Virus record (IMG/VR): IMGVR_UViG_3300029908_000004 | Location: 124,001 to 188,000 of that record | Reading direction: 5' to 3' (one strand) | DNA: 64,000 bases | In this document: positions 1 through 64,000 of the stretch, one piece after another | Numbering within the stretch: the stretch's first letter is position 1 | Layout of the letters: every line of letters begins with the position of its first letter | Position numbers and translations under genes: made by a program | The notes under the pieces: generated by a model | Seen by the model: the letters and a program-made list of their open reading frames with translations, nothing else | What the model was told of the DNA's origin: nothing | Database searches by the model: none

Positions 1-2
1 TC

Positions 3-1265
3 TTCGTTACTGATGAAAGAGTTGAGATAGAAGCCGTTGGTGCTAGCGGGGAATCTCTTGATACTAAGGACATCATTACCCATTTAAAGGGAAGGGTGTT
101 TACAGGTCTAGGGGTATCCCCTTTAGACATGGGCGAAGGGGACTCGGCTAATAGAGCTACCGCTGATAATATCTCCCAGAATCTGAAAGATGCTATAAAA
201 GCGGATCAGGAAACATTTGCCCATTTAATTCGTATCTGGATATTTAAAGAGTGGTTTCTAGAAGCTCCTTATTCATTGTCTGTTCAAAGAGCTGTGGCAT
301 CTACTCATCTAGCGTTCCATGAGATAGATTTGGATAACCTGATTAAAGAACAGAATCATATTATCCAGCTATACACCAACCATCTTATTACCGAAACAGA
401 AGCTCGTAAGAAGATACATAAGAAGCCTATGGATAACTCCATGCGTAAAGAAACCCATTACAAGCAGCACATCGTTGACTTGGTATGGGAAGAAGCTGAA
501 GCTAAAGCTGATGCCCAGATTAAGATTACCGAAGCTCAAACTGAACAACAGAAGGCTTTACTTACCCATCAGACTAAAGAAACAGAAAAGGGTGCTTCAA
601 CTCAAATGTCTCTATTAAAGGCCGAAGCCGAAGCAGAAGGAAAGAAAGCACAGGCCCAAGTAATAAAGGCGGAAGCTCAGCACAAAGTCTTGAAAGCTAA
701 GACTGCCCATGCTATAGCTACTGGTGGTGGGAAGGCTGTGAAGAAAGCCACACCATCAGCTAAGACAACTAAGAATAAGAATATGCCTACTAACCAACAT
801 GGTACTAACCCCGGACCAACGAAGGCTAAAAGCTCTCTGGAATTCATGAAACTCCTAAAAGATAGGCTAACAGAGCTTCGATCTAACGTAATTAACCTTG
901 AACAATGGTCAGTAGTATCAGCAAAAGTGATAGATGATTTAAATTTGGAATTTGAGGACTCCCAAACCATTGATGACACAGAGAATTCCTATACTAATCA
1001 GATACGAACGGGATTAGATAGACTAAAGAATATAGTTGGACTAACCCACGACCCAGAAATCTTAAGTATCTTGTTAGACAGCTGGCTTGAATCAGAGGAA
1101 TTAGAAGATGTCGAACACACAGCGGTGGAATCAGTTACCGGAAGGCTGGAGGACAGTGAAGCACCCAACAACGAGAGTGCCATTGGACCAAGCAATTCAG
1201 AACCCAGCGATAATCCCACGAGAGGGAAGACCAACAACGAAGACTCCCTTACCACAGTCGAATAG
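3..1265 (+). CDS. Portal protein, C-terminal part (5'-truncated by window edge)
   Basis: The frame is open from nt 3 (FVTDERVEIEAVGASGESLD...RVFTGLGVSPLDMGEGDSANRATAD), so the track's GTG at 96 is not the true start. The motif resembles large-phage portal C-terminal regions, and the gene lies directly before the protease and capsid genes. It has a long K/A-rich then acidic C-terminal extension. Confidence 0.75.
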   Translation, partial: FVTDERVEIEAVGASGESLDTKDIITHLKGRVFTGLGVSPLDMGEGDSANRATADNISQNLKDAIKADQETFAHLIRIWIFKEWFLEAPYSLSVQRAVASTHLAFHEIDLDNLIKEQNHIIQLYTNHLITETEARKKIHKKPMDNSMRKETHYKQHIVDLVWEEAEAKADAQIKITEAQTEQQKALLTHQTKETEKGASTQMSLLKAEAEAEGKKAQAQVIKAEAQHKVLKAKTAHAIATGGGKAVKKATPSAKTTKNKNMPTNQHGTNPGPTKAKSSLEFMKLLKDRLTELRSNVINLEQWSVVSAKVIDDLNLEFEDSQTIDDTENSYTNQIRTGLDRLKNIVGLTHDPEILSILLDSWLESEELEDVEHTAVESVTGRLEDSEAPNNESAIGPSNSEPSDNPTRGKTNNEDSLTTVE

Positions 1266-1292
1266 AATAGTTAACCCATTTAAGGAAAAGTA

Positions 1293-3617
1293 ATGTCTTG
1301 GATCCGTATGAGGGACTTTGTTAGTGGTCCCACAAAGAAGATAATTAGAGTTGATAACCATAAAGTAATGGATTCAGAGAGTAAATCAGAATCATTACTT
1401 ATCTATGTAGCAGCTACACATGCTGGCATAGTTAATGGTAACTCTCGCTTTTATCGTCCCGACAGGATGCAGGAAAGCACAACATCTTGGTTGCCTAAGA
1501 ATAGATTTCCAAAGCCAGTACTAATAGGACATAACGAAGACGGTCAGGTTCTCGGACGTGTAATGTCAGCAAGATATGTCGACGAAAGTCATAAATATGT
1601 TGTTGATTTTCCTACCGTTCGAGATTCTGTATTTTATAAATCAGCAGCAGATAAAAGAGTTGGTTTATACGAGTCTATAGATTGGATAGTTGATAACCTA
1701 CAAGAGCAGGATGAATACGCAGGCTTAGGTTATATAGAATTAGGATCAAAGATTACTAATCCAGAGGGTATTCAAAGAGTTCTTCGTGATGAGTACCTTA
1801 CAGTCTCAGTAGGTTTCAAAACAGATTCTGCTATTTGTAGCATTTGTCACACTGATTGGGCGCAAGAAGATAAATGCGAACACAAAATGGGCGAATTATA
1901 CGATAAGAAGAAAATGTTTATTATCAGCGGTAGATTTGAATACGACGAGCTATCGTTTGTGAATTTCCCTGCTGATCCATTTGCTGGCGTAGTCTCTAAG
2001 GATAAGCTGGCTGATAGTCTATCGAAGTATTCACGAGAATCGTGTTTCTTCATGGGCCTCTCCACAAAGGAACGTAAGTCCTTAGGTGGAGTTAAGATGA
2101 CCGACAGTTTGTTAGGTCATGATATCGAATTCGAGGAAGACATGGCTATTTCAGTAGTGGAAGTAAATAATATCGATCCGGTTACCTTCGAAGCTGAAAT
2201 TAAGGACGATGGGTTGGTTTCAGAGAAAGCTCAAGAGCTGAAGAAGAAGCTTCAAACATGGGAGCCAGAGACTGATGAATTAAAGACTAAGAAACGTTCC
2301 TTAATTTCAACATTGAACGCAAGAATTAAGAAGAACAGCTGGGATAAGAAAACAGTAACTGAGACACCAACTACAACAGCTCAACAAAGCGGAGAAATTG
2401 AAGCAGCTTTGTCTGAATGTAAAGCCTGCCACACCACAGATACAGATAATGATACACCACCAGAATGGAATATGGACGAGTTAACTGAAGAAGATAAGTT
2501 ATTCTTTAGTGACGTCGATGGTATCTATGCTGAGATGGAAGTCGAGATGGACGCGGCTCTTGCTGACGGCGAATTAACAGATATAAAAGACGCCAAGCTT
2601 AGTTCTGAATCACGTAACAAGTTAAAGGGCGGTTCATTCTGCGGTCCAAATCGTAGCTTCCCGGTTCCAGATTGTGCCCACGTAACGGCAGCACGTAGAT
2701 TAATCGGAAGAGCTAAAGTATCAAGTGGTACTAAGTCTAAGATCCTATCTTGTGTGTCTGGTAAATCTTCAAGAATGGGTTGTGGTGGAGCAAAGAAAGA
2801 CTCTACTTTAGATTCTCTAAAAATGAAGAGTCCAGACTTGTATCCTCTTGTAGCTGAACAGTTTAGTGACTCTGAGCTTTCTAAAGAAGGAACTGCCCCA
2901 GGAGAAATTTGGCAACATTACGATGGTCTACAAGGTTGCTATAAGAAATCAGATCCAGAGTTACGACAGAAGATGCGTAATCTACATTATGCAGTAGGCG
3001 AGCACTGGGATACCACAAGTTCCGTTGAATACTATAAAAATATATTGAACAAGCAGGATATGGTAGTTCTACCTAAACAGGAACTAGCTGATAAAGAAAC
3101 TGCTATTAATCAACTAACTGATGAGAAAGCAGAATTAGAGAAGTCTCTGATTGCTTCTGAAGATGTTAAGGGTAAGCTCTTATTACATATAAAGAAGAAT
3201 TATGCTACTCAGATAGTTATGTACCGTGTATTAAAAGGTTCAGATGGATTTAAGGATCTTACTTTAGAACAAGTATTAGCTAAGGTAGATGAGTTAAGCA
3301 AACGTCACGTAACATCCCTTAAAGATACCGTGGCAGATATTATGTCTGAGTTAAAGTGGAATGATGCTATAGTTTCCATAGAAGCTCCCCGGGAGGACAA
3401 GACCAAAGAGTCCGGACAAACGGTAAACGACAACGTGCAGGTGATAACCGAACCAACTTCTGGACCTGAAGTTAAAGATCCAAAGGTTGTGATGGCTGAG
3501 GCTTCTCGTAAGGCCCAAGAACTCCATGAATCACTTCGGTACATGACAGATCAGGAACGTAGAGTGTTCCTGCTTTCCCAAGGCTATGATATAGCCAAGG
3601 CTGCGAAGAAAAACTAA
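1293..3617 (+). CDS. Prohead (capsid maturation) protease with C-terminal scaffold-like region
   Basis: ATHAG (His) and YLTVSVGF (Ser) motifs, CSIC...CEH zinc knuckle and ELSFVNFPAD. The C-terminal half is acidic/coiled-coil. It lies between portal and capsid genes. Confidence 0.8.
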   Translation: MSWIRMRDFVSGPTKKIIRVDNHKVMDSESKSESLLIYVAATHAGIVNGNSRFYRPDRMQESTTSWLPKNRFPKPVLIGHNEDGQVLGRVMSARYVDESHKYVVDFPTVRDSVFYKSAADKRVGLYESIDWIVDNLQEQDEYAGLGYIELGSKITNPEGIQRVLRDEYLTVSVGFKTDSAICSICHTDWAQEDKCEHKMGELYDKKKMFIISGRFEYDELSFVNFPADPFAGVVSKDKLADSLSKYSRESCFFMGLSTKERKSLGGVKMTDSLLGHDIEFEEDMAISVVEVNNIDPVTFEAEIKDDGLVSEKAQELKKKLQTWEPETDELKTKKRSLISTLNARIKKNSWDKKTVTETPTTTAQQSGEIEAALSECKACHTTDTDNDTPPEWNMDELTEEDKLFFSDVDGIYAEMEVEMDAALADGELTDIKDAKLSSESRNKLKGGSFCGPNRSFPVPDCAHVTAARRLIGRAKVSSGTKSKILSCVSGKSSRMGCGGAKKDSTLDSLKMKSPDLYPLVAEQFSDSELSKEGTAPGEIWQHYDGLQGCYKKSDPELRQKMRNLHYAVGEHWDTTSSVEYYKNILNKQDMVVLPKQELADKETAINQLTDEKAELEKSLIASEDVKGKLLLHIKKNYATQIVMYRVLKGSDGFKDLTLEQVLAKVDELSKRHVTSLKDTVADIMSELKWNDAIVSIEAPREDKTKESGQTVNDNVQVITEPTSGPEVKDPKVVMAEASRKAQELHESLRYMTDQERRVFLLSQGYDIAKAAKKN

Positions 3618-3629
3618 CGGAGAATTTAG

Positions 3630-4850
3630 ATGCCTTTCGATATCAATAATGGGTTCCATGGCGATCTGTTTGGTCGTGACCGTGTTGGTCATACCACCCC
3701 AGATGCAGAAGCAAGTGAATCGCTTCGTCCTTGGTTACCAGTTCCGTACCCCGCTCCTTACCTTCCAGCAAGACGTCAGGATCAAGGTCACCCAGTTCTT
3801 GCGAACGTGGTGTTCTCTAGCCAAAACTTAATTGGTCAGGACGCAAGCGGCGCATTCGTACCAGCAGGTTTATTCTGCGGACAAACAGCTACTAATGCTA
3901 ATCACGCCACTGGTGGTGGTTATTGCATTCTGAAGTATAGCTCTTATGATGTAGGCTTTGCTTATAACGCCATGACTGGCAATTACGTAGCAACAGCTGG
4001 TGAAATAGCTGTTCTAGCGGCCCCAAGCAATGGAGTTGACGGTGACGTTTATACTTTCGCAGATGGTAGCACTTATGTCATTAGTGAAACTACAAATCAT
4101 GATATTACTAACGCCCACGCTTGTACGTTGTTCCCAGCCGGCTCTGTAAAGCCGATTGGTGTAGCACTACGTAACGTATTCCAATACATTGGTGGTGTGA
4201 CTATTTCAACAACCACCGGCGGTATGCACTACTGGCTAAATGGTATTATCCCAACTAAGTTCAAGGTTATGAACTATATGCATGAAATGGGAACTGCTGT
4301 TCAGACAAAGTATGTTCTACGCCTACCTTGGATTGGTGCTAATTTAACTGCTCTACAGACAATGGCGAACGCCGATGGTGTAGTTGGTTATACCCAAGGA
4401 TTTTACAGTCGTTCATTTGTCCACTTTACCGCACCAGTTGTAACTACTCCTGGTGTTGTAGATGGATGTCTAGCATACGGTAATATGGTTGTAGCTGGAA
4501 TTGGCGAAGATGCGGGCAATTATGCTGCATATAACGCTACTTCTGGTGACCCAATTACTGGCAACGCTAATACTCTACGTGATGTGTGTGGTCGCATTAT
4601 TGGTATCCAGAATATGTATCCAATTCGTGATTATGCAAATCGTGTTCGTACCCTGTGGGATCCGAACCGTCTAGTAGGACCTATTCAGGATCCTAACCCA
4701 GCATCTATCATGATGGGTGGTTCCGCAACCGCTGGTATTGATTACCAGTTGAACCTTGGTACTGATGCGGCTTTCCAAAAGGCATACACCCAAGGTAGAC
4801 CACTTCACCCAGAATATAGTACTTATGTGTTAGTTCACATATCTCTATAA
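3630..4850 (+). CDS. Probable head decoration/cement protein
   Basis: 406-aa G/A/T-rich beta-type protein between protease and major capsid protein. The call is positional. Confidence 0.5.
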   Translation: MPFDINNGFHGDLFGRDRVGHTTPDAEASESLRPWLPVPYPAPYLPARRQDQGHPVLANVVFSSQNLIGQDASGAFVPAGLFCGQTATNANHATGGGYCILKYSSYDVGFAYNAMTGNYVATAGEIAVLAAPSNGVDGDVYTFADGSTYVISETTNHDITNAHACTLFPAGSVKPIGVALRNVFQYIGGVTISTTTGGMHYWLNGIIPTKFKVMNYMHEMGTAVQTKYVLRLPWIGANLTALQTMANADGVVGYTQGFYSRSFVHFTAPVVTTPGVVDGCLAYGNMVVAGIGEDAGNYAAYNATSGDPITGNANTLRDVCGRIIGIQNMYPIRDYANRVRTLWDPNRLVGPIQDPNPASIMMGGSATAGIDYQLNLGTDAAFQKAYTQGRPLHPEYSTYVLVHISL

Positions 4851-4860
4851 GGCAGGCAAA

Positions 4861-5067
4861 GTGATGGCAAATCAGACCTTCATAAAGCAAGGCCGAGCAG
4901 TTCTAACACAGAATGGGCTTAGGTGTCAATTTCCTCGTGAGAAAGACCCAACAACCCCTTGTAATAAACTGCTTGTGAAAAAGAATGCTCTTGGCCAAGT
5001 CGCTGGTGCTTTTAAGTGCGAACGATGTGGCCAAGAGATAGTTGTTGAGTTGGCTGTAAAGCCTTAA
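4861..5067 (+). CDS. Small zinc-finger protein, Mu Com-like
   Basis: LRC-x11-CNKLLVK...FKCERC resembles the Com-family pattern C..CNKLL.K...I.C.RC; 68 aa. Confidence 0.6.
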   Translation: MMANQTFIKQGRAVLTQNGLRCQFPREKDPTTPCNKLLVKKNALGQVAGAFKCERCGQEIVVELAVKP

Positions 5068-5078
5068 CCTATATTTAT

Positions 5079-5100
5079 ATACCCAGGAGGGTATTCACCC
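5079..5100 (+). promoter_or_regulatory. Shine-Dalgarno of the major capsid gene inside a hairpin
   Basis: ATACCC(5079-84)-AGGA-GGGTAT(5089-94) forms a 6-bp stem containing AGGAGG (5085-90), 10 nt before ATG 5101. Confidence 0.5.
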
Positions 5101-6420
5101 ATGTCCAAGAACGTTATGGTGCAAGTAACTGACGAAGAACGGGCACAGTTCCGTCGTTTTGACACCATTTTCCGCGCTAACGGGTTCGACCCGGAAGAAA
5201 AGCGCCACATTACAATTAAGGATGCTATGGACATCCAAAATGCGGCGTTCATGATTCCAAGGGTAATGACCCAGATTGTCCAGGAGGGCATTGAGCCTCT
5301 TCTGATTGGTACCAGCCTGCTGCAGAAGATCGATTATGTGCCCGGCATGCAGACTGTTTTCCCAGCTATTGAACCATTGCATGCTGAAGAAGTAGGCGAT
5401 AACATGGGTCTACCTATCTTCAACATCAACGTTGGTGGTGCGGCAACTTATGGTACAACCGTAAAGCGGCATGGTCTTATGTTGAAGATCGCAAAGCGCT
5501 ACGTAGAAGAATCTACTTATCCGTGGATCAATATGTGGCTGCGTCTTGCTGGTAACGCGTTGGCACGTCACAAGGAAGAGTATATCTTCTCCTTTATTAC
5601 ACAACTTGGTCAAGTTGTATTTGATAATAGCGTTTCTTCACGTTTACCTTCTTCTCCAGTTCAACCTATCAAAGGACCTACAACCGGACGTAATTACAAA
5701 GGTCAGTTCAATGGCTCCATGGTTGTTGATGACATCTTTGATATGTACGCTCAACAGCTATTAAATGGTTTTATCCCTGACACTATGCTTGTACATCCAA
5801 TGGCATGGTTGATGTGGGTAAAGGATCCTGTGATGCGTGAATTTGCTATCCAAGCTGGTGGTGGTTCGTTCTTCGCCAACTGGACAGGCAATGTAGCATC
5901 ACAATCTAATATGTTCTACAACTTCGGAGGCATGGGGTATAGCACAGGTCAGACTGGGCAGTATACTCAAGGTCAACTAACTGGTGGACAGCTTTCTACT
6001 CCAGAGGGTGTCCCTTCACACATGAACTCCGCACCAGTCCTACCTAGTTATCTAGGACTGCCATTTAAGATTCTTGTTTCGCCATTTATGCGCTTTGACC
6101 CGCTTACACGTGAAACCGACATCTTGATGTTCAACTCGAAGAACCTTGGAGCTCTGATTGTAGATGAAGAGCCACATGTTCGTTCCTTCGAAGATAACCG
6201 TTATGGAATACAGGAATTAGGAATCGAAGAGACTTACGGTTTCGGTATCCTGAATGAAGGCTTAGCAATCGGCGTAGCAAAGAATGTTAAGATTCGTCCA
6301 AACGAGTTCGTCATGCCGGCTCGCAGTGTATTCAACCTGTCAGATCCAAACTCTGGATTCCAGGATATCAACACAACAGCTTTGTTCGGCAATGTGCCGA
6401 TCGATGTCAACTCACAGTAA
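5101..6420 (+). CDS. Major capsid protein (HK97 fold)
   Basis: 439 aa with a strong AGGAGG RBS. Motifs include LRLAGNALARHKEEYIF, PDTMLVHPMAW and ILVSPFM...ETYGFGILNEG. It follows the protease and is followed by a terminator. Confidence 0.88.
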   Translation: MSKNVMVQVTDEERAQFRRFDTIFRANGFDPEEKRHITIKDAMDIQNAAFMIPRVMTQIVQEGIEPLLIGTSLLQKIDYVPGMQTVFPAIEPLHAEEVGDNMGLPIFNINVGGAATYGTTVKRHGLMLKIAKRYVEESTYPWINMWLRLAGNALARHKEEYIFSFITQLGQVVFDNSVSSRLPSSPVQPIKGPTTGRNYKGQFNGSMVVDDIFDMYAQQLLNGFIPDTMLVHPMAWLMWVKDPVMREFAIQAGGGSFFANWTGNVASQSNMFYNFGGMGYSTGQTGQYTQGQLTGGQLSTPEGVPSHMNSAPVLPSYLGLPFKILVSPFMRFDPLTRETDILMFNSKNLGALIVDEEPHVRSFEDNRYGIQELGIEETYGFGILNEGLAIGVAKNVKIRPNEFVMPARSVFNLSDPNSGFQDINTTALFGNVPIDVNSQ

Positions 6421-6442
6421 CCATACTGACCGACTACAACCC

Positions 6443-6478
6443 AAAAGGCAGGCAGGTTTCCTGTCTGCCTTTTCTTTC
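6443..6478 (+). terminator. Rho-independent terminator after the major capsid gene
   Basis: AAAAGGCAGGCAGG-TTT-CCTGTCTGCCTTTT-CTTTC: a GC-rich stem with one G.U pair and a U-tract. Confidence 0.85.
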
Positions 6479-6504
6479 AATGAAAGAGGAGACAAACTCC
6501 CATT

Positions 6505-7032
6505 ATGTCATTAATTCAAGAACCAGAACACAAAGACTTAACAGGTCGTATTATATCGTTGAATCTACATGTATGTAAGAGATTCCAATGTGGAGGATTC
6601 GCTCTGGGACCGGCTCGTCCTTTTTCAGTGGTAGAGCCAACAGCCCAACAAGGAATAATACGTCAAGGATTAATTGATGGTAGGTTACTAGATATAACAG
6701 ACCAAAACATACAAGGGGTTTCTATAGGAGAAACTTCACATAGTCCAGCTCATGTACTAGAAGAAAAAGGTAAGAAAGTATATCTTCAGATAAACCAAGA
6801 CGGTAGTCTTACTGTAATAGCCCCGAAAGATGAAGCGGATGAAGCTAAGCGTGAAGAAGAGTTAGCTACTATGGGCGTACTTATAGTAAATGAAGATGAG
6901 GTAGAGGTAGCTAAATCTACATTTGATCAGTCAGGTAAAATAGACACGTCGGGCGCGGAACAATTAATAACGAGTATGGCTGAAGTTATTGATATGGCAA
7001 AGTCTAAACAATCTCATAATAAGGTAAATTAA
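6505..7032 (+). CDS. Hypothetical protein (head module)
   Basis: 175 aa, AGAGGAG RBS; no family recognised. Confidence 0.7.
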   Translation: MSLIQEPEHKDLTGRIISLNLHVCKRFQCGGFALGPARPFSVVEPTAQQGIIRQGLIDGRLLDITDQNIQGVSIGETSHSPAHVLEEKGKKVYLQINQDGSLTVIAPKDEADEAKREEELATMGVLIVNEDEVEVAKSTFDQSGKIDTSGAEQLITSMAEVIDMAKSKQSHNKVN

Positions 7033-7787
7033 TGTCTACAGCTCCAACATTATTATCTGTGTCACCACTAGATAACGCAACAGACGTTATATTAGGTTGT
7101 AATATAGTATTGACTTTTAGTCAGCCTATAAATCAACTAACTGTAACTGCTGATACCTTCCTACTACAGGGCCCCGGTCAGACAACTATGATTGGTCCTG
7201 AACAGTTGGAATCTATCAATCCGTTATCTGTAGTTGGTAGAGAATATATATTAGGTAGTTTTAATTGGGACCCAACGTCGACAATACTTACGTTTGTTCC
7301 AGATAAGCCTTTACAGCCTAATATGCTCTATAATATAATGATAGTTGGAACTGGCGGCGGATTAAGTAAGAGTTATGTATCAGGGACGAGTGGGTTATCC
7401 TTAGATAACACATATAAATGGAGCTTTACTACAGGGAACGTCAATGTAAAGAGCCCTCCTATACAGTGTCCTTTACCTCCATTTAGGAATCCAATTTATC
7501 CAGGAGATATAAAAATAGACATTGCCCCACGATTAAAGCCTGTTGGTAATGATTTATCCCAAGAAATAAATATTATATTTCCAGCTCCGATTGATCTTTC
7601 TACATTCAGTCCAGCTGATTTACAAGCCAGTATAGATCCAATATTGAATGATATTTATGTAAGAGTCCCATCAACCTTAGTATTTACCGTAGCTTTAAGC
7701 TTGGATGCCACAACTATAAATATAAATATAACAGGATGGCCACCAGATTGGGAACAAAACTGGAACTGGGGAGGTTATGGTGGATAG
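7032..7787 (+). CDS. Ig-like (Big_5/SbsA-type) domain virion protein
   Basis: PTLLSVSPLDNATDVILGCNIVLTFSQPIN...LTFVPDKPLQPNMLYNIMI...YKWSFTTG matches the bacterial Ig-like pattern. Confidence 0.7.
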   Translation: MSTAPTLLSVSPLDNATDVILGCNIVLTFSQPINQLTVTADTFLLQGPGQTTMIGPEQLESINPLSVVGREYILGSFNWDPTSTILTFVPDKPLQPNMLYNIMIVGTGGGLSKSYVSGTSGLSLDNTYKWSFTTGNVNVKSPPIQCPLPPFRNPIYPGDIKIDIAPRLKPVGNDLSQEINIIFPAPIDLSTFSPADLQASIDPILNDIYVRVPSTLVFTVALSLDATTININITGWPPDWEQNWNWGGYGG

Positions 7788-8289
7788 TAATTCAGAAGCT
7801 AGATTAAGTAAGGTATACCCAATTCTAGCATCTAAAATAAGGATTCTAGCTGAGAAGCTATTAGAAGAAGGTATTGAAATTAGGGTGGTACAAGGGCTTC
7901 GAACATACCAAGAACAAGGCGACCTTTACGCTAAAGGAAGAACTGCTCCAGGACCTAAGGTAACTGATGCCCCACCAGGGTATTCATGGCATAATATGGG
8001 AGTTGCTGTAGACGTCTGCCCGGGTATCTCTGGTGAAGACCCATGGGCACCAGATTGGAATGCAGCCCACCCTGCTTGGAAACAAATATGGACTATTGGA
8101 ACTGGCTTAGGATTAGTTTCTGGGGCTCTTTGGAAGGGTATCCCAGATAAACCCCATTTCCAGTTAGCAAATATAGGTCCAGTAGACGCTCCAGATGATG
8201 AATTACGAAAAATCATAGCAACAGGTGGGGTTCAAGCGGTCTGGAAAGAGATAGAAAGACGAATAAATGAAAGTAATCTACATACTTAA
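7777..8289 (+). CDS. Endolysin, peptidase M15 (L-Ala-D-Glu peptidase-like)
   Basis: VVQGLRTYQEQGDLYAKGRT, SWHNMGVAVD and DKPHFQL Zn-ligand motifs. Confidence 0.88.
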   Translation: MVDSNSEARLSKVYPILASKIRILAEKLLEEGIEIRVVQGLRTYQEQGDLYAKGRTAPGPKVTDAPPGYSWHNMGVAVDVCPGISGEDPWAPDWNAAHPAWKQIWTIGTGLGLVSGALWKGIPDKPHFQLANIGPVDAPDDELRKIIATGGVQAVWKEIERRINESNLHT

Positions 8290-8985
8290 AGATCCAATTG
8301 ATAACAATGTGCGGTATGTCGGCGTAACTACTAATCCACGTAAACGATTAATAGTGCACATAAGTCAAGCTAAGCGTGGTAGAAGTAATCGTAAGAATTA
8401 CAGGTCTACCCATCGTGATAATTGGATTAATAAATTATTATCAAGGAATCTAAAACCAGAGATGGAGATTATAGAAGAGGTTAGCGATAATTGGGCTGAT
8501 AGAGAACGATGGTGGATATCTCACTACAAGAAGTTGAATGCCCTCTTACGAATCATACTGAAGGTGGAGAAGGAACGTTTGGACATAAACAGTCGCTTGA
8601 AACCCGTAAGAAGCATAGTGATTCTATGAAAGCTTATTTCTCAAACGTGTCTAATAGACAAAAGACAAGAAATGCGTTATTAGGACACATAGTAAGTGCA
8701 GAAACAAGAGGTAAACAAGCTGCTGCGATGCGAGGTAGAAAGTGTCCACAGCACGTTAAAGAGATAGCTTCACAAACATTGAATAAACTTATAAATAGTC
8801 TTCCGAATAGATTCTGTAAACAATGTAATAATGAATTCAAGCCAATTCAGTTTAATAGTTGTTTTTGTTGTAAAGATTGTGCCAAAATTAGTTTTTCTAT
8901 TTATCACAAGGAATATAAGAAAACTTACAAACAAAAGAAACTATTTCCAGATAACGGGAAGATTTCCAGAGGATGCGCCAGATAA
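8267..8985 (+). pseudogene. GIY-YIG homing endonuclease split by a frameshift
   Basis: ORF 8267-8629 carries VIYILKD...RYVGVTTNPRKRL...ERWWISHYKKL. The continuation CPLTNHTEGGEG, NUMOD3-like repeats (HKQSLETRKKHS; HIVSAETRGKQ) and a CxxC...CxxxC finger are in the -1 frame (8509-8985). The junction is at ~8534-8539. Confidence 0.8.
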
Positions 8986-9064
8986 CGAGGTTAGACAGAT
9001 TATAAAAGTTTCTGGGATGCAAACGTTGTGGGATGATATTACCAAATCGTGTAATACAGGATAA
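8943..9064 (+). pseudogene. Displaced duplicate of the endolysin 3' end
   Basis: FQITGRFPEDAPDNEVRQIIKVSGMQTLW aligns without gaps to endolysin FQLANIGPVDAPDDELRKIIATGGVQAVW. Both copies begin at ATTTCCAG (8156-8163 and 8943-8950). Confidence 0.75.
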
Positions 9065-9150
9065 AGAAAGTAGAAACTACAAACAAACACTATTGAATAG
9101 TGTATAATGTAATTAAGTCTTTCTTAATAGGAAGACTAGGAGATAAGATC

Positions 9151-9510
9151 ATGTCGTTCTGGGATAAAGTTGTTGCATTTTTCAAAACAAATTATGCCAA
9201 AGCAAGCGCTGGATTTGTAAGTATGTTCGGCAAAGACGCGGCAGAGGAATTTGCGCATGGCGCAGAAGCTCTACTAAAGACCGGTTTAGGAATTATTGCG
9301 ACAGATGCTGTTATGGCATCCTCTTCACTAGTACGCAATCCTAATGGTTCACCAGCAACATCAACAGATAAAAGAAATGCTGCTTTCCAGAAGATAGCTG
9401 TTGATGCAAAATCTCAAGGAATAAATGTTACCTCTTCTATAGCAAACCTATTGATAGAATTAGCTGTACAAAAAGTGGTAGCAAATAACGTTATTTCAAA
9501 CATAAAGTAA
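9151..9510 (+). CDS. Lysis-cassette-associated hypothetical protein (holin-like candidate)
   Basis: AGGAGA RBS favours ATG 9151 over the track start 9100. Amphipathic 119-aa protein; its function is inferred from context only. Confidence 0.45.
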   Translation: MSFWDKVVAFFKTNYAKASAGFVSMFGKDAAEEFAHGAEALLKTGLGIIATDAVMASSSLVRNPNGSPATSTDKRNAAFQKIAVDAKSQGINVTSSIANLLIELAVQKVVANNVISNIK

Positions 9511-9523
9511 CTAATCTAATCTC

Positions 9524-9555
9524 AAATTAGGAGGTATTTAGGTACCTCCTACTTT
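9524..9555 (+). terminator. Intergenic hairpin, terminator-like
   Basis: TAGGAGGTA-TTTAGG-TACCTCCTA followed by CTTT. Confidence 0.55.
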
Positions 9556-9601
9556 GTGATAAAGATGAAAATTCAAGCGGCCCTAGGAGGGTCGGTTCTA
9601 G

Positions 9602-10174
9602 ATGAATAAAACACTTATAGCTATAGTTTTAGGCTTAGCCATGATTACTACAGCTTGTACAACCTCAATGATTAGCACAATCTTGGGTTATGTAAATACG
9701 TTCCTACCTATAGCTGAAACTATTACTGGTCTTGTTATGGCTACAGAAAACCCAACTTCAGTGGCTTCTATTCAGTCTGTTGAACAGAAGATTAACGCTG
9801 ATCTTCAAGAGATTCAGTTGTTAGGTGCTGGTTATTCAACAGCTAATGCTACTACCACGGATCAGAAGATTTTAGCTGTAGCTAAAGATATCCAGATTAA
9901 TATAAATGGAATCTTAACCTCAACTAACGTTGTTAATCCAACAACAAAGCTAGAAGTAGAAGCATTTGTTTTACTTGGTGATGATCTTGTGAATGACATC
10001 ATCAATTCTTTGCCAGTTTCTAATTCTACTGTATCTGCTTCTCAGGTTCAATTCAGGACTAGTACAGCAGTTAGTTCCTACAAGAAACGTTATAACAAAT
10101 TAATCCGCACTAAGAGCGGAGACGCACGAGTAGATGCCGTGCTATCAAGCAGACATAAACTTGTAACTTGGTAA
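9602..10174 (+). CDS. Putative lipoprotein (spanin-like candidate)
   Basis: MNKTLIAIVLGLAMITTA|C: basic N-terminus, hydrophobic core and an imperfect lipobox at Cys19; helical body. Confidence 0.55.
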   Translation: MNKTLIAIVLGLAMITTACTTSMISTILGYVNTFLPIAETITGLVMATENPTSVASIQSVEQKINADLQEIQLLGAGYSTANATTTDQKILAVAKDIQININGILTSTNVVNPTTKLEVEAFVLLGDDLVNDIINSLPVSNSTVSASQVQFRTSTAVSSYKKRYNKLIRTKSGDARVDAVLSSRHKLVTW

Positions 10175-10177
10175 ATA

Positions 10178-10212
10178 AATAGACCGTAACCCTAATAAGG
10201 TTACGGTCTATT
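10178..10212. repeat. Perfect 14-bp inverted repeat (intergenic hairpin)
   Basis: AATAGACCGTAACC-CTAATAA-GGTTACGGTCTATT, with no U-tract, directly before the next RBS. Confidence 0.8.
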
Positions 10213-10219
10213 AAAGGAA

Positions 10220-11098
10220 ATGTCAATGAGCTTTCTAAAACTGTCACCCGCCGGTCGTCGTTACGGGCGTTATCCTGATAACCCGTTTTCCCCAGCTAAA
10301 ACACTACTTAAAATAACAGCTCCATCTAATTTAGTATTACCACCAACTGCTACTACTTCTCAATGGATGGGCCCAATTCGTGATCAAGCACAAGAGGGTT
10401 CCTGCACGGGGCAATTGAAAGCTGAATACCGTGATTGGATGTACCGTAAGTTGTATATGTTTGAGAAAGATAAAACAATAGCTACAGCGGACTTTATGTC
10501 TTCAGCAGCTTTTGCTTATCAGACAAACCTTGCGGCTGATGGTGATATTGGACAGGATGCGGGATCAACAATCCACACAACGTTTAAAACTTTAAATAAG
10601 TTTGGTGTATGTCTAGCTCCACAAGAACCATATCTTGGAACAGATTATATGTCTGCCCCTACTCAACAAGAATATGCTGAAGCTCTTATCTATAAAGGAG
10701 GACCATATCATTCATTACCAACATTAACAGATGTTAAATTCTCAATTTCTTCTGGCTATGCCGTTGGTATAGGAATTAATGTGTATTCTTCTTTTGAAGA
10801 AACCCAAATACAGACTACTGGGTTTATGCCAATGCCGGCACCTGGCGAGAGTTTATTAGGTGGTCATGCACAACTAGTTTTAGACTATAATGACACAATT
10901 GCTTTCCCAGATGAAACCACTGGTGGTGTATTTATCCAGAATTCATGGGGCAGTTCATGGGGTATTTCAGCACAAGGCCGCACTGACGGCGGTTGTTATT
11001 GGATGCCTTATGCTTTCTTTAATTATCAAGACCCAAGTGGTAATGGATCGGGAGTCTCTGATATGTGGATGATGCATGAGGGCTCAATTTGGCAGTAA
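10220..11098 (+). CDS. Papain-family (C1A) cysteine peptidase
   Basis: RDQAQEGSCTG (Q56, C62), GGHA (H216) and IQNSWG (N241): a complete catalytic set. Confidence 0.88.
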   Translation: MSMSFLKLSPAGRRYGRYPDNPFSPAKTLLKITAPSNLVLPPTATTSQWMGPIRDQAQEGSCTGQLKAEYRDWMYRKLYMFEKDKTIATADFMSSAAFAYQTNLAADGDIGQDAGSTIHTTFKTLNKFGVCLAPQEPYLGTDYMSAPTQQEYAEALIYKGGPYHSLPTLTDVKFSISSGYAVGIGINVYSSFEETQIQTTGFMPMPAPGESLLGGHAQLVLDYNDTIAFPDETTGGVFIQNSWGSSWGISAQGRTDGGCYWMPYAFFNYQDPSGNGSGVSDMWMMHEGSIWQ

Positions 11099-11112
11099 AA
11101 TAAGTTAATTTT

Positions 11113-11138
11113 TGAGAGGATGCCATAACATCCTCTCA
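11113..11138. repeat. 10-bp intergenic hairpin
   Basis: TGAGAGGATG-CCATAA-CATCCTCTCA. Confidence 0.7.
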
Positions 11139-11151
11139 TTCTGAGGTTCTA

Positions 11152-11799
11152 ATGTATTATCCTGGCGATTCTTACACATTCACTCTATTTATAACAACTT
11201 CTACCGGTGTAACTCCAAGCGTAACGGCCAATCCAATGATACAGATAATAAATGCTGCTACTGGTACCTCTGTGCTAGGAACCGCTGGTGCAATGACTTT
11301 AATACCTAGTACCACCTGTGTATATAAGTATACGTGGGTTATATCTTCCTCTGCGACAGCAGGGGAATATGTAGCTGTAGCCTCTTATGCAGCTAATGGA
11401 AATACGTTCTCAGGTTATCCATTTGAGACTGTTTCCATAGGGGATTCCCGGATTACTGGAATAGTGGCATTAAATAATACAGTAGCTTTAAACGCTACTG
11501 TTGCTAAAGATGCTACTGTTGCCCACTTTAGTGATTTGGCTAATATAAACCCAACTTCCAATCCAACGGTAATGGCTATAAAGGCTAAAACAGATCTAAT
11601 ACCAGCGATTCCTGCTGCACAATCTGACGTATTATCAGTACAGACAGTAGTAGATTACATCGAATCTATAGTGGCTGCTGATATGTCTATTGATAAAACT
11701 ACTAATCCAGTAGTTATGACATTAACTTATGAAGGTAACACTATAGCTATCTATAACATAGTTGATGACTCAACTACTTCTGGAAGAATACAAACCTAA
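11152..11799 (+). CDS. Putative virion structural protein (N-terminal Ig-like beta-sandwich)
   Basis: 215 aa, T/A/V-rich and beta-type; translationally coupled to the fibre gene. Confidence 0.55.
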   Translation: MYYPGDSYTFTLFITTSTGVTPSVTANPMIQIINAATGTSVLGTAGAMTLIPSTTCVYKYTWVISSSATAGEYVAVASYAANGNTFSGYPFETVSIGDSRITGIVALNNTVALNATVAKDATVAHFSDLANINPTSNPTVMAIKAKTDLIPAIPAAQSDVLSVQTVVDYIESIVAADMSIDKTTNPVVMTLTYEGNTIAIYNIVDDSTTSGRIQT

Positions 11800-14700
11800 T
11801 GACCCGGTTGATTGACCCTTCACAATATTTCACTAGATACCAATCAGATGCACGTTACTTGGGCAGGTCACAACCTGCCCCACCACCTATTGGGCTATCT
11901 ATGATATCCACAGCCCTATCTGCTACTCCTGGCTATTCCTCTGTAGTGATTGAGTTGATTGATCCCTCTATTCCGTTTTGGGCGGATACAGGTGGTCCTT
12001 ATGTGTATTATTATATGTTTGATTGTACACCTACGATAGCCGGTGTGGCACAAGCAACAAATACAATAACTTTACCATATTCTTCTTCTTGTATTTACAC
12101 CTTACCTGCGTTAATATCTGGTGCAAATTACTCTATATCTGCTAGAACTGTAGATTATACCGGACAGCCAGGAACAGAGAGTACAGCAGTAGAAATAACA
12201 ACAACAACAAATACTTCTACTCCTACAGCTATAACTATTACTGCTGCCCCATGTATTGGTGGTGCGCAGATAGTTCTTAGTGCTCTCAATACTGATCCAG
12301 ATTTTAGTCAATATGAACTCTATAGAGGAAATGGTTATGTAAGCTCTCCAGTATCTTGGGGAGTCGCTCCCATTATTGTAGCTACATTTACTAACGTTAT
12401 GATACCTAATGGGGTGTTTATCGACCATTCGATACCTGCTACTTCTACTGATTATTATTACTATATAGTTGAAGTAAATCTGAGTGGCAACACCACAGTC
12501 ACGCCAATTGTAGGACCATTAAGCCTAGTTGGTACTAGTGTAGCTCCTCCACCTACACCAAGTTTGGTAACAGCTTCTGGAACAGTAAATTCAGACGGTT
12601 CAATAATTATCTCCTTTCAATCGTTAACATTAACAACAGCCCCAACAGTTACATCCTATAATATCTATCGTAGAATTACTGGAACTGCTCAGTGGCTATC
12701 ATTAGTTAATTTACCAACAACGATGGAAGTAAACTCTACTACTATCACTTATATAGATACCTACACTATTATAGGAATGAACTATACTTATGGGGTAACC
12801 TCTGTAGACTCATACGGCGATGAAAGTAGTATGGACACAGATCATTTAATTATGGTGACCTCAACGGTTACAACAACCATAGCAGCTCCAAGCGATGTTG
12901 TATTAACTGGGGTACAAGGTGGGGTAAACGTATCTTGGCTTATTACAAGAGGAGCTGTTGGTTATGAGATATGCTATAGATTTGCGCAAGTTGGATCATC
13001 AGATTTAACTTCGTGGAGTGACCCAATAAATGTACAATCTAATTCCTATACAATTTTTGGTCTGGAATACCCAGAATCTCCAGTTGGCCCGCCAACAAGA
13101 GATGTATTAGCTAATAGTTTTGAGGTGAGCCTCCGTTCATATAATTCGATAATGGATTATTCTCCGTACTCTTACTTAATAGCAACATATCCAGATTTAA
13201 ATAATTACTTTCCGGCTGATACTTCGTTACCACCAGCTCCTATTAAAGTTACGCCAGTCATAAGTAACGCAGCTTCTATTACGCTTACTTGGACAGCTCC
13301 TGTTACTAATAGTTTAGCTGGATATCAGATAGAGCAACAATCTGTTTACGATGATACACCTAGCTCTTGGTCTATATTAGCACTTATAAACGACCCAACT
13401 GCTGGGACTAAGTCTTTTATTGCTAATGGTTTAGAGCCGTATGCTTTTACTAACACTTCTTATATATTTAGGGTGAGAAGTGTAGACACAAGTGGTAATT
13501 TGTCTTCACCAAATCTAGTGTTCAACCCTGGGTTTGAAGATGTACCAACCACCTCTCCTTTTGGTATCCCTTTCTGGTCTTATATTGGTGACGCTCCATC
13601 TATTATAACTACTGATACCAGAAATAATTCTCTTCGAGCAATGAAGCAAGATGGTACTACACAGCTATCACAATCAATAGAGGTGATTGGCGGTTTAGTT
13701 TATACCGCCTCTTGCTTTGTTACTAGTGACCCAGCTATTAATGGGTCCCCTAATCCAAACACTTCTGTCCAAATGCAGATAACGTTTTCTAATACATTAG
13801 GGTTATCAGAAACTTATAATAGTAATAGGATCACAACGAATATAGGTTATCAAAGATTAGTTGTTACCGCTACAGCTCCTATCGCAGCTACCATAGCTAA
13901 AGTTACTCTTCTTAATGACCCAACAAATACAGCACAAACAGCCATATGGGATGATGCACAAGTTGAACAATGTCCTTTCGCTACTATTTATGCTGATGGT
14001 AAAACGGAACAAGTAAATGCTGTTGAGACTAGTGGACCACAACCTTATCTTGTAAATGGGTTACCACTTGTGTTATCTATTGCTGGGTCTTTGGGGGCTA
14101 TTAATTTATCATGGATTAACCCATCTAGAGATTTTAGTGGTTACTATGATTACATAAACGGTGCGTTTGAGATATGGAGAATGGTAACTGTCTCTGAACA
14201 ATCAAATATGCCAGTATCCACTAGTTATATAAAGATAGCAGAGGTACCCTCTTTTGTGTCTGCCAGCGGTATAACTAGCTACAATAGTTATTCTGATCTA
14301 CAACCGGAAGAAAACAATAATATTACTGCTTCCTATGAATTACGTGGAATAGATAGATTCGGTAATGAAGGAAATCAGGTTCTAGCCGGTCCTTTATCTG
14401 CTACATCACAGACTCCTAATGATATACAGATAGTGACAGACATCCACGTACCACCACCGACTCCTATATTGGTTGGCAGTGGTTGTGGGGCGGTAGCAAA
14501 TTCAGATGGTAGTATCTCTGTGTCTTGGAATGGGATCACCCCCTTAGATTGTGTAACTCTAGGTGGTTATAACTTATGGAGGATGATAATCCCGTCTGGT
14601 ACAACACCAACCCCATTATGGAATTCGTTATTAGCAACAATTTCTATAGGACCTTCTACTGGTGGGGATATAGTAACATTTATAGATACTAGTACTAACC

Positions 14701-16490
14701 CAGGAGCGTTATATTGGTATAATGTTTCATCATTCGATAGGGTGGGAAATCAATCTCCCCCTAGCTCTACATATTTTACCTGTACCTCTGCTAATTATTC
14801 TCTTCCAGAACCGGTGCCATCAGGCAGTGTGATTGGGACAGGGACTATGGGGGCGATAGTTTTAACATGGTCCCCTTCTCCAAGCAATATTAACCAATAT
14901 AAAGTATATTGGTCGAACAATTATGGAACTTCTTTTACTTCATTTACAGTTTCTGGAACTACAGCTACAGTCGTGTTAACTAGTGGAGACCCAGCAGCGT
15001 TATTAACAACTGATTTTTCTGCGCATATCACAGCTCTTTCTATCAGCCCTAATTCATCTACTGGGTTATACGTAGAGTCTGCTCCAGTTAGTATGAATAC
15101 GCCTCCTGATCTGACTGGATACATGCCACAGACGTCAGGTACCCCGGCTCCACCAGCTAGTATAACAGCCACACCACAGACGTCAACAGATATAACTCTA
15201 TCTTGGCCTGCTTCTACTTCCACAGATATAAATTATTATATAATTGAAAGCCAATCAACAAATAATAACACTATGGTATCTTCTCCTTGGTGTTATATAG
15301 GGACGGTACCAGCTCCTTCTACAGGATACAGGGTATCTGGGCTACAATCTAGTACGATAAGCCAATTATTATGGACATTTAGAATTTGGTCAGTAAATAA
15401 TACTAGTGTAGTGTCTGCTACTCCTGCGGTATCAAGTCCAGTACCTGTATTAATAGATACTACCCCTCCTGCTATACCGGTAGGTCTAAGTGGGACATTC
15501 CTGAATAGTGGATCTACAGCTACTGCTACTATTTGTTGGACTCCAAATATAGAGCCGGATTTCGACCATTACCTATTACAGTACCAAGCTAGTAGTTTAT
15601 CTGGTACACCAACATCTATAAATGTTCCTGGTATTACACCAACTACTACTATAACTGGATTACCACAATCTATTAGTTATAATTTTATGGTAGCCGCAGG
15701 GGATACTCTTGGTAACACTAGTGCTTTCTGTTCTCCTCTAGTTATAACTTCAACAACCGGTAGTGGCACAGTACCAACTGCTCCAACGGTTTCTGAAACG
15801 TTTACCGCCCCTTATTCAGGTATTTTAACCATTACGTATACCCCTCCTTCTAATTTCACGTGCTATTCGATTTATAGAGCAACGACTAGTTCGCAAGGAT
15901 CTTTATTAGGCACCTGTACTACTAGTACATACACTGATTTCGTTATGTCGTATTCTAATATAACTTATTACTACTGTGTTACAGCTACGAACAGTAGTGG
16001 TCTTTCAAGTGTGATTTCAAATATTGTATCTATAACTTATACCGGAACTGGAAGCAACGGGGCTTGCCCGGCAGAAAATATGTGGGTTACTCAGGATAAG
16101 CAAGCAAAGCAAGTTGTAGCTGGGGATTTATTAGATATTCTGCTGAATAACGATGTATCAAGCAAAGGGCTAGTGATTTCCAATTCTCATACTTACGCAG
16201 CTTGTGTAGAGCTGAAAGCGGATAATGGAGCCACTGTAATAGTTTCTAGGAATACGCCGATGGTATTAAAGGATAATACACAAAGGTATGCTTCAGAAAT
16301 GCAGCTACAGCTAGTAGCAACTGATATAGGAAACGGGATTGAATGGTCACCAGTCACTGTTTACGATGCTGGAATTCGTAGGGTTTGTCATATATACCTA
16401 GGAGGAAAGATTTTTGCTGCTGGATCCTCAAAAGATAAGAGGGTATACACACATAACTCCCTTGCTTATGGACCGATTAGGACAAAATAA
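11799..16490 (+). CDS. Large fibronectin-III repeat fibre protein with a CBM-like domain and a C-terminal Hint domain
   Basis: About 10 FN3-type repeats (e.g. ITLTWTAP...AGYQIE...YIFRVRSVDTSGNLS). NLVFNPGFED...W...LSQSI...YTASCFV is CBM4/9-like. Ends in a Hint-like domain. Confidence 0.8.
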   Translation: MTRLIDPSQYFTRYQSDARYLGRSQPAPPPIGLSMISTALSATPGYSSVVIELIDPSIPFWADTGGPYVYYYMFDCTPTIAGVAQATNTITLPYSSSCIYTLPALISGANYSISARTVDYTGQPGTESTAVEITTTTNTSTPTAITITAAPCIGGAQIVLSALNTDPDFSQYELYRGNGYVSSPVSWGVAPIIVATFTNVMIPNGVFIDHSIPATSTDYYYYIVEVNLSGNTTVTPIVGPLSLVGTSVAPPPTPSLVTASGTVNSDGSIIISFQSLTLTTAPTVTSYNIYRRITGTAQWLSLVNLPTTMEVNSTTITYIDTYTIIGMNYTYGVTSVDSYGDESSMDTDHLIMVTSTVTTTIAAPSDVVLTGVQGGVNVSWLITRGAVGYEICYRFAQVGSSDLTSWSDPINVQSNSYTIFGLEYPESPVGPPTRDVLANSFEVSLRSYNSIMDYSPYSYLIATYPDLNNYFPADTSLPPAPIKVTPVISNAASITLTWTAPVTNSLAGYQIEQQSVYDDTPSSWSILALINDPTAGTKSFIANGLEPYAFTNTSYIFRVRSVDTSGNLSSPNLVFNPGFEDVPTTSPFGIPFWSYIGDAPSIITTDTRNNSLRAMKQDGTTQLSQSIEVIGGLVYTASCFVTSDPAINGSPNPNTSVQMQITFSNTLGLSETYNSNRITTNIGYQRLVVTATAPIAATIAKVTLLNDPTNTAQTAIWDDAQVEQCPFATIYADGKTEQVNAVETSGPQPYLVNGLPLVLSIAGSLGAINLSWINPSRDFSGYYDYINGAFEIWRMVTVSEQSNMPVSTSYIKIAEVPSFVSASGITSYNSYSDLQPEENNNITASYELRGIDRFGNEGNQVLAGPLSATSQTPNDIQIVTDIHVPPPTPILVGSGCGAVANSDGSISVSWNGITPLDCVTLGGYNLWRMIIPSGTTPTPLWNSLLATISIGPSTGGDIVTFIDTSTNPGALYWYNVSSFDRVGNQSPPSSTYFTCTSANYSLPEPVPSGSVIGTGTMGAIVLTWSPSPSNINQYKVYWSNNYGTSFTSFTVSGTTATVVLTSGDPAALLTTDFSAHITALSISPNSSTGLYVESAPVSMNTPPDLTGYMPQTSGTPAPPASITATPQTSTDITLSWPASTSTDINYYIIESQSTNNNTMVSSPWCYIGTVPAPSTGYRVSGLQSSTISQLLWTFRIWSVNNTSVVSATPAVSSPVPVLIDTTPPAIPVGLSGTFLNSGSTATATICWTPNIEPDFDHYLLQYQASSLSGTPTSINVPGITPTTTITGLPQSISYNFMVAAGDTLGNTSAFCSPLVITSTTGSGTVPTAPTVSETFTAPYSGILTITYTPPSNFTCYSIYRATTSSQGSLLGTCTTSTYTDFVMSYSNITYYYCVTATNSSGLSSVISNIVSITYTGTGSNGACPAENMWVTQDKQAKQVVAGDLLDILLNNDVSSKGLVISNSHTYAACVELKADNGATVIVSRNTPMVLKDNTQRYASEMQLQLVATDIGNGIEWSPVTVYDAGIRRVCHIYLGGKIFAAGSSKDKRVYTHNSLAYGPIRTK
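16065..16457 (+). other. Hint (intein-like) domain, 131 aa
   Basis: Begins at Cys (CPAENMWV...AKQVVAGD), block-B-like VIVSRNTPM, block F RVCHIYL, and ends YTHN followed by Ser. Confidence 0.72.
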
Positions 16491-16503
16491 TCAATCATTT
16501 ACC

Positions 16504-16510
16504 TATACTA
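16504..16510 (+). promoter_or_regulatory. TATACTA -10-like element
   Basis: In the 48-nt gap before 16539; one of four intergenic copies. Confidence 0.35.
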
Positions 16511-16538
16511 TGAAGTAGTATGGAGAGGATCCCAATAA

Positions 16539-17096
16539 ATGGGGCGTGTAAACCGCTTACGCTACATAGAATTCAGATTGGTTGACTTATCTAGCAACCC
16601 AATTACAGGGAGGGTTTTGTCCCAATTACAGGTATTCTTTACAAGAAACGCGGTGGTTTGCACAGATCCTTTATCTTTGGTGGAATTAGGTAGTGGTAGG
16701 TATATATTAGAGTACACTCCTTCTGCTGCGGGTCACGATTATCTAGAAATGTATGACCCACCTTCTCAGATTAGAATCGAAGACTCAGAAGATATAGATG
16801 ACGCTAATACATTCTTTGATTTGAGTGCTACCGTAGGTGTTAGTCAGGATTATGGCAGTATTGGTAGATATAAAGTCATTGTATCTAACCCGAGTTCTTA
16901 CGTACTTTACGTGTTTTATACATCTGATTGGGACGCTGGAAAGACTGCCACAAACTTTGCATTGGCAGCTACGAATATAGACAGCTCTGGTAACTGGCTG
17001 TCCACCCCTATAACTTTAGTTCATGGCACTTATAACTTAGTTTTATTTGGGGCAGACGGAACAATAATAGTAGTAGCTGCCAGCTTAGTCGTTTAA
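16539..17096 (+). CDS. Hypothetical virion protein (two small beta domains)
   Basis: 185 aa with a GGAG RBS; VELGSGRYILEYTP is Ig-like. Confidence 0.6.
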   Translation: MGRVNRLRYIEFRLVDLSSNPITGRVLSQLQVFFTRNAVVCTDPLSLVELGSGRYILEYTPSAAGHDYLEMYDPPSQIRIEDSEDIDDANTFFDLSATVGVSQDYGSIGRYKVIVSNPSSYVLYVFYTSDWDAGKTATNFALAATNIDSSGNWLSTPITLVHGTYNLVLFGADGTIIVVAASLVV

Positions 17097-17107
17097 TTGG
17101 AGCAATA

Positions 17108-17881
17108 ATGAGAAATTTGATTTTGCATGTAACACTACCAAAAGGACTATCGTTAACTGATGGCAGAATATTGGAACAAGACGTGACTTACGATTTGGTA
17201 TCACAAATCGAGCCATATTTTTGTTCTATAGATCAAGTACGTCTAGCTGGTGGGCAAATACTTCGTAAGCTATCGGACTTAACAATAGCTTGTCAGATTT
17301 ATCAATCTAGTGAAGAAGCACGTCTTATTTCACCTATGCCCTTTTCTAGCTCTGTAATAAACAATACTCCTTATAACAATATTACACATCATAGGTTAAT
17401 TGGGTGTAGGAATCAGTGGGTAACTGCCGCTGCTGCAAGGGATTTAATCTTAGGTCAGGGTACACTATTAGGTGGTCCACAATCCCACGTATTAGCAAAT
17501 TTCTCTGTTGAGAGATCAAGAGGATTCCAGACTGAGGGTACCCCAGCCAAACTTAAGGAGTTGGGTGATTCAATCAAATTCTATGAAGTAGCGTTAAGAA
17601 GTTCTGGGTATACACTTCCCGGTGGAAGACCAAGATCAGGTATGGCAGCAAAAGGTGTATATGACTGGACAGAAAGAACACCAGCAAGAACTTGGACGTC
17701 AACTGGTCTAGGTGCAAACGCTACATCTATGGATTTCGGTTCACCAACTGGTGGTCGTGGAAAACCAACAAAGTTTTTTGCTTCTCCATTCTATTCTCCA
17801 CCTCTTATTAATCTAAGATCTGGTATTTTCCAAGGAACTTATCCATTAGTTATTCAAACAGCATATCCATTATCAGTATAA
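17108..17881 (+). CDS. Putative head-completion/neck protein
   Basis: 257 aa, located before the neck and terminator genes; the call is positional. Confidence 0.45.
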   Translation: MRNLILHVTLPKGLSLTDGRILEQDVTYDLVSQIEPYFCSIDQVRLAGGQILRKLSDLTIACQIYQSSEEARLISPMPFSSSVINNTPYNNITHHRLIGCRNQWVTAAAARDLILGQGTLLGGPQSHVLANFSVERSRGFQTEGTPAKLKELGDSIKFYEVALRSSGYTLPGGRPRSGMAAKGVYDWTERTPARTWTSTGLGANATSMDFGSPTGGRGKPTKFFASPFYSPPLINLRSGIFQGTYPLVIQTAYPLSV

Positions 17882-17904
17882 GTATTTAATAAGGAATTAA
17901 TATA

Positions 17905-18072
17905 ATGACTGACCCCACAACAAAGTATCCAGTCCTTTCTAATGTTAACTTGTCAGAACAATTATGGGGTGAGATTAGAGCAATAGAGACCCCAGTCAAA
18001 AATTATTCCCTATGGAATGAGATTAAAGGAAGAGAAATAACAGGCAAGAATTATTCCTTTATGGAGAAGTAA
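17905..18072 (+). CDS. 55-aa micro-ORF with a tandem 16-aa repeat (not in ORF track)
   Basis: AAGGA RBS and ATG 17905. It fills the gap exactly, with the stop abutting ATG 18073. Repeat units are LWGEIRAIETPVKNYS and LWNEIKGREITGKNYS. Confidence 0.6.
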   Translation: MTDPTTKYPVLSNVNLSEQLWGEIRAIETPVKNYSLWNEIKGREITGKNYSFMEK

Positions 18073-18618
18073 ATGCAATATTTTCCAGATACACCAAATA
18101 TCGATTTACGTGAAGAAATGGACGCTTTGTTGTTCGGGCGTTCGGATGTAAATTCTATTGGTAAACGTGTCATTCTAAGAAGAATAACAAACGATAAATG
18201 TGTTTGTTGGGATGAAACTTCTGGTGGTCCAAATAGAATGTGTGTTTATTGTGGTGGTGAGGGATATCTATGGAGAGAAACTTATGAAACTATGTGTGTG
18301 GTCAGAGGCATAGCCCCTGTGTATAAACCCGGAGTTCTGGCTACTGGTTCGTACCCTATGGCCCAGTATGGTTATACAGATCAGAACACTGGCACAGCGT
18401 TCGCTAGGTTTGATTGTTATATAAATTATGAGAGATATACCCTTCCAGAACACCTATCCTACGACAAGATGTATGAACTAAAAGTCAACGAAGATGGTAG
18501 TTTATTTCATCCGTTAACACGAACAATAAAGTGGAAAGTGTTGACCGTAGTGCCCGTTCATGGTGATTTCTCAAGGATCGAATACTTTGAGTTGGCACTT
18601 GAAAAAGAAAACGTATAA
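18073..18618 (+). CDS. Putative neck/head-closure protein with a zinc-binding motif
   Basis: KCVCWD...MCVYCGGEGY; positioned before the tail terminator. Confidence 0.55.
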   Translation: MQYFPDTPNIDLREEMDALLFGRSDVNSIGKRVILRRITNDKCVCWDETSGGPNRMCVYCGGEGYLWRETYETMCVVRGIAPVYKPGVLATGSYPMAQYGYTDQNTGTAFARFDCYINYERYTLPEHLSYDKMYELKVNEDGSLFHPLTRTIKWKVLTVVPVHGDFSRIEYFELALEKENV

Positions 18619-18663
18619 ATAAGGTTCGCATGGGTATTTAAATCTATGAGTTAGAGTCAGAAC

Positions 18664-18678
18664 TGCTATACTAATTAG
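18664..18678 (+). promoter_or_regulatory. Extended -10-like element TGcTATACTAATTAG
   Basis: Intergenic, about 40 nt before ATG 18707. Confidence 0.45.
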
Positions 18679-18706
18679 GAATAGTTGGAGAGATATCGGG
18701 AGTTAT

Positions 18707-19420
18707 ATGGATCGCTACTTTAAAAGAGGGTATGACAAGAAGGAACCTAGAACAAATAGACATCTTTTAGAGCCACCCATAAGATCTACTTTACCAGCGG
18801 TCGATATACCAGGATTTTTTGATGCGGTGGAGGCTGCTTTACAGATTCATATTAAATCTTATGGCACTCCAGAGGGGACAACCCCAAAGTTTGAGCATGA
18901 ATTCCCTAGGGAACGAATGACAAAAACGGATGATCCATTCGATGTAATTACTTTTAGAGTGGTTAGTAGTTCAATGGCTCCAACAATGAACGATGGATCA
19001 GCACCACGGACTCCAGAAGTGAGACAAATAATGCCTCACCCAAAGCAAGCGGGCTACAACCTCGTCGTCTATGGTTGGTGGGAATTAGTTATTGTAGAGT
19101 TTAGCATTTGGTCAAGATCAAATTTACGAGCTGATTTATTAACTAATTGGTTTCATCGATTCATGGTTAAATATGCTACCGAACTGGATTATTTCCTTGC
19201 TCGTGGCGTACAGCATTTTAGATTCGTCGCACGTGGCGACGACGATTTCGATTCAGAACAGAGACAGGAAATCTACCGTCGTAGATTGAAGTATGAGATC
19301 CGTCTTGAATACCTGGACACACTAATGGAGAAGACGCTTCAGAGTGTTGACTTAATAATTGGGGTTGCAAAGCAGACCGACACGATCGTTATACCAAGTG
19401 ACCCAAACAGCGACAAATAA
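18707..19420 (+). CDS. Putative tail completion/terminator protein
   Basis: 237 aa immediately before the sheath gene; VEFSIWSRSNLRADLLTNWF...RRRLKYEIR. Confidence 0.55.
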   Translation: MDRYFKRGYDKKEPRTNRHLLEPPIRSTLPAVDIPGFFDAVEAALQIHIKSYGTPEGTTPKFEHEFPRERMTKTDDPFDVITFRVVSSSMAPTMNDGSAPRTPEVRQIMPHPKQAGYNLVVYGWWELVIVEFSIWSRSNLRADLLTNWFHRFMVKYATELDYFLARGVQHFRFVARGDDDFDSEQRQEIYRRRLKYEIRLEYLDTLMEKTLQSVDLIIGVAKQTDTIVIPSDPNSDK

Positions 19421-19455
19421 AGTTTGTTTGCTATAGAGAGGGAGAATTTAATCTC

Positions 19456-21525
19456 ATGTCTAGTTATCCAAATCTACCTGGAATTCAGGTCTACACGATC
19501 GATCGTGGCCTTGCTTCACGCACGGTTCCCAAAGATAAGTCAGTATTGATTTGTGGTACTGCCGGTCAAGGTCCTCAAAACGACCCGTTCCAGGTAACCG
19601 ATCGTGCCGCAGCAGCAAGCACCTTCGGTCTTAACGGCTCACTTATCAAGGCAATGGAAGAAGTTGCTGCTAATTGTGACAACGTCATCCTATATCGTAT
19701 AGGAACAGGACCAACATACCTAAATGGTGTTGGAGCAGCACAAATCGGACCAATCACAGCTGTCAGTCAGTCAGTTGGTGGCACTTGTGTGTATACTGGA
19801 ACATTTACTGGCGCAGCAACAAACGCATTGTCTGGTGGGTCGATTACTGTATCTGGGATGACTCCTTCAGCACTTAATGGAACGTTCACCTGCACTGCTT
19901 CATCAGCTGTAGCACTAACACTATCTAATGCAGCCGTTACAACTGCAGCCTCAGGTCTTACTGGAATGGCCACTTATTCAGGATTCAATATTGAATGTGG
20001 TTCAACGAATACAGATAATTCTACTGATTATCAAATCTGGTATAAAGCTGGGATTCTGTATGTGTGGTTTTACGGAGACCTAGTATTTTCAAATGATGCT
20101 GCTAATGGCTACTCAATAAATACTGGTGACATAACAATCACTGGCAATATCCTAAATTTGGGTCTAGAACTCGGAACTGGCACTAGCGCCCAAGCAGTAA
20201 CCACAGCACAAGCCCTAACATTAACGCAAGCTGGGGCACTTACTGGTTCAACTGCTGCACCAGCACCAGTTTTTGTACTTGGTGCTGATGGTACATCCCT
20301 TACACTACGTCAGACATATGTTGCTCTGGCACAGGCTTTGGATTTACTAATGGATTTCTCAGTAGATTCTGTCTATTGCCCAGATGCTTTTGTTGATGCC
20401 CCAAACGTTGCTTATAGAATGACTGCTGCTGGTAACACTAGCGTTCTAGATTGGTTGAAGACAACGTCTTCTTCAACTGGTGTTAAGACATATCAGTGGG
20501 CGAGCGAATCAGTTGATAGTAACGGAACTGTCGCTACACCTATGGCAGGTAGCATAACTACTGCAGCTGCTCGTGTAGCTGCTGGTTGGCATGAAGTTCA
20601 TTTTGAGTACTTACTAGCTAACTTCTGTTATGTCCAAGAAACAATTGGTCAGTCTGGAACTTGTATTGGCTTTATTGGTACTACAGGACCAAATAGCTTC
20701 TCACTTATAGACACCCGTAATTGGATAGGCTATCTACCTCAGTATAGCCCAGTTGTTACGAATGAAGTTATCACAGCAGGTAATGGTATATTAGGTATAC
20801 CTACCATAGTTGGAACTGTTCCGTCTAATCTAAGTGTTCTTTGTACGGATAGTTCTATTGGGCGTGCTGGTGGATTATTCGCAACCACTGTTGGTGAGTA
20901 TGACGGCATAGTTGTTCAGGATGCTAATGGTAATAATGTTGACATCGGTGCTTATATCCACGTATTCGCAGATCAAGGTGTAATTAGCAATGGATACGCT
21001 ACAAACTACTGTACTAATCTAGCGGGTTATGTGGCAGGTATCGCTTCAGCATTAGATGAGAAATCAAACCTGACTAACAAACCGGTGAACGCAGTTCAGC
21101 TATGGAAAGCTTCCTTCGCACAGATGGATTCTCTAACTTGGGCTGGTGTTAACGTATTAAGGTTCAAGGGAAATGGAATTCTGCCAGTAATGCTTCATGG
21201 CTTTACTATTGCTACGGATCTTAGCGATTATCATAACCTGCTTCGCCAGCGTATTAAGGGCTTGGTTGTTGATACAATTCGTGTTACAGCCGATCCTTAT
21301 ATCGGTGAGTCTTCAACAGATGGTCTACAGTTGACAGCAATGCAAACAGCATTGGATTCAGCATTGACAAACCTACAGAAGCGCGGATATATCAGTCGTT
21401 ATAGCTTTGTGGTAAGTGTAACACAAGCAGAACAACGTATTGGACACGCCAATATCTACGTCAACTTCTACCCAGCAGACGAGCTGGTTCAGCTAACAGC
21501 AACTGTTGGTATTAGCCGTTCCTAA
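19456..21525 (+). CDS. Contractile tail sheath protein
   Basis: N-terminal YPNLPGIQVYTIDRGL...SVLICGTA..GP and C-terminal sheath domain LLRQRIKGLVVDTIR...YIGE...IYVNFYPADELVQL. Confidence 0.88.
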   Translation: MSSYPNLPGIQVYTIDRGLASRTVPKDKSVLICGTAGQGPQNDPFQVTDRAAAASTFGLNGSLIKAMEEVAANCDNVILYRIGTGPTYLNGVGAAQIGPITAVSQSVGGTCVYTGTFTGAATNALSGGSITVSGMTPSALNGTFTCTASSAVALTLSNAAVTTAASGLTGMATYSGFNIECGSTNTDNSTDYQIWYKAGILYVWFYGDLVFSNDAANGYSINTGDITITGNILNLGLELGTGTSAQAVTTAQALTLTQAGALTGSTAAPAPVFVLGADGTSLTLRQTYVALAQALDLLMDFSVDSVYCPDAFVDAPNVAYRMTAAGNTSVLDWLKTTSSSTGVKTYQWASESVDSNGTVATPMAGSITTAAARVAAGWHEVHFEYLLANFCYVQETIGQSGTCIGFIGTTGPNSFSLIDTRNWIGYLPQYSPVVTNEVITAGNGILGIPTIVGTVPSNLSVLCTDSSIGRAGGLFATTVGEYDGIVVQDANGNNVDIGAYIHVFADQGVISNGYATNYCTNLAGYVAGIASALDEKSNLTNKPVNAVQLWKASFAQMDSLTWAGVNVLRFKGNGILPVMLHGFTIATDLSDYHNLLRQRIKGLVVDTIRVTADPYIGESSTDGLQLTAMQTALDSALTNLQKRGYISRYSFVVSVTQAEQRIGHANIYVNFYPADELVQLTATVGISRS

Positions 21526-21538
21526 TCCTTCCAAATCA

Positions 21539-21569
21539 AGACTCTCTAGGATATTATCCTAGAGAGTCT
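21539..21569. repeat. Perfect 14-bp inverted repeat after the sheath gene
   Basis: AGACTCTCTAGGAT-ATT-ATCCTAGAGAGTCT, with no U-tract. Confidence 0.8.
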
Positions 21570-21583
21570 ATCGAGATATAAAT

Positions 21584-22057
21584 ATGGCTTTCGCAGATAG
21601 TGTTTATATGAATGCTAGCCGAGCTTTCGGTAAACTAAAAAGTACTATATCCTATGCCATGTCAGCCCCACTTGTCAAAGAGTCATTATCTTATGCTAAG
21701 ACTGTAACAGCGGGCGGGCGGTCTGGTATAACTGGCACTTCCCTTAAATCTGTCGGAATGTACGCTGCTGGTGGTGCCGCTGCTGGTGTAGCGCAAGATT
21801 ATGCTTTTAATAATGGTAACGACTGGGCTGCTGCTGGTTTAAAAGGCGCAGCACTTGGTGGTCTAGGCAGGTATGCTTATGGAGCTGGGAGAGGTGCTTG
21901 GAACCAAGGTAGATCTGGAGCAGGTGGGATGAGAAATTCTTGGGGTGCTGGATTTGAACGTATGGGGGCAGCAGCAAAATATAACGCTGGTATCGCAGAT
22001 ACAATGGTACCTAGCTCATTTAGACGACCTCTATTTAAGAATTTAGTTGGTCTTTAA
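21584..22057 (+). CDS. Gly/Ala-rich hydrophobic small protein (possible membrane protein)
   Basis: VGMYAAGGAAAGVA...WAAAGLKGAALGGLG glycine-zipper-like helices; basic C-terminus. Confidence 0.55.
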   Translation: MAFADSVYMNASRAFGKLKSTISYAMSAPLVKESLSYAKTVTAGGRSGITGTSLKSVGMYAAGGAAAGVAQDYAFNNGNDWAAAGLKGAALGGLGRYAYGAGRGAWNQGRSGAGGMRNSWGAGFERMGAAAKYNAGIADTMVPSSFRRPLFKNLVGL

Positions 22058-22096
22058 TGAATTCCGTAGCGAGTCACAAATAATATAGGAGAAACA

Positions 22097-22807
22097 ATGT
22101 CAACAGCATCAACACTACCTGGTGGTCCATTAGAATCAGAAATATCCAGGTCTTATAATTCATTTTCTGGTTCTGATATTATGGCCTGTATCGGCACGTA
22201 TCAGTTCGCAGAACTCCAGGCGGTTTCTTATAGTGTGACTCGCGAAAAGGCTCCTATCTATACGATGGGATCCCCAGATCCAAGAGCATTCAGTCGCAAC
22301 AAGCGTGGTATCGCTGGAAGCTTGATCTGGGTTAATTTCGATCGTCACGCTTTGCTGAACGTTTTCTATCAAGCGAATGGAATGTTCGTTGCTAACTCTG
22401 AAGACATTCGTCCTCAGTATAGCACTGCGTCTACCAGCTTGTTGAATCAGACAGCTATCTTTAATCAAGCGTTAGTCCGTACGATTAACACCGGGGGAAT
22501 TGCTAATTCTGCTGCGTCTACAATCGATGCTTTGGATTCAGTTCCAATTACATCTGTATCAGCTTTAAAATCTCTAGCTTCGCCTTGGTATTCAGACCAA
22601 ATTCTGCCATTTGATATCACTCTAGTAGCTAACAATGAAATGGGTGCTGCTAGTGGAATGAGAATCTTCGGTGTAGAAATTCTTAATGAAGGTTCTGGTG
22701 TGTCTATCGACGACGCCGTAACCGAGATGCAAGCAACATTTGTAGCCCGCTTAGTTGAACCATGGGCTGCCGTTCAGACTCCGTTTGAAAACCTAGTTGG
22801 GGGCTAA
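22097..22807 (+). CDS. Tail tube protein
   Basis: SYNSFSGSDI...ELQAVSYSVTREKAPIYTMGSPDPRAFSRNKRGIAGSLI...EMQATFVAR; follows the sheath gene. Confidence 0.8.
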   Translation: MSTASTLPGGPLESEISRSYNSFSGSDIMACIGTYQFAELQAVSYSVTREKAPIYTMGSPDPRAFSRNKRGIAGSLIWVNFDRHALLNVFYQANGMFVANSEDIRPQYSTASTSLLNQTAIFNQALVRTINTGGIANSAASTIDALDSVPITSVSALKSLASPWYSDQILPFDITLVANNEMGAASGMRIFGVEILNEGSGVSIDDAVTEMQATFVARLVEPWAAVQTPFENLVGG

Positions 22808-22870
22808 CCCCTTTTCCGGGCCACCAATAGCCCGATAGGGCCGTTATCATGAAGATGACGGCCCAATAGG

Positions 22871-23920
22871 ATGCCTATGCCCGATGCATTTTCCTCTTAT
22901 ACCTCTTACACTTCTTGGTCAACCAGCGGTTATTCTGTTGGTAATCAAACAAGTATTAGTAATCTACAGTATTCTTCAGTACTGTCTGGCGGCGCTTCGC
23001 CTGTTATAAGCCAGACTGCCCCTTCTAATATAACCCCACAAATTACACAAGGAAACTACTATACCAACCCTGTGGTACAAGCTCTTCGTCTTAATAGCGG
23101 TGGACCAACTTGTAGTGTGAATGATATAGACGGAAACGTGGTAGTTCCTTCCACTTATGGTTATATAAATATGGGATCTGGCACCCAAATGACCTTTGAC
23201 CCCACTACTAAGGCAGGTCAGATAAACCCAGCGGTATCCCCATTAAAATCAAACTCTCCAAATCCTTATAGCGGGGTTGTCTCTTATACAGGTTCTGATG
23301 TTAAGATAATGATAGGAATTAGTAATCTAGCATTCCAGCAACAAGGGAGCGCCGCACCTAAATACGCGAAGCAGTTGATAGAGTGTACCACCTTATCTAT
23401 TTCTATACATAGAGAAAAAGCTCCAGTAAGAGCACTAGGATATATAAATCCTAAAGGGTTTACTCGTGGTACTAGGACTATAGCTGGGACGATGGTAATG
23501 ACACAATTTACTGTAGAAGTCCTAATGAAGTTCTTACAGTCAGGCGCATACAATGGTAATGACCTTTCAAAAGATAGTACCTACCTAAAAGTAGATCAGT
23601 TACCCCCATTTGATATGTCTATTTTCTTTAGTAATGAACAAGGTTACGCTTCTTCAAGAAGTTTATTAGGTGTTCAATTTGTAACGGATGGTGTGGTATA
23701 CTCTATACAGGATATGTTATCTGAACAAACCGTATCGTTTATGTGTGAGGATTTTACACCCCTGCTGCCTGTGAATATGAGCAGTGTATTTAATATGCCA
23801 AAGCATGGCAATCCAAACACTTCTTCACAACCAACACCTATGGGTAAGGTACAAAAGTATGGAAATGTTAATGGCAACCCTTCACAAGTTATCCCTATTA
23901 ATAGCACCCCGGTAATGTAA
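22871..23920 (+). CDS. Tail tube paralogue 2 with an S/T/P-rich N-terminal extension
   Basis: SYTGSDVK...TTLSISIHREKAPVRALGYINPKGFTRGTRTIAGTMV...QLPPFDMSI aligns to the 22097 tube motifs. Confidence 0.75.
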   Translation: MPMPDAFSSYTSYTSWSTSGYSVGNQTSISNLQYSSVLSGGASPVISQTAPSNITPQITQGNYYTNPVVQALRLNSGGPTCSVNDIDGNVVVPSTYGYINMGSGTQMTFDPTTKAGQINPAVSPLKSNSPNPYSGVVSYTGSDVKIMIGISNLAFQQQGSAAPKYAKQLIECTTLSISIHREKAPVRALGYINPKGFTRGTRTIAGTMVMTQFTVEVLMKFLQSGAYNGNDLSKDSTYLKVDQLPPFDMSIFFSNEQGYASSRSLLGVQFVTDGVVYSIQDMLSEQTVSFMCEDFTPLLPVNMSSVFNMPKHGNPNTSSQPTPMGKVQKYGNVNGNPSQVIPINSTPVM

Positions 23921-23922
23921 TA

Positions 23923-25242
23923 ATGCCCACTTATACAGTTCCAGTAACGGTTAATGATAATAATGGTAACCCTATCAATGGGGCTACTGTCTTTGTAGAT
24001 GGTGTAACGGGTGGCACTACCGATTCTTCAGGGACTACCACGATTACTATTTCTACGCTTGTTACTACCACAGCTAGTGGAGAACAGCAGCCAAGCGACA
24101 GCCATCAATTTACACTGTCTGCCACTAGTTTCCAGACTGAAATACAAGAATTAACTGTTAATACAGAAACACCAATTATTGCCAATCTAACTCCGTCAAC
24201 TCCTAGTGGTGGCTCTATATTAACTATTATATGTACACCAACAACTAACGGTGCTTCTGCCTCTGTTACTGTTACTATTGGGTCTTGGGTATCCTCTGGC
24301 ACAACAGACGCAACTGGTAGTATTTTTATAAGTTCTCCAATCGGGACAGCTACAATAGTTGTAACCCAATCTGGGTGTGTTACTAATACCTCTACAGTAA
24401 ATGTAGTCAGTCCCGCTACTTCTACTACCATTCAGATGGTATTGTCAAATGACCCGGGCTCTGAAACAGCAGTAGCTTCCAAACCAACAGCTAATGGTAG
24501 TGCACAACCAATTCCAGCGGTTTCTGCTGCCCCTAGCCCAATGTCTTATACAGATCCTAATTGGGTTGCTGCTGATAGTAGTGATGGGACGTATAGCACT
24601 GGCAACAACGCTAGGATATACATAGGTAATTTATTTATAGATGAAGTAAGTGTAGTTCACTTCTATATGCAAGATAATAAACTACCTATCTATGGTTATC
24701 ACAGTAGATTCTATGACGCTATTGGTCAGGGACGTTCATTAGTTCAAGGTGGGTTGTCTATTAACTTTGTTCATGAGGGCTATCTATATGTAGCCTTACA
24801 AGAGTATAATAACATAGTCTTTGCCACACCTACAGCTAATAGTCAACAAACAGCTCAATTACAAGCTATAAATCAAAGTATAGCTACATTACAGACACAA
24901 GCACAAGCTGCAGCTTCTGGTAGTGTTATAGTTCAAGAAACTATTAATCAACAATTGCAAACCCTTATACAGCAACAAACTAGTATGTTATCCAATCTTC
25001 CACCTTCAGCGGTGAGTCAGTTGCAAGCTACGGCTAGTTCACAATTAGTTGGGCATCAAGATATGTTTAATGCTGTATATAGTGATATAATGTTTGATAT
25101 AGTTATAAATATTACACATGGAAGTAGAACAATAACACGCAAGTTAGAAAAGTGTGTATTAACCGGTAATTCACAAACATACGACAATGGTGGAAATCCT
25201 ATAACTGATGATTATTCTTTCATTGCTCGTAAAGTTCGCTAA
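23923..25242 (+). CDS. Tail tube paralogue 3 with N-terminal Ig-like domains and a Gln-rich insertion
   Basis: N-terminal VTVNDNNGNPINGATVFVDG (carboxypeptidase-regulatory-like). The tube core is YSTGNNARIYIG...QDNKLPIYGYHSRFYDAIGQGRSLVQGGLSINF...YSFIARKV. Confidence 0.7.
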   Translation: MPTYTVPVTVNDNNGNPINGATVFVDGVTGGTTDSSGTTTITISTLVTTTASGEQQPSDSHQFTLSATSFQTEIQELTVNTETPIIANLTPSTPSGGSILTIICTPTTNGASASVTVTIGSWVSSGTTDATGSIFISSPIGTATIVVTQSGCVTNTSTVNVVSPATSTTIQMVLSNDPGSETAVASKPTANGSAQPIPAVSAAPSPMSYTDPNWVAADSSDGTYSTGNNARIYIGNLFIDEVSVVHFYMQDNKLPIYGYHSRFYDAIGQGRSLVQGGLSINFVHEGYLYVALQEYNNIVFATPTANSQQTAQLQAINQSIATLQTQAQAAASGSVIVQETINQQLQTLIQQQTSMLSNLPPSAVSQLQATASSQLVGHQDMFNAVYSDIMFDIVINITHGSRTITRKLEKCVLTGNSQTYDNGGNPITDDYSFIARKVR

Positions 25243-25292
25243 ATTATGGACGCAAAATATAGCGAGAGTAAATAAGATAAAGGAGATCTCCG

Positions 25293-25781
25293 ATGAGCGA
25301 CGTAGATGTAGTCGACAACATTGTTGAGGCTAACGAAGCCGCAACACAAAAGAAGTTTTCAGATCCTTACGAGTTCCTAGCAACTATTAATGGATCCCCA
25401 AGTAAGGTTCAAATCGAAACTTGGAAGACACAAACCCCTAATAACAGATTGAGAGTGTTTACCCCAGATGGTGGTAAGCGTGTATTCATTGTAAGGGCCG
25501 TTGGGGCAATGGAACTACAACGCATTCAAAGCTCAATCCCCACCAATCTAGGAGCAAACCTTTCACAAGAACAACAAGCAGCTAAGGTAGAATTTGAATT
25601 ACAGCTGTTAATCGCTGCTCATTGTATTTTATGGACTAATGCTGCGTCAGATGGAAAGATGACTGCTGAGATGTTACGTACTGGTTCTGCTGGCCTACCA
25701 AGTACACTATTCAATCTCATAAGTTGGTTGTCTGATTTTATGGATCCAACTGCTTTTGAAGTTTTGTCTGCTGAGTTGTAG
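25293..25781 (+). CDS. Putative tail assembly chaperone
   Basis: 162 aa with an AAGGAG RBS, between the tube genes and the tape-measure-position gene. Confidence 0.5.
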   Translation: MSDVDVVDNIVEANEAATQKKFSDPYEFLATINGSPSKVQIETWKTQTPNNRLRVFTPDGGKRVFIVRAVGAMELQRIQSSIPTNLGANLSQEQQAAKVEFELQLLIAAHCILWTNAASDGKMTAEMLRTGSAGLPSTLFNLISWLSDFMDPTAFEVLSAEL

Positions 25782-25833
25782 AAATTATACTTGACTTCGA
25801 TTCATTAGGGTCTATGAAATAAGGAATAAGGAT

Positions 25834-25855
25834 GGTGGGTGTCTCAACACCCACC
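25834..25855. repeat. 9-bp intergenic hairpin
   Basis: GGTGGGTGT-CTCA-ACACCCACC. Confidence 0.65.
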
Positions 25856-25867
25856 TAATTACATACA

Positions 25868-26389
25868 ATGATTATTTATCAAGCGACATGGCCTGACGGC
25901 TATACTGTCAAGTGGCGCAACCTAACTTGGGCAGAATATCGTAGAATAGAACCATCATACCTAGGAGCCTCTTCTAGGTTTTCTTATCCTATGGGGGCTT
26001 ATTTAGATGTATACAAACTAGTGATGCTAGATGGGCCACTCCCACAATTTGTGCCAGCGGGAATAGTAGCATACGTTGCTATACAACAGCTAAGTACTAA
26101 CCCATTCAATGGTACCTATGATGATATAAAAGGTCAATTATATTTATCTAGACAGAGATTAGAATCTAGTTATCTAGAAACAGCGAAGTGCTTGATAGCT
26201 GCAGCATTTAAATATAGATTCGAAGAAATGGAAGATTGGGATCCAATAACTTTCTTTGATATGTTAGCAAGAGCAGAGAAGGTATTGGGCCGGCTAGCAG
26301 AACCAAATAACCCTAATGAAGTTAAAGCCCCATCAATTCCAGAAGATGTTAAAAGAGAAGCATTACATAGAAATAGAAGGAAAAAGTAA
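25868..26389 (+). CDS. Putative tail assembly chaperone 2
   Basis: 173 aa; stop overlaps the ATG of the giant gene (TAATG). Confidence 0.5.
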   Translation: MIIYQATWPDGYTVKWRNLTWAEYRRIEPSYLGASSRFSYPMGAYLDVYKLVMLDGPLPQFVPAGIVAYVAIQQLSTNPFNGTYDDIKGQLYLSRQRLESSYLETAKCLIAAAFKYRFEEMEDWDPITFFDMLARAEKVLGRLAEPNNPNEVKAPSIPEDVKREALHRNRRKK

Positions 26390-29300
26390 TGGCAAAAGCA
26401 CGGAAGCCTAAGAAGAATATGTTTATCCTAGATATTGAAACCTCCCACACTAATTGGGAAGAGCTCAATCGTCTAGAAGGAAAGTTTTCTATCAGAGGGA
26501 TCTTCGAAGCTTCCAAAGAAGGTGCTTACGGCACTTCAGCTTTTTCTACTGCCTTTGTTAATAACCAAATCCTTCAGATGCATATTGAAGAATCTAAGGC
26601 ATATAGGAAATTTTCTGCTGATGGATCTAAGGTATATAAGAAAGGTTCTGGTTATACAAAACTATTCCTAGATAAGAATCATATCCTACCTTATAGAGAT
26701 ATCGTTAAGAATGTTGAATTTCCTATATTCTTAGACAAGTTTTCTAATGACATTGCAGCAGATGCTTTAAAGTACGCCACTCTTACAGAGGAGCAACAGC
26801 TAAGAAGACTCTTCCAAGCTGTGCAAGGAAAATCTATAAAAGCTGGTGGTCCTATTCAGCTTGCTGGATGGAATGTAAAATATGACATTGCTTCTCTTAA
26901 AGCCTCTGCAGCTAGATACTCCTCTCTAAATAAATATGTAGAATTCTTTGATAAAGCCTATGCTACTAATAAGATACAGTTTGTAAGCTTAGAAGACGAG
27001 TTGTTTAAACAAGTATGGACGCATGCTTCGCAGAATCCTGACTTAATGCGTCATCTTACAGATAAGGCTCGTGCCAGAACATTTGATCTTACATTAGAAC
27101 TTAAGAGTTCTGAAGATTTAAAGAACGTTCCGGGTTGGAAAGCTTCTAAGATAGCTAGAATGCTAGGTCTTGGAGAAGAACTTCATCGTGCAGCCGCAGA
27201 TGTAGCATTAGAGAGAATGATATACGAGGCTGTAATTACAAACGGTCTGACTCTAGAGCACATCAAAGCGATGTATGGTGCTTGGAGAACCGAAGCATCT
27301 TCTATAAAAGAAGTAACAGAAGTTATCGGTGACATAAGACCACTAAATGGGTTTGCTTTACTAGCAGGAGCCGCCGCTGCAATAGCAGCGGGCTTAGCAT
27401 TCAGTACCAGATCCTCTAGACAGACTACTATTGTTGGTTTATCAGATAATGGTAAAGCCAAGGATTCCAGACACAAACACACCTCGTTTGGTTCTGGATG
27501 GCACGGACTAGGAGAAGATAATAGTAGCTTAAATTATAAAGCTCTTGGCGCAGCTGGCTTTGCTGCAGCAGGGTATTCCTATTTCCGTAAGGTTATCGTT
27601 CCAGGAAAAGGACCTTTCTCTGTAGATAAACTACACAGCTTTGTAAGTACATTAGAAGATTACAGCCCATTTAAAATTGGTAGAACTTTTGGTATTAGTC
27701 AATACATAAGTTCTTATACTACTCCTAGTAAATTACACGTTGGTTATAGTGAATTAGTAGGACAGGGTGGTAAATATACTGAGTTAGGTGAACATTTTGA
27801 TCGCCTATTTACTGGTTCTAATGTAGATTTACGTTCCCAAAAAGGGTTGAATTTTATAAGGACTGATTATGGTCCTTATATGGAACTTGAGGGATACGGA
27901 GGAGACGTCCGTGCCCGTTTTACAAAGCGTGGAAGTCTATCTAGTTCTAGTTATAGATACAACAAACCTCTTGAAAATGTTCCTGTAACTTTCCTAAAAG
28001 AGAGTACTCCTTGGGAAACTATTACAAAGAACTTTGGTCGCCTTCGTCATTCACAAGAACCAACTGGTTATAAAGGTGCTATCAGTGTTGGCGAAGAAGT
28101 AGAAGGTGTCTTCCAACCATATCTAGTTAATATAAAGAGTAGAGGCAAATTATTTAATTTCGCCGAAACTGCTAATAGAACAGCTCTTAGTCAAGCCGAA
28201 CGTGTACAGAGATTATTATCTGATATAGGGTTAGGATTAAAAGAAGGTACGTGGAATAAAGCTTTTCACGTCCCTATAATAGGTGAGGGTGGTTTAGTTA
28301 ACCAGCTTCTTACTAAGAGATTCGCTCCAGCAGCTCTATTAGTTGGATTAGCCCTTCCTTACATAGATTATAAAACTGGCCATTCTTTAAGCGGTATAGC
28401 ATTAGATACGTTCCAGCGCTTTAGATTAGCCCATGCTTCCCTTACTGATCATTTTCTGCGTGGTGTAACAGATAAATATGAACAGATTGTACCCGGTCCA
28501 CAGTACGGTCCATTAGCCTTACCAGTATCTGGAGCCTTTGTTGGTGGGGTACTTCAATACTCTAATGTATTAAGAACTAGATACACAAAGGGAGAAAAAG
28601 CAGCAGAGTTACTTCGTTCAGGAAGTAAATTCTTCTCCGCCCCCGGACAAAAGTCAATCTTAGGTATCCTAAACCGTGAGAATAAGGGTGCTGTTGGTGT
28701 AGCTATTGGACTAGCGCTAATGCTTCCCTTCATTCCGGGGATGATTGGGTCTAGGAAAACAAAGGAAGAACTACAACGGACATACTCTGGTGAGGATCCA
28801 GTAGAAATAAAAGCTGGTCGCTGGTGGGATATGGGAACCACAGCGTTAGAAGGTGGTCGTGTAAAGGAGTATCGCCCACACTGGTCTGTTCTATGGCGCG
28901 CACAAGCAGAGAAGAAGGCTTTATATGGATCAGAGAAAGAGTACTGGAGACATAACCCGATACTTCATCCATTACGCTGGTTAAGAGATCCTTATTTCCT
29001 AGAAGAAAAGCATTATGAGGATAGGCCATACCCAGAGACTTCACCTGCGTTTACTAATGTTCCATTAGTAGGACCACTATTAGCTTCTACTATTGGTCAA
29101 ATTGTAAAACCAATCAGGAAGATGCATCCAGAGTGGGATACAACTGACTATACATTAGGGTCAACTCGTCTAGAACCGAGAGGTCCTAAAGCATTACCAG
29201 CAGCAGAACCAACATCAGAATTCTCTTTAGGTGACACAGCTCAAAGATCAATTAAAGCTGCTACTGAATTCGTTGGATTGCCGGGCTTTATCGGGCGTAG

Positions 29301-31365
29301 CTTATGGAATAAAACTTTCCCTGGATATGGATCTATGGGTGAGAATGTAAAGTTCCAAGGTTCCCGACAAATGACTAATTATAGTCGTAAATACTACGAG
29401 CTAGAACTAGGTGCTGTATCTGGTGTAAGTCCTGACTTTGAATTATTTGGATATTCTGAACCTTTCCGTCGTTTCGTACAGAACGAAGGAAAGTTACTTC
29501 AGGCTAATAGTATTAAGAATAAAATGCCTTCTTGGCTTCCTGGAGAGGATTATTTTATTAACTTCAGAACAGGTGACCCTTATGTAAAGATTTCAACTGG
29601 ATTCGCTCGTCTGCCGGGTGAGGGTTATGCAGCTCTACACCCAGAACTAGAAGGTGTCAGTCCAGAGGATTACCCAGATATGGAGAAATTACGTATCTTA
29701 GGGGATGTAGCACCATATTCTAGAGAGTTTGCTATCTTCAAAGGAAAGGTTAGGAAGGACATCAGAGGAGATACAGAAAGTTTAGCTGAGTATGAGAGTA
29801 TTATGGCTCGCGCTAATAAGATGCGCAAATCAGTTATTCGGACAGAGGAGCAGAGGTTCTCAAAGGATGTAGAAGAAACCACTGGAACAGTAAAAGCTCT
29901 AGGCTCAGCTGGTGTAGAGTTAAATGAATATCCGGGTCGTATATTTAGAATGAGCGGCGTTTCTACTACTGCTGCAGATATGTCTGCCGTTGTATTATCA
30001 CAATATAATGATATGACGAAGGAGGATGCTGCTAAGGAAATAGATGTAAGAAGAGCTGAGCTAGATAAATTCTTATCAGATACTTTCACTGCTGGCACAA
30101 AAGTAACGGCTACTTTCCAGAAAGGGGCTTTAGATAAAGAAACTAATATACGATCTGTATTAGAAATAGATGGATTAAACATCAATAAAGCTATAGTTGG
30201 TGAGGGTTACGGTACCTACGATAAAGCTTCTGCTGGGGCTGAATGGCAAGCTATGTTCAATCCAGCAGAAAGATTACTAGGAAGGTACGCAGAAGAAGCC
30301 TCATTCGCTGAAGAAGCACCTTGGTGGAACCCCCTTAGATGGTTACCTACACCTTATCATACCAAGCTGTGGCAAGAACGTTCAGCGCTAGCTCAGTACG
30401 TAGATCAAGAAACTGTCGGAACTCGTATGCGTAGGTGGGATAAGCCGATTAAAGACTTCTTGGCTCCGTATTACCATGGGCTATTACATAGGGTAAGCGG
30501 AGAAGTATTTATTCCAGAGGCAACAGTAGAAAAGCGGAATTTAAATACTATGGTAGATATGTTAGATTATCTACGAGATTTGAATTTAGCTTCTACCGAC
30601 TCTGAGAGTCGTGGCAGGTATACTAGTAAGGCTAGTAGGACAGCTATAGGTGCAAATCTTACTGGGTCCACCACTTTCCTAGGCTCCACACTGCCTGATC
30701 GTGATACTAGATACTTCAAAGAATTTGTAAATTCTACTGACGATGAGGAAAGACAGAAGATACTAGATGTGGTGCCAGATGAAATGGCTAGAGCTTTAGA
30801 AGCTCAGTGGGCTGGTAAAGAGGCACAGATAGCAGAGTCTGAAGGCAAGGAGACTAATATACAGTTCTCTGGTGGTCGCCTTGTGAATAAAGAAGGTCTT
30901 GATCGTTTCAAGAAAGCAACAACAAAGCTCGATTATGGTGATTATGAAAGGTCCTTAGAGATATCTGATTTCTTCGCGAAGACTGGATTATCAGTTCCTG
31001 AATCAGATTCAGCGTTATGGGACCCAAACATTGATTATGAAGACGTAAAGCTAAAGATTATAGAGATGGAAGGTCGTGATTACCATGACTTCAATATATT
31101 TGATGATAGAGCTTCATTACTTTGGCGTAAACCTTATGTAGATGGTGCAGTACAAGAGTTAACGTCTGGAAACGATCGTTCGGAAGAACAGATTAGAAGA
31201 CAAGTTGAGCGACTTATGCTAGCAGCTAAGAATCCTAATGCTAACCCTTTCACTAGTGGTCACCCATCTCAAGATAGTAGGGGTAGCGCTACCATTAATG
31301 TAAACGTGGATCAGACTGAAGAGTTGCTAAAAGATATGCGACGTAATCCGGAGAATTATGATTAG
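26389..31365 (+). CDS. Giant tape-measure-position protein with an N-terminal DEDDh 3'-5' exonuclease and a possible degenerate SNase-like domain
   Basis: ExoI ILDIET (D15, E17), ExoII AGWNVKYDI (D166) and ExoIII HRAAAD (H266, D271). Several G/A-rich hydrophobic segments follow. IFRMSGVST...LEIDGLNINKAIVGEGYG resembles a thermonuclease fold. It follows the tail chaperones. Confidence 0.7.
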   Translation: MAKARKPKKNMFILDIETSHTNWEELNRLEGKFSIRGIFEASKEGAYGTSAFSTAFVNNQILQMHIEESKAYRKFSADGSKVYKKGSGYTKLFLDKNHILPYRDIVKNVEFPIFLDKFSNDIAADALKYATLTEEQQLRRLFQAVQGKSIKAGGPIQLAGWNVKYDIASLKASAARYSSLNKYVEFFDKAYATNKIQFVSLEDELFKQVWTHASQNPDLMRHLTDKARARTFDLTLELKSSEDLKNVPGWKASKIARMLGLGEELHRAAADVALERMIYEAVITNGLTLEHIKAMYGAWRTEASSIKEVTEVIGDIRPLNGFALLAGAAAAIAAGLAFSTRSSRQTTIVGLSDNGKAKDSRHKHTSFGSGWHGLGEDNSSLNYKALGAAGFAAAGYSYFRKVIVPGKGPFSVDKLHSFVSTLEDYSPFKIGRTFGISQYISSYTTPSKLHVGYSELVGQGGKYTELGEHFDRLFTGSNVDLRSQKGLNFIRTDYGPYMELEGYGGDVRARFTKRGSLSSSSYRYNKPLENVPVTFLKESTPWETITKNFGRLRHSQEPTGYKGAISVGEEVEGVFQPYLVNIKSRGKLFNFAETANRTALSQAERVQRLLSDIGLGLKEGTWNKAFHVPIIGEGGLVNQLLTKRFAPAALLVGLALPYIDYKTGHSLSGIALDTFQRFRLAHASLTDHFLRGVTDKYEQIVPGPQYGPLALPVSGAFVGGVLQYSNVLRTRYTKGEKAAELLRSGSKFFSAPGQKSILGILNRENKGAVGVAIGLALMLPFIPGMIGSRKTKEELQRTYSGEDPVEIKAGRWWDMGTTALEGGRVKEYRPHWSVLWRAQAEKKALYGSEKEYWRHNPILHPLRWLRDPYFLEEKHYEDRPYPETSPAFTNVPLVGPLLASTIGQIVKPIRKMHPEWDTTDYTLGSTRLEPRGPKALPAAEPTSEFSLGDTAQRSIKAATEFVGLPGFIGRSLWNKTFPGYGSMGENVKFQGSRQMTNYSRKYYELELGAVSGVSPDFELFGYSEPFRRFVQNEGKLLQANSIKNKMPSWLPGEDYFINFRTGDPYVKISTGFARLPGEGYAALHPELEGVSPEDYPDMEKLRILGDVAPYSREFAIFKGKVRKDIRGDTESLAEYESIMARANKMRKSVIRTEEQRFSKDVEETTGTVKALGSAGVELNEYPGRIFRMSGVSTTAADMSAVVLSQYNDMTKEDAAKEIDVRRAELDKFLSDTFTAGTKVTATFQKGALDKETNIRSVLEIDGLNINKAIVGEGYGTYDKASAGAEWQAMFNPAERLLGRYAEEASFAEEAPWWNPLRWLPTPYHTKLWQERSALAQYVDQETVGTRMRRWDKPIKDFLAPYYHGLLHRVSGEVFIPEATVEKRNLNTMVDMLDYLRDLNLASTDSESRGRYTSKASRTAIGANLTGSTTFLGSTLPDRDTRYFKEFVNSTDDEERQKILDVVPDEMARALEAQWAGKEAQIAESEGKETNIQFSGGRLVNKEGLDRFKKATTKLDYGDYERSLEISDFFAKTGLSVPESDSALWDPNIDYEDVKLKIIEMEGRDYHDFNIFDDRASLLWRKPYVDGAVQELTSGNDRSEEQIRRQVERLMLAAKNPNANPFTSGHPSQDSRGSATINVNVDQTEELLKDMRRNPENYD

Positions 31366-31379
31366 TCCCGGGAGGGTAA

Positions 31380-32444
31380 ATGAAACCAGCCAAAGCGGTA
31401 ACGCTGGATCCTGATCTACGATGTGGAGATGCTATCGAATTTGAGAACAATCTTCTAAAGAATGTAATTGGACAAGAAGACGCTATTAAGAAAGTAACTG
31501 AGGTAATTGGTACTTATATGGCCGGCTTACAAGCCCCCAACAAACCAATTGCTAATGTATTATTTCTAGGACCCACCGGCGTTGGAAAGACAAGATTGGT
31601 GGAAGTAGTAACAGAAGTTCTTCTAGATAGTGACTCGTCTTGTATTAAAATTAACTGTGCCGAGTTTCAGCAATCACACGATATCGCTAAACTCACTGGG
31701 TCTCCTCCCGGATATGTGGGACATAAAGAATCAATTCCATTTATAACTCAAGAACGATTAAATAAATGTCATACCAAAGATGTAAAGTTATCAGTTGTTT
31801 TATTCGATGAGCTTGAGAAAGCACACCAGTCTTTTAGAGAGCTTTTACTAGGAGTAATGGATAAAGGCATACTACGTATAAGTAGTGGAATAGACGTAGA
31901 TTTTACCAGTAGTATAATATTTATGACATCTAACGTAGGTGCTAGATCAATGAGAAATTTGATTAAACCTATGGGGTTTGATACTGGTAAGGAAGATACA
32001 AAGTTAGATATAAAGCTTTGTGATGTTGCTGTAAACGCCATGCGTAAGGACTTTTCACCAGAATTCATTAATCGTCTAGATAAAGTTATCGTTTTTAAGA
32101 GCCTAAAAGAAGAACAGATTAGACAGATTCTTCGCATAGAAGTAGATCATATACAGAGACGAATATTAAATTCTAATAATCTTCGGAAGTTTGTCATAAT
32201 CTTGGATAAACAGGCTGAAGACTACTTACTAGGATTAGGTATAAGCACAGAGTACGGCGCTAGAGAATTAAGACGAGTATTAGAAAAGAACATTGTGGTT
32301 CCTATTAGTAGTATGCTTCTTAGCTCACAGATTAATCTTGGTGATGTTGTAAGAGTTTCAGTTAGAAACGGTTCCCTATACTTTGATAAAATTCCTTGTG
32401 AAATAATAGATAAGCTACCAGAATGTCTTGAAATAGAGGCTTAG
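31380..32444 (+). CDS. Stand-alone Clp-family AAA+ ATPase (ClpA/B/C D2-like)
   Basis: VIGQEDAI, Walker A GPTGVGKT, pore loop GSPPGYVG, Walker B VVLFDELEKAH, sensor-1 MTSNVG, PEFINRLD and sensor-2 YGARELRR. Confidence 0.9.
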   Translation: MKPAKAVTLDPDLRCGDAIEFENNLLKNVIGQEDAIKKVTEVIGTYMAGLQAPNKPIANVLFLGPTGVGKTRLVEVVTEVLLDSDSSCIKINCAEFQQSHDIAKLTGSPPGYVGHKESIPFITQERLNKCHTKDVKLSVVLFDELEKAHQSFRELLLGVMDKGILRISSGIDVDFTSSIIFMTSNVGARSMRNLIKPMGFDTGKEDTKLDIKLCDVAVNAMRKDFSPEFINRLDKVIVFKSLKEEQIRQILRIEVDHIQRRILNSNNLRKFVIILDKQAEDYLLGLGISTEYGARELRRVLEKNIVVPISSMLLSSQINLGDVVRVSVRNGSLYFDKIPCEIIDKLPECLEIEA

Positions 32445-32846
32445 ATGGAAGAACAAATAATATCAGTTACCTCCACTGACAATGCTATAACTCATCTAAA
32501 ACGATTTCGCAAGAATTGGGATGGCCATAATTGCCCAGCCATCAAAATTAAGGCGATGAAAACGTTAGAAGTTATATTGAGAGATATAGAGGATAGTAAG
32601 TTAACATTTCCTAAAATACTCCCTCTACACGACGGGGGAGTTGGTTTAATGTGGGCTTCTCACACCAGAGATGTCGGATTAGAAATAGCCCCTAATGGTG
32701 CACTATCATTTGAGTTTAGCCTTAAAAAATATGACGTAACCGGTGAGTTATCTGGTGAAGAAACCTCAGTAGGAACTCTTTCTTGTACAGCAAGCGTGGA
32801 TTATGTCCTAGCTTGGTATTCTAGTGATAAAGCGGGTTCTGTTTAA
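32445..32846 (+). CDS. Hypothetical protein
   Basis: 133 aa abutting the ATPase stop codon; NWDGH...P...DGGVGLMW pattern; no function assigned. Confidence 0.6.
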   Translation: MEEQIISVTSTDNAITHLKRFRKNWDGHNCPAIKIKAMKTLEVILRDIEDSKLTFPKILPLHDGGVGLMWASHTRDVGLEIAPNGALSFEFSLKKYDVTGELSGEETSVGTLSCTASVDYVLAWYSSDKAGSV

Positions 32847-32852
32847 TTTCAT

Positions 32853-32898
32853 GGTGGCTTGAATCCTGTAATTACAGGCCCAGCCAAATTAAGCCACC
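32853..32898. repeat. Nested inverted repeats upstream of the RNAP-like gene
   Basis: Outer arms GGTGGCTTGA (32853-62) and TTAAGCCACC (32889-98) enclose the perfect palindrome CCTGTAATTACAGG (32865-78). Confidence 0.7.
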
Positions 32899-32913
32899 TA
32901 ATTTTGGATCGTA

Positions 32914-35900
32914 ATGACTATAATCAGTTCTACAGTACTGTCTGTTGCAAACTTAATAAAACGTCATCATGGCGTATTAGCAGCTTCTGCTATCGTCCCA
33001 TTCTTCTATGACAGCGAAGATCGTGGCTATTTCAGGACAGCGATGATTACTACCCCAATACTGTTCGCTGGGGCAGAGATGTTACCAAAGCTATTCAGCA
33101 CGGCTAAGACAGAAGCTGAGTCTGTTTTCCATGCTACTATGAGTACTGCTAAGAATCCTATATTTAATACAGCACATAATATTGTTGGTTCTGATTTATC
33201 TAAGCTTGCAGAGGATGGTACTGTTGGTATACGAACTGTTGAAGAAGCTCAAGCTAGATATTCTATGGGATTAGCAAAGGCTCGACCAATAGAAGACATA
33301 AATAACTTATACAGTAGAGCCACAGGTCTTCTTAAGGCAACTGATCAGAACAGAAGAATGATGTCACAAGCAGTTGTGTCTTCAGCACAGGATGCTATGA
33401 CGCCTTATGATTGGATTAGTACACCAAAAGTTCTAGAAGGGTTGCTTGATAAAGATAATAGAACCAACGTATCTATGTCAGACGACAAAATGTTAGAGAT
33501 TGCTGAGTTCTTCAAGGGCAGAGGAGATACCAGATTCCCAAGAAGATTACAAAGTAATATGGATAGAATAGAAGGGTTAGTAGATCAAGGTGCTTTTGTA
33601 CCAGCAGGGGCCACCTTCTTTCCACCAGATGTAGTCACTAACTTACAAGTTGGCTCGTGGTCAGAGGCTATTGAAGAGAAATTGAGTAATGCCGGAGCAG
33701 GTGGAGTTAGCAATATCCTAAAGAATAGGTCTAACCTTGATAAGTTAAACCTTCAGGTAAAATTAGTTTCTCAAGGAGTTATAGACGGCAGCACCGCTGA
33801 TGCTTCCTATATTGATTTTGTCAGAACAATGAAAGATGTAGAACAGAGTATACGTATACCTATTCCAGATGCTAATGGGGCTGTTCGTATTGGTCCATAC
33901 ATAGGAACAGCTCGCTCTGTTATGGATTATGATGGAAAGATATATCGTATTGATGAGTGGGTAGCTAAGATGGTTACCGAAGGTAATGACTATACTGAAA
34001 AACAATTGATGGGGGATATTAATCGTGCTGTATTCTTCACAGCTCACGACCCAGCAGATACAGAGGCGATATACTCTCAAGCTGGATCTAGATTTGGCAA
34101 GAATTTCGCCGGAGAAAATCAGGTTAGATTAAAATCACAAGCTGCTGTATTAACTTCTCTACCTAGATTCAAAATGGGTGATGAGGCTGTAAGCTTTGAA
34201 AAGTTAGACCCACTATTTCAGTCAGATTTCGAGAGGAAATTAATCAATAGTGGAACTGTGTCTATGATGGGGCCGGAGTCTGCTTGGGGTAATAGAGTTT
34301 ATCAATTGCGTAAGATGGAAGATTTTGCTATGGGCGGAGTGGCAGACGTAACAAAGCAGGATTGGAACTATCGTTCTCTATCTAAAGGTGTATCGTACGA
34401 ATTCGTACAGAATAAGAATGGACTAGATCTTAAACCAAAGGTCTCGACTACAGCTTATGAAGAGTTCCTTGGTACCAAGGAAGTACCAGAATTCAATATG
34501 AGACTTGCTGGTATTTCTCCTCAAGAGAAGACACTCCTTGGTGATTTTGGTATGTATAAGACTTGGGAGGAAGCACAAGCTTATAAGCCATTGTTTATAG
34601 AACGAGCTATGGAAATGAATATCTCTCCAGCAAAAGCTGAAAAAGCTTTTAATGACATAGAACATTTCTATAGAAGTAAGACAAAGCTTGATAAATTTGG
34701 TAAGCCCAAACTAGGGTATGGTGCTACTATATTCGAACAAATTGGTAGCCTTGGTGAGACCGATATCATCATATCAGACGCGCTAGCGAAGACTGGTAGA
34801 CTAAAGTATACGACCACTTATGAAGTAGATCAGATGCATTTCAATCCTGAGGATTGGGTTGGTAAAGATGTCGAAGATGATTTCAAATTTGGTACTAGAC
34901 AAAATAAAGTTGTGAGCCCTGATTCTGGTGGAAAGATACTTTCTACCAAGGCTGCAGATGAGTCTACTTATCATATAATAATGGAACATTATCAAGGTAT
35001 GGACGCAGCGAAACATGATACTTTCGGTGTAAAGGGAGAATTCCATACAGGTACCTATCAAGGTAATTTCCAGACTATGCTTTCAGCAATAAATGATTTC
35101 AGAAAAACAACAAGAACGGGAGATGTAATAGATAAATATACCGTTAACGGTATTGCTGATTGGACTTATGCTCAAAATAAGATGGACCCAATGTTGCTTC
35201 GTATGTCTATAGCAGAGGATACCCTACATAATATAAGTTCACGAAATAAAGCTGTTGGAGAAGAATTAATAAGTTCTGCTACAGAACAACTAGCTAAAGT
35301 TGGTGTAGACTATACTGATGGACAAATGATCTTCCAGCACGAGTTTATTCGTAAGCAATTTGCCTCTAGAGAAGCTAAGATCGCTAATATGGAGGAACTT
35401 AACAGCGTTATAGATAAGATTATGGCTGATGCTACAGCTTCTATAAGAAGCAAGAAGGGTCTTGGGTATAAAGTCTATCAAGGGTGGTATAATAAAACAG
35501 GTAGTGGTATAACAGATGACGTACAAGCAGGTAAGAGTCTTGAAGCTTATATGCTACGTAATGGTGTAAATGTAAACGTTAGAACTTGGGCTCATGCTAA
35601 TATTAATCTTCCAGAACATGCCACAGTAACTCATGATTACGATACTTTCTCAAACCTAGGGGATAAGAGAGTTATGGCTGCTGAGCTTCGGAATCGCCTA
35701 CAAACTGTTGGCGAAGGCGACCCAGAAATGAGTATGCTATACGGTCAATATCTTCAAGATAATGATTACACCAAACCTATGCGTGAAAGTGAAGATGTAG
35801 TAGTAGATTTAGATAAAGCTTTCTTAGGTAGCGCAAAGCTATCAAGACCTGAGGGGCGTCATGGAACTATATTTGATCCATCCGATTCAAGATATAAGGA

Positions 35901-37839
35901 AAACTTTAGAGTAAAATACCTAGACAAAGAGGGTAAACCACAGTTCATACCTGTCCCGGGGACTGATGCTTATATGTCTATAAGCCCAGAATATAATAAA
36001 GAGAAAGGCGTAGGTTACCAAACTCATGACTGGCAAAATCAATTACATAATATTTATAACGAGGAAAAAGCTGGTAATATCGAAGCTAGAGACGCGTTAA
36101 TAGAGGGTATTAAACGAAAAGGCGGTTCAACCCAAGGAATAATAGATGCTATTCACGATGACCTATTAACAGGGAAGAATAGTGCTTGGAGACCACGTAG
36201 CTATGATCCATTAGGTAGATCTGGATACATCACGACCCGTGGAGGAACCGCTGAACCTTTCATAGTAGGTATCTCCTCAGAAGAATTAAAAGCGCTACCC
36301 GCCAGTATACAACAAGGTATAGAAAAGCAAGGATTTGGCACTGCTTTACTCGGACGCCAGCCTTATGGAGATGCGGTTGCAGTTAAAGTAATAGAAGATA
36401 AACATTTAAAAGGAACCAAGTTCTTTAGTATCAATGAAATAGTTCGTATGTTAATAGGTGCTGATGATGACCTTGATCCAGCCAACCTACATTATTATGC
36501 TGCTGGTTCAACAGGTGAAGCAGAAGCTCTAAGGGTAATGGCACCCGGTGGTAGACAAGCTAGAAGAGTAGAAAACTTCCGTGCGTTAATGGGCTCAGCT
36601 GACGAAAGTGCCTCAGTAAGAAATCCGGTACAAAAAGACTTAGCTGAGAGACTAGCTAAGAAACTTGCGCTAATGTCTAATCTAGAAGCCGCTGTAGCTA
36701 ATAGGTCTGCAGCAGAGGCTACTGGTACGTTATCCCTTGCTTCTGGTAGAATGTTAGCTCACATAGAGAGATCTCCAGCATTTAAGAATAATGAGGTAGT
36801 GCGTGATTATTTAACAGATATAGCAAAAAGATTACGTCAAGCGCCTATTGATGCTCGTAAGACTCAGACTTTGTTCAATAAACAAATGGCTATGAATATA
36901 GCAAATGAAGTTAAGGAATCATTTAAACTTGGCACGAGTGGCGCTGAAGGTAGTATAAAACAAGGTGCTGAAATGTTAAGGCGGGCTGTATTAAAGGAAG
37001 GTATTCTAGTTCCAGTTGATTGGAATCCTGTAATGGGAAAGAGATTTAATATTCCACAACCCCTTCCTGAAGAAATAGCAAAAGGTGGTGGTAAAGTTAA
37101 TGCAGCTGCTAGATGGTTAGAAACGCCCGAAGGAATAACAGCCAGTGAAGACTTAATGAAAGGTGCCACTAGAGAAACTGAGAATTGGGTAGATATAACA
37201 AGTGGTGTTCTTACTGGTGGAAAGAAAGTTACTAGAGAGATATACAATAAGTTAGAAGCTAGTGTTCCACCAACATTCCGTAAAGCATTTATGGCTATGA
37301 GTAGCGCAGCCGATTTAGGAACTATCAATACAAAAGCTGCGGCTGGTGCTTCTATGAGATCTATCGCTTCAACTGTTACCGAACTCTTCCGTGGAGATTC
37401 AGGTAAAGTTCTTGGTGTAGGTTTAGCTATTGCTGCTGGGGCTGGTTTACTATTTAATAGACCTAGGAATCCAAAGCAATTAGCAACAGCTAAGATGTCT
37501 AGACCAAGTGGGCATAGACCGGAAGAACGTATAGGAACTGACGGAGCAATACCCGGAGAGCCAATTACGGGGTCTATGGCACCAACTAATCCTCCTAAAT
37601 CAGTTAGATATGTAGAAAAAGGAGTGAGAACTACAATGGTGGCTCCAATGAATAGAACCTCAAACGTAGAAGCTACGATTGTAACTGACAGTGCTAGACA
37701 AGGTGCTGACTATTCTAGAGCTGCTGCTATGATGTCTAGTAATGGTGATGTAAACGCCACGATTAATTATAAAGTAAATAATAAGTTAGGAAGTCTCAGA
37801 AATAGAGAACGCATCAGAGAGATAAGAGACGAACAATAA
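32914..37839 (+). CDS. Putative single-chain two-barrel (DPBB) DNA-dependent RNA polymerase in the tail module, likely virion-associated
   Basis: beta-like motifs: GETDIIISDAL (E615) and KHDTFGVKG (K700, K707). beta'-like motifs: LLTGKNSAWR..LGRSGYIT..IVGIS, LLGRQP, IGADDDLD (D1184, D1186, D1188), EAEALRVM and QAPIDARK. Hydrophobic segments occur at both termini. Confidence 0.78.
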   Translation: MTIISSTVLSVANLIKRHHGVLAASAIVPFFYDSEDRGYFRTAMITTPILFAGAEMLPKLFSTAKTEAESVFHATMSTAKNPIFNTAHNIVGSDLSKLAEDGTVGIRTVEEAQARYSMGLAKARPIEDINNLYSRATGLLKATDQNRRMMSQAVVSSAQDAMTPYDWISTPKVLEGLLDKDNRTNVSMSDDKMLEIAEFFKGRGDTRFPRRLQSNMDRIEGLVDQGAFVPAGATFFPPDVVTNLQVGSWSEAIEEKLSNAGAGGVSNILKNRSNLDKLNLQVKLVSQGVIDGSTADASYIDFVRTMKDVEQSIRIPIPDANGAVRIGPYIGTARSVMDYDGKIYRIDEWVAKMVTEGNDYTEKQLMGDINRAVFFTAHDPADTEAIYSQAGSRFGKNFAGENQVRLKSQAAVLTSLPRFKMGDEAVSFEKLDPLFQSDFERKLINSGTVSMMGPESAWGNRVYQLRKMEDFAMGGVADVTKQDWNYRSLSKGVSYEFVQNKNGLDLKPKVSTTAYEEFLGTKEVPEFNMRLAGISPQEKTLLGDFGMYKTWEEAQAYKPLFIERAMEMNISPAKAEKAFNDIEHFYRSKTKLDKFGKPKLGYGATIFEQIGSLGETDIIISDALAKTGRLKYTTTYEVDQMHFNPEDWVGKDVEDDFKFGTRQNKVVSPDSGGKILSTKAADESTYHIIMEHYQGMDAAKHDTFGVKGEFHTGTYQGNFQTMLSAINDFRKTTRTGDVIDKYTVNGIADWTYAQNKMDPMLLRMSIAEDTLHNISSRNKAVGEELISSATEQLAKVGVDYTDGQMIFQHEFIRKQFASREAKIANMEELNSVIDKIMADATASIRSKKGLGYKVYQGWYNKTGSGITDDVQAGKSLEAYMLRNGVNVNVRTWAHANINLPEHATVTHDYDTFSNLGDKRVMAAELRNRLQTVGEGDPEMSMLYGQYLQDNDYTKPMRESEDVVVDLDKAFLGSAKLSRPEGRHGTIFDPSDSRYKENFRVKYLDKEGKPQFIPVPGTDAYMSISPEYNKEKGVGYQTHDWQNQLHNIYNEEKAGNIEARDALIEGIKRKGGSTQGIIDAIHDDLLTGKNSAWRPRSYDPLGRSGYITTRGGTAEPFIVGISSEELKALPASIQQGIEKQGFGTALLGRQPYGDAVAVKVIEDKHLKGTKFFSINEIVRMLIGADDDLDPANLHYYAAGSTGEAEALRVMAPGGRQARRVENFRALMGSADESASVRNPVQKDLAERLAKKLALMSNLEAAVANRSAAEATGTLSLASGRMLAHIERSPAFKNNEVVRDYLTDIAKRLRQAPIDARKTQTLFNKQMAMNIANEVKESFKLGTSGAEGSIKQGAEMLRRAVLKEGILVPVDWNPVMGKRFNIPQPLPEEIAKGGGKVNAAARWLETPEGITASEDLMKGATRETENWVDITSGVLTGGKKVTREIYNKLEASVPPTFRKAFMAMSSAADLGTINTKAAAGASMRSIASTVTELFRGDSGKVLGVGLAIAAGAGLLFNRPRNPKQLATAKMSRPSGHRPEERIGTDGAIPGEPITGSMAPTNPPKSVRYVEKGVRTTMVAPMNRTSNVEATIVTDSARQGADYSRAAAMMSSNGDVNATINYKVNNKLGSLRNRERIREIRDEQ

Positions 37840-40800
37840 TGAGTATAACAATTAGTAACCCACAACTAGACGATCCAGAAAGTGGTTATTTTCGTATTGG
37901 AAATGTGATATTAAAGATTCCACCAGAGGATATTAATATCCATAAGACCTCTAATGTAGACGAACTTACTGCTTTAAGAGCTAAGTTCCCATACATAAAC
38001 GAAAGTGGATTCGCTCGTTGGGATGTGACGGTATCTTGGACAGCAGTATATGAGGAAAACCCTCAGAATTATTCTGATTCCCCAAGTTTCTCAGAGAATG
38101 ATGACCCACATTGGGCTCAATGGGAGGATGTACGCACCATTGTAGCTATGATGAAAGCTGCTCCATTTGTAGAAGTGGAGAATGATCTTGTACGTTCAGT
38201 TATTTCATCGAGGAATGACGAATCTTCATATTCAGGAATAGCTGTTACTGATAGTACTAAATATGTTCGTTTAGCTTTTGCTCTCCGTCAATTTAAGGTA
38301 TCAACTTCAGAGGATATAGTAGATGGATTAAAGTGTCAACTAGTTATGACATTATTTAATTATCTTCCATTTACCAAAGACTTCGCTTATGTAGGCACTG
38401 GTGGTTTGCCGGTAGACGCCACTCAATCAGATGCTTTTAAGAAGTATTTGAATGAATGGAAAGAAAATAATTTAGATGCTCCACAAGAAGGGGAATACAG
38501 CCCATGGCAGGAGCAAGACCCGGAAGATACGAGTTTTATTTGGCGGACTTATATGCCACAACCAGGGCTCCCTGTTGCTGCTCCAAGCGATTTAGATGTT
38601 GATGAATGGAAGTGTGACCATTTCACAGATGATATGACTTATAGATATAAGGAGAATAGATTACATCTAGATTCTTCAGATGGCTCAAGCTCTGAGGAAG
38701 GCTTATTTCCTACCAATCTCTCCGTTGTATTTGTAAATCAGTTTGCTCAATTACCATTAGCTAATTATCAATATCCTACATATCAACATATAGGCCCAGC
38801 AACTACCGTTATCTCTATGGGTATGGAATCTGATAGCGCTGAATCCCTAGGGGTAACTGGTTTAACTGGAATGATAAATGAGTTGAAGAAACAATTCTTA
38901 CAATTCCGTTCTTGGAAATCTGCTGCTAGTATTTATAATAGGCAGGCTATCCTAGTTCGTAATCAGTTCCTTAATATGCTAGGAGTATGGGGGCTTAACG
39001 TAGCAGAATTTGATGTATCTACTATACAGAATTCTGCTGGTAGATTATCTTGTACCCTCATGGCTAGACAATATGAAAACTACTATGAGTTATTAGATCC
39101 ATTTACTGTATATGGTAGTGACCATTATACACAACAATTGAGTAGTTATATTAGGTCCCCAGCCTTAACTGCTGGGCTAACTCAAGCTGAGCAATCAGGA
39201 ATGCAAAAGCTTGTAGCTTTTCGTAACGCTTGGAATGGCTACGACGATAAATATTTAGCGAATCTTTTATTATCTACAGACCCAACAACAGCGTCTACTT
39301 TAAAGACATTGCCTAGTATACCAATGCCTAGTGGGGTATCGTTGACCCCTACTGAGCAGGCTAATCTATTCTTAACACTTAAGGAAGAAAGCCCATTAAG
39401 TGCTACTGTAAGTAGGCTGCCCGGAACGGCTGGTTATGGTAGTACACCCTTCGATAGCAGTTATTGGCCTTGGTTAGCCGCTAAGAACAGCCCTGGATAC
39501 GTAATGTCTTATACAGACTATTGGGTGTTAACACGACTAAATACTTTGTCTAGTCAGAATGATCCAACTAGGTATCAAGCAGATTTAGCTATCCAACAGA
39601 AATATGACCCACAAGTAACCCAAGCCATGAAAGATCAGATATGGCAGAAGGCATTTGAACTATTGGCAGCAAATGACCGAGTAATGTCGAATAACTTGGA
39701 TCAAATAGCTCGTTCGAAATCTTTCAAAGACTCTCTTGATTCATCGACACAAGCACAAGGTTTATATAGTCCCGGGTCTGACCCATCTAATGGTAAACAT
39801 GGATGTTATAGGGACTTAGGGATTTATGATGGGGACCCGGCTGAATATTTCATTGATTATTCCAATGTGCTATTAACAACAGCTGCCCAGCAAATGGAAC
39901 AGAATTTATCTGTAATGTTAACTGGATTCAAAGCTTTTAATACAAAAAATCAGCAGGGTCAGGGAACAACAATACCAACTGATCTTTCAGATTTTGGTAT
40001 ACAAGAAGGTAATGTTTCTGGTATGCTCCTACGTTCTAATATACCAAAATATAGTATGAGGGGATGTTTCCCAACATTCAAATTATTTCTTATGGAGGAT
40101 AAGAACACTAGTATTTTCTATTGTTATGATAATTTCTATTCTTATGCCTCTGTAATTGATATGGAAATGATTAAGTATAGGGACAAGCCTGATACTGCTG
40201 TGATAAGAATTACAAACCTATCTGGTATGTTGTCATATAGATTATTCGATAACTCTGTACAAGGTAAGAGAGAATGGGAATTAAGCAATGATGTTAAGGT
40301 CCCTACTTCCCTTGACGGGTCACCAACGGTTAACCCAGGAGGTATGCCGGGTGCTGTAATGGCTGGTAGAATGGGCAATCATAACTATCAAGAGGGTCAA
40401 GGTAGTTTAAACTCCCCCGGAGAAACGTTCGTTACAAACCAACCTAAGGTGCCATTGCGGTATTACCCATTACAAACTGGATCAAAGATACAAGTACGTC
40501 TTGGTTATTCTAATAATCCAGACGGGTTATACCCAGTATTTGTTGGACAAGTCACACAAATAGATGAAGAAGACGGGATTATAACTCTTGTAGCTCAAAG
40601 CTATTTGACTGAGTTGGATACCTCTATGTCAGACGAAGTTAGCAGCGATGGTTTTTCTGTGCCCGGTCTTGTTGGTAACATAATTAATAGTGTTACTGAC
40701 GCTGCTATACGGCTAGTTAAATTCCAGCCAATGATGGCATTTCGTGATTTATGGGCGGGATTAACTTACGTTAGAGCTCCAGCTTACGGCGGATGGCTGA

Positions 40801-43034
40801 ATTTATCTGGGGATGGTGACGCTTCCAATGTAATAAAAGCGATTCTTAAGATAAGTCAGGCAAGACATTTTGGAAAATGGCAGATTGGTGGTTTACCTGA
40901 TCGTTATGTAAAAGGGTTTACATGGAGTGACACGCTTGCTGCCTTAGGAGGCACTGGACCAATTGCTTCGACACTTAATAATAGTTATGATAGGTCTGGA
41001 GCTAACATATTAGTTAATCATTTGGTTAATTATAGTGGAACAGAAGTTGTTGGTAAGTTCCCAGTTACTAGAAGTTGGACATTCGAACAGCCCGGTTGTA
41101 CAAAGCCTGTTTATCATATTAAAGGGGGAACAGCACGCACACCTTGGTTCTATATCAAAGATGTAGGACGTAGGTACCCAGATTACGTTCTAGCAGTTAG
41201 ACAATATGGGTTCCCATATCAGGCAAATGCTACTTGTATATTTGGACATCCTAATGATTTCTATTATTCTAGAGATTTAATCTTAGGGGAACTTACTGCA
41301 ATGAAGCTACAGCCTGCTGTAGCTAAACCTATCTTTGCAGATTGGTGGGATCACCAACAAGGTAGGTCTCAAACAGCAGCCATGCTATATAACTATCTCA
41401 TACCAGTGTTACCCGGCGTGCAGCCTGGGGACACTTATGTAAACACATTTATGAACAAGATAGATAGTACAAAAGACCCTAATGTTTATTTCCAACAATT
41501 AGACTCTCTAAATACTATGATAAACAGAACTGGAAACGATTTATTATCATGGTGGCCAGGGGTACAAAACTATCAGATGCAGTCTTTTAGAACAGAGGTG
41601 AATTATCTTCGTAACTCACTTGAATATTATTTAACTCTAAAGATAAACGGGACTATCGGTAAAGTTAATGAGGCGTTACGTATTCAACCAGTTCGTAGAT
41701 GGAATTACATAGACCACGAATCCATAATCCACAACGGTATAAAATTATCTGATAAATTCTTCAATACAATAAAGTTATCTGATGACACTCTATGTATAAA
41801 TGAGATGATACCAAGTCATCACCAACGGGTATTAGACGCTGACGAGCTTGTGGAGTCTGTGGATAAGAATTTAAAAAGTGGTGGTAATGAGCCAATGCGT
41901 CTAGCAACTATCCAGAGCTTCTTAAGAGAAGAATGTGGAAAGATGTATTATGGTGAATTAATTATTAAAGGCACACCAGAAATTGAGCCTTGGGATGTTG
42001 TAGTTATAACAGACCCAGCAACTGGTATGATGGGTCCCGTAGAAGTAGACTCCGTAATTCACACATTCAATCAGGAAATGGGGTTTATTACTATTATTAA
42101 GCCTAGAGCGTTGATAATAGTTAATGATGCTGCTTCCATGGGGTTATTGAATGGATATCGTTGGGCTTGGGCTAACGCGACCCAGATAATAAATGGGTAT
42201 AGTCAAGCTTATGGAGACGCTACAACGGCCATTGGTGTAACTACACCAACATTACTGGGAGTAGTAGCTGGTGGAACGGCAGCAGCCATCTTTGGCGGTC
42301 CTATAGGGGATGTTGTAGCAGTAATGGTTGCTGGTAGGGCATTTGCTACAGCTATAAATATCTCTACAAGAATGAATCTATGTATGGTGTTTCCACTTAT
42401 GAGATTTGGTAACCCTTGGGTGGGTGGTTTACAAGGATATCGAGCAGGTGATATAGTATATTGGTTAAAGGATCATTGGATACAATTTTATACTGATGAA
42501 ATAGCTCCATTAATGAGCACTTGGCAGGAAATAAAACAAAGCATAACACCATCTTTGCAGGACCCAACTATGACACCAAATCCTGTTCCCCCTATTTCAC
42601 CTAGACCACGATCTAAAATATCTAGTGATAAACAAGCAATCATAGCATTAATTCGTAAAGTAGCTGCTAGACCCGAAAACCAAGCGATGCCTGTAGACTT
42701 AGCCATAGCTCAGGCACAGCAAGAATCTACTCTTAACCCAAATGCTATAGGTCCAATGACTAAATGGGGGAAAGCTATAGGGTTATTTCAATTACTACCA
42801 AGTACAGCTGCTGGTTTACATGTAGACCCTTATGTTCCTGAACAGAATATACAGGGTGGTATAACGTATATGTTGCAATTATATGATAAGTTTCATACTT
42901 GGCCATTAGCACTAGCCGCTTACAATATGGGGCCGGGAGCTCTCCAGCACCATCTAGATAAGGGCACGCAATGGCCAACACAGACACAAACTTACGTATC
43001 TAATATTATGGGGCATTGGAATCAGAACTCATAA
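37839..43034 (+). CDS. Baseplate hub/tail-tip protein with a C-terminal lytic transglycosylase (SLT)
   Basis: Hub-type KIQVRLGYSNNPDGLYPVFVGQVTQI...ITLVAQS and GELIIKGTPEIEPWD. SLT motifs are QQESTLNPNA (E1629), AIGLFQLLPST, NIQGGITYM and ALAAYNMGPG. Confidence 0.82.
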   Translation: MSITISNPQLDDPESGYFRIGNVILKIPPEDINIHKTSNVDELTALRAKFPYINESGFARWDVTVSWTAVYEENPQNYSDSPSFSENDDPHWAQWEDVRTIVAMMKAAPFVEVENDLVRSVISSRNDESSYSGIAVTDSTKYVRLAFALRQFKVSTSEDIVDGLKCQLVMTLFNYLPFTKDFAYVGTGGLPVDATQSDAFKKYLNEWKENNLDAPQEGEYSPWQEQDPEDTSFIWRTYMPQPGLPVAAPSDLDVDEWKCDHFTDDMTYRYKENRLHLDSSDGSSSEEGLFPTNLSVVFVNQFAQLPLANYQYPTYQHIGPATTVISMGMESDSAESLGVTGLTGMINELKKQFLQFRSWKSAASIYNRQAILVRNQFLNMLGVWGLNVAEFDVSTIQNSAGRLSCTLMARQYENYYELLDPFTVYGSDHYTQQLSSYIRSPALTAGLTQAEQSGMQKLVAFRNAWNGYDDKYLANLLLSTDPTTASTLKTLPSIPMPSGVSLTPTEQANLFLTLKEESPLSATVSRLPGTAGYGSTPFDSSYWPWLAAKNSPGYVMSYTDYWVLTRLNTLSSQNDPTRYQADLAIQQKYDPQVTQAMKDQIWQKAFELLAANDRVMSNNLDQIARSKSFKDSLDSSTQAQGLYSPGSDPSNGKHGCYRDLGIYDGDPAEYFIDYSNVLLTTAAQQMEQNLSVMLTGFKAFNTKNQQGQGTTIPTDLSDFGIQEGNVSGMLLRSNIPKYSMRGCFPTFKLFLMEDKNTSIFYCYDNFYSYASVIDMEMIKYRDKPDTAVIRITNLSGMLSYRLFDNSVQGKREWELSNDVKVPTSLDGSPTVNPGGMPGAVMAGRMGNHNYQEGQGSLNSPGETFVTNQPKVPLRYYPLQTGSKIQVRLGYSNNPDGLYPVFVGQVTQIDEEDGIITLVAQSYLTELDTSMSDEVSSDGFSVPGLVGNIINSVTDAAIRLVKFQPMMAFRDLWAGLTYVRAPAYGGWLNLSGDGDASNVIKAILKISQARHFGKWQIGGLPDRYVKGFTWSDTLAALGGTGPIASTLNNSYDRSGANILVNHLVNYSGTEVVGKFPVTRSWTFEQPGCTKPVYHIKGGTARTPWFYIKDVGRRYPDYVLAVRQYGFPYQANATCIFGHPNDFYYSRDLILGELTAMKLQPAVAKPIFADWWDHQQGRSQTAAMLYNYLIPVLPGVQPGDTYVNTFMNKIDSTKDPNVYFQQLDSLNTMINRTGNDLLSWWPGVQNYQMQSFRTEVNYLRNSLEYYLTLKINGTIGKVNEALRIQPVRRWNYIDHESIIHNGIKLSDKFFNTIKLSDDTLCINEMIPSHHQRVLDADELVESVDKNLKSGGNEPMRLATIQSFLREECGKMYYGELIIKGTPEIEPWDVVVITDPATGMMGPVEVDSVIHTFNQEMGFITIIKPRALIIVNDAASMGLLNGYRWAWANATQIINGYSQAYGDATTAIGVTTPTLLGVVAGGTAAAIFGGPIGDVVAVMVAGRAFATAINISTRMNLCMVFPLMRFGNPWVGGLQGYRAGDIVYWLKDHWIQFYTDEIAPLMSTWQEIKQSITPSLQDPTMTPNPVPPISPRPRSKISSDKQAIIALIRKVAARPENQAMPVDLAIAQAQQESTLNPNAIGPMTKWGKAIGLFQLLPSTAAGLHVDPYVPEQNIQGGITYMLQLYDKFHTWPLALAAYNMGPGALQHHLDKGTQWPTQTQTYVSNIMGHWNQNS

Positions 43035-43039
43035 ATCTA

Positions 43040-43074
43040 TTGTTGTTCTTAGTCTTTTAAGCTATACTAAATAG
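43040..43074 (+). promoter_or_regulatory. Sigma70-like promoter TTGTTG-N17-TATACT
   Basis: Intergenic before 43085; the spacer is 17 nt. Confidence 0.45.
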
Positions 43075-43084
43075 AGGTGTAATA

Positions 43085-43687
43085 ATGGGATCAGCGTTGG
43101 CTATAGTTAGCCCCTGTTCAACTTGTAAAAATCAGAATGTAGCAGCAGGAACTGATGGGAAACCACAGTGCCCACGTAGGTATTGGCAGAGTCTAAATAA
43201 GAACGTACCACCCGATTTGTCGCTTGCCACAGGACCGGTCCCAGATACTGGGGCTGAATCCTACCCATTACTTGCGTTAACTGGTAACGAACGGGATGGC
43301 GATACCACAAGCACCTCTCTCGTAAATCCAGTATATTGGAATGATGGAAACTCTATATTAGTTTGGGTAGCCAAATTAAAAGATAACTCACCTATTGTTA
43401 ATAACGGGCAGGTAGTAAACAATGATATATTATCTGATTCCTTTGATACTAGTTATATAAATTGTTGTGAATACCCTTATGTACCAGTTGGAAACGAGAA
43501 TGAATATTTCCAACGTGGTGCACTAAAGGAAAGTGATCAAATAGTAGTGACAGATATCCCTTGTGAACAATTGTTTGGTGATACCTTTCAAGGAACTCCT
43601 TTTGGTGGCACCTTACAAAGAGCGAACTTCTTCTTCAATGTCCCAAGAGTACCAACTGATGACCATCAATGTCCGGAAGGTGTGTAA
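43085..43687 (+). CDS. Cys-rich hypothetical baseplate-region protein
   Basis: 200 aa with CSTC, QCP, CC and other Cys; GAGG RBS. Confidence 0.6.
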   Translation: MGSALAIVSPCSTCKNQNVAAGTDGKPQCPRRYWQSLNKNVPPDLSLATGPVPDTGAESYPLLALTGNERDGDTTSTSLVNPVYWNDGNSILVWVAKLKDNSPIVNNGQVVNNDILSDSFDTSYINCCEYPYVPVGNENEYFQRGALKESDQIVVTDIPCEQLFGDTFQGTPFGGTLQRANFFFNVPRVPTDDHQCPEGV

Positions 43688-44109
43688 TGTCAGATTCAAT
43701 ACAAAAGACCTTTGCTGTAAACCTAGAAACACAACCAACTAGTACTTCTACTAATAAAACACCAGCCCTATCGCCACAAAAGATGATGGCTGGTAATAGT
43801 TATACTGGACAGCCATATATCATTGCTCAGCAGAATGGTTTGGCTATGGTTGGGGATCAGAAGCATGTTATAACTGTTAGCCCAGAGCTAGGAGTTACTA
43901 TTTCTGGTCCAATGAGCTTATCAGCTATGCCTCAACAGATATCATTTGGTGGTGGATACTGGACACTTAATCCACTCAATCTATCAATGTTACCCTCTAG
44001 TGCTGTTACACCAGTGCCAATGTTTAAATCCGCCACTCCGAAGCTAATTAGAGCTTCTAGTGGGTTATCAGGTATTGTTGGTGCTGCAGAAGGGGCTGTA
44101 GGACTATAA
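43687..44109 (+). CDS. Putative baseplate spike-region protein
   Basis: The start is moved to ATG 43687 (TAATG overlap). It lies between the hub and gp25-like genes; the call is positional. Confidence 0.45.
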   Translation: MSDSIQKTFAVNLETQPTSTSTNKTPALSPQKMMAGNSYTGQPYIIAQQNGLAMVGDQKHVITVSPELGVTISGPMSLSAMPQQISFGGGYWTLNPLNLSMLPSSAVTPVPMFKSATPKLIRASSGLSGIVGAAEGAVGL

Positions 44110-44561
44110 TGGCTACTACTATAACAACGTTAATACCCCCATCTCCTAATAACCCAAACTCTACGACTGAGATAATAGCTGATTATCGATGGATGTCCGG
44201 GGGAGGTGGAGTATTAATGGATGCCACTGGTGACATCTCTCTAACAACAACCAATATGGAAAGTATAAAGGATATCATCCAGTCTAGACTTAAGGCTGAT
44301 TATAGAGGATGGGCTTTATACAATATTGGAGCAGATTTACAGAGTTTTATGGGACAAGTTATTAGTTCAGAACTAACAACATCCTTAAGTCGTAGAATAA
44401 TTAGTTCTCTAACTTCTTCATTTCTACCAGCAGGGGCTATATCAATTAGAACGTTAGTTACTGGTGATATGGTACAGGCATTTGTATATGTAGCTGGTAC
44501 AATGGTGGCAACAGCAACAACAGATAAAAGTGGGTCTACACTAACGGTGGTAATACTCTAA
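44109..44561 (+). CDS. Baseplate wedge protein, gp25/gpW-like
   Basis: DATGDISL...SIKDIIQSRLK...GWALYNIGADLQSFMGQ; directly before baseplate J. Confidence 0.7.
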   Translation: MATTITTLIPPSPNNPNSTTEIIADYRWMSGGGGVLMDATGDISLTTTNMESIKDIIQSRLKADYRGWALYNIGADLQSFMGQVISSELTTSLSRRIISSLTSSFLPAGAISIRTLVTGDMVQAFVYVAGTMVATATTDKSGSTLTVVIL

Positions 44562-45766
44562 TGTCTATTCAAGTTCCATACACTTCCACTCAAATTTCAC
44601 AGACTATTCTGAATGGATTATCGAATAGTGGGGTGAGACAAACTACTGCTGGTGGCAAAGCAAGAGCTTGGGCTGACGCTGTGGCGTCAATCTCGTCTTC
44701 ATCTGAACTTCGAGTATTTAATATGATCACCCAGAGCTTCTTAACCACGGCTACTGGTAAGAATCTAGATTTTATAGGTTCTATTTACGGCGTAATTAGA
44801 ATCCCTGCACAAGACGCTTCTTCAGACATGACAGATGACAACTTCCAGTTCTATGTGGCTAGTGGAACTTTTGGGGATATTAATAATGGTAATGATATAA
44901 TCATACCTACTGGCACTGCTATTAGTGATGGTAACCCATCTGATCCTTTTTACACAGTTGATTACGAAACCGCTCTCTCAGCCACGTCATCTTTACAAAA
45001 CATAAGCGTTACCTGTAGTGTGTCAGGTTCTGGTGGGAACTCTGCTGCTAATACATATATTTATAGTAATTTTACTAACTATGTTAATTCCATATATGGA
45101 TCTTTGTTAGTAACAAATAACTATGGGGTCGTCTCTGGTAGAGATGTTGAAGATGACGATAGTTATAGATATAGAATAAATCTTAAGCTGCAAGGAACTG
45201 GTGGGGCGGCACGAGCTGATTTAACTTTTTCATTACTGCAGGTAACAGGGGTTCAAGATATTGTATTTGAATCATTAGCAGGAACCTTTAATGTATATGT
45301 GTACGGGATATCACCAAACGTATCTATTGCATTACTTCAACAGGTTCAAGCAATTATTAATGCCAATACAGCGTTCCCATTGACTGGGTTAGCACTAGCA
45401 CCAGATTTGATTGGTATAAGTTTGGAGACAACAGTTACCCCAATAAAAGGGCTCTCGTTAGCAGAGCAGAACGCCGCTATGGCAGCAGCGGCAACAGCGG
45501 CAGCAAGCTATATAAATAACTTAGGAGTTGGTAACACGTTAGTTATAAATGAGATATCAGATGTTATGATGAACGCCAGTCAAAACATATTAGACATAGG
45601 TAGTCCTAATAAACCATTACAAAATATATTTATCTGGAGAGATAGAACAGATAACACACGATACAGTAGATTCTTAGTTACAGATTATACCCCAGCTCTT
45701 GGTGAGCGCGTTGTTGTGGAACAATCTATACCAAATCCAATAGCTCTATCTATTAGTAATTCATAA
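44561..45766 (+). CDS. Baseplate J-like protein
   Basis: FLTTATGKNLDFIGSIYGVIRIPA...GRDVEDDDSYRYRI...LLQVTGVQDI...GTFNVYV. Confidence 0.88.
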   Translation: MSIQVPYTSTQISQTILNGLSNSGVRQTTAGGKARAWADAVASISSSSELRVFNMITQSFLTTATGKNLDFIGSIYGVIRIPAQDASSDMTDDNFQFYVASGTFGDINNGNDIIIPTGTAISDGNPSDPFYTVDYETALSATSSLQNISVTCSVSGSGGNSAANTYIYSNFTNYVNSIYGSLLVTNNYGVVSGRDVEDDDSYRYRINLKLQGTGGAARADLTFSLLQVTGVQDIVFESLAGTFNVYVYGISPNVSIALLQQVQAIINANTAFPLTGLALAPDLIGISLETTVTPIKGLSLAEQNAAMAAAATAAASYINNLGVGNTLVINEISDVMMNASQNILDIGSPNKPLQNIFIWRDRTDNTRYSRFLVTDYTPALGERVVVEQSIPNPIALSISNS

Positions 45767-45767
45767 A

Positions 45768-47318
45768 ATGCCTAATTATAAATCCCATCTTACTCAAGTG
45801 CTTCTCAATTGTTTTGATCCAAAGGATGTTCGTGTAGCACAACAACCTTACACAATTGATTCACAAATGCTGAATCTTGCTGCTTGCGCAAGAGAGAGTA
45901 CAAACATGCGCGTATCAAGGGAAATTAACGCAGCCAACCCAATGAAGGTTCCATTAAATATAGACAATATGGGTAGATATTTTATGGCTGCTTTGCCACC
46001 ATCTCTTGATTTAACTAATACTGTGTCTGCATCTACTATCCTACCAGTTTTACATAGTGTAACCGGGACATTAGGGTCTCAGACTATAACTCTAACCCCT
46101 TTTGATGACACATTACCCATTCCAACAGGAATTTTGGTTGATACCACTAGGTCTTCTGTGCCTTTATCAAACGCAGTTATGATAAGGATGACAGGATCTT
46201 TAGATTCCTATAATAACCCGCTGACACAACAATCTGGACCACTGGTTATGCCTATACCAAATAACATAACATTCTGGTTAGATAATATGGGGGTAAACAC
46301 TGGATCAATAGAGATTCTTATAACTGGAGAATTGTATCCTAGACCGGTATGGACACAGCAAAGAAGTACATATCAAGAATCCCTTGTAACTACAGTCTCA
46401 CAAGGGGCTTTCACTTCTGATCTACGTTGGGAAGTTATAGATAACATTACTGTTAGGGGTATGCCTAATGGTGCCACATTAACTTGTTGGTGTTTCCCAT
46501 TTAATCTACCCGCATGTCCAGATCCAGATAGACCATACGTGAATCACGCCTATAGGGATGAAAATATTCCTAGATATTGGAAGATTCAGGGAAACTTATT
46601 AAGTGAAGTGTATATCAGAGGGCTAGATACAGGGTTAGAAATATGTAATACATATTCAACTGATTTAGATTTGGTAGATGTGGTTGTAGAACCAAATACA
46701 TATGGTTTATTCGCGGTCACCGAATCTTCAATAATCTATATTGATAGAAGGGAACCCCTACCAACTAATTTAACAGCCACGGCTATACAGGTTCAGCCAG
46801 TCTGTGGAATAAACGCACACTTAGATACTTCAAAAGATCCTTCACAGCAGAGATGGGTGAACCTTCTTCCTGTTTTATATACAGGTGCACAGATTCTCAA
46901 ATATAGATGGTCTGTGTTGGATCCAAACGGAACACAATATAGCATAACGAATAGTGGTGCTTTTACATCGTTTAAAGTATCTTTTGGTTGGCGTAGTGGT
47001 TACCCAACCAAACATACCTTCCCATTAATTAATACTGGAACTTATACAATTACTTTGGAATGTCAAGATATTACTGGGGCTATAACAAAGGAGTCCGTCT
47101 TATATAATAATTTGGCTCTAGCGCCACAAGTGTCGTTACCAGTCCCATTCGTTCCTCAGGTCGCTGGTATTTGTTTTGATAGTTTTGATCAAGCTTGGAT
47201 ATGGACAGGATCTTATGCGATACCGGTGATGTTTACTTATGATTCTTACATATTAGATATAGCTAATCAAGCCATCTATGTTACAAAGAATTATGACAGT
47301 ATAGAGGTAACCAATTAA
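45768..47318 (+). CDS. Putative baseplate/structural protein
   Basis: 516 aa, beta-rich, directly after baseplate J. Confidence 0.55.
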   Translation: MPNYKSHLTQVLLNCFDPKDVRVAQQPYTIDSQMLNLAACARESTNMRVSREINAANPMKVPLNIDNMGRYFMAALPPSLDLTNTVSASTILPVLHSVTGTLGSQTITLTPFDDTLPIPTGILVDTTRSSVPLSNAVMIRMTGSLDSYNNPLTQQSGPLVMPIPNNITFWLDNMGVNTGSIEILITGELYPRPVWTQQRSTYQESLVTTVSQGAFTSDLRWEVIDNITVRGMPNGATLTCWCFPFNLPACPDPDRPYVNHAYRDENIPRYWKIQGNLLSEVYIRGLDTGLEICNTYSTDLDLVDVVVEPNTYGLFAVTESSIIYIDRREPLPTNLTATAIQVQPVCGINAHLDTSKDPSQQRWVNLLPVLYTGAQILKYRWSVLDPNGTQYSITNSGAFTSFKVSFGWRSGYPTKHTFPLINTGTYTITLECQDITGAITKESVLYNNLALAPQVSLPVPFVPQVAGICFDSFDQAWIWTGSYAIPVMFTYDSYILDIANQAIYVTKNYDSIEVTN

Positions 47319-48118
47319 TGTCAACATTTTATCTTGGCCCAGAGACCATAACGCCAGTAAATAGTACTACTTATGTTGATATGCTGGGTGTAAACGTTGG
47401 GCTGACACGATTGCCGGGTGAGTCAGCATCAGAGTTTATGAAGCGGGTAACTGTCATGGGGAATATCCCACAGAACTACGCGTATGCCTCTATGTTACAA
47501 CGTATAGCCACAGAGCTAGGATTGAGCACTTATGTTGGGATACAATTGACAGCAACAACACCCGTTGTTGTAACTTGCTCAATATCTGGGTTAGTAATTA
47601 CAAGTCTGAACGGAAGTATACAGTATGTCTCTTCTCCATTACTAACTATAGCCCAAGATAATGTTTGGTCTTGGAGGATGTTATCCAATATAGTGTCTGA
47701 TATAAATATAACAACGACAACTAGCGGGGTTACAGCAACACTTATTCAAGATAGATTGGCTCTATGTTTATCAAAACAAACAAATTATTTATGGACACAG
47801 GAATCAGTAGATGGTTGGTCTCATACATTCCAGCAGAAAAACCCTCAAATTAGCACCATAACATTTAATATGGCTGTGCCTTCATACACAATACATGGTA
47901 GTACCATACTATTCTCATCAGAAGTTCCTGTAGAAGCTACTATAACTTATGTGTACGTAGCGATGCCTTTTGATGTAGTTGTAAGTGATGTGGGTATGTT
48001 TGGTCTTACTGACCCAGCTTTTGCTACTATAGCTACAAACGGTTCGATACTAACACAACAAGCTATGGAAATATTGAATGACGTAATGACGAGAGATAGG
48101 TCGTACTGGACTAAATAA
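47318..48118 (+). CDS. Baseplate wedge protein (P2 gpI-like N-terminus)
   Basis: VDMLGVNVGLTRLPGESASEFMKRV matches the LDxxG...RLxGESxxx[YF]xxR motif. Confidence 0.6.
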   Translation: MSTFYLGPETITPVNSTTYVDMLGVNVGLTRLPGESASEFMKRVTVMGNIPQNYAYASMLQRIATELGLSTYVGIQLTATTPVVVTCSISGLVITSLNGSIQYVSSPLLTIAQDNVWSWRMLSNIVSDINITTTTSGVTATLIQDRLALCLSKQTNYLWTQESVDGWSHTFQQKNPQISTITFNMAVPSYTIHGSTILFSSEVPVEATITYVYVAMPFDVVVSDVGMFGLTDPAFATIATNGSILTQQAMEILNDVMTRDRSYWTK

Positions 48119-50560
48119 ATGATCGGATTCTATAAAAGCTATGACGCTATAAATAACACTCTATCTCTTCCTATTGGTGGTGGGATACCAAAGAAGTTCC
48201 TTGTTCCAGAATATGGTTATACCAAGACAACTACTATATATCTTGGTGATACAGATAATGTTACTTGGGTAAGCTCGAATACAACTTCTAGCGGTGGTGT
48301 GGTTACACCCGGATCAAACATAATTATTTATCCATTCGGGCCAAACTTAGCAAACGGGATAATTGTATCTTTGTCTGTTGGTGATAACCCATTCGGTGTG
48401 TCAGGAATGCCAGTAATTCTAAGTTCCAATCACATATCCAGTGGGACTGTTGTACCAGTAAATATACAAGTTACTGTGGCAGCTGGAGCCGAACAAGATT
48501 TTAATAGTTGGGGTATACAGGCGTCATCTCTAATAATGCTTAATGGAACCACATTAGGAGCTAGTCAGACCTCACCCACAGCTCCTTGCTATGTTTTCAG
48601 ATGCGATGCAGGATTATCAATTTCTACTAGGTTGTTGGCAACTAATAGACAGATCCCATCAACTATGCCGGGGTTTATAGTTGGTCAATATAGGTGGAGA
48701 GGTGAAGACACAAGGAATGCAACATCTTTTATTCCAACAAGTTGGGACCAAAACACTTCTGCGATAATGGATGATTTTATAGCTGGAATTGGCTGTAACG
48801 ACGATCTAGAGCCATTAGACCTTATCCAAACTTCAGACGATAACATTCACTTGGAAGTTAATCATGGTTGCTATTTCACTGGCGTTAACGGTTATTATTT
48901 GCCTGCTGAACCAGATTTGAGGTTTTATCCGTCCTATGGTCCAAATCTAACATTTACTTTACCTTATGCCCCAACTCCACAAACACCAATATTTGTTGGG
49001 ACTTGGGCGTTAGATAGACAGAACTTCTATGAAAAGAACTTAGAGTATAGGTATGCTTGTACTCTAGTTAACCCAGACAACACCCCTAGGACGGATCTAC
49101 CAACCCTATACTATACACTAAATAGAAGTACTAATTCTATTACGTTAAATACACCACAACCTACAACACAAACTTTGTTATTGGGGACAATAAGTGGTAA
49201 TCCAGTAGATTATTTCAATATACCAGTATATCCAATATACAACATCTCCTTGGTATATGCTGATCCCGGTGTAGACTCAGTTTCTGGGGAGCCTTTACTC
49301 CCATTATATGCTGATAAATTTGTATTTAATCAATCTTCTGGGACAATAACTATAACTTCTACCACTGGTTCAGGTTCATCTATTAAGAATGCCAACGTTG
49401 GACAAGGTGTATACGCAAAATGTAGCCCTGCTATAGCAGTATCCTATGAAAAGAATACTGGGGTTACTACAACAGAAATTGGTATAGATTTGAATCCAGC
49501 GTTTAGTGGTGTATCCTCTGGATATGTTTATTTACAGCACCGTAGACAACAAGTTGCTTCACTACAGTTAGCTTGTGATAAACCTAGGATAGGAATCCCA
49601 GAGACACTAAGCAGTATTATAGGTCTAATAGCGTATGGTCCTATATATTACGGTTTTGATTACACTTTATTGACAGTTACCGCATATAGCAATGATAATA
49701 TAACACCAGTACCCAACGCAACATTGAACGTTATAGTTGACCCAGATAATTGGAAGGGCACACTTAATTATATAGATCCGACTATCGAACCGGTTACTGT
49801 AGTAACTGGAGCAGATGGCTCAGCCAATCTTATATATACGCCGGCTACTAATCCGGGCATTTGGATACCAAATATAGCTGCTCCAACACCAATTAGTGTT
49901 GGTTCTCTTGGTGGTACGTTTACTATCACTAATACAAATGATACTTTAGTCCTTCCAGAGGTGGTACAGGTGGGACAAGTCTGGAACTCTTTGAACGCTC
50001 CCAACTATTGGACAATAACTACTTATACAGTTTTAGATAATCAGCCTCAATTAGGTATGGTAGGAGCAAATCCTTTATTAGGACAGGTCCCTTGGGCAAC
50101 TACAGGGACTCCCGGTGCAATAGGATACGCTACTAACGGCATGAGAGTGACGTGGTTAGACACAACTACCCATTTCCCATCACCTGATATATCAATACTA
50201 AACCCATTACCTTCTGTACCAACTTATCCTATTAATGTTTATGATATAAACGGGCATAACCAATCTTCTGAAGATTTTAATGGAGAGGTTAAGTACATAC
50301 AATATGCTACATCTTTACCTACTCCAACTGGGTTAGGGGCTTATTTTGTAGTATTTACCCAACGCCCAACCATTCAGCTTCAATTGAGTGGGTCTAATGT
50401 AGTTTCTAATACCATCATGTTACAGTGTGTATGCCAGGACGAATCCAATCAGGTAACTCCTTGGTTGACCCTTAACGACACAATACAAGGTGTCCTTAAT
50501 CAATATCGTTTGGGATGGACCAAAAATGGACCTCCAAATGTTAGATTTCCGGGAGTATAA
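48119..50560 (+). CDS. Putative baseplate/tail structural protein
   Basis: 813 aa, T/P/G-rich, with an Ig-like (invasin-type) segment TLLTVTAYSNDNITPVPNATL...VTGADGSANLIY. Confidence 0.55.
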   Translation: MIGFYKSYDAINNTLSLPIGGGIPKKFLVPEYGYTKTTTIYLGDTDNVTWVSSNTTSSGGVVTPGSNIIIYPFGPNLANGIIVSLSVGDNPFGVSGMPVILSSNHISSGTVVPVNIQVTVAAGAEQDFNSWGIQASSLIMLNGTTLGASQTSPTAPCYVFRCDAGLSISTRLLATNRQIPSTMPGFIVGQYRWRGEDTRNATSFIPTSWDQNTSAIMDDFIAGIGCNDDLEPLDLIQTSDDNIHLEVNHGCYFTGVNGYYLPAEPDLRFYPSYGPNLTFTLPYAPTPQTPIFVGTWALDRQNFYEKNLEYRYACTLVNPDNTPRTDLPTLYYTLNRSTNSITLNTPQPTTQTLLLGTISGNPVDYFNIPVYPIYNISLVYADPGVDSVSGEPLLPLYADKFVFNQSSGTITITSTTGSGSSIKNANVGQGVYAKCSPAIAVSYEKNTGVTTTEIGIDLNPAFSGVSSGYVYLQHRRQQVASLQLACDKPRIGIPETLSSIIGLIAYGPIYYGFDYTLLTVTAYSNDNITPVPNATLNVIVDPDNWKGTLNYIDPTIEPVTVVTGADGSANLIYTPATNPGIWIPNIAAPTPISVGSLGGTFTITNTNDTLVLPEVVQVGQVWNSLNAPNYWTITTYTVLDNQPQLGMVGANPLLGQVPWATTGTPGAIGYATNGMRVTWLDTTTHFPSPDISILNPLPSVPTYPINVYDINGHNQSSEDFNGEVKYIQYATSLPTPTGLGAYFVVFTQRPTIQLQLSGSNVVSNTIMLQCVCQDESNQVTPWLTLNDTIQGVLNQYRLGWTKNGPPNVRFPGV

Positions 50561-50563
50561 TTA

Positions 50564-52282
50564 ATGTCTACTTATGACCCAACTAGATACAGGTCGATAA
50601 CGTTCCAACCAGAATATATTCTAGATGCTAGTGAATTGAATGAATTACAAGTTATAGGGAACAACGCAAATTCTAATGCATTAAGTGCTATATATAAGCA
50701 AGGAGCTTTATTAAATGCTGTCTGTAGTATAAGCGGGTATACCGTAACTTATACTTCTGCTGATGGTGTTAACCCAATGCGTGTATTTGTACGCGATAGG
50801 TTTGAGAATATCAAAACTGTCACGACAGATATAGGTCCAGAATTTCCACCTATTTCATTGAATCTATCTTTATCACAGACGAATATTTATCTAAATTGGG
50901 TAATAGTCTCTGTACCGAATACTCTTGACACTTCCTTAGTATCCCCAGCTGGGGAACTACAGTTATCATTCTCTGCTATTGATACCTCTTCGGCTTCTAT
51001 AGTTGGCACTCAGATAGCAAAGAATACTTCTCCAATTATAGTGGCTACCTTTGCGGCTAATGGTAGTACCTTAGTAAGTGTGCCAGTTGATAATGTCATA
51101 CCACAAGCTCTAGCTTCTAATACCACTTCTGGGCTGGTATCTTTATCTACTTATGAAACTAATGGAGTTGCTGTAGCAAATAGCGACCCACGCAATTCGG
51201 ACGCTCGCGTACCATTACCTCTATCAGTTACTAATTCTACTGTTTACGCTCCTACAGCTTCTAGTGATTCTAATACGGATGGAACAACGGTATACACAGA
51301 TACCCAAGGGGTCAGTGCCACCAAAATTCTACTTCAAGTGGCCACACAATGCCTTGAAGATGGATGGAACTGGCTTAAGAATCAGTTCTTGATCCTACAA
51401 GCGGCTTACGGCGCTCACCAAGGGGCTACCCTTGGTCCAACAAACGTCCATCCTATCCCAACCCCTAGTATGGTTGGGGCGGCACCACTCCAACACGTAG
51501 GAACCCAGTTAGGTCTAGGTACTGACGCTGGTATATACCAATCTCATCAACCATTAGTCACTGCTAGCACTGGAGGGTTCCAATTAGCAAGAGGAACTGC
51601 TGGGGCTGGAGCTCCAGATGACCCAGCATTTGGTGTTCAAAACACCACTGAAAACCTTGTTAGCTTGAATCATGATGGTGATGTGTGGTCTTCTTTGGCT
51701 AATGTAAACGTAGCAACAGCGGCAAATGGAACTGAGGCTCTTACTGTGGTTACATTACCGAGTCAATCCCTTGGTCATATGTCTAGCGTAGCTTCAGTAT
51801 TAGCCACTCATGTAAATCAGATTAGTCACTGTAATCCACACGGGCTGGTAGCTCACGATATAGACGCTCCAAATATAGAACAGATCCCAAGTCTTGTAGA
51901 ACCAATGTTCCCTTGGTTACAGTCTGCTAATGGTTATATAAATATTCCAACATCTACTCCTGGAGTAAATTTGCTTGTTCAGTGGGGCACTGTGACGATT
52001 ACACCCCCTGTGGAGTTCAACATCAACGGTTCTGTGAGTTTCTCTGCACCGAATATTCCTTTTCCCATGGCAAGAGTTTATACAGGAATTCAGCTTGTGA
52101 ATCCTTATCCAACAGGAGTCGGATTCGGTGATCATACAAATGAGGCAACAGGGGCGCTTGCCCCCGATGCCAGTCCTGCAGCTGCTCTTTCTGGGTTTAA
52201 CTACGCATTCAGTTGCAATGGTGGAGAATCTGGTTTTGGTGCATGGCCTCTTACTTTCTTCTGGCTTGCTATAGGTTACTAG
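50564..52282 (+). CDS. Tail fibre/baseplate-attached fibre protein
   Basis: N-terminal YRSITFQPEYILDASELNELQ is a baseplate-attachment-type motif. HxNPH knots and a C-terminal LLVQWG...FWLAIG domain are typical of fibre tips. Confidence 0.65.
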   Translation: MSTYDPTRYRSITFQPEYILDASELNELQVIGNNANSNALSAIYKQGALLNAVCSISGYTVTYTSADGVNPMRVFVRDRFENIKTVTTDIGPEFPPISLNLSLSQTNIYLNWVIVSVPNTLDTSLVSPAGELQLSFSAIDTSSASIVGTQIAKNTSPIIVATFAANGSTLVSVPVDNVIPQALASNTTSGLVSLSTYETNGVAVANSDPRNSDARVPLPLSVTNSTVYAPTASSDSNTDGTTVYTDTQGVSATKILLQVATQCLEDGWNWLKNQFLILQAAYGAHQGATLGPTNVHPIPTPSMVGAAPLQHVGTQLGLGTDAGIYQSHQPLVTASTGGFQLARGTAGAGAPDDPAFGVQNTTENLVSLNHDGDVWSSLANVNVATAANGTEALTVVTLPSQSLGHMSSVASVLATHVNQISHCNPHGLVAHDIDAPNIEQIPSLVEPMFPWLQSANGYINIPTSTPGVNLLVQWGTVTITPPVEFNINGSVSFSAPNIPFPMARVYTGIQLVNPYPTGVGFGDHTNEATGALAPDASPAAALSGFNYAFSCNGGESGFGAWPLTFFWLAIGY

Positions 52283-52289
52283 AAGAGTC

Positions 52290-53966
52290 ATGACAAATAT
52301 ATCAAGACCCCCTGTTCCTCCACGAGCTGTAATGAATGAAGGAATAGTAAATTTCTACTATAGTCAGATACTACCACCTACAAAGTCGGTAGCGATAGCC
52401 TACGTGTCTACGCCTATAAACACACCAGCACAGATTACTAATATAGATAATATTCCTTTATCTTCTACAGCTCCTACGTTAGGGCCGGGCCAATTAGGGG
52501 TGTGGGTGCCGTCTGTACAAGATATTACGGATCCCGTTCCTCATTTCCCGATTACAGCAGGGGCAATAGACTATGGGGTATCTGTAATTATCTCTGATTA
52601 TACTGATTATGTCGTTAAGAATCAATACTTTGAACTGACTACTCAATTTGCTATTAGCACAAATATCGCTGGGACTCCACTTTATTACTTTCACCAGTTG
52701 CCTTCAGGCGTAACTAATGCTACACTATTAGATATCTCTGGTAATATAGTCACTAATCAACCATTCGAGATAGTTGATTCCTGCTTATACCACAGCTGTG
52801 ATGGAAAACCATATAGGATTAGATACGTTAATCCAGCAGGTAACTACGTATCGACTACGTTACTAAAGTATACCCCAGTATTGACACCGGGTAGCGCTAC
52901 ATCAGCTACTCAGTATGATTATAATAATGCTCAAACCATAACAATGTACTTACCGTCTACAGCAGCTATTAGATTCTTACAACCGTCAGGATATCAAGTA
53001 TTTCCTCCCTATAACTCCTCACCAAATACACCTTGGTATTTGAGAATAGGGTATTCGGTGTCAGCTTTCCCTGCTGAGTGGGCAAAGATGCCTTTCCAAC
53101 CATATAAACCATATATGTTGGGAACTTGGGTAAGCGGTAAAGTATTAGATACTACATTAGTTGAGTTCGAGCGCCCGGGGATGAACCCAGATTATTTACC
53201 TGATATATTAGTGTTTAATGCTGATAACTCATTCAAATATGCTTTAGAAGGAATGGCCAGCGCGCAAACTACAGGAACAACAGAGATACAAACTAAAGGA
53301 TCAATGTACAACTGGACTCGTGGTATGCTTTCTGCCTCAACAACAGACTTTTATAAGGCTAGAGTAGACTTGTCTGTAACGTTAGACCCAACTGATATCG
53401 TATTTGGTTTCTATACGTATATGGAACCAAACTACCTAATGATAGATTTGGATGTAAACCCATACACAAATCCATTGGTAAAGAATAATGTAATAAATAT
53501 TTATTATAAGAATGACCCGGCGATACCGACTAAGAATATCTTTTATGCGGTATACCCATTCGATGCTCAAGAAGGCAGCATCCCGTTGTTGACTAACGAC
53601 ACTAACCCGTCAGTCACTGGGACTTTATTTGGAGTAGTTGTTTCTGGAACTGCAGTTGGTATAGATCAGTTCACAGTAGAGGATGTAAGAGTAAGAGGTG
53701 GTGGGTTAGCCATTATACACCAAGATGTACCACAAGCTGTGAACTTCTGGGACTTGGGTTATTGGGACGGGAAGCCATGGCCAATAGGTGGTGTTGTAGT
53801 TCTTTACCTACCGCTATCACCAGATGGAACAGGCGTACAAAGTAATGGAACAGATACTATTTCAGCAGCAGATGTATCAAGTGTGGTATCCTCTATATTA
53901 CCAATGGGAACTATGGCAAGTATAAGGTACTATGACCAAAAGGGTAATGAAACTATATTCCCATAG
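52290..53966 (+). CDS. Putative baseplate/structural protein
   Basis: 558 aa; C-terminal DVRVRGGGL...FWDLGYWDGKPWPIGGVVVLYLP. Confidence 0.55.
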   Translation: MTNISRPPVPPRAVMNEGIVNFYYSQILPPTKSVAIAYVSTPINTPAQITNIDNIPLSSTAPTLGPGQLGVWVPSVQDITDPVPHFPITAGAIDYGVSVIISDYTDYVVKNQYFELTTQFAISTNIAGTPLYYFHQLPSGVTNATLLDISGNIVTNQPFEIVDSCLYHSCDGKPYRIRYVNPAGNYVSTTLLKYTPVLTPGSATSATQYDYNNAQTITMYLPSTAAIRFLQPSGYQVFPPYNSSPNTPWYLRIGYSVSAFPAEWAKMPFQPYKPYMLGTWVSGKVLDTTLVEFERPGMNPDYLPDILVFNADNSFKYALEGMASAQTTGTTEIQTKGSMYNWTRGMLSASTTDFYKARVDLSVTLDPTDIVFGFYTYMEPNYLMIDLDVNPYTNPLVKNNVINIYYKNDPAIPTKNIFYAVYPFDAQEGSIPLLTNDTNPSVTGTLFGVVVSGTAVGIDQFTVEDVRVRGGGLAIIHQDVPQAVNFWDLGYWDGKPWPIGGVVVLYLPLSPDGTGVQSNGTDTISAADVSSVVSSILPMGTMASIRYYDQKGNETIFP

Positions 53967-53974
53967 GCGATAAT

Positions 53975-54526
53975 ATGCTAATAATAACACATGTACCACA
54001 AGTATATATAAATTGGTGGATAAATGGGACTCAAGTAGTGGGGTTTAATTCATCAGGTACAAAAGTATTGACAGGTCTTTCTCTACCAGTAAGCTTTCCT
54101 GGAACAACGACACAAGGAACAGCCATAACAATGACTTCATCTTCCGTTGATTTACATACATTAGAGACTTTTACTAACGTAAGATTTTATTTAGGAGGTG
54201 ACACAGATCAATTAGCATTTATACAAGGACCAAGTAATAACTCGGAGGTTATTCCATGGACAGAAAATATTACATCTCCGGGTGGAGTTCAAATTAGTTT
54301 TGATGGTGGTAAGACTTTCACATTATTTGATCAAACACATGGTTATATCGGGGATCCGTCAACTTGGATAATATTACCAGAGATAGCTGTTGGCACAGGT
54401 GGTGCTGATGGGGTTCTAGGACCTTATGATATGGCTTCTATGATTGTCCAAGTTACCATTCCTGAGTTAGCAGATCAGTTACAAATGATTAGTGTCAACT
54501 TAAATGTTGATTTTGATGTTATATAG
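53975..54526 (+). CDS. Hypothetical structural protein
   Basis: 183 aa, beta-rich. Confidence 0.55.
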   Translation: MLIITHVPQVYINWWINGTQVVGFNSSGTKVLTGLSLPVSFPGTTTQGTAITMTSSSVDLHTLETFTNVRFYLGGDTDQLAFIQGPSNNSEVIPWTENITSPGGVQISFDGGKTFTLFDQTHGYIGDPSTWIILPEIAVGTGGADGVLGPYDMASMIVQVTIPELADQLQMISVNLNVDFDVI

Positions 54527-54534
54527 GAGTAAGA

Positions 54535-54687
54535 ATGGAATCAAAAGAGATTCTGAAGAAATATAAAGATATAGCTGAGGCAGCAAAACTGCTAAGGCAA
54601 GCAGAAAGAGACTATCCTAAGAATAGACCTCAACACTCAGTATATAAAAACCAACTAGATCGGGCTTTAGAGGCACTGGAACTTTAG
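54535..54687 (+). CDS. 50-aa charged helical micro-protein (not in ORF track)
   Basis: AGGAG RBS; MESKEILKKYKDIAEAAKLLRQAERDYPKNRPQHSVYKNQLDRALEALEL* fills the gap before ATG 54689. Confidence 0.6.
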   Translation: MESKEILKKYKDIAEAAKLLRQAERDYPKNRPQHSVYKNQLDRALEALEL

Positions 54688-54688
54688 A

Positions 54689-56722
54689 ATGCAATTATTA
54701 GGGGCATACGAATCACAATTAGCTACTTGGTATTACCAAGGTCTATTGAACTTGCTATCACAAGCGGTTCAAGCAGGCGATTATTCTGGTAATGCAACAT
54801 TTGACACAGCTACTATACAACAATTAATAGCTGAAGCACAGTCGTTTGCAGCATTACCTACAGATTCTGCCGGACAGCGGGTAACTGATGATTACCTAAA
54901 TCGGCCATTACAGCTATTAGCTATTAGATACGCATCCCTAGCACAAGAAGTTTCTTCATTTACAACAACCGCGAATGCACTTATCAGCGTTATCAAGAAG
55001 GATACCTCCCTACTAGACCAATTAATTAGTGCTGGTTCTATTGATGCTTGGTGTAAATCTATGCCACAGCTTGGCGGTGCTCAAACCGCCCAATGGGATT
55101 TCACTATGGGATTAGGGAAGATATCTAATGATATACCATTAAAAGATCCAAATACAGGAATTATATATACCCCCTCTCCAGAGATAAATACATATTTATC
55201 AACATCTACTGGGTTAATAGGTGGTGGATTAATACCGAGCTCCCCAGTCACTAAAATAAGTATAAACGATATGACTTGGGGGTACAACGCTGGAAATGCG
55301 CAGGTAGAACAATTAGATGGGGACGATTGGACAGAGCTATCATTGTTAGAACCATATCCATTGGTTACGTATAATAAAATAAATGCTACTATCCAATTCC
55401 CCATCAATTTGCCCGGTGGTTCAATAAACATTAGTAATTATATACAGCTCTCTGGATCTACTATAGGTGGGATGATCCCTACTTATGTAAGAATATTATT
55501 TACACCTAGACAGGTACAAAGATCTTTTAGCAATGTTGCATCTAGTAGTAGCGTTACATTATCAGCTAATTCTTATCCGTTCTCATTAAATAACGTTAAT
55601 GTTTTCAGTGATACCACTTTCTATTCAGAAGGCACAGATTATACATTACAAGGATGGATTGGTCCATTAGGTGGTGACTCAGAACAGGGAGGGGCAAGTG
55701 TATTGGCAGGAACTTTAACCTCTATAGACTTACCTAGTTCTTTCACGGTAATGTTCACAGAGATGTACCCATCGTATCAATGCTCAGTAAATCAAGTAGA
55801 TTGGAGTGAACCAATCATGCTGGATATTGATAGGCCATATCCTGATACAGAAACTCTATTTCCTCCAATTCCTTGGGGACCCAACTATTCTTTCCCAATA
55901 ACAGATGAAGAGGGGAATGCTACTGGGGTTTATATGTCCCTAGTAAAGCCACTACCCTACGAGCTATATCTACTAGTAAATAATCAAGCGGATACAAATG
56001 TAGGTGCTACAGCTACTTTAACAGTACAATTTGAGCAACCTACTTACATGACTGGTGTACACCTATCAACGTATACTGAGTACCCAACAATATTAACAAA
56101 CGTATCTATAGTAGATTTTGAGAACACAACGACTATATTCCAAGGAAACACTATATTAGATAGAGAATTGACTATAAACTTTCCAAGGCAAATAGTAAAA
56201 CAAGCTATATTAACCTTCTATCAGCAGAATTACACTTTCGAGATTTACTCCGTCAACCCAAATGATCAATTAAGACGTTCTATTATGGCGCAGGTACAAC
56301 CACTTTTACCTTATGCTGTGCAGAGGAGTCTGCCACCGTCTCCTGTACAATATGACGGGGTATTATATGAATTTGGATTTGAAAACATATATGGAGAGGA
56401 TAGAAGCAGTACAGTTCCCACTGTATTCTCTTCTGGTCCTTATAGTTTTAATGGTGCACCTGAAATAATGAGGTTTGATTGTTTAGGTTCAGGAACCTAT
56501 AGTTGTTACTTATATTATAAGGCTTATAATGGTAATGGTGTTATAGTAGATGAAAACTTATCAGGGATACTTATAGCTACTCCTAGTTGTTTCTGTTTTC
56601 CACTAGCATCAACTGTGCCACACGCTGATATTAATAATGTAGATGTATGGATATCTTTTATCCACAGATCTACGGATGCTTTAATACAGAAATTCTTGAT
56701 TCAGGTGACCTCAAATGTTTAA
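54689..56722 (+). CDS. Putative peripheral baseplate protein
   Basis: 677 aa with a helical N-terminus and beta-sandwich C-terminus (TLTVQFEQPTYMTGVHLS, discoidin-like). Confidence 0.55.
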   Translation: MQLLGAYESQLATWYYQGLLNLLSQAVQAGDYSGNATFDTATIQQLIAEAQSFAALPTDSAGQRVTDDYLNRPLQLLAIRYASLAQEVSSFTTTANALISVIKKDTSLLDQLISAGSIDAWCKSMPQLGGAQTAQWDFTMGLGKISNDIPLKDPNTGIIYTPSPEINTYLSTSTGLIGGGLIPSSPVTKISINDMTWGYNAGNAQVEQLDGDDWTELSLLEPYPLVTYNKINATIQFPINLPGGSINISNYIQLSGSTIGGMIPTYVRILFTPRQVQRSFSNVASSSSVTLSANSYPFSLNNVNVFSDTTFYSEGTDYTLQGWIGPLGGDSEQGGASVLAGTLTSIDLPSSFTVMFTEMYPSYQCSVNQVDWSEPIMLDIDRPYPDTETLFPPIPWGPNYSFPITDEEGNATGVYMSLVKPLPYELYLLVNNQADTNVGATATLTVQFEQPTYMTGVHLSTYTEYPTILTNVSIVDFENTTTIFQGNTILDRELTINFPRQIVKQAILTFYQQNYTFEIYSVNPNDQLRRSIMAQVQPLLPYAVQRSLPPSPVQYDGVLYEFGFENIYGEDRSSTVPTVFSSGPYSFNGAPEIMRFDCLGSGTYSCYLYYKAYNGNGVIVDENLSGILIATPSCFCFPLASTVPHADINNVDVWISFIHRSTDALIQKFLIQVTSNV

Positions 56723-58199
56723 TAGCAGCGATTCAACTCAAACACTATTAATGAATAGATTGAATAGGATAGCCCCAATTCTTAGGGCGTTAGATTATTC
56801 GACTAAGGAGGACTATCAAGCAGCAGTTTACAGCTTGGTAAATAATGTCATAGCCCTGGGCAATAATATGCAACCTATAAAAGCTATGACAGCCGGTCCA
56901 GCTATAGTGGGGGATACTTCTACTAATCTCATTCAATTGAATCAAGACGCACAAGATATATTAAGTGAAATACTAGTGGTAGAGAGTGCAGCAGCTAGGG
57001 TATGTAATTTAGCTGCGGCGAGCCAGAATCAATTACGGCAGTTCATTAGAGAAAAGATATATCAGAGTACAACAGTCAAGTATGTAGAAGACTTTGTTAA
57101 TGCTGATAATACAAACACAACGGCTACAACAGCCAATGTAGATTTCTCTGCTGGAGTTGCTACCTTACCAGTTCTGAATACCACTACAATATCTCCAACT
57201 ATAACAATAGGTTCAAATTCTGTTGGAGTATTAGATTCGTCCTCATCATTAACTAATTTGACAGATGGTAAAGTACAAACATCTATGGTTTGGAATGGCA
57301 CAGAATTGGAATTGTTATTAAACTTTCCAAGCTCACAGGTAATAAATAGACTTATATTGACGCTGGATGAATACAATGGAATGAACATAACCACGTTAGC
57401 TACATCTCCAGACGGTACTTTATATGAGGACGTTCTACTAGATATCAATCAAGACTCTATTCTATTAGACGGAATAACGGGAAAGTATTTAGGAGAGCTA
57501 ATATTAGATTTCCCACCAAGACACGCCTCTACATTGCGTATGGTAATAGAGGATACCTCTGGGATGGGGGTTATTGGGTTAAGAAACCTATCGATATACC
57601 AATTACAATATGGTCCTTCTGCAACATTTGTGGGTAATCGCATGCTTGGACCTGTAGGAACTGTAGAATTTACTACGAATCAACTGACGTGGTCCCCGAT
57701 GGTTTCTGTGAGTCATCAAATAAGTTACAATAGTTCTACTTATATCCCAGTTATTCCGGGGGATATTATAACGATTCCAACAGGATACCTATGGTATAGA
57801 GCTATACTAAATAGGAATACACAAGCATTTAATATGTCTGCTCAGACTGTTAATAGCAATGTTCTAGATCCAGCAAGTTCCGCTAATTATACCTTAAGTA
57901 ACACTACGTATATCCCGTTAGGTAACGGAACTAGTCAGAGAGTATTGACGTTTAGTTCTATTGTCGGACCAGTGCCACTCAGAGAGATACCACTACCGAG
58001 CACATTACAAGTCAAAATGGGAAATGTGTATCTAACTACCGTACAGTATAATTTTGCAAATCAAATTCTATCTTTTTCTGGACCACAGACTAATATAGTA
58101 GTTAGCTATGTTACAAGTGCTCTTGGAGCCGCTTCTATCTCTGATCTTCAGAGCTATTATACACCTTTGCTATACGAAGCAAGGTTTGAAAAGGTTTAA
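56715..58199 (+). CDS. Putative peripheral baseplate protein
   Basis: 494 aa; same layout as its neighbours (helical N-terminus, then NLTDG...W...ELLLNFPSSQVINRL discoidin-like). Confidence 0.55.
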   Translation: MFNSSDSTQTLLMNRLNRIAPILRALDYSTKEDYQAAVYSLVNNVIALGNNMQPIKAMTAGPAIVGDTSTNLIQLNQDAQDILSEILVVESAAARVCNLAAASQNQLRQFIREKIYQSTTVKYVEDFVNADNTNTTATTANVDFSAGVATLPVLNTTTISPTITIGSNSVGVLDSSSSLTNLTDGKVQTSMVWNGTELELLLNFPSSQVINRLILTLDEYNGMNITTLATSPDGTLYEDVLLDINQDSILLDGITGKYLGELILDFPPRHASTLRMVIEDTSGMGVIGLRNLSIYQLQYGPSATFVGNRMLGPVGTVEFTTNQLTWSPMVSVSHQISYNSSTYIPVIPGDIITIPTGYLWYRAILNRNTQAFNMSAQTVNSNVLDPASSANYTLSNTTYIPLGNGTSQRVLTFSSIVGPVPLREIPLPSTLQVKMGNVYLTTVQYNFANQILSFSGPQTNIVVSYVTSALGAASISDLQSYYTPLLYEARFEKV

Positions 58200-58201
58200 A
58201 T

Positions 58202-59875
58202 ATGTCAACCCCATCTATAACCCCGATAAGTTTACCAACGTTTGTATTAGGAGAACAAGCAAGTGCTTCTACTTATCTAGAAGCTCTGCAATCGCTGGTA
58301 AACCAAGGTACGTTAACACTTAGTGAGTTAGGTAATACTAATACAACCACTTTGATAGATTTAAATCGTAGGATGTCGGCTATAGATGCTCATAGACAGC
58401 GGGCAAATAGGTTGGATACCTATGGTATTTATGCTAACTTCAGTGTTGGTGACATGTTTTCTGTGGATCAAACACAATCTAGTGCCACAGTTCGTATAGA
58501 TTCACAAAGCTCCACACTTAAGCAGAGACCAAACTTCGTAACTGCATCCGTAGCCTCAACAGTATTTTCATCTAATATAGGAACGGTACAAACCTTAGAT
58601 GACACTAATACTTTATGGACTGTAACTACAAGTGGGGCTATACCAACTGGATCTTTTAGCATAACATTAGATAATCCAGTTAATCTTAATGTAATTGTTG
58701 TAGATATATCAGCAATATCTTCTACACCGGTTATGACTGCTAGTGCTTCCTCAGATGGAGTAAATTATACACAGGCTACATCAATAGATTTAAGTGGTTA
58801 TACTGTTAGTGCTTGGTTTCCCTCAATGGACGTAAAGTATTTCACCCTCCAGATAACACCAGTAATGGCAGATACCCCAAATGGGTATAGTTTTACGTTT
58901 GGACTGACTAACTTCAATGCTACTGGTATAGAATATTCTTTACAGTCCTTCTTGATGATGAATTCATTGACTTTTATTCCAGAATCATCTCAAGCAATGC
59001 TTATAACAGATACTACCCCTAGAATTTCTTATTATTTGTCATTAACGCCAGAGGGGTCGGCACAAGCACCATTTGTAGAAGTTACTCCGAATACCCCTAT
59101 TCCATTACCGGGGACAAGCGTTATTTCTATACAGAATGTTTCAGATGTATCATTAGAGTACTCTACATTTTTAAATGGGTTATCATTAACACCCGGACAG
59201 TTTGTCGTCCCAACTATACCTAACGGATTCGCTTATCAAGCTCCTTATGGTGGTGTATTACAAGCTACTGGAGAGCCTAGATGGCCAACTACACCCGGTC
59301 TTATGATAGTTTCTGGTACAGCAGAATTAACATCATACCCGAATGGGACCTTTATGTCGCGTACTTTATATCCATTAGGAATGATTGTTAGACCCTCTGT
59401 TGATAATGGATTCGTTTACCAAGTCACATCAGCGGGTACAACAGGTAGCGAGGAACCAAGCTGGCCTACCACTATTGGGGCTACGGTTTCCTCTTTCGGG
59501 GAAGGGCGCCCAGCTATATTCACTTGTGAATACGCTGGCATACTGTGTACAGAACTACCATTAAATACTTATTTAAATACTGTTCACGTAGTATCTGATG
59601 CTACTGGAGAAACTATAGATTTAGCTCCAGGATTAGTTCCTTCTTATGGGGCGCAGCAGAACCTATTAGGAACTTATATTGGCTTAGTCGAGGGTTCCAG
59701 CGGGTGGCAACCTTATATAATTTCTAGTAATCCATTCGCGAACTTCGGTTCCTCTTATACAATAACTTATACTTGTGGCCCAGCAACGATAACTGCTGCT
59801 CTACAGGTCAAATTTGACACGGAAGACATAGCTTCCAGCCCAGTGTTCTATGGGGCGACTCTCCAAGAGTATTAA
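58202..59875 (+). CDS. Putative peripheral baseplate protein with a small CBM-like insert
   Basis: 557 aa; two short W-P-T modules (EPRWPTTPG and EPSWPTTIGATV). Confidence 0.55.
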   Translation: MSTPSITPISLPTFVLGEQASASTYLEALQSLVNQGTLTLSELGNTNTTTLIDLNRRMSAIDAHRQRANRLDTYGIYANFSVGDMFSVDQTQSSATVRIDSQSSTLKQRPNFVTASVASTVFSSNIGTVQTLDDTNTLWTVTTSGAIPTGSFSITLDNPVNLNVIVVDISAISSTPVMTASASSDGVNYTQATSIDLSGYTVSAWFPSMDVKYFTLQITPVMADTPNGYSFTFGLTNFNATGIEYSLQSFLMMNSLTFIPESSQAMLITDTTPRISYYLSLTPEGSAQAPFVEVTPNTPIPLPGTSVISIQNVSDVSLEYSTFLNGLSLTPGQFVVPTIPNGFAYQAPYGGVLQATGEPRWPTTPGLMIVSGTAELTSYPNGTFMSRTLYPLGMIVRPSVDNGFVYQVTSAGTTGSEEPSWPTTIGATVSSFGEGRPAIFTCEYAGILCTELPLNTYLNTVHVVSDATGETIDLAPGLVPSYGAQQNLLGTYIGLVEGSSGWQPYIISSNPFANFGSSYTITYTCGPATITAALQVKFDTEDIASSPVFYGATLQEY

Positions 59876-59879
59876 ATCT

Positions 59880-59894
59880 TGGTATACTATTTAG
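59880..59894 (+). promoter_or_regulatory. Extended -10-like element TGgTATACTATTTAG
   Basis: In the 28-nt gap before 59904. Confidence 0.45.
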
Positions 59895-59903
59895 GAATAG
59901 ATA

Positions 59904-61067
59904 ATGTCTACATCACCACTAAATCTTGAAACAATTGAGCTTGTGTCCACTCTAAGAACGGCTCCCTTAAATGGGTCTCCCTCTTCACAAGATTATAATG
60001 ATTGTGAAAGAGAGCAATTAACCGATCTGGCGGCGGTAGTATCGTTCTTAAATGATACCGTCCGTGTTTTACTCAATTCTCTACCTAATACCGCGATGTT
60101 GCCAATTTCGGATCCAGTTGGGGTAGAAGGTAGAACTATCTATTGCGATACTAGTGATACAAGTTCACTATTCTTTTCCAATGGTTCCCCACTAAGTATA
60201 GCAGACTCATTAAGAGTATTAAATGGTATGTTACAAACGTTTAAGACTACCCTTAGTAATCAAACGGTTCAGTTAGCAGCGCTACAATCTAGATTGGCTA
60301 CCACCAACCAGAATGATGTTTCAGCGGTATTAAATAACTTTTCTGGGCAGATAACCTCTATATTAAATACCATACAGAATTTGGAAGCAGAGATTAATGC
60401 CATAGAAGTAGTAGCAGGATTAGGGGCCGGAGGATCAAACGTATTACCAAGAGCCTTAACAGAAGTGCCGTATTCTGCCACCCCAACCTTTGATTGTTCT
60501 CCTTCTAGTGGATTACTCACCTTCCAAATGGCACTAAGTGGTGATGTAACAGCGCCAGTAGTAATTAATCAATCAAGCGCGCAAGTAGTTACATTTTTAA
60601 TAACACAACAAGGTGTAGGAGGACACGCTTTTACTTGGCCCAGTAATGTACATAACGCAGCCGCGATAAGTACAACGCCTGGTTCTACTACATCACAGAG
60701 TTTTACTGTAGATGCCACTGGTAATATGTATCCAATATCGCCAAATACACCAGCACCTATTGTACCTACTACAGGTGCTACTACGGTCCCGTTAAATTCT
60801 AATCGTAATATTACTTCTGCAACGAACAGTGTTTTCCTTTGTACTTCTGGTTCAGGTGGGATAACCTTAACACTACCTAGCGCAGTTCCATACGCTTCGT
60901 ATGTATACTACATTAAAAAGGTTGATACTGGTGTTGGATCAGTAAATATTATTACAACTAGCAGTCAAACGATTGATTCTAATATAGGATACAATTTGGT
61001 TAACAAAGGTCAGTTTGTACAAGTCGTGAGTGACGGTAGCAACTGGCAAGTAATCGGAGCTAATTAA
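59904..61067 (+). CDS. Tail fibre-like protein (coiled coil plus two small C-terminal beta domains)
   Basis: Heptad coil aa ~105-170; FTWPSNV and ITLTLPSA...YYIKKVD...VVSDGSNWQVI are fibre modules. Confidence 0.6.
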   Translation: MSTSPLNLETIELVSTLRTAPLNGSPSSQDYNDCEREQLTDLAAVVSFLNDTVRVLLNSLPNTAMLPISDPVGVEGRTIYCDTSDTSSLFFSNGSPLSIADSLRVLNGMLQTFKTTLSNQTVQLAALQSRLATTNQNDVSAVLNNFSGQITSILNTIQNLEAEINAIEVVAGLGAGGSNVLPRALTEVPYSATPTFDCSPSSGLLTFQMALSGDVTAPVVINQSSAQVVTFLITQQGVGGHAFTWPSNVHNAAAISTTPGSTTSQSFTVDATGNMYPISPNTPAPIVPTTGATTVPLNSNRNITSATNSVFLCTSGSGGITLTLPSAVPYASYVYYIKKVDTGVGSVNIITTSSQTIDSNIGYNLVNKGQFVQVVSDGSNWQVIGAN

Positions 61068-64000
61068 TGAAAAATCTACTACGCATCGCGATATTTACTA
61101 TATTTGCTAGCCTTACTCTATTAGGTCAGCAAGGTGGTGTGTCTACCCCTATTCGTTATGGCAGCAGTCTACCCACAGGAGCTGCTCAGGGATCGTTGTT
61201 TAATGTTTCTGGGACTGGGTTATATAAGTGTAATGCTAGTCCTTGTACTACTTCGGCAAACTGGACAAAGTTAGCTGAACTCGATGCAACCGGTAATTTT
61301 AATTCATCGAATATTTCAGGATGGCAACCTTCCGGGCTACTTGCAATGGGCGACTCAACAGCCAAGGGAGCTTACGGCGGGAACAATATCGACGATGGAA
61401 ACGGATTCAATTACTTTCTTGGTTTGCAGACACCCGGCGTAACGAACATCGTTGCTTGGGACGGTTCTATGATGCCCGATGTGGCTCAGTTACAACTGTA
61501 CCCACTAGGTCCATTCGCCTATGGAGCAGCACCACGAATGACCTTGCAAGACGGTTTAAATGATGGTGCTAACTATGGTTCATCAGTGAACCAAAAAGCT
61601 ATCTTTGTAAAATCACATCTTGCCGTTCTATCGCGTGCTTTAATCCCGTTGAGTAATACAGTCCAAGCCACAAATGGAGCGATTGTACAGAGTGGGACTT
61701 GGGTACTGAATACATCTCGCATTGGCACACTAGCTCCGACGCTTGAGTCGAACGCGAACGGGTCCACGCTCACTGTTCCGATCACGACAACTGGCGGACC
61801 AATATATGTTCAGTATGAACAATTGGATGGAAATAGTGGTCAGGCGACTCTCGCCATAGATGGTATAACAGTTGATACATTAAACAGTGGTAACCCCGGA
61901 ACCGCTGGAAATTGTATATGCACACACAACAATGTCTTCGCCCCACCTATTGGAACGAGTGGAGGACCACAATCAGCACCATTGGCAGGGCGATACCCAG
62001 TGTCCGCTGGTTTTCATATTCTTACCTTCACAGTTACTGGAGCGACCGGCTCTGGCATGGGATTCAGTTTTATCGCTGCAGCAACACCCGGAACAGGTAT
62101 CGCAGCATCTACCCCAGTTGCAGGCGGGCCACCTAGCCTTTGGGAAGGCGGAGTAACGAGAACAGAGACATATCCATCAGACCCCACCAATGTTTATGAC
62201 GGAATGATTCAGACTGACCTTTCCTTAGTACAGAACGATGGATTGAATGCCTATTATGTATGCGGCCTTGCGGGAGATTACGCGAGCTTCCCGGCAAGTC
62301 CGATCCAGCCGCTTGGGTGTAGCGACGTAGCCAGTTTCTATCTCGACAACGCGTATGTCCCGATCAGCACTACGGCCTACGATGGCGTATCGGTTCTGAC
62401 GGTGGTTTCGACGTTGCCGATCCCCGCTGGGGTGTATGTCGGTGACTATCACACGATCTGGGGAACCACGACGCACACAGAACTTTCAAACACCCACTTC
62501 TGGAGCGTTAATAGTATCTCTGGTAACACTATAACATTTAGCCAGCCGGGGTTTAACTCAGTCGCGTGGACTACCACAGCAGATGTAGGGTCTACGTCGA
62601 AGCAACACCACGACGACTTCCATCCAAATGGGAACGACCCAACAACGGGCATTACAGGCGGTTACTGGCAGATGTCCTTGGCTTATAACCATATGATGAA
62701 GTTGCCAGGAGGCAGTGGGTCCGCGAACTCGTCTTCATCTACAACCAGCTCATTAAACTTGAGTCAAGTCACGCCAAGCGCTACGTTTACTCTGACTCCG
62801 ACTTCTGGGGTTGTGCTGTCAAACGGCCAACCTCTTATATTTCCGGCGATGACTGGAAATGTTGGACCATTCTGGGTCTTTAATAACGGTTTAGTAAGTA
62901 GTGCGGTTTCCTTTACAGGTGGGGCAGTAGCCAATCCACATCTTTCAGCGTTATTTCCAATCGCACCGGGTACTGGAGTTTCTTTTGTAGTCAATTCGGG
63001 TATTTACTACAACCCAATTGGTGCTTTCAGTGGAACTAGTGGTTCTTCTGCACCGACTTCTCTTGCTCTGAACCAAGTCTCTGATGCAGGCACTGTCACT
63101 CTATCGTCCACTTCTGGTGCAGTCCTAACGAATGGGAACGCTGTCGTGCTTCCTGCGTTGACTGGCAATCTCGGCCCATTCTGGATTTACAACAACAGCT
63201 CAACAGGTAGCTCGATCACTGCATCAGGAGGGGCTATACTTGATGCCCACATACCCTCCACACTCTCAGCCCACTCTGGTATCTCGTTGATTGTAAACGG
63301 AGGCATTTATTGGAATCCAGTTGGGCAATTTAGTCCAATAGCTTCGCCAACCCTTGCAGATTACACAATAAGCAACCCGTGGAGTGCTAATCAAACTTTC
63401 CAGAGCATCTACGCTGGGCCTGCCGGCGTGGCTACCAGCGGAGCAAATATAAACAGTTACTACCTGGGCCTGTGCGGATCGGGCTGGAATGGGTCGGCGG
63501 CGGCAAATTTCTGTGGCTACCTCCAAGGCGCAATGGGCACCGGAACGAATCCGGCATTTACCTATAACTTCATGTCCGTGCCGGGTGCTGCGGCATCTTA
63601 CATGAACATGTCCAGCTTAACGTCGAAGGGGTTGACACTTCCGCCCAGTACCTTTACGACAAACGGAAGCGCCAACGCTGCGCAAAACACACTAGGCCTG
63701 AATAACGGCGCTGGAATCACAGTGGCTAACAATCCCAGTTATCCATACGGTACTAGCTTTGCTTGTAACACAGCGACAAGTAGTGCAGTAGGATGTTCGA
63801 TGCTTGGTGCATCGGGTGGCTCGGAAGGGTACTTAGGTCTTCCGGCTGCGAATAATTATTATCTTTCGTCTACTACTGCCGGTGTGAGATCATGGGTCGC
63901 GCCTGCGGTTTATACACTTCCAACACAATATACTATAGAACCATGCTCAGTAGGATTATGGAATGGTGGGGCTGCGATTACAGCCGGCACATATAATTTA
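61067..64000 (+). CDS. Signal-peptide-bearing SGNH/GDSL hydrolase-domain protein with repeats (3'-truncated; not in ORF track)
   Basis: I translated this by hand and found it open from ATG 61067 to the window end (978 codons). It has a signal peptide MKNLLRIAIFTIFASLTLLG, block I LAMGDS (S97), block III GLND (N165) and block V DDFHPN (D516, H519). Confidence 0.75.
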   Translation, partial: MKNLLRIAIFTIFASLTLLGQQGGVSTPIRYGSSLPTGAAQGSLFNVSGTGLYKCNASPCTTSANWTKLAELDATGNFNSSNISGWQPSGLLAMGDSTAKGAYGGNNIDDGNGFNYFLGLQTPGVTNIVAWDGSMMPDVAQLQLYPLGPFAYGAAPRMTLQDGLNDGANYGSSVNQKAIFVKSHLAVLSRALIPLSNTVQATNGAIVQSGTWVLNTSRIGTLAPTLESNANGSTLTVPITTTGGPIYVQYEQLDGNSGQATLAIDGITVDTLNSGNPGTAGNCICTHNNVFAPPIGTSGGPQSAPLAGRYPVSAGFHILTFTVTGATGSGMGFSFIAAATPGTGIAASTPVAGGPPSLWEGGVTRTETYPSDPTNVYDGMIQTDLSLVQNDGLNAYYVCGLAGDYASFPASPIQPLGCSDVASFYLDNAYVPISTTAYDGVSVLTVVSTLPIPAGVYVGDYHTIWGTTTHTELSNTHFWSVNSISGNTITFSQPGFNSVAWTTTADVGSTSKQHHDDFHPNGNDPTTGITGGYWQMSLAYNHMMKLPGGSGSANSSSSTTSSLNLSQVTPSATFTLTPTSGVVLSNGQPLIFPAMTGNVGPFWVFNNGLVSSAVSFTGGAVANPHLSALFPIAPGTGVSFVVNSGIYYNPIGAFSGTSGSSAPTSLALNQVSDAGTVTLSSTSGAVLTNGNAVVLPALTGNLGPFWIYNNSSTGSSITASGGAILDAHIPSTLSAHSGISLIVNGGIYWNPVGQFSPIASPTLADYTISNPWSANQTFQSIYAGPAGVATSGANINSYYLGLCGSGWNGSAAANFCGYLQGAMGTGTNPAFTYNFMSVPGAAASYMNMSSLTSKGLTLPPSTFTTNGSANAAQNTLGLNNGAGITVANNPSYPYGTSFACNTATSSAVGCSMLGASGGSEGYLGLPAANNYYLSSTTAGVRSWVAPAVYTLPTQYTIEPCSVGLWNGGAAITAGTYNL
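62747..63334 (+). repeat. Two tandem ~100-aa repeats within the 61067 ORF
   Basis: SLNLSQV..TFTL...TGNVGPFWVFNN...GIYYNPIGAFS versus SLALNQV..TVTL...TGNLGPFWIYNN...GIYWNPVGQFS; spacing 303-309 nt. Confidence 0.85.

What the first reader, a model, noticed from the sequence alone, without database searches (positions are those of the whole stretch)
8156..9064. Homing endonuclease apparently inserted with its own replacement 3' end of the endolysin
Seen: the endolysin C-terminal ~40 aa occur twice, once in the intact gene and once as an orphan after the GIY-YIG gene. The copies are diverged and both start at ATTTCCAG in the codons for the conserved Zn-ligand motif (H)FQ. Established: some fungal mitochondrial GIY-YIG elements invade a gene while carrying a foreign 3' end that displaces the resident one. 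Inference: this is intron-less invasion of a conserved active-site sequence, giving a chimeric endolysin with a cleavage-resistant allele.
Basis: partly seen in the sequence, partly recalled or inferred. Interest (0 to 1): 0.7.

Follow-up and report, generated by a model that had tools for sequence, protein, structure and literature searches.

The report
Endonuclease scar in phage endolysin gene
A selfish DNA-cutting gene, now broken, sits at the end of a peat jumbo phage's cell-wall-lysis gene together with a replacement gene end, and the displaced end survives just downstream as an orphan, an arrangement documented in fungal mitochondria that I could not find described for a phage.

Summary
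The last ~40 codons of the M15 L-Ala-D-Glu peptidase endolysin (7777-8289) occur a second time at 8945-9064, after a GIY-YIG homing endonuclease gene (HEG, 8267-8985). The match is far above chance: z = 17.9 against shuffles, and a family tail profile hits the orphan at 7e-13.

The orphan starts inside the codon of the third Zn ligand, His127.

- The three closest HEG relatives in 1.8 billion proteins all overlap the 3' end of the same endolysin family.
- Of 78 other endolysin loci in IMG/VR, none has this HEG or a second tail.
- The two tails are anciently diverged (47% identity at third codon positions), so this is not a recent local duplication.
- A glycine invariant in 118 of 118 other homologues, five residues after the His, is lost in 3 of the 4 HEG-linked alleles but kept in the orphan.

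Best reading: one-sided, break-induced invasion that copied a donor 3' end plus the HEG and joined illegitimately to the resident 3' end.

The HEG now carries a 1-nt frameshift, present in every assembly examined.

Not shown: the cleavage site, resistance of the HEG-linked allele, and which tail was resident. No HEG-less close relative exists in public data.

The parts
7777..8289 (+). Intact endolysin, 170 aa. M15C / LAS-type L-alanyl-D-glutamate peptidase with predicted Zn ligands H72, D79 and H127.
   Evidence: Pfam VanY and Peptidase_M15_4. PDB profile hits to Ply500 (2vo9, E = 4e-36) and LysB4. AF2 model pLDDT 91, best Foldseek hit 2vo9. Its start overlaps the stop of the upstream Big_5 gene.
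8155..8289 (+). Tail A: the in-frame 3' end of the endolysin (H127 to stop). Inferred to have arrived together with the HEG.
   Evidence: It is modelled as strand 127-130 plus helix 141-168 at high confidence. It lacks the family-invariant Gly at +5 after His (HFQLAN), as do 2 of the 3 other HEG-linked alleles. Its last 23 nt overlap the HEG start.
8267..8536 (+). HEG piece 1: the GIY-YIG catalytic domain up to just before the conserved Asn. The open frame runs on to a stop at 8627-8629.
   Evidence: PF01541, E = 5e-8. Subfamily HMM positions 4-91. 42-51% identical to P0128, P0122 and P0156.
8537..8541 (+). Frameshift site. Five bases stand where relatives have two codons, which implies loss of one base. 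Downstream homology continues in the next frame.
   Evidence: The HMM match jumps from position 91 (frame of 8267) to position 94 (frame of 8509). Alignment with intact relatives agrees. The sequence is identical in all assemblies and is bridged by an independent permafrost contig covering 8347-8682 without gaps.
8542..8985 (+). HEG piece 2: the end of the catalytic domain (LTNHTEGGEG), the linker, and a Cys-rich C-terminal DNA-binding region. The last 13 codons plus the stop are read out of frame from the orphan tail.
   Evidence: phmmer against 1.84 billion representatives: best non-self hit P0122, E = 3e-16, query 12-130 matched to residues 96-217 of a 234-aa protein. PHROG 314. Relatives end 19-25 residues after the last Cys; the window reaches the junction after 21.
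8942..8943 (+). Recombination junction. Homology to the endolysin family begins at A8943 (ATTTCCAG); there is none upstream of it.
   Evidence: DNA alignment of both copies against 54 family loci. The tail-profile match begins directly after the His position.
8945..9064 (+). Orphan tail B: 39 codons plus stop, with no His codon and no upstream catalytic domain. Inferred remnant of the allele that was invaded.
   Evidence: It retains the family consensus FQ-I-TGRFPE-APD-EVRQ, including the invariant Gly. No stop or frameshift within it.
8921..8935 (+). Tentative short repeat X, just 5' of the junction. It matches 9074-9087, just 3' of the orphan stop, at 14 of 15 positions with one indel.
   Evidence: P is about 0.004-0.02 and post hoc. 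It may be a trace of donor intergenic sequence, or chance.
9151..9510 (+). Holin-like gene downstream, the next gene of the lysis cassette.
   Evidence: Pfam Phage_holin_6_1, E = 1e-5.

Best explanation
A free-standing GIY-YIG homing endonuclease lineage lives at the 3' end of this family of M15 endolysin genes, with its start codon inside the last endolysin codons.

Proposed sequence of events (inferred):
1. A HEG-carrying phage and a HEG-less phage met in one cell.
2. The enzyme broke the HEG-less endolysin gene in or just upstream of the conserved His-Phe-Gln codons.
3. The left end invaded the homologous donor gene, and repair synthesis copied the donor's 3' end (tail A) and the HEG.
4. 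Homology beyond the HEG was lacking or was not used. The new strand was therefore joined illegitimately to the barely resected right end of the break.

The result is the present order: resident 5' part, donor tail A in frame, HEG, then the resident tail B as an orphan that starts inside the His127 codon.

Tail A differs from the family consensus directly after HFQ, which would protect the new allele from re-cutting. After fixation the HEG decayed through loss of one base.

Shown: the anatomy, the significance of the duplication, the conserved HEG-endolysin linkage, the uniqueness of the orphan, the ancient divergence of the tails, and the loss of the invariant Gly in HEG-linked alleles.

Inferred: the cleavage position, the direction of transfer, and the repair pathway.
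For: - Duplication: z = 17.9, and the orphan is the only extra hit in the 215-kb genome. The tail profile hits the orphan starting directly after the His.
- HEG linkage: the three closest HEG relatives all overlap the stop of an endolysin of this family, by 28, 23 and 4 nt, against 23 nt in the window. Their flanking genes differ.
- Specificity of that linkage: 127 more distant GIY-YIG loci have no such neighbour.
- Uniqueness of the orphan: 78 other endolysin loci hold 0 copies of this HEG and 0 second tails. The three HEG-linked relatives have no orphan either.
- Age of the tails: 57% DNA identity, 47% at third codon positions. 43 of 119 other tails are closer to B than A is.
- Target-site signature: H-x-Q-x-x-G is kept in 118 of 118 other homologues and in the orphan, and lost in 3 of 4 HEG-linked alleles, Fisher p = 1.4e-5. 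CCNCAYTTYCAR is the most conserved DNA stretch in this part of the gene.
- The HEG coding region is essentially complete at the junction.
- Precedents: endonuclease ORFs carrying a foreign C-terminus in fungal mitochondria (PMC3630166), and one-sided illegitimate DSB repair in T4 homing (PMC2988022).
Against: - No HEG-less close relative was found, so neither the direction of transfer nor the left crossover is observed.
- Base composition does not mark tail A or the HEG as foreign.
- The similarity pattern of the N-terminal domain fits neither tail (Spearman -0.17 and -0.14, against a family median of 0.46). This is probably long-branch noise, but it gives no support.
- One HEG-linked allele (L018) keeps the Gly.
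- HEG-linked tails are not clearly closer to tail A than average tails are.
- Cleavage specificity is untested, and the window's HEG is frameshifted.
Confidence: 0.6

Rival explanations
1. Ordinary mosaic (illegitimate) recombination joined two phage lysis cassettes, without a break made by this HEG. One parent contributed endolysin-tail A-HEG. The other contributed the tail B fragment, the intergenic region and the holin-like gene. The junction next to the HEG and at the His codon would then be coincidental.
For: The sequence alone is symmetrical with respect to which parent was 'resident'. No left crossover can be seen, and composition is uniform. Phage genomes are mosaic, and nuclease genes often sit at exchange boundaries (PMC10448857).
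Against: The junction falls exactly in the most conserved DNA stretch of the 3' half of the gene and abuts the end of the HEG ORF. HEG-linked alleles are altered at exactly that place. Mosaic joints usually lie at gene borders and do not leave a 120-nt in-gene fragment.
Confidence: 0.2
2. The polarity is reversed. Tail A is the resident end, and the HEG arrived carrying tail B on its 3' side, for example from a donor in which the HEG split the endolysin gene.
For: HEG-split genes exist in T4-like phages (PMC2988022). Tail B is intact and consensus-like, as a recently imported functional piece might be.
Against: None of the three related HEGs has an endolysin piece downstream. The tail A/HEG overlap is the canonical arrangement of the lineage. 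Tail A, not tail B, shows the loss of the invariant Gly typical of HEG-linked alleles. All three HEG-linked tails score closer to A than to B.
Confidence: 0.08
3. The endolysin 3' end was duplicated locally in tandem, the copies then diverged in place, and the HEG was inserted between them.
For: Tail B ranks among the tails most similar to tail A: only 6 of 119 are closer.
Against: Third codon positions are 47% identical, about what saturation would give. 43 of 119 other tails are closer to B than A is. An orphan with no function would not have kept the family consensus through that much divergence. No HEG-less family member carries two tails.
Confidence: 0.05
4. The arrangement is an assembly chimera or a sequencing error, covering both the duplication and the frameshift.
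For: The record is a metagenome assembly.
Against: The sequence is identical in at least 8 independent assemblies from ENA, Logan and IMG/VR. Contigs from separate peat and permafrost runs bridge 8347-8682 and 8577-9348 without gaps or joints.
Confidence: 0.02

Closest known systems
Mobile endonuclease ORFs carrying a foreign gene C-terminus in fungal mitochondria (Allomyces macrogynus atp6; Glomus sp. atp6, atp9, cox2, nad3; PMC3630166 and the Allomyces work cited there)
   Same: The anatomy is the same: gene core, inserted C-terminus in frame, endonuclease ORF, and the native C-terminus displaced downstream. The two C-termini are diverged. The atp9 case also involves a GIY-YIG enzyme.
   Different: Here the host is a bacteriophage and the target is an endolysin gene. 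The HEG overlaps the stop codon of the inserted tail rather than being fused in phase. The HEG is frameshifted. No element-free sister genome is available to prove which end is native.
Free-standing GIY-YIG Seg endonucleases of T4 (SegF, SegG and others): intronless homing with co-conversion (PMC2988022)
   Same: A free-standing GIY-YIG HEG sits between phage genes. The presumed cut lies in a neighbouring conserved gene, about 110-130 bp from the HEG. The donor-flanking sequence is inherited along with the HEG.
   Different: Seg homing between T-even phages uses homology on both sides and leaves no duplicated gene end. Here the right-hand joint is non-homologous and a scar remains.
One-sided homing with illegitimate double-strand-break repair, shown experimentally for the T4 td intron (Parker et al. 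1999, as summarised in PMC2988022)
   Same: There is homology on one side only and a joint at little or no homology on the other. This is the repair route proposed here.
   Different: That was a laboratory construct with an intron-encoded enzyme. This would be a natural product involving a free-standing HEG.
Genes split by HEG insertion (Aeh1 nrdA/mobE, T4 genes 39/60 with mobA; PMC2988022, PMC3045599)
   Same: A HEG is inserted in a functionally critical, conserved part of an essential phage gene.
   Different: Those genes are cut into two pieces that reassemble. Here the gene stays whole because the HEG brought a replacement end, and the downstream piece is redundant.

Membership tests
GIY-YIG homing endonuclease (free-standing) | GIY-YIG catalytic domain with its conserved residues | tested here: met
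   PF01541, E = 5e-8. VIY / YVG motifs, Arg and Glu (ERWWI) lie in piece 1; Asn (LTN) lies in piece 2.
GIY-YIG homing endonuclease (free-standing) | C-terminal DNA-binding region joined to the nuclease by a linker | tested here: inconclusive
   Piece 2 aligns to the linker and the Cys-rich C-terminus of P0122, P0128 and P0156. NUMOD3 is only sub-threshold in the relatives and absent in the window.
GIY-YIG homing endonuclease (free-standing) | Intact reading frame / active enzyme | tested here: not met
   One-base frameshift at 8537-8541, identical in all assemblies. It is a decayed member.
GIY-YIG homing endonuclease (free-standing) | Site-specific cleavage of HEG-less alleles, and homing | not testable with these tools
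   Indirect evidence only: conserved linkage to the endolysin 3' end and altered target-like codons in HEG-linked alleles.
Endonuclease ORF with foreign C-terminus ('gene hybrid', Allomyces atp6 type) | Two diverged copies of the gene's 3' end flank an endonuclease ORF, and the upstream copy is in frame with the gene core | tested here: met
Endonuclease ORF with foreign C-terminus ('gene hybrid', Allomyces atp6 type) | The downstream copy is the native one and the upstream copy is foreign, shown by an element-free relative | tested here: inconclusive
   No close element-free relative exists. Composition and congruence tests were uninformative.
Endonuclease ORF with foreign C-terminus ('gene hybrid', Allomyces atp6 type) | Element-free family members carry a single 3' end | tested here: met
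   Of the other 78 IMG/VR loci, 67 have one tail, 11 have none detectable and 0 have two.
M15C (LAS) L-alanyl-D-glutamate peptidase endolysin | H-x6-D and a distal His as Zn ligands; Ply500-like fold | tested here: met
   SWH72NMGVAVD79 and PH127 are invariant columns. 2vo9 by sequence, E = 4e-36, and by fold.
Group I intron carrying a HEG | Intron RNA structure around the HEG, interrupting the coding sequence | tested here: not met
   No Rfam intron match in 7500-9600 at E <= 1. The sequence after the His codon continues as a homologous, complete endolysin tail with its own stop.

The most novel reading that the evidence does not exclude
The endolysin 3' end plus the GIY-YIG gene form a mobile cassette that moves between unrelated phages and swaps a structural piece of a lysis enzyme as it goes. 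The window would then preserve a natural 'caught in the act' product of one-sided homing, in which the start of the orphan marks the cleavage position. It would also be the first phage counterpart I am aware of to the fungal mitochondrial gene hybrids. It would imply that homing endonucleases create sub-gene mosaicism in phage endolysins.
Probability: 0.5. Interest if true: 0.6.

Novelty: new member of a known kind. Interest (0 to 1): 0.5.

Why it matters
Homing endonucleases are thought to drive exchange between phages, but natural products that record how an invasion happened are rare. Normal homing erases its own traces.

Here the orphan tail fixes the position of the right-hand joint to a single codon. 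It points to the conserved HFQ(x)(x)G-coding sequence as the likely target. Together with three intact relatives, that gives a directly testable enzyme/target pair.

The case also suggests that a HEG can invade a phage sharing only one gene with the donor, provided it carries a replacement for the part of the gene it displaces.

The practical consequence for annotation is small: a short orphan ORF and a two-piece HEG that should be labelled as remnants.

Tried and rejected
1. HEG-less close relatives were sought in:
- IMG/VR, with the endolysin and both neighbouring genes.
- The 5.8-billion-protein collection and the contigs of the 99% cluster.
- GenBank phages, by DNA and by protein.
- IMG/VR again, with a degenerate DNA pattern for tail B.
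- Peat and permafrost runs.
Only identical copies of the same phage turned up, with no joint that skips the HEG.

2. GC and GC3 of tail A, the HEG and tail B against the genome all fall within normal scatter. This was rejected as uninformative.

3. Congruence of N-terminal and tail similarity patterns is low for both tails. The window's endolysin is about equally distant from all homologues, so the test cannot discriminate.

4. More endolysin-linked members of the HEG lineage were sought among 80 IMG/VR and 47 metagenome GIY-YIG loci. None was found.

5. A search with the C-terminal HEG piece in the word-indexed protein database found only itself. The exhaustive search was needed.

6. Group I intron: no match.

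7. Programmed frameshifting at 8537-8541 was considered. The surrounding sequence has no slippery heptamer by eye, and I did not pursue it.

8. The short repeat 8921-8935 / 9074-9087 could be a trace of donor intergenic DNA. It is only marginally significant and post hoc, so it is left as a lead.

Full report
**Setting.** The window is bases 124001-188000 of a 215,291-bp IMG/VR virus record that CheckV rates complete. It is a jumbo phage with 41% GC, and its sequence is present in more than 20 peat and permafrost metagenomes. All large ORFs in the window are on the + strand. GenBank phages contain nothing similar at the DNA level.

**Anatomy.**
- Endolysin: ORF 7777-8289 encodes a 170-aa M15 peptidase (Pfam VanY and Peptidase_M15_4).
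  - A profile of the family hits the Listeria phage Ply500 L-alanyl-D-glutamate peptidase (2vo9, E = 4e-36) and LysB4.
  - An AF2 model (pLDDT 91.4) has 2vo9 as its best structural match.
  - H72, D79 and H127 are invariant alignment columns. By homology with LAS/M15 peptidases (established knowledge) they are the Zn ligands.
  - After H127 the model shows a short strand (127-130), a loop, and a long, confidently modelled helix (141-168). The 'tail' is therefore a structured part of the enzyme.
- HEG: a GIY-YIG gene starts at 8267, 23 nt before the endolysin stop.
  - It is in two frames, 8267-8536 and then 8542-8985.
  - A subfamily HMM matches positions 4-91 in the first frame and 94-214 in the second.
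  - Five bases (8537-8541) stand where intact relatives have two codons, which means one base has been lost.
  - Both pieces hit PHROG 314 'homing endonuclease' in consecutive profile ranges.
  - It is the only GIY-YIG gene in the genome.
- Orphan: homology to the endolysin resumes at A8943, and 8945-9064 encodes 39 residues plus a stop.
  - The base before ATTTCCAG is T, not C, so the His codon is gone.
  - The HEG frame runs 13 codons into the orphan, out of frame, before it stops at 8985.
- Downstream: a holin-like gene follows at 9151.

**Is the duplication real?** Yes.
- BLASTP between the two tails gives E = 7e-13.
- The Smith-Waterman score is 89, against 18.6 +/- 3.9 for 5000 shuffles.
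- In all six frames of the 215-kb genome, nothing else scores above 44.
- A profile built from the tails of 119 other family members hits the orphan at 7.3e-13, starting at the residue directly after the His.
- The region is identical in at least 8 other assemblies.
- Independent contigs bridge the frameshift (8347-8682) and the HEG/orphan junction (for example 8577-9222 and 8628-9348) without gaps or joints.

**The tails are old alleles, not a fresh copy.**
- DNA identity is 57%. It is 25/36 at second codon positions but only 17/36 at third positions.
- 43 of 119 other family tails are more similar to B than A is, and 6 of 119 are more similar to A than B is.
- B is close to the family consensus (TGRFPE-APD-EVRQ) and A is the divergent one. 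85 of 119 homologous tails score higher with B than with A.

**The HEG belongs to a lineage tied to this endolysin family.**
- The word-indexed database found no relatives of the C-terminal piece.
- An exhaustive HMMER search of 1.84 billion representatives found P0122 (E = 3e-16), P0128 and P0156 as the only proteins that share the whole architecture.
- These three are 37-51% identical to the window's pieces.
- All three genes begin inside the last codons of an endolysin of this same family, with overlaps of 28, 23 and 4 nt. The window's overlap is 23 nt.
- Their genomic surroundings differ. In L015, for example, the upstream gene encodes a peptide deformylase.
- None of the three has a second tail.
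- Conversely, 80 IMG/VR and 47 metagenome loci with more distant GIY-YIG genes have no such endolysin nearby.
- Of 78 other IMG/VR loci of the endolysin family, none has this HEG and none has two tails. 67 have one tail, and 11 have none detectable by the profile.
- The tail A/HEG junction is therefore the canonical arrangement of the lineage, and the HEG/tail B junction is a one-off.

**A target-site signature.**
- In the DNA of 54 family loci, CCNCAYTTYCAR (Pro-His-Phe-Gln) is the most conserved stretch of the 3' half of the gene. The orphan begins inside it.
- In 118 of 118 other homologues the motif H-x-Q-x-x-G is kept.
- The Gly is missing in three of the four HEG-linked alleles: the window's tail A (HFQLAN), L014 (HFQYTP) and L015 (HFEDTN).
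- It is present in the orphan (YFQITG). Fisher's exact test gives p = 1.4e-5.
- Free-standing HEGs spare their own genome through differences in the target sequence (established for T4 Seg and Mob enzymes, PMC2988022). This pattern is what that mechanism predicts if the target spans the HFQ-x-x-G codons.
- It is indirect evidence. L018 keeps the Gly, and no cleavage was tested.

**Mechanism.** The most economical account is a double-strand break in a HEG-less endolysin gene at or just 5' of the His codon.
- The left end invades the donor's homologous gene.
- Synthesis runs through tail A and the HEG.
- The new strand is then joined non-homologously to the almost unresected right end.

The HEG coding region is essentially complete at the joint: 21 residues follow the last Cys, against 19-25 in relatives. 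The copied segment therefore ends right at the end of the HEG. This route has precedents:
- One-sided homing with illegitimate joints at microhomology was demonstrated in T4 (summarised in PMC2988022).
- The same anatomy is documented for endonuclease ORFs in fungal mitochondrial atp6, atp9, cox2 and nad3 genes (PMC3630166).
- Five literature searches found no phage example. That is not proof that none exists.

**What could not be settled.**
- Which tail was resident. The nearest other endolysins are at most 59% identical.
- Composition does not help. GC3 of A, the HEG and B all lie within the genome's scatter.
- A congruence test between N-terminal and tail similarity patterns is low for both tails: -0.17 and -0.14, against a family median of 0.46. 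It cannot discriminate, because the window's enzyme is about equally distant from everything.
- The three HEG-linked tails all score nearer to A than to B, but only weakly: 74/40, 69/66 and 68/58, p = 0.025.
- A simple mosaic recombination that happens to lie here remains possible (rival 1).
- A 14-of-15 repeat stands just before the junction (8921-8935) and just after the orphan stop (9074-9087). It could be a trace of donor intergenic DNA, which would point to a sibling phage as donor, but its significance is marginal and post hoc.

**State of the element.**
- The HEG is frameshifted in every assembly and contig examined. This fits the usual HEG life cycle of invasion, fixation and decay.
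- The orphan has no stop or frameshift and still scores well against the family profile, so the event is probably not very old.
- Metatranscriptome contigs cover 7978-8181 (the endolysin, running into tail A) and 9084-9352 (the start of the holin-like gene). These could also derive from DNA carried into the RNA libraries.

**Verdict.** Cleavage, resistance and polarity remain inferences. This is a new, natural phage member of a known kind of HEG-mediated gene-end replacement, of moderate interest.

Noticed in passing
window 8921-8935 and 9074-9087: A short direct repeat (AAACTTACAAACAAA / AAACTACAAACAAA) lies just before the orphan junction and just after the orphan's stop. Both copies are followed closely by ACTATT. 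It may be a trace of donor intergenic sequence and an ATT microhomology at the joint, or it may be chance (P about 0.004-0.02, post hoc).
   Followed up: partly
L126:2489-4004 (IMGVR_UViG_3300048796_000029): Another endolysin of the family also departs from the invariant H-x-Q-x-x-G (it reads HFQLGN). About 190 nt downstream lies an HNH endonuclease fused to a MazG-like domain (PHROG 374, E = 1e-48). A second, unrelated nuclease may therefore use the same neighbourhood.
   Followed up: partly
window 8831-9064: An ATG-initiated 77-aa ORF contains the orphan tail. It is preceded by a hydrophobic stretch read out of frame from the 3' part of the HEG. There is no evidence that it is expressed, and it is probably an accident of the T-rich alternative frame.
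   Followed up: no
window 8509-8518 and 7777-7786: The 10-mer ATGGTGGATA occurs at the endolysin start and at the first ATG of the second HEG frame. From that ATG, a 158-aa protein holding only the DNA-binding part of the HEG could be made. This was not tested.
   Followed up: no
window 9090-9104: Between the orphan and the holin-like gene lies a perfect hairpin (CACTATT GA ATAGTG) directly followed by TATAAT. The simple promoter/terminator scan did not call it.
   Followed up: no
window 11799-16490, 26389-31365, 32914-37839, 37839-43034: Four very large + strand ORFs (1563-1731 aa) lie downstream of the lysis cassette in this jumbo phage. They were not examined.
   Followed up: no
window 10220-11098: A 292-aa ORF matches a PHROG 'peptidase' family (E = 2e-9) a little downstream of the lysis genes. 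It may be a second lytic or processing enzyme.
   Followed up: no
window 9247 and 9408: These are the only polymorphisms seen among all assemblies and contigs laid on 7000-10000 (G>T in one ENA contig, A>G in one permafrost run). The phage population is nearly clonal across samples.
   Followed up: partly

What the first reader, a model, noticed from the sequence alone, without database searches (positions are those of the whole stretch)
16065..16490. C-terminal Hint domain on a giant FN3 fibre, followed by only a 10-aa tail
Seen: Cys start, His-Asn end and a +1 Ser nucleophile, then SLAYGPIRTK-stop; there is no endonuclease insert. The usual block-B His appears replaced (SRNTP versus TxxHP). 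Established: Hint domains self-cleave or splice (inteins, BILs, Hedgehog). Inference: autoprocessing of a virion fibre, by release of a folding domain, splicing on of a short peptide, or thioester-mediated attachment to another molecule.
Basis: partly seen in the sequence, partly recalled or inferred. Interest (0 to 1): 0.6.

Follow-up and report, generated by a model that had tools for sequence, protein, structure and literature searches.

The report
Self-processing Hint domain capping phage fibres
The last 141 residues of a 1563-residue phage fibre protein form a small intein/Hedgehog-type (Hint) self-cleaving domain from a large, unnamed family that caps phage tail-fibre proteins, lacks the usual catalytic histidine, and ends in a tiny lysine-bearing tail, which points to an unstudied way of maturing or ligating fibre tips.

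Summary
Window 16065-16457 encodes a 131-residue Hint-fold domain, Cys1423 to His1552-Asn1553. A 10-residue tail (SLAYGPIRTK) and the stop codon follow. The domain ends the 1563-aa FN3 protein encoded at 11799-16490.

Pfam, NCBIfam and PHROGs do not detect it. A family profile hits inteins in the PDB (gp41-1, E 3.8e-4). An AlphaFold model (pLDDT 88) matches Hedgehog Hint and mini-inteins at Z 15-18, from intein residue 1 to the terminal Asn.

The domain belongs to at least 380 sequence clusters. It sits almost always at the extreme C-terminus of phage fibre or host-specificity proteins, behind a poly-Gly linker.

Across 137 aligned members:
- Cys1 is present in 134 and His-Asn in 137.
- Block-B His is replaced by Thr in 135.
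- Block-F Asp is replaced by Arg or His.
- The +1 residue is not a conserved nucleophile (C/S/T in 27).
- The tail is usually 3-7 residues and carries a Lys in 133, often as a terminal Lys-Pro.

My best reading is a BIL-like self-removing module that couples a Gly-Cys thioester with Asn cyclisation. The tail Lys is the likely acceptor.

No processing has been shown experimentally. I rate it a new variant of a known kind.

The parts
11799..16490 (+). Gene for a 1563-aa fibre-like virion protein. It holds arrays of FN3/Ig-like repeats, an unassigned middle domain (about residues 560-760), a linker, the Hint module and a tail.
   Evidence: ORF list and translation. Pfam fn3, E 6.5e-20, four stretches. 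It lies between head genes (major-head-protein-like 5101-6420, peptidase 10220-11098) and the tail sheath gene 19456-21525. A syntenic orthologue, P0007, occurs in a 230-kb phage contig.
16041..16064 (+). Short Gly/Ser/Thr linker (TGTGSNGA) before the N-terminal junction. It is the family's poly-Gly linker in a reduced form. The -1 residue is Ala1422.
   Evidence: Family columns -8..-1 are mostly Gly, with a median of 7 Gly in the 12 residues before Cys1.
16065..16067 (+). Cys1423, which is Hint residue 1 (block A nucleophile).
   Evidence: Cys in 134 of 137 family members. Structural alignments start here at intein residue 1.
16065..16457 (+). Hint-fold domain of 131 residues, Cys1423 to Asn1553. 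It is mini-intein sized with no endonuclease insert.
   Evidence: AlphaFold2 pLDDT 88. VIA-align Z 17.7/17.5/17.0 to Hedgehog Hint, NpuDnaB and gp41-1. Foldseek E 2e-6. PDB profile hit to the gp41-1 intein, E 3.8e-4.
16203..16205 (+). Cys1469, a family-specific second conserved Cys, 14 residues before block B. Its role is unknown.
   Evidence: Cys in 128 of 137 members. It aligns to a non-conserved Ser of the gp41-1 intein.
16245..16259 (+). Block B equivalent, S1483-R-N-T1486-P1487. Ser occupies B:7 and Thr stands where the canonical His B:10 would be.
   Evidence: S in 125, T in 135 and P in 135 of 137 members. HMM alignments put 'SesT' on gp41-1 'SEEH' and on PhoCDC21 'TPTH'.
16389..16391 (+). 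His1531, at the position of the canonical block-F Asp (F:4).
   Evidence: The family column holds R in 51, H in 43, Y in 10 and K in 9 members. It aligns to the Asp of gp41-1 'LIDIEV'.
16452..16457 (+). His1552-Asn1553, the block G penultimate His and terminal Asn (C-terminal junction).
   Evidence: Invariant in 137 of 137 members. Structural alignments end on the inteins' last Asn.
16458..16490 (+). Ten-residue tail SLAYGPIRTK (Ser1554 = +1, Lys1563 = last residue) followed by the TAA stop.
   Evidence: Sequence. Family tails are 3-7 aa in 121 of 137 members. A Lys is present in 133 of 137, against a background of 2.3-2.7% Lys. It lies among the last two residues in 115, and 65 tails end in 'KP'. 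The closest relatives end in ..TK..VK..GK or ..QK.

Best explanation
The C-terminal 141 residues are a self-processing Hint module of the bacterial-intein-like (BIL) kind. It is made as part of the fibre precursor and removes itself after translation.

Proposed steps, all inferred:
1. Cys1423 attacks the Ala1422-Cys1423 peptide bond (Gly-Cys in most relatives), converting it to a thioester. The flexible Gly-rich linker exposes this bond.
2. The fibre's new C-terminal acyl group is passed to an acceptor. Because the +1 residue is not a conserved nucleophile while a Lys in the mini-tail is nearly universal, the most likely acceptor is the epsilon-amine of the tail Lys. That would give an isopeptide-branched intermediate, as shown for the Tetrahymena BUBL BIL2 domain. 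Water is the fallback acceptor.
3. Asn1553, helped by His1552, cyclises and cuts the Hint domain away from the tail.

The net result would be a mature fibre without the 14-kDa Hint domain, ending at the linker and possibly capped by the short Lys peptide.

Thr1486 stands where His B:10 should be, and Arg/His stands where Asp F:4 should be. The thioester step must therefore be activated in a non-canonical, compensated way.

The family's positions are the end of tail-fibre gene clusters and the gpJ-like position in a siphovirus. These suggest the module sits at the distal, receptor-facing end of fibres. There it would act as a removable pro-domain, a functional analogue of the self-cleaving intramolecular chaperone of tailspikes.
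For: Shown:
- Hint fold with the junction residues in register.
- Profile-level homology to inteins.
- A family of at least 380 clusters at 50% identity, 57 of them at E<=1e-10.
- In 146 of the top 150 hits the domain match ends 12 or fewer residues from the protein's C-terminus.
- Cys1 in 134 of 137, His-Asn in 137 of 137, S..TP in 125-135 of 137. The two junction positions are the most conserved residues of the domain, which is hard to explain without chemistry at both ends.
- Tail Lys in 133 of 137 against about 2.5% background.
- The Hint module is the best conserved part between this protein and its syntenic orthologue (42% identity, with no alignable N-terminal 1100 residues).
- The module is attached to at least 15 unrelated upstream domain types, including FN3, PKD and CBM_4_9-like domains.
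- Relatives lie in tail-fibre clusters of cultured Xanthomonas and Stenotrophomonas phages and at the gpJ position of a siphovirus-type prophage.

Precedents from papers:
- BIL2 splices through a Lys of the C-extein to give an isopeptide (PMC8616854).
- A-type BILs have a C-terminal His-Asn without a +1 nucleophile and cleave at their ends (PMC7765530).
- An intein lacking His B:10 compensates with a Lys (PMC4031507).

Inference: if the fibre were simply released by hydrolysis, nothing would select for an invariant His-Asn and a Lys-bearing tail.
Against: - No experiment shows cleavage for any member. I found no virion proteomics covering a relative.
- Two residues that normally drive the N-S acyl shift are replaced: His B:10, 'the most conserved intein residue', and Asp F:4. 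The thioester step could therefore be slow or absent.
- The tail is modelled at low confidence (pLDDT about 45-52).
- The Lys offset from Asn varies (3 to 6 residues).
- In this protein the tail is longer (10 aa) and the linker less Gly-rich than is typical.
- A biological benefit of capping a fibre with a tetrapeptide is not obvious.
Confidence: 0.55

Rival explanations
1. Thioester-mediated attachment in trans. The Hint domain generates a C-terminal acyl-thioester on the fibre, and an amine or hydroxyl of another molecule captures it. That molecule could be a Lys of a capsid, neck or baseplate protein (covalent anchoring of the fibre) or a host-surface molecule (covalent adsorption). This would be analogous to Hedgehog cholesterol transfer or to BUBL ubiquitin-like conjugation.
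For: - Poly-Gly before Cys1 gives an unhindered, mobile acyl donor.
- BIL2 conjugates its N-extein to Lys residues of several substrates (PMC8616854).
- The Hedgehog Hint domain is the top structural match (Z 17.7).
- In this phage the gene lies between the head and tail modules.
Against: - This reading does not explain the invariant His-Asn or the conserved Lys in a 3-7-residue tail.
- There is no adduct-recognition region such as Hedgehog's sterol-recognition region. The protein ends 10 residues after Asn.
- In relatives the gene position suggests the C-terminus is the distal end, not the virion-attached end.
- A thioester is unlikely to survive storage in a virion.
Confidence: 0.12
2. A catalytically dead Hint-derived knob. 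The fold has been kept as a structural or receptor-binding tip domain that stays on the fibre. Cys1, Cys1469 and His-Asn would be conserved for a disulfide, a metal site or packing rather than for cleavage.
For: - The canonical His B:10, Asp F:4 and His F:13 are all missing.
- A second Cys is conserved in 128 of 137 members and could pair with Cys1.
- Pfam's Hint models do not recognise the family.
Against: - The most conserved residues are exactly the first and last residues of the fold, and a flexible Gly linker precedes residue 1.
- Members lacking the second Cys still keep Cys1 (XacN1, and P0018 module 1).
- A binding tip would be expected to vary with the host, yet the module is conserved across unrelated fibres.
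Confidence: 0.15
3. Classical class-1 intein-type splicing through Ser1554. The 10-residue tail is joined to Ala1422 by a normal peptide bond and the Hint domain is excised.
For: This particular protein has Ser at +1 together with Cys1 and His-Asn. Eleven of 137 relatives also have Ser and 16 have Thr.
Against: - The +1 residue is C/S/T in only 27 of 137 members, never Cys, and Pro in 20.
- The syntenic orthologue has Ala at +1.
- Block-B His and block-F Asp, which promote thioester formation and trans-esterification in class-1 inteins, are absent.
Confidence: 0.08

Closest known systems
A-type bacterial intein-like (BIL) domains (Amitai 2003; Dassa 2004; C. thermocellum BIL, PDB 2lwy)
   Same: - Mini Hint fold (Z 14.6 to 2lwy).
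- Cys at residue 1 and a C-terminal His-Asn.
- No conserved +1 nucleophile.
- Found in variable surface or secreted proteins rather than conserved enzymes.
- No homing endonuclease.
- Known to cleave at their ends (PMC7765530).
   Different: - BILs keep the block-B TxxH; this family has SxxT.
- BILs are usually internal with a real C-terminal flank; this family is terminal with a 3-10-residue Lys tail.
- Poly-Gly precedes residue 1 here.
- The carriers are phage fibre proteins.
- I could not test sequence-level membership, because no BIL profile was available.
BIL2 of the Tetrahymena thermophila BUBL polyubiquitin-like locus (PDB 6tmm/6y75)
   Same: - Hint fold (Foldseek E 4e-6; Z 14.2).
- Cys1 and a terminal Asn.
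- The N-extein ends in Gly.
- A Lys of the C-terminal flank, not a +1 Cys/Ser/Thr, acts as the nucleophile and gives an isopeptide (PMC8616854).
   Different: - BIL2 is flanked by ubiquitin-like domains and uses a catalytic His69 (block B) switched by zinc.
- Here the flank is a fibre on one side and a tetra- to decapeptide on the other, and the His is replaced by Thr.
- A nucleophilic role for the Lys is only inferred here.
Hedgehog/Hog C-terminal autoprocessing domain (PDB 1at0)
   Same: It is the best structural match (Z 17.7, rmsd 1.9 over 128 residues). It is also a C-terminal Hint domain that detaches from the functional N-terminal part through a Gly-Cys thioester.
   Different: - Hedgehog has TxxH, a cholesterol-activating Asp and a sterol-recognition region, and it lacks a terminal His-Asn.
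- This family has His-Asn plus a tail, no adduct-recognition region and no block-B His.
Class-1 mini-inteins (gp41-1, NpuDnaB, PhoCDC21-1)
   Same: They give the only significant sequence-profile hits. The fold aligns in register from residue 1 to the last Asn. The Tko CDC21-1 intein also lacks His B:10 and compensates with a Lys (PMC4031507).
   Different: - Inteins interrupt conserved host proteins and need a +1 Cys/Ser/Thr.
- Here there is no C-extein protein to restore, the +1 residue is variable, and His B:10, Asp F:4 and His F:13 are all replaced.
Intramolecular chaperone auto-cleaving domain of phage tailspikes and fibres (Peptidase_S74)
   Same: Functional analogy only. Both are C-terminal domains of phage fibres or spikes that remove themselves after assembly.
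   Different: The fold and chemistry are unrelated: Peptidase_S74 is a trimeric Ser-Lys dyad protease. There is no Pfam hit here.

Membership tests
Hint (Hedgehog/intein) fold superfamily | Horseshoe-like all-beta Hint fold with the N- and C-terminal junction residues at the ends of the domain | tested here: met
   AlphaFold2 pLDDT 88. The top 30 VIA-align hits are all Hint-fold chains, Z 8-17.7, aligned from residue 1 to the terminal Asn. Foldseek gives 48 hits at E<=1e-3.
Hint (Hedgehog/intein) fold superfamily | Recognition by curated sequence models (Pfam Hint, Hint_2, PT-HINT, Intein_splicing, Vint) | tested here: not met
   No Pfam hit at E<=1 for residues 1400-1563. Only 2 of 137 relatives touch PF01079 and 1 touches PT-HINT, all weakly. 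Genome-wide six-frame searches with PF14890 and PF01079 find nothing.
Class-1 inteins | Nucleophile (Cys/Ser) at residue 1 and His-Asn at the C-terminus | tested here: met
   Cys1423 and His1552-Asn1553. Conserved in 134 of 137 and 137 of 137 members.
Class-1 inteins | Block B Thr-x-x-His (His B:10) | tested here: not met
   The sequence is S-R-N-T-P. Thr occupies the His column in 135 of 137 members. The alignments to gp41-1 and CDC21 inteins agree.
Class-1 inteins | Conserved +1 Cys/Ser/Thr, and a C-extein that completes a host protein | tested here: not met
   Ser is present here, but +1 is C/S/T in only 27 of 137 members. The flank is a 3-10-residue tail that ends the protein.
Class-1 inteins | Block F Asp (F:4) and His (F:13) | tested here: not met
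   The F:4 column holds R51/H43/Y10/K9, and F:13 falls in an insertion of the intein.
A-type BIL domains | Cys1 plus C-terminal His-Asn, without a +1 nucleophile, in non-conserved surface or secreted proteins | tested here: met
   The carriers are variable phage fibre proteins.
A-type BIL domains | A-type BIL sequence motifs, including block B TxxH | tested here: inconclusive
   The block-B His is absent. No BIL-specific profile was available. The only comparison is structural, with 2lwy at Z 14.6.
Hedgehog/Hog autoprocessing domains | Hint domain followed by an adduct (sterol) recognition region, with N-terminal cleavage only and no terminal Asn | tested here: not met
   The protein ends 10 residues after an invariant His-Asn.
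PT-HINT of polymorphic toxins | Hint domain placed just before a C-terminal toxin domain that it releases | tested here: not met
   Nothing but a short tail follows the domain. There is no PT-HINT Pfam hit.
BUBL-type BIL (Lys-directed isopeptide splicing) | A Lys of the C-terminal flank attacks the thioester to form an isopeptide | not testable with these tools
   Only the conserved tail Lys is seen (133 of 137). The chemistry needs mass spectrometry.
Peptidase_S74 intramolecular chaperone | Trimeric C-terminal chaperone domain with a Ser-Lys dyad | tested here: not met
   No Pfam hit, and the fold is Hint.

The most novel reading that the evidence does not exclude
The module is a new mechanistic class of Hint domain that works without the block-B histidine. 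It would act as a Lys-directed protein ligase at the tip of phage receptor-binding fibres. It would either cap the fibre through a Gly-(epsilon)Lys isopeptide, or hold a latent, trigger-dependent thioester that couples the fibre covalently to a virion partner or to the host surface (a 'chemical harpoon' for adsorption).
Probability: 0.15. Interest if true: 0.9.

Novelty: new variant of a known kind. Interest (0 to 1): 0.62.

Why it matters
Hint domains are the chemistry behind inteins, Hedgehog maturation and many protein-engineering tools. Almost all known active ones depend on the block-B histidine.

This is a family of hundreds of sequence clusters that keeps both junction residues invariant yet uniformly replaces that histidine. 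It has no +1 nucleophile and carries a conserved Lys in a 3-7-residue tail.

If the family is active, two things would follow. It would show a second way to activate the N-terminal scissile bond, and it would add a natural case of Lys-directed (isopeptide) splicing. It would also add a second, unrelated self-removing C-terminal module to phage fibre biology, alongside the tailspike intramolecular chaperone.

That matters for annotating and engineering receptor-binding proteins, because the mature tip would differ from the gene product. Cultured Xanthomonas and Stenotrophomonas phages carry the module, so the question can be tested directly.

Tried and rejected
- Pfam, NCBIfam and PHROGs scans of the protein and its C-terminus found only fn3.
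- A single-sequence AlphaFold run failed (pLDDT 39). It was repeated with the family alignment.
- The search for homologous proteins (word search, region 1415-1563) and the search for related loci in viral contigs returned only the protein itself or a 100%-identical contig. This says little, because of the length window and the need for close relatives. The big HMMER search was therefore used once.
I therefore made no systematic scan of bacterial genomes.
- I looked for a Lys depletion that would signal avoidance of competing amines. The FN3 part has 7 Lys in 1402 residues, but many structural proteins of this phage are equally poor in charged residues. The Hint domain itself has 8 Lys in 131 residues, so there is no specific signal.
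- The downstream ORF 16539-17096 shows no similarity to the gene downstream of the LucasX homologue (E 1.7). The equivalent gene in phage RTH11 is annotated as a tail assembly chaperone. The ORF also has no Pfam hit.
- Literature searches for Hint or intein-like domains on phage fibres found nothing relevant. The XacN1 and LucasX papers give no proteomic data on the homologues.
- A mobile homing intein was rejected. There is no endonuclease, no GC anomaly (about 40% throughout), no conserved host protein to restore, and no other intein in the genome.
- A class-3 intein mechanism was rejected because Cys1 is present and F:4 is Arg/His rather than Cys.
- I did not use the reads tools or complex prediction, because no claim here depends on them.
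Full report
WHAT IS THERE

The finding lies at the 3' end of the ORF 11799-16490 (+), which encodes 1563 residues. Pfam recognises only fibronectin type III repeats in this protein (E 6.5e-20, four stretches).

The window is part of a 215-kb virus record that CheckV rates as complete. The gene sits in the structural module. Upstream are a major-head-protein-like gene (5101-6420) and a peptidase-like gene (10220-11098). Downstream are virion structural genes and the tail sheath gene (19456-21525).

- Cys1423: 16065-16067.
- S-R-N-T-P: 16245-16259.
- His1552-Asn1553: 16452-16457.
- Ser1554, then LAYGPIRTK, then TAA: 16458-16490.

The stretch from Cys to Asn is 131 residues, which is mini-intein size.

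IS IT A HINT DOMAIN?

The curated libraries say no:
- Pfam, NCBIfam and PHROGs give nothing for residues 1400-1563.
- Six-frame searches of the whole phage genome with PF14890 and PF01079 are empty.

A single exhaustive HMMER search with residues 1415-1563 found 380 cluster representatives at E<=1e-3, 57 of them at E<=1e-10. I aligned 137 full-length domains as A2. Three results follow from that alignment:
- The A2 profile hits inteins and little else of note in the PDB. The hits are gp41-1 (E 3.8e-4), PhoCDC21-1 (5.8e-3), and NpuDnaB, DnaE and VMA inteins more weakly.
- AlphaFold2 on A2 gives a confident model (pLDDT 88.4, pTM 0.81). A single-sequence run had failed.
- An exhaustive structural comparison returns only Hint-fold chains in the first 30 places. 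The top matches are Hedgehog 1at0 (Z 17.7), NpuDnaB (17.5), gp41-1 (17.0) and NrdJ-1 (16.6). C. thermocellum BIL scores 14.6 and Tetrahymena BIL2 scores 14.2. Model residues 21..151 (Cys1423..Asn1553) align to intein residue 1 through the terminal Asn. Foldseek agrees.

THE FAMILY AND ITS SIGNATURE

In 146 of the 150 best hits, the domain match ends no more than 12 residues before the protein's C-terminus. One exception carries two divergent modules in tandem and one is a spurious repeat protein. Carrier proteins range from 113 to 2587 residues, with a median of 875.

Column statistics over 137 members:
- A Gly-rich linker precedes the domain, with a median of 7 Gly in the 12 residues before residue 1.
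- Cys1 is present in 134.
- A second Cys, Cys1469 here, is present in 128.
- Block B reads S(125)-x-x-T(135)-P(135).
- The block-F Asp column holds Arg 51, His 43, Tyr 10 and Lys 9.
- His-Asn is present in 137 of 137.
- The +1 residue is A22, P20, T16, L15, S11, V11, M10 and others. It is C/S/T in 27 and never Cys.
- Tails are 3-7 residues in 121 members.
- A Lys is present in 133 tails, against 2.3-2.7% Lys in the domain bodies. It lies among the last two residues in 115, and 65 tails end in Lys-Pro.

The HMM alignments to gp41-1 ('SEEH') and PhoCDC21 ('TPTH') put the family's Thr on the inteins' His B:10. They put the Arg/His column on the Asp of 'LIDIEV', which is F:4.

The review literature calls His B:10 the most conserved intein residue. 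It knows only two inteins without it: one is a pseudogene, and the other (Tko CDC21-1) compensates with a Lys (PMC4031507).

The '+1 Ser', by contrast, is incidental. The syntenic orthologue in a related 230-kb phage has Ala at +1.

WHERE THE MODULE OCCURS

Among 50,697 cultured-phage records, three different queries found the same nine phages. All are large (168-385 kb) phages isolated on Xanthomonas or Stenotrophomonas, apart from one isolated on an Erwinia sp..

In those phages and in metagenomic contigs, the carrier gene sits as follows:
- LucasX and RTH11: last in a run of tail-fibre genes. In RTH11 a gene annotated as a tail assembly chaperone follows it.
- PhiXhv-15: after the baseplate and tail-fibre genes.
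- DLP_6: just upstream of the neck genes. The ORF is not annotated there.
- A metagenomic siphovirus-type prophage: the 2587-residue carrier sits after the tape-measure and distal-tail genes, at the lambda gpJ position.
- A 76-kb contig: the carrier has eight PKD domains and a CBM_4_9-like domain directly before the linker.

The 140 residues upstream of the module fall into at least 15 unrelated groups. The module is therefore a portable C-terminal cassette of fibre and host-specificity proteins.

All sources name these proteins 'hypothetical'. BFVD lists the cultured homologues without a name. ESM Atlas shows neighbouring viral clusters of gpJ-like FN3 proteins in which Pfam Hint is sometimes detected. 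Hint domains on phage tail proteins therefore already exist in databases. However, I found no paper that describes or tests them.

HOW IT MOST LIKELY WORKS (INFERENCE)

The two most conserved positions of the domain are its first and last residues, and a flexible Gly linker exposes the first junction. This is the pattern of a domain that reacts at both ends, not of a binding knob.

If the fibre were released by simple hydrolysis of a Cys1 thioester, as in Hedgehog without its sterol, nothing would keep His-Asn invariant or maintain a Lys in a tail of four or five residues. Asn cyclisation matters to the phage only if, at that moment, the tail is attached to something that matters. That is the logic of splicing: the N-terminal part is first transferred onto the C-terminal flank.

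With no +1 nucleophile, there are two documented routes:
- Aminolysis by the flank's alpha-amine after C-terminal cleavage, as in A-type BILs (Dassa 2004 and Aranko 2013, cited).
- Attack by a Lys epsilon-amine of the flank, giving an isopeptide, as in BIL2 of the Tetrahymena BUBL locus (PMC8616854).

The near-universal tail Lys, and the Pro at +1 in 20 members, fit the second route better. A freed tetrapeptide would also diffuse away before it could react.

I therefore propose this sequence: a thioester forms at Ala1422|Cys1423, the acyl group transfers to Lys1563 (or to water), and Asn1553 cyclises. The product is a fibre lacking the Hint domain and possibly carrying a small branched cap.

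An alternative reading is that the Lys, or the Arg/His at F:4, is the compensating catalytic group for the missing His B:10. I cannot separate these roles without coordinates or experiments. The purpose of a removable tip domain (folding aid, masking of the binding tip, or quality control of assembly) is unknown.

RIVALS

- Trans-conjugation to a virion or host molecule is chemically plausible, given the Gly-thioester and the BIL2 precedent. It leaves the His-Asn and the Lys tail unexplained.
- A dead structural knob fits the loss of three canonical catalytic residues and the extra Cys. It does not fit the invariance of the junction residues.
- Classical Ser+1 splicing fits this protein alone, not the family.

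NOVELTY AND VERDICT

The fold and the general idea of Hint autoprocessing are known. What I rate as a new variant of a known kind is the combination of four things:
- A strictly C-terminal position on phage fibres.
- A poly-Gly|Cys junction.
- SxxT in place of TxxH, with Arg/His in place of Asp F:4.
- A Lys-bearing mini-tail.

The family is also invisible to Pfam. I found no experimental evidence of processing for any member. The mechanistic claims are inferences from conservation and precedent.

LIMITS OF THIS WORK

- The big search returned only the best 150 of 380 hits.
- Bacterial genomes were not scanned systematically.
- The reads tools and the complex predictor were not used.

Noticed in passing
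L010:10001-14683 (protein P0018, residues about 1262-1560): A metagenomic fibre protein carries two divergent copies of the module in tandem (...SHN-AIKGPGG-C...HHN-AKDTDPMGGL). The first lacks the second conserved Cys and the second has it. The arrangement looks like the result of a cassette exchange that left an old module downstream.
   Followed up: partly
L003:3-1655 (Stenotrophomonas phage DLP_6, KU682439.2): The Hint-tipped ORF is not annotated in the GenBank record and runs off the record's first base. It lies just upstream of the neck genes, roughly where T4 has its collar and whisker gene.
   Followed up: no
L011:10001-17764: A 2587-aa Hint-tipped protein occupies the gpJ-like position of a siphovirus-type tail module. 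Bacterial translation genes (RF3, ArgRS, RF1) flank it, so the module also occurs in prophages.
   Followed up: no
window 37839-43034 (+): A 1731-aa protein has a C-terminal SLT lytic transglycosylase domain (residues 1614-1706, E 5e-17). Two other giant ORFs lie upstream (26389-31365 and 32914-37839) with no Pfam match.
   Followed up: no
window 5101-6420 and 22871-23920 (+): Two different genes match PHROG 'major head protein' families (phrog_3922 and phrog_9206). The second lies downstream of the sheath gene.
   Followed up: no
window 10220-11098 (+): A papain-like peptidase signal (phrog_16701 at E 2e-9; Pfam Peptidase_C1 at E 0.008, below its cut-off) lies two genes upstream of the fibre gene.
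   Followed up: no
window, many structural ORFs (for example 11799-16490, 50564-52282, 58202-59875): Most virion-module proteins of this phage are very poor in charged residues (Lys 0.5-2%, Asp+Glu 6-8%). The FN3 part of the fibre has 7 Lys in 1402 residues.
   Followed up: partly
ESM Atlas clusters (no coordinates): There are viral clusters of gpJ-like proteins (PF24801 FNIII-A_GpJ, Phage-tail_3) in which Pfam Hint or PT-HINT is detected in 20-35% of members. These may be a sister group of Hint-tipped tail proteins.
   Followed up: no
window 9000-19000: GC content is about 40% across the gene and its neighbours. The one cultured carrier whose GC content I saw, LucasX, is 54.9% GC, and its Xanthomonas host is 64.8%. 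The host of this phage is probably a different, lower-GC lineage.
   Followed up: no

What the first reader, a model, noticed from the sequence alone, without database searches (positions are those of the whole stretch)
26389..43034. Possible injected-enzyme module: exonuclease-TMP, Clp ATPase, RNAP and SLT hub in one run
Seen: four consecutive large genes, each with a recognisable enzyme domain, occupy the slot where a myovirus usually has one tape measure gene and a hub gene. Both ~1650-aa giants carry membrane-like hydrophobic hairpins and are similar in length. Inference: a two-part tape-measure/ejectosome system that opens the wall (SLT), spans the membrane, and delivers a nuclease and a polymerase, with an unfoldase for loading or refolding. 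I do not recall this combination being described.
Basis: inference. Interest (0 to 1): 0.8.

Follow-up and report, generated by a model that had tools for sequence, protein, structure and literature searches.

The report
RNA-polymerase-like giant in tape-measure slot
In a peat-soil jumbo phage with a contractile tail, the giant gene where the tail "tape measure" normally sits has an RNA-polymerase-like core, next to a giant carrying an exonuclease and a wall-cutting tail hub, so the phage may inject its own transcription enzyme through the tail.

Summary
All four enzyme calls hold. g1 (26389-31365) has an N-terminal DEDDh exonuclease. g2 (31380-32444) is a single-ring ClpA/ClpB-D2 AAA+ ATPase. 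g4 (32914-37839) has an 860-aa globular core with an invariant DxDxD and the fold of the RNA polymerase beta' active site. g5 (37839-43034) is a 0305phi8-36 gp147-type hub ending in an SLT domain. A fifth small gene (g3, 32445-32846) was overlooked.

The phage belongs to the Bacillus phage 0305phi8-36 / Acinetobacter phage ME3 jumbo myovirus lineage. The trio g1-g4-g5 sits between the tail-chaperone slot and the baseplate in every relative examined. Two parts vary between relatives:
- The ATPase: present in 2 of 4 relatives; in one the slot also holds two tRNA genes.
- The exonuclease head on g1.

ME3 gp036 carries the same motif and fold in the same slot; WH1 gp095 carries the motif, and probably the fold. 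Both are unannotated as polymerases.

The closest precedent is the tape-measure-fused virion RNA polymerase of Thermus siphophage P23-45, but the two share no detectable sequence similarity.

The injected-enzyme reading is plausible for g1, g4 and g5. A required unfoldase is not supported. Virion location and enzyme activity are untested. I rate this a new variant of a known kind, interest 0.65.

The parts
25293..26389 (+). Two small genes (162 and 173 aa) in the position of the split tail-assembly chaperone pair (0305phi8-36 gp143/144, ME3 gp033/034)
   Evidence: Position and size only. There is no detectable pairwise similarity to the ME3 proteins and no PHROG or NCBIfam hit.
26389..31365 (+). 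g1: 1658-aa giant of the 0305phi8-36 gp145 / ME3 gp035 / WH1 gp096 virion-protein family
   Evidence: tblastn to 0305phi8-36 ORF145 and ME3 gp035. 88 homologues, most about 1300 aa and lacking the N-terminal head.
26389..27288 (+). g1 N-terminal DEDDh (RNase T/DnaQ-like) 3'-5' exonuclease domain, aa 1-~300
   Evidence: Motifs D15-x-E17, N162...D166 and H266...D271 are conserved in 13 homologues. The profile hits RNase T 2f96 at E=6e-4.
27349..27405 (+). g1 TM-like segment 1 (aa 321-339), followed by the highly conserved RQT..GL...FGSGW block
   Evidence: Hydropathy 1.88. Invariant columns R341-G373.
28690..28746 (+). g1 TM-like segment 2 (aa 768-786)
   Evidence: Hydropathy 2.15.
28726..31362 (+). 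g1 conserved C-terminal folded domain (aa 780-1658). It is mostly alpha-helical and contains an SNase-like OB barrel at about aa 1161-1270 (nt 29869-30198).
   Evidence: AF2 pLDDT 82.4, pTM 0.80. SNase hits by HMM (E=0.012) and by Foldseek (prob 0.99, E~0.1). No invariant residue lies in the SNase-like part.
31380..32444 (+). g2: stand-alone ClpA/ClpB D2-type AAA+ ATPase (354 aa) with Walker A/B motifs, a GYVG pore loop and a P-M-G-F loop
   Evidence: Pfam AAA_2 plus ClpB_D2-small. It matches ClpB residues 557-852 only. The motifs are conserved in the L006 homologue.
32445..32846 (+). g3: 133-aa protein of unknown function, conserved immediately upstream of g4 in some relatives
   Evidence: Homologous to the 141-aa gene in L005 and present in the contig carrying P0002. 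It matches the C-terminus of the PADLOC candidate PDC-M32A at E=1e-9. No Pfam, PHROG or NCBIfam hit.
32914..37839 (+). g4: 1641-aa giant in the tape-measure slot
   Evidence: Position between g1 and the hub gene in the window and in relatives. The family has 104 cluster representatives.
34591..37173 (+). g4 globular core (aa 560-1420) with the two-barrel RNA polymerase beta'-like active-site fold
   Evidence: AF2 pLDDT 90.7, pTM 0.88. Foldseek PDB gives 74 hits at E<=1e-3; all 50 listed are RNA polymerase largest subunits. BFVD top hits include ME3 gp036 and, probably, WH1 gp095, followed by giant-virus and poxvirus RNA polymerase subunits.
36355..36477 (+). g4 catalytic signature R1148-Q-P ... 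A-D1184-D-D1186-L-D1188, corresponding to beta' NRAPTLH...NADFDGD
   Evidence: Invariant or 97% conserved in 61 sequences. The HMM aligns this stretch to Pol I Rpa1 591-668 and to archaeal Rpo1N. Sequence read directly.
37399..37455 (+). g4 C-terminal TM-like segment (aa 1496-1514)
   Evidence: Hydropathy 1.65. Conserved in all 7 homologues.
37456..37836 (+). g4 strongly conserved C-terminal tail (RPEER..G.PGE..G.MAP.NPPR ... LxSLRxRxxIRE), directly upstream of the hub gene
   Evidence: Invariant columns 1535-1635. A profile of this tail finds only g4-family members.
37839..43034 (+). g5: 1731-aa baseplate hub homologue (0305phi8-36 gp147 / ME3 gp037 family) with a hydrophobic region at aa 1467-1510 and a C-terminal SLT domain
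   Evidence: phrog_20474 at 6.8e-38. Collinear BLASTP blocks to gp147 and ME3 gp037. gp147 was assigned as T4 gp27/P2 gpD-like in PMC2147016.
42678..42956 (+). g5 SLT lytic transglycosylase domain (aa 1614-1706), E-S motif present
   Evidence: Pfam PF01464 at 5.4e-17. PDB 8rhe at 3.7e-5. Sequence read.

Best explanation
This is the tail-interior (ejection) module of a 0305phi8-36/ME3-like jumbo myovirus from peat. Its conserved core is three giants encoded between the tail-chaperone slot and the baseplate.

1. g1 is a gp145-family virion protein. It has two TM-like segments and a large folded C-terminal domain, and here it carries an optional N-terminal DEDDh exonuclease.
2. g4 is the protein in the tape-measure slot. 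Its 860-aa core is a two-barrel-type RNA polymerase with a beta'-like DPBB and an invariant DxDxD. The core is followed by a TM anchor and a conserved C-terminal tail next to the hub gene.
3. g5 is the gp27/gpD-type hub, with a hydrophobic region and an SLT domain.

Proposed mechanism (inferred):
- On sheath contraction, the hub's SLT cuts the peptidoglycan.
- g1 and g4 leave through the tube and anchor in the cytoplasmic membrane by their TM segments.
- The g4 polymerase transcribes the first DNA to enter (pre-early genes), as shown for the tape-measure-fused virion polymerase of P23-45.
- The g1 exonuclease acts on host or incoming nucleic acid.

g2 (ClpA/B-D2 ATPase) and g3 are accessory cargo in a variable slot between g1 and g4, not obligatory parts.

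Shown computationally: the domain identities, the conservation of catalytic residues, the synteny, and the variability of the ATPase and nuclease. Inferred: virion or tail-lumen location of g1 and g4 in this phage, ejection, polymerase and nuclease activity, and template specificity.
For: - Domain calls.
- Collinear beta'-type motifs in g4: GKxxxxR (K1088/R1093), GRS..IT, R1148-x-P1150 and D1184xDxD, then a long helix carrying the conserved R1264/G1271/S1274.
- Synteny g1-g4-g5 in four metagenomic relatives and in 0305phi8-36, ME3 and WH1.
- ME3 gp036 and WH1 gp095, which sit in the same slot, carry R.P...D.D.D motifs. ME3 gp036 is among the best BFVD structural matches; the top match is probably WH1 gp095, identified by length only.
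- gp145 and gp146 of 0305phi8-36 are virion proteins by mass spectrometry (record notes).
- WH1 gp095 and gp146 share a C-terminal TM-plus-tail region.
- All three giants have TM-like segments.
- Precedent of a tape-measure-fused virion RNA polymerase: PMC10770324.
- The phage is real and recurrent, held by 20 or more peat/permafrost runs.
Against: - There is no direct evidence that g1 or g4 is in the virion of this phage.
- 0305phi8-36 gp146, the only mass-spectrometry-verified slot-mate, has no DxDxD and no detectable similarity to g4.
- The link from g4 to ME3 gp036 and WH1 gp095 rests on fold, motif and position only. HMMs do not connect them.
- A folded 860-aa domain would not fit a tail-tube lumen, which is about 4 nm wide (general knowledge of tail-tube dimensions), so the storage state is unexplained.
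- The second, beta-type barrel is not demonstrated. The only hint is a weak RPO132 hit at E=0.02.
- Sequence-level similarity to known RNA polymerases is confined to the DxDxD neighbourhood (E~0.1).
- There is no similarity to P23-45 gp96.
Confidence: 0.55

Rival explanations
1. g4 is a genuine phage RNA polymerase, but it is not delivered with the virion. It would be a non-virion, single-subunit transcriptase that merely happens to be encoded inside the tail gene block.
For: There is no virion evidence for the g4 family. The core is a compact globular enzyme that is hard to place in a tail tube. 0305phi8-36-type phages also encode a separate YonO-like polymerase (PMC7824862), and ME3 has a second fold match of 798 aa.
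Against: The position between g1 and the hub is kept across relatives about 25% identical and across ME3 and WH1. g4 has a C-terminal TM segment and a conserved tail abutting the hub gene, the same layout as the C-terminus shared by WH1 gp095 and the mass-spectrometry-verified gp146. The whole block reads as one late structural unit on one strand with overlapping stops and starts.
Confidence: 0.15
2. g4 is a structural tape measure or ejection protein whose polymerase-like core is an exapted, catalytically dead scaffold.
For: It occupies the tape-measure slot. 0305phi8-36 gp146 in the same slot has no DxDxD, which shows that the slot protein can exist without the motif. No activity data exist.
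Against: The three Asp residues and P1150 are invariant, and R1148, K1088 and R1093 are 92-98% conserved, in 61 sequences with only about 21% mean column identity. That pattern indicates purifying selection on an active site.
Confidence: 0.1
3. The four genes form one functional unit in which the Clp-type unfoldase is needed to load or refold the two giants, and the two giants together act as a two-part tape measure.
For: The ATPase gene sits exactly between the giants here, in the closest relative and in one distant relative. It has an intact pore loop and Walker motifs. Folded enzyme domains would need unfolding to pass through a tube. The g1-type and g4-type proteins lengthen together in the long-tailed Bacillus phages (1930/2537 and 2025/2515 aa, against 1263/1603 in ME3).
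Against: The ATPase is absent from L005, from the contig carrying P0005, and from 0305phi8-36, ME3 and WH1, all of which keep both giants. The same junction carries tRNA genes in L006. A conserved [M/L]-G-F loop suggests that the ATPase docks on ClpP as a protease partner rather than acting as an assembly chaperone. No ClpP was found in the window.
Confidence: 0.15
4. The g4 two-barrel enzyme is not a DNA-dependent transcriptase. It would instead be a primase-like or RNA-dependent polymerase (QDE-1/RdRP-like).
For: The Atlas feature search gave a weak lead to PF05183 RdRP clusters from viruses. Two-barrel enzymes include RdRPs and PolD (PMC7824862). Template specificity cannot be read from the sequence.
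Against: The best structural matches are DNA-dependent RNA polymerase beta' subunits. All characterised phage virion two-barrel enzymes are DNA-dependent transcriptases (PMC10770324, PMC5467207).
Confidence: 0.05

Closest known systems
Thermus phage P23-45 gp96, a tape-measure-fused virion RNA polymerase (Chaban et al. 2024, PMC10770324)
   Same: A two-barrel-type polymerase with a DxDxD motif lies inside the giant protein encoded in the tape-measure slot. The same polypeptide carries a TM segment. Sequence similarity to cellular RNA polymerases is limited to the DxDxD neighbourhood. The role proposed here is the one demonstrated there: transcription of the first-entering DNA.
   Different: - No detectable sequence similarity (hhalign).
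- The host phage is a contractile-tailed jumbo myovirus, not a siphovirus.
- The polymerase core lies in the middle to C-terminal part of a 1641-aa protein, rather than at the N-terminus of a 5002-aa protein with a long ruler.
- There is no metallopeptidase domain.
- g4 is accompanied by a second giant (g1) and a separate giant hub.
- Activity and virion location are untested here.
Bacillus phage 0305phi8-36 gp145-gp146-gp147 module (Hardies et al. 2007, PMC2147016), with Acinetobacter phage ME3 gp035-037 and Bacillus phage WH1 gp096-094
   Same: The gene order is the same: sheath, tube paralogues, chaperone slot, giant 1, giant 2, giant hub with lytic domains, then gpV/gpJ-like baseplate genes. 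g1 is homologous to gp145, ME3 gp035 and WH1 gp096. g5 is homologous to gp147 and ME3 gp037. ME3 gp036 and WH1 gp095 carry the R.P...DxDxD motif, and ME3 gp036 (probably also WH1 gp095) matches the fold of the g4 core.
   Different: - 0305phi8-36 gp146 was called a tape measure on length alone. It has no DxDxD and no similarity to g4.
- None of these phages has the ATPase, g3 or the exonuclease head.
- No record annotates the slot protein as a polymerase.
YonO (SPbeta) and crAss-like phage virion RNA polymerase (phi14:2 gp66): single-chain two-barrel RNA polymerases of phages
   Same: A single polypeptide carries a beta'-type DxDxD barrel. These enzymes are extremely divergent from cellular RNA polymerases. 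The crAss-like enzyme is a giant virion-packaged protein.
   Different: hhalign aligns only the DxDxD pentapeptide region with YonO (E=0.11). Neither appeared among the listed Foldseek matches (50 rows listed per library). YonO is not virion-associated. The crAss-like phages are podoviruses.
RNase T / oligoribonuclease (DEDDh exonucleases)
   Same: The three Exo motifs, including the H-x4-D of the DEDDh subclass, are present and collinear. The profile hit to RNase T has E=6e-4.
   Different: The domain is fused to the N-terminus of a 1300-aa membrane-associated phage structural protein. It has large insertions between ExoI and ExoII, and it falls below Pfam detection.
ClpA/ClpB/ClpV D2 AAA+ ring
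   Same: AAA_2 plus the D2-small domain, Walker A/B motifs, the GYVG pore loop, and sensor and arginine residues.
   Different: It consists of the D2 module only (354 aa), with no N-domain, D1 ring or M-domain. It has a ClpA/ClpX-like [M/L]-G-F loop that ClpB lacks (the ClpP-loop comparison rests on my own knowledge of Clp ATPases).

Membership tests
Two-barrel (DPBB) RNA polymerase superfamily | A beta'-type barrel carrying an invariant DxDxD metal-binding loop, preceded by an R-x-P strand | tested here: met
   D1184/D1186/D1188 and P1150 are invariant and R1148 is 97% conserved in 61 sequences. The HMM aligns this stretch to Rpa1 and Rpo1N NRQPTLH...NADFDGD.
Two-barrel (DPBB) RNA polymerase superfamily | Three-dimensional similarity of the active-site region to the largest subunit of RNA polymerases | tested here: met
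   The AF2 model has pLDDT 90.7. Foldseek PDB gives 74 hits at E<=1e-3; all 50 listed are beta'/Rpb1/C160/AR9 beta'-type chains, with 260-340 aligned columns at rmsd 6-8 Å in the local hits. Viral RNA polymerase subunits are hit in BFVD.
Two-barrel (DPBB) RNA polymerase superfamily | A second (beta-type) barrel supplying conserved basic residues at the barrel interface | tested here: inconclusive
   Only a weak BFVD hit to poxvirus RPO132 (E=0.02, prob 0.95). There is no sequence signal against E. coli beta. A candidate region lies at 975-1020, where R982, G984, P1013 and G1016 are conserved.
Two-barrel (DPBB) RNA polymerase superfamily | Template-dependent RNA synthesis | not testable with these tools
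   Needs a biochemical assay.
P23-45 gp96-type tape-measure-fused virion RNA polymerase | Sequence homology to gp96 residues 1-1200 | tested here: not met
   hhalign of A3 against gp96(1-1200): probability 0.3, with no meaningful alignment.
P23-45 gp96-type tape-measure-fused virion RNA polymerase | Polymerase domain and TM segment in the protein encoded in the tape-measure slot | tested here: met
   Gene position. TM segment at 1496-1514.
P23-45 gp96-type tape-measure-fused virion RNA polymerase | Presence in virions and transcription of pre-early genes | not testable with these tools
   The only indirect evidence is that 0305phi8-36 gp146, in the same slot, is a virion protein by mass spectrometry. 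It lacks the motif.
Tail tape measure protein | Gene located between the tail assembly chaperones and the baseplate hub | tested here: met
   True for both g1 and g4. The chaperone identity is positional only.
Tail tape measure protein | A largely extended alpha-helical or coiled-coil ruler along most of its length | tested here: not met
   g4 560-1420 and g1 780-1658 are predicted as compact mixed alpha/beta and alpha domains (pTM 0.88 and 0.80). g4 1-559, g4 1421-1641 and g1 300-780 were not modelled.
Tail tape measure protein | Protein length proportional to tail length | not testable with these tools
   No micrographs exist for this uncultured phage.
DEDDh 3'-5' exonuclease (RNase T/DnaQ-like) | ExoI (D-x-E), ExoII (N/D...D) and ExoIII (H-x4-D) motifs in order | tested here: met
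   D15 and D166 are invariant. E17, H266 and D271 are at least 90% conserved in 13 sequences. All are present in g1 itself.
DEDDh 3'-5' exonuclease (RNase T/DnaQ-like) | Significant profile similarity to family members | tested here: met
   Profile A4 against the PDB: RNase T 2f96 at E=6e-4, plus 2is3, 3nh0 and an oligoribonuclease. Single-sequence Pfam shows no hit.
Clp/Hsp100 AAA+ ATPase | AAA_2 module plus D2-small domain, with Walker A/B motifs and an aromatic pore loop | tested here: met
Clp/Hsp100 AAA+ ATPase | Full ClpA/ClpB architecture (N-domain, D1 and D2) | tested here: not met
   The protein is 354 aa and aligns only to ClpB 557-852 and ClpA 450-733. Its bit scores are far below the equivalog cut-offs.
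Clp/Hsp100 AAA+ ATPase | ClpP-docking [LIV]-G-[FL] loop | tested here: inconclusive
   PMGF in g2 and SLGF in the L006 homologue lie at the equivalent place after the MTSN sensor. The assignment rests on my recollection of the ClpA/ClpX loops. No ClpP gene is present in the window.
SLT lytic transglycosylase | Pfam SLT above the gathering score, with the catalytic Glu-Ser | tested here: met
   61.9 bits against a cut-off of 21.3. QQESTLNP read.
Myovirus baseplate hub (T4 gp27 / P2 gpD type, via 0305phi8-36 gp147) | Homology to gp147 and ME3 gp037 | tested here: met
   phrog_20474 at 6.8e-38. Collinear BLASTP blocks with E values from 4e-12 to 1e-7.
Myovirus baseplate hub (T4 gp27 / P2 gpD type, via 0305phi8-36 gp147) | gp27-like fold domains 1 and 3 | not tested
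   This relies on the HHsearch assignment of gp147 in PMC2147016.
Staphylococcal nuclease (SNase) fold in the g1 core | OB-fold similarity to SNase | tested here: met
   HMM E=0.012. Foldseek TM normalised by target 0.5-0.6, prob 0.99, E~0.1. Atlas top cluster carries PF00565.
Staphylococcal nuclease (SNase) fold in the g1 core | Conserved catalytic Arg, Glu and Ca-binding Asp residues | tested here: not met
   No invariant or near-invariant column lies in A5 positions 380-500. The domain is therefore probably a binding or structural OB domain.

The most novel reading that the evidence does not exclude
A large, previously unrecognised family of single-chain two-barrel RNA polymerases is built into the tape-measure-slot protein of contractile-tailed jumbo phages. 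It includes at least 100 clusters at 50% identity, and the cultured phages ME3 and WH1 show the same fold or motif in the same slot. If so, tail-delivered transcription arose, or has persisted, well beyond the single Thermus siphovirus example. In this reading the polymerase travels with a partner giant that carries interchangeable nuclease heads: a DEDDh exonuclease here and a Vsr/REase-type domain in relatives. Together they would form a modular enzyme-injection apparatus.
Probability: 0.4. Interest if true: 0.8.

Novelty: new variant of a known kind. Interest (0 to 1): 0.65.

Why it matters
How jumbo phages outside the phiKZ group start transcription is largely unknown, and so is what fills the tails of phages whose tape-measure genes cannot be recognised.

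If the slot protein is an injected polymerase, the P23-45 finding becomes a general strategy shared by sipho- and myoviruses. It would also give a function to the 1600-2500-aa "hypothetical" or "virion structural" proteins of ME3 and WH1. The 0305phi8-36 "tape measure" assignment, made on length alone, would need re-examination.

The finding offers cultured test systems in ME3/Acinetobacter and WH1/Bacillus. It also adds a very divergent branch to the two-barrel polymerase superfamily.

The variable nuclease heads and the Clp-type ATPase suggest that this locus is a platform for delivering or servicing enzymes at the moment of entry. That bears on phage-host conflict and on phage engineering in laboratory strains.

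Tried and rejected
- Megablast of the region and tblastn of g4 against 50,697 GenBank phages found nothing. g4 has no close cultured relative at sequence level.
- Pfam, PHROGs and PDB sequence searches of g1 and g4 as single sequences found nothing useful. The 7-sequence profile of g4 against the PDB gave only noise.
- hhalign of the g4 profile against 0305phi8-36 gp146, ME3 gp036, YonO, E. coli beta', E. coli beta and P23-45 gp96 gave either nothing or only the DxDxD pentapeptide at E~0.1. Sequence methods cannot place the family; the fold had to do it.
- A pairwise Smith-Waterman alignment of g4 1075-1200 against beta' 325-475 scored only about 3 SD above shuffles. For the putative beta-like region against beta the figure was 0.4 SD.
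- I considered that g1 might supply the missing beta-type barrel as a second polymerase subunit. This was rejected: its modelled C-terminal domain matches only an SNase-like OB fold.
- I considered the SNase-like domain as a third active nuclease. This was rejected because it has no conserved catalytic columns.
- I looked for a second polymerase paralogue in the 64-kb window and in the fetched loci and found none. The short polymerase-like hits P0186 and P0195 lie on contigs too small to interpret.
- I looked for a ClpP partner in the window and found none.
- P0171 and P0179 from the profile search are repeat-protein false positives, PKD and Calx-beta respectively.
- The chaperone pair could not be confirmed by similarity.
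- Read laying was not used. RNA runs hold at most 8% of the sampled words and would not have settled any of the open questions.

Full report
**What is there**

The finding spans five tightly packed genes on the + strand:
- g1, 26389-31365, 1658 aa
- g2, 31380-32444, 354 aa
- g3, 32445-32846, 133 aa
- g4, 32914-37839, 1641 aa
- g5, 37839-43034, 1731 aa

A tail sheath gene (19456-21525) and two tube paralogues lie upstream. A Baseplate_J/wedge-like gene (44561-45766) lies downstream. Portal, major capsid and FN3-fibre genes lie further upstream.

The same sequence is on two IMG/VR contigs of 143 and 215 kb. It is held by 20 or more peat and permafrost metagenome runs. This is therefore a real, recurrent, uncultured jumbo myovirus. 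No GenBank phage matches at nucleotide level.

**Lineage and synteny**

tblastn of g1 hits Bacillus phage 0305phi8-36 ORF145 (a virion protein by mass spectrometry), Acinetobacter phage ME3 gp035, Bacillus phages WH1, Edson and KLEB27-3, and Moorella phage MTATph1.

In 0305phi8-36 the gene order is sheath, tube, tube paralogue, gp142, chaperonins gp143/144, gp145 (1930 aa), gp146 ("hypothetical tape measure", 2537 aa), gp147 (hub with lytic domains, 1903 aa), then gpV- and gpJ-like baseplate genes. ME3 (gp035/036/037) and WH1 (gp096/095/094) have the same layout.

g5 shares collinear blocks with gp147 and ME3 gp037 and matches the corresponding PHROG (6.8e-38). Hardies et al. assigned gp147 as a T4 gp27/P2 gpD-type hub. 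[quoted passage not shown]

Among four metagenomic relatives of g4 (25-48% identity), the trio g1-g4-g5 followed by baseplate genes is always present. The g1-g4 junction varies:

| Relative | Content of the g1-g4 junction |
|---|---|
| Contig carrying P0002 (closest) | ATPase plus a 133-aa gene |
| L006 | ATPase plus tRNA-Asn and tRNA-Thr |
| L005 | a 141-aa g3 homologue only |
| Contig carrying P0005 | nothing |

**g4 is polymerase-like**

Single-sequence searches find nothing. Seven homologues showed an invariant D1184-x-D1186-x-D1188. A profile search of 1.84 billion representatives gave 104 family members.

In a 61-sequence alignment of the core (about 21% mean column identity), the invariant columns are G1016, P1150 and the three aspartates. 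K1088, R1093, R1148, R1264, G1271, S1274, Q1309, I1312 and K1316 are at least 90% conserved.

The local sequence reads LLGRQPYGDAVAVKVIE...GADDDLDPANLH. It parallels beta' LLNRAPTLHRLGIQAFE...NADFDGDQMAVH. Upstream, GKNSAWRPRSYDPLGRSGYITT parallels beta' [25 protein letters not shown] (the correspondence is my reading by eye).

The profile aligns exactly this stretch to Pol I Rpa1 and archaeal Rpo1N, though only at E=0.09-1.7.

AlphaFold2 with the 61-sequence alignment gave a compact model for residues 560-1420 (pLDDT 90.7, pTM 0.88).
- Foldseek against the PDB returned 74 hits at E<=1e-3. All 50 listed are largest subunits of multisubunit RNA polymerases: bacterial beta', Pol II and Pol III, cyanobacterial gamma and phage AR9. 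The local hits align 260-340 columns.
- Against BFVD, the best match is a 1258-residue half-protein that is very probably WH1 gp095. I infer that identity from length only.
- The next matches are the second half of ME3 gp036 (E=3e-7), a siphovirus "minor tail protein", a Microcystis phage MaMV-DC protein and a second ME3 protein of 798 aa.
- After those come giant-virus, poxvirus and baculovirus RNA polymerase subunits, including a weak hit to the beta-like RPO132.

ME3 gp036 has SREP...GGDHDQD at residue 1217 of 1603. WH1 gp095 has NRYP...KADHDGD at residue 1996 of 2515. 0305phi8-36 gp146 has no DxDxD and shares only its C-terminal ~150 residues (a TM segment plus tail) with WH1 gp095.

g4 ends in the same way, with a Gly/Ala-rich TM-like segment (1496-1514) and a very conserved 125-residue tail.

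What is not established:
- The second (beta-type) barrel.
- Any sequence relationship to YonO or P23-45 gp96 beyond the pentapeptide.
- Enzymatic activity.
- Virion location.

**g1**

Residues 1-~300 carry the DEDDh motifs D15-I-E17-T, W-N162-V-K-Y-D166 and H266-R-A-A-A-D271. These are conserved in the 13 homologues that have this head. The profile hits RNase T (E=6e-4) and an oligoribonuclease, with the motifs in register.

Most of the 88 homologues are about 1300 aa and lack the head. The closest relative (76% identity) lacks it too. Instead it has a Vsr/REase_MTES_1575 domain inserted at a loop equivalent to g1 residue ~932. Other homologues carry inteins.

After the head, g1 contains:
- a TM-like segment (321-339);
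- an almost invariant RQT..GL...FGSGW block;
- a second TM-like segment (768-786);
- a conserved C-terminal domain.

The C-terminal domain folds confidently (pLDDT 82) into helices plus an SNase-like OB barrel. The barrel has no conserved catalytic columns, so I regard it as a binding or structural domain. The most conserved part of g1 (about residues 800-1110) matches nothing known.

**g2 and g3**

g2 is a stand-alone D2 module of ClpA/ClpB/ClpV. It has Walker A (GPTGVGKT), the pore loop (GSPPGYVG), Walker B (DELEKA) and sensor residues.

g2 and the L006 homologue share an [M/L]-G-F loop at the place where ClpA and ClpX carry their ClpP-docking tripeptide (this comparison comes from my knowledge of Clp ATPases). 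g2 may therefore feed a ClpP protease. No ClpP gene is in the window.

g3 has no family annotation. [quoted passage not shown]

**Interpretation**

The conserved unit is g1-g4-g5. The ATPase, g3, the tRNAs and the nuclease domains are variable additions.

I commit to g4 being the tape-measure-slot protein of this lineage, with an active two-barrel polymerase core that is delivered through the tail and anchored by its C-terminal TM segment. I take g1 to be a co-ejected membrane-associated partner whose head here is an exonuclease, and g5 to be the wall-cutting hub. My confidence is about 0.55.

The direct precedent is P23-45 gp96, a 5002-aa tape measure whose N-terminal ~1200 residues are a two-barrel virion polymerase that transcribes pre-early genes. 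Its authors likewise found it through a DFDGD motif with no other sequence similarity. They also noted that how the enzyme is packaged is unknown (PMC10770324).

The main weaknesses are:
- no virion data for the g4 family;
- the unexplained storage of a folded 860-aa domain;
- 0305phi8-36 gp146 lacking the motif.

Rival explanations, each with its refuting experiment, are listed separately.

**Novelty**

Within the searchable literature I found no description of a polymerase in the tape-measure slot of ME3, WH1 or 0305phi8-36-like myoviruses.
- The P23-45 paper's survey of viruses with two or more RNA polymerase polypeptides does not list ME3, WH1 or 0305phi8-36.
- Iyer et al. 2021 report only a separate YonO-like enzyme in 0305phi8-36, ABS83659.1. 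That is not gp146, which is ABS83704.1.

The concept is therefore known from one siphovirus. This family, its occurrence in contractile-tailed jumbo phages, and its pairing with a nuclease-headed giant appear to be new. I classify it as a new variant of a known kind.

Noticed in passing
L006:9624-9841 (relative of the window; equivalent to window ~32445-32913): In one relative, the slot between the Clp-type ATPase and the g4 homologue holds tRNA-Asn(GTT) and tRNA-Thr(TGT) instead of the g3 gene. The g1-g4 junction therefore looks like a hotspot for accessory insertions.
   Followed up: partly
homologues of window 26389-31365 (P0009 aa 662-775; P0090 aa 547-899; P0093 aa 992-1305): g1-family genes repeatedly carry in-frame mobile-looking insertions: Vsr/REase_MTES_1575 (DUF559) endonuclease domains and LAGLIDADG inteins. 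These may be selfish elements rather than payload.
   Followed up: partly
window 32445-32846: The small protein g3 resembles the C-terminal ~90 residues of the PADLOC candidate defence protein PDC-M32A (E=1e-9). By Atlas features it belongs to a widespread unannotated family of bacterial and phage small proteins. Its function is unknown.
   Followed up: partly
window 22097-22807 and 22871-23920: Two paralogous genes hit phrog_9206, which is labelled 'major head protein'. They correspond by position to 0305phi8-36 gp140/gp141, which that record's own notes call tail tube and tube paralogue. The PHROG and GenBank product label is misleading.
   Followed up: partly
window 11799-16490: A fourth giant (1563 aa) is strongly acidic (49 K+R against 101 D+E) and has three FN3 domains. 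It has no PHROG hit and is probably a fibre or decoration protein.
   Followed up: no
window 7777-8289: A VanY/Peptidase_M15 (endolysin-type) gene of 170 aa lies inside the head-to-neck structural block, and a Big_5 Ig-like protein lies at 7032-7787.
   Followed up: no
L004 (Acinetobacter phage ME3, elsewhere in the genome; UniProt A0A172Q0S6, 798 aa): A second ME3 protein matches the g4 polymerase-core model (Foldseek E=2.5e-5). It could be a non-virion paralogue, echoing the two-polymerase arrangement of P23-45. Its gene was not located.
   Followed up: no
window 62001-64000: GC content rises to 0.51 in the last 2 kb, against about 0.40 elsewhere. No ORF of at least 100 aa is listed after 61067; ORFs running off the end of the window are not listed.
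   Followed up: no
BFVD hits A0A8S5SD80_1 (Siphoviridae sp. ctnpt50 'minor tail protein') and A0A075BUT7_2 (Microcystis phage MaMV-DC): Tail-annotated or uncharacterised giants of unrelated phages also match the g4 polymerase-core model (TM normalised by query 0.34-0.41). Polymerase-like cores in tail giants may therefore be more widespread.
   Followed up: no
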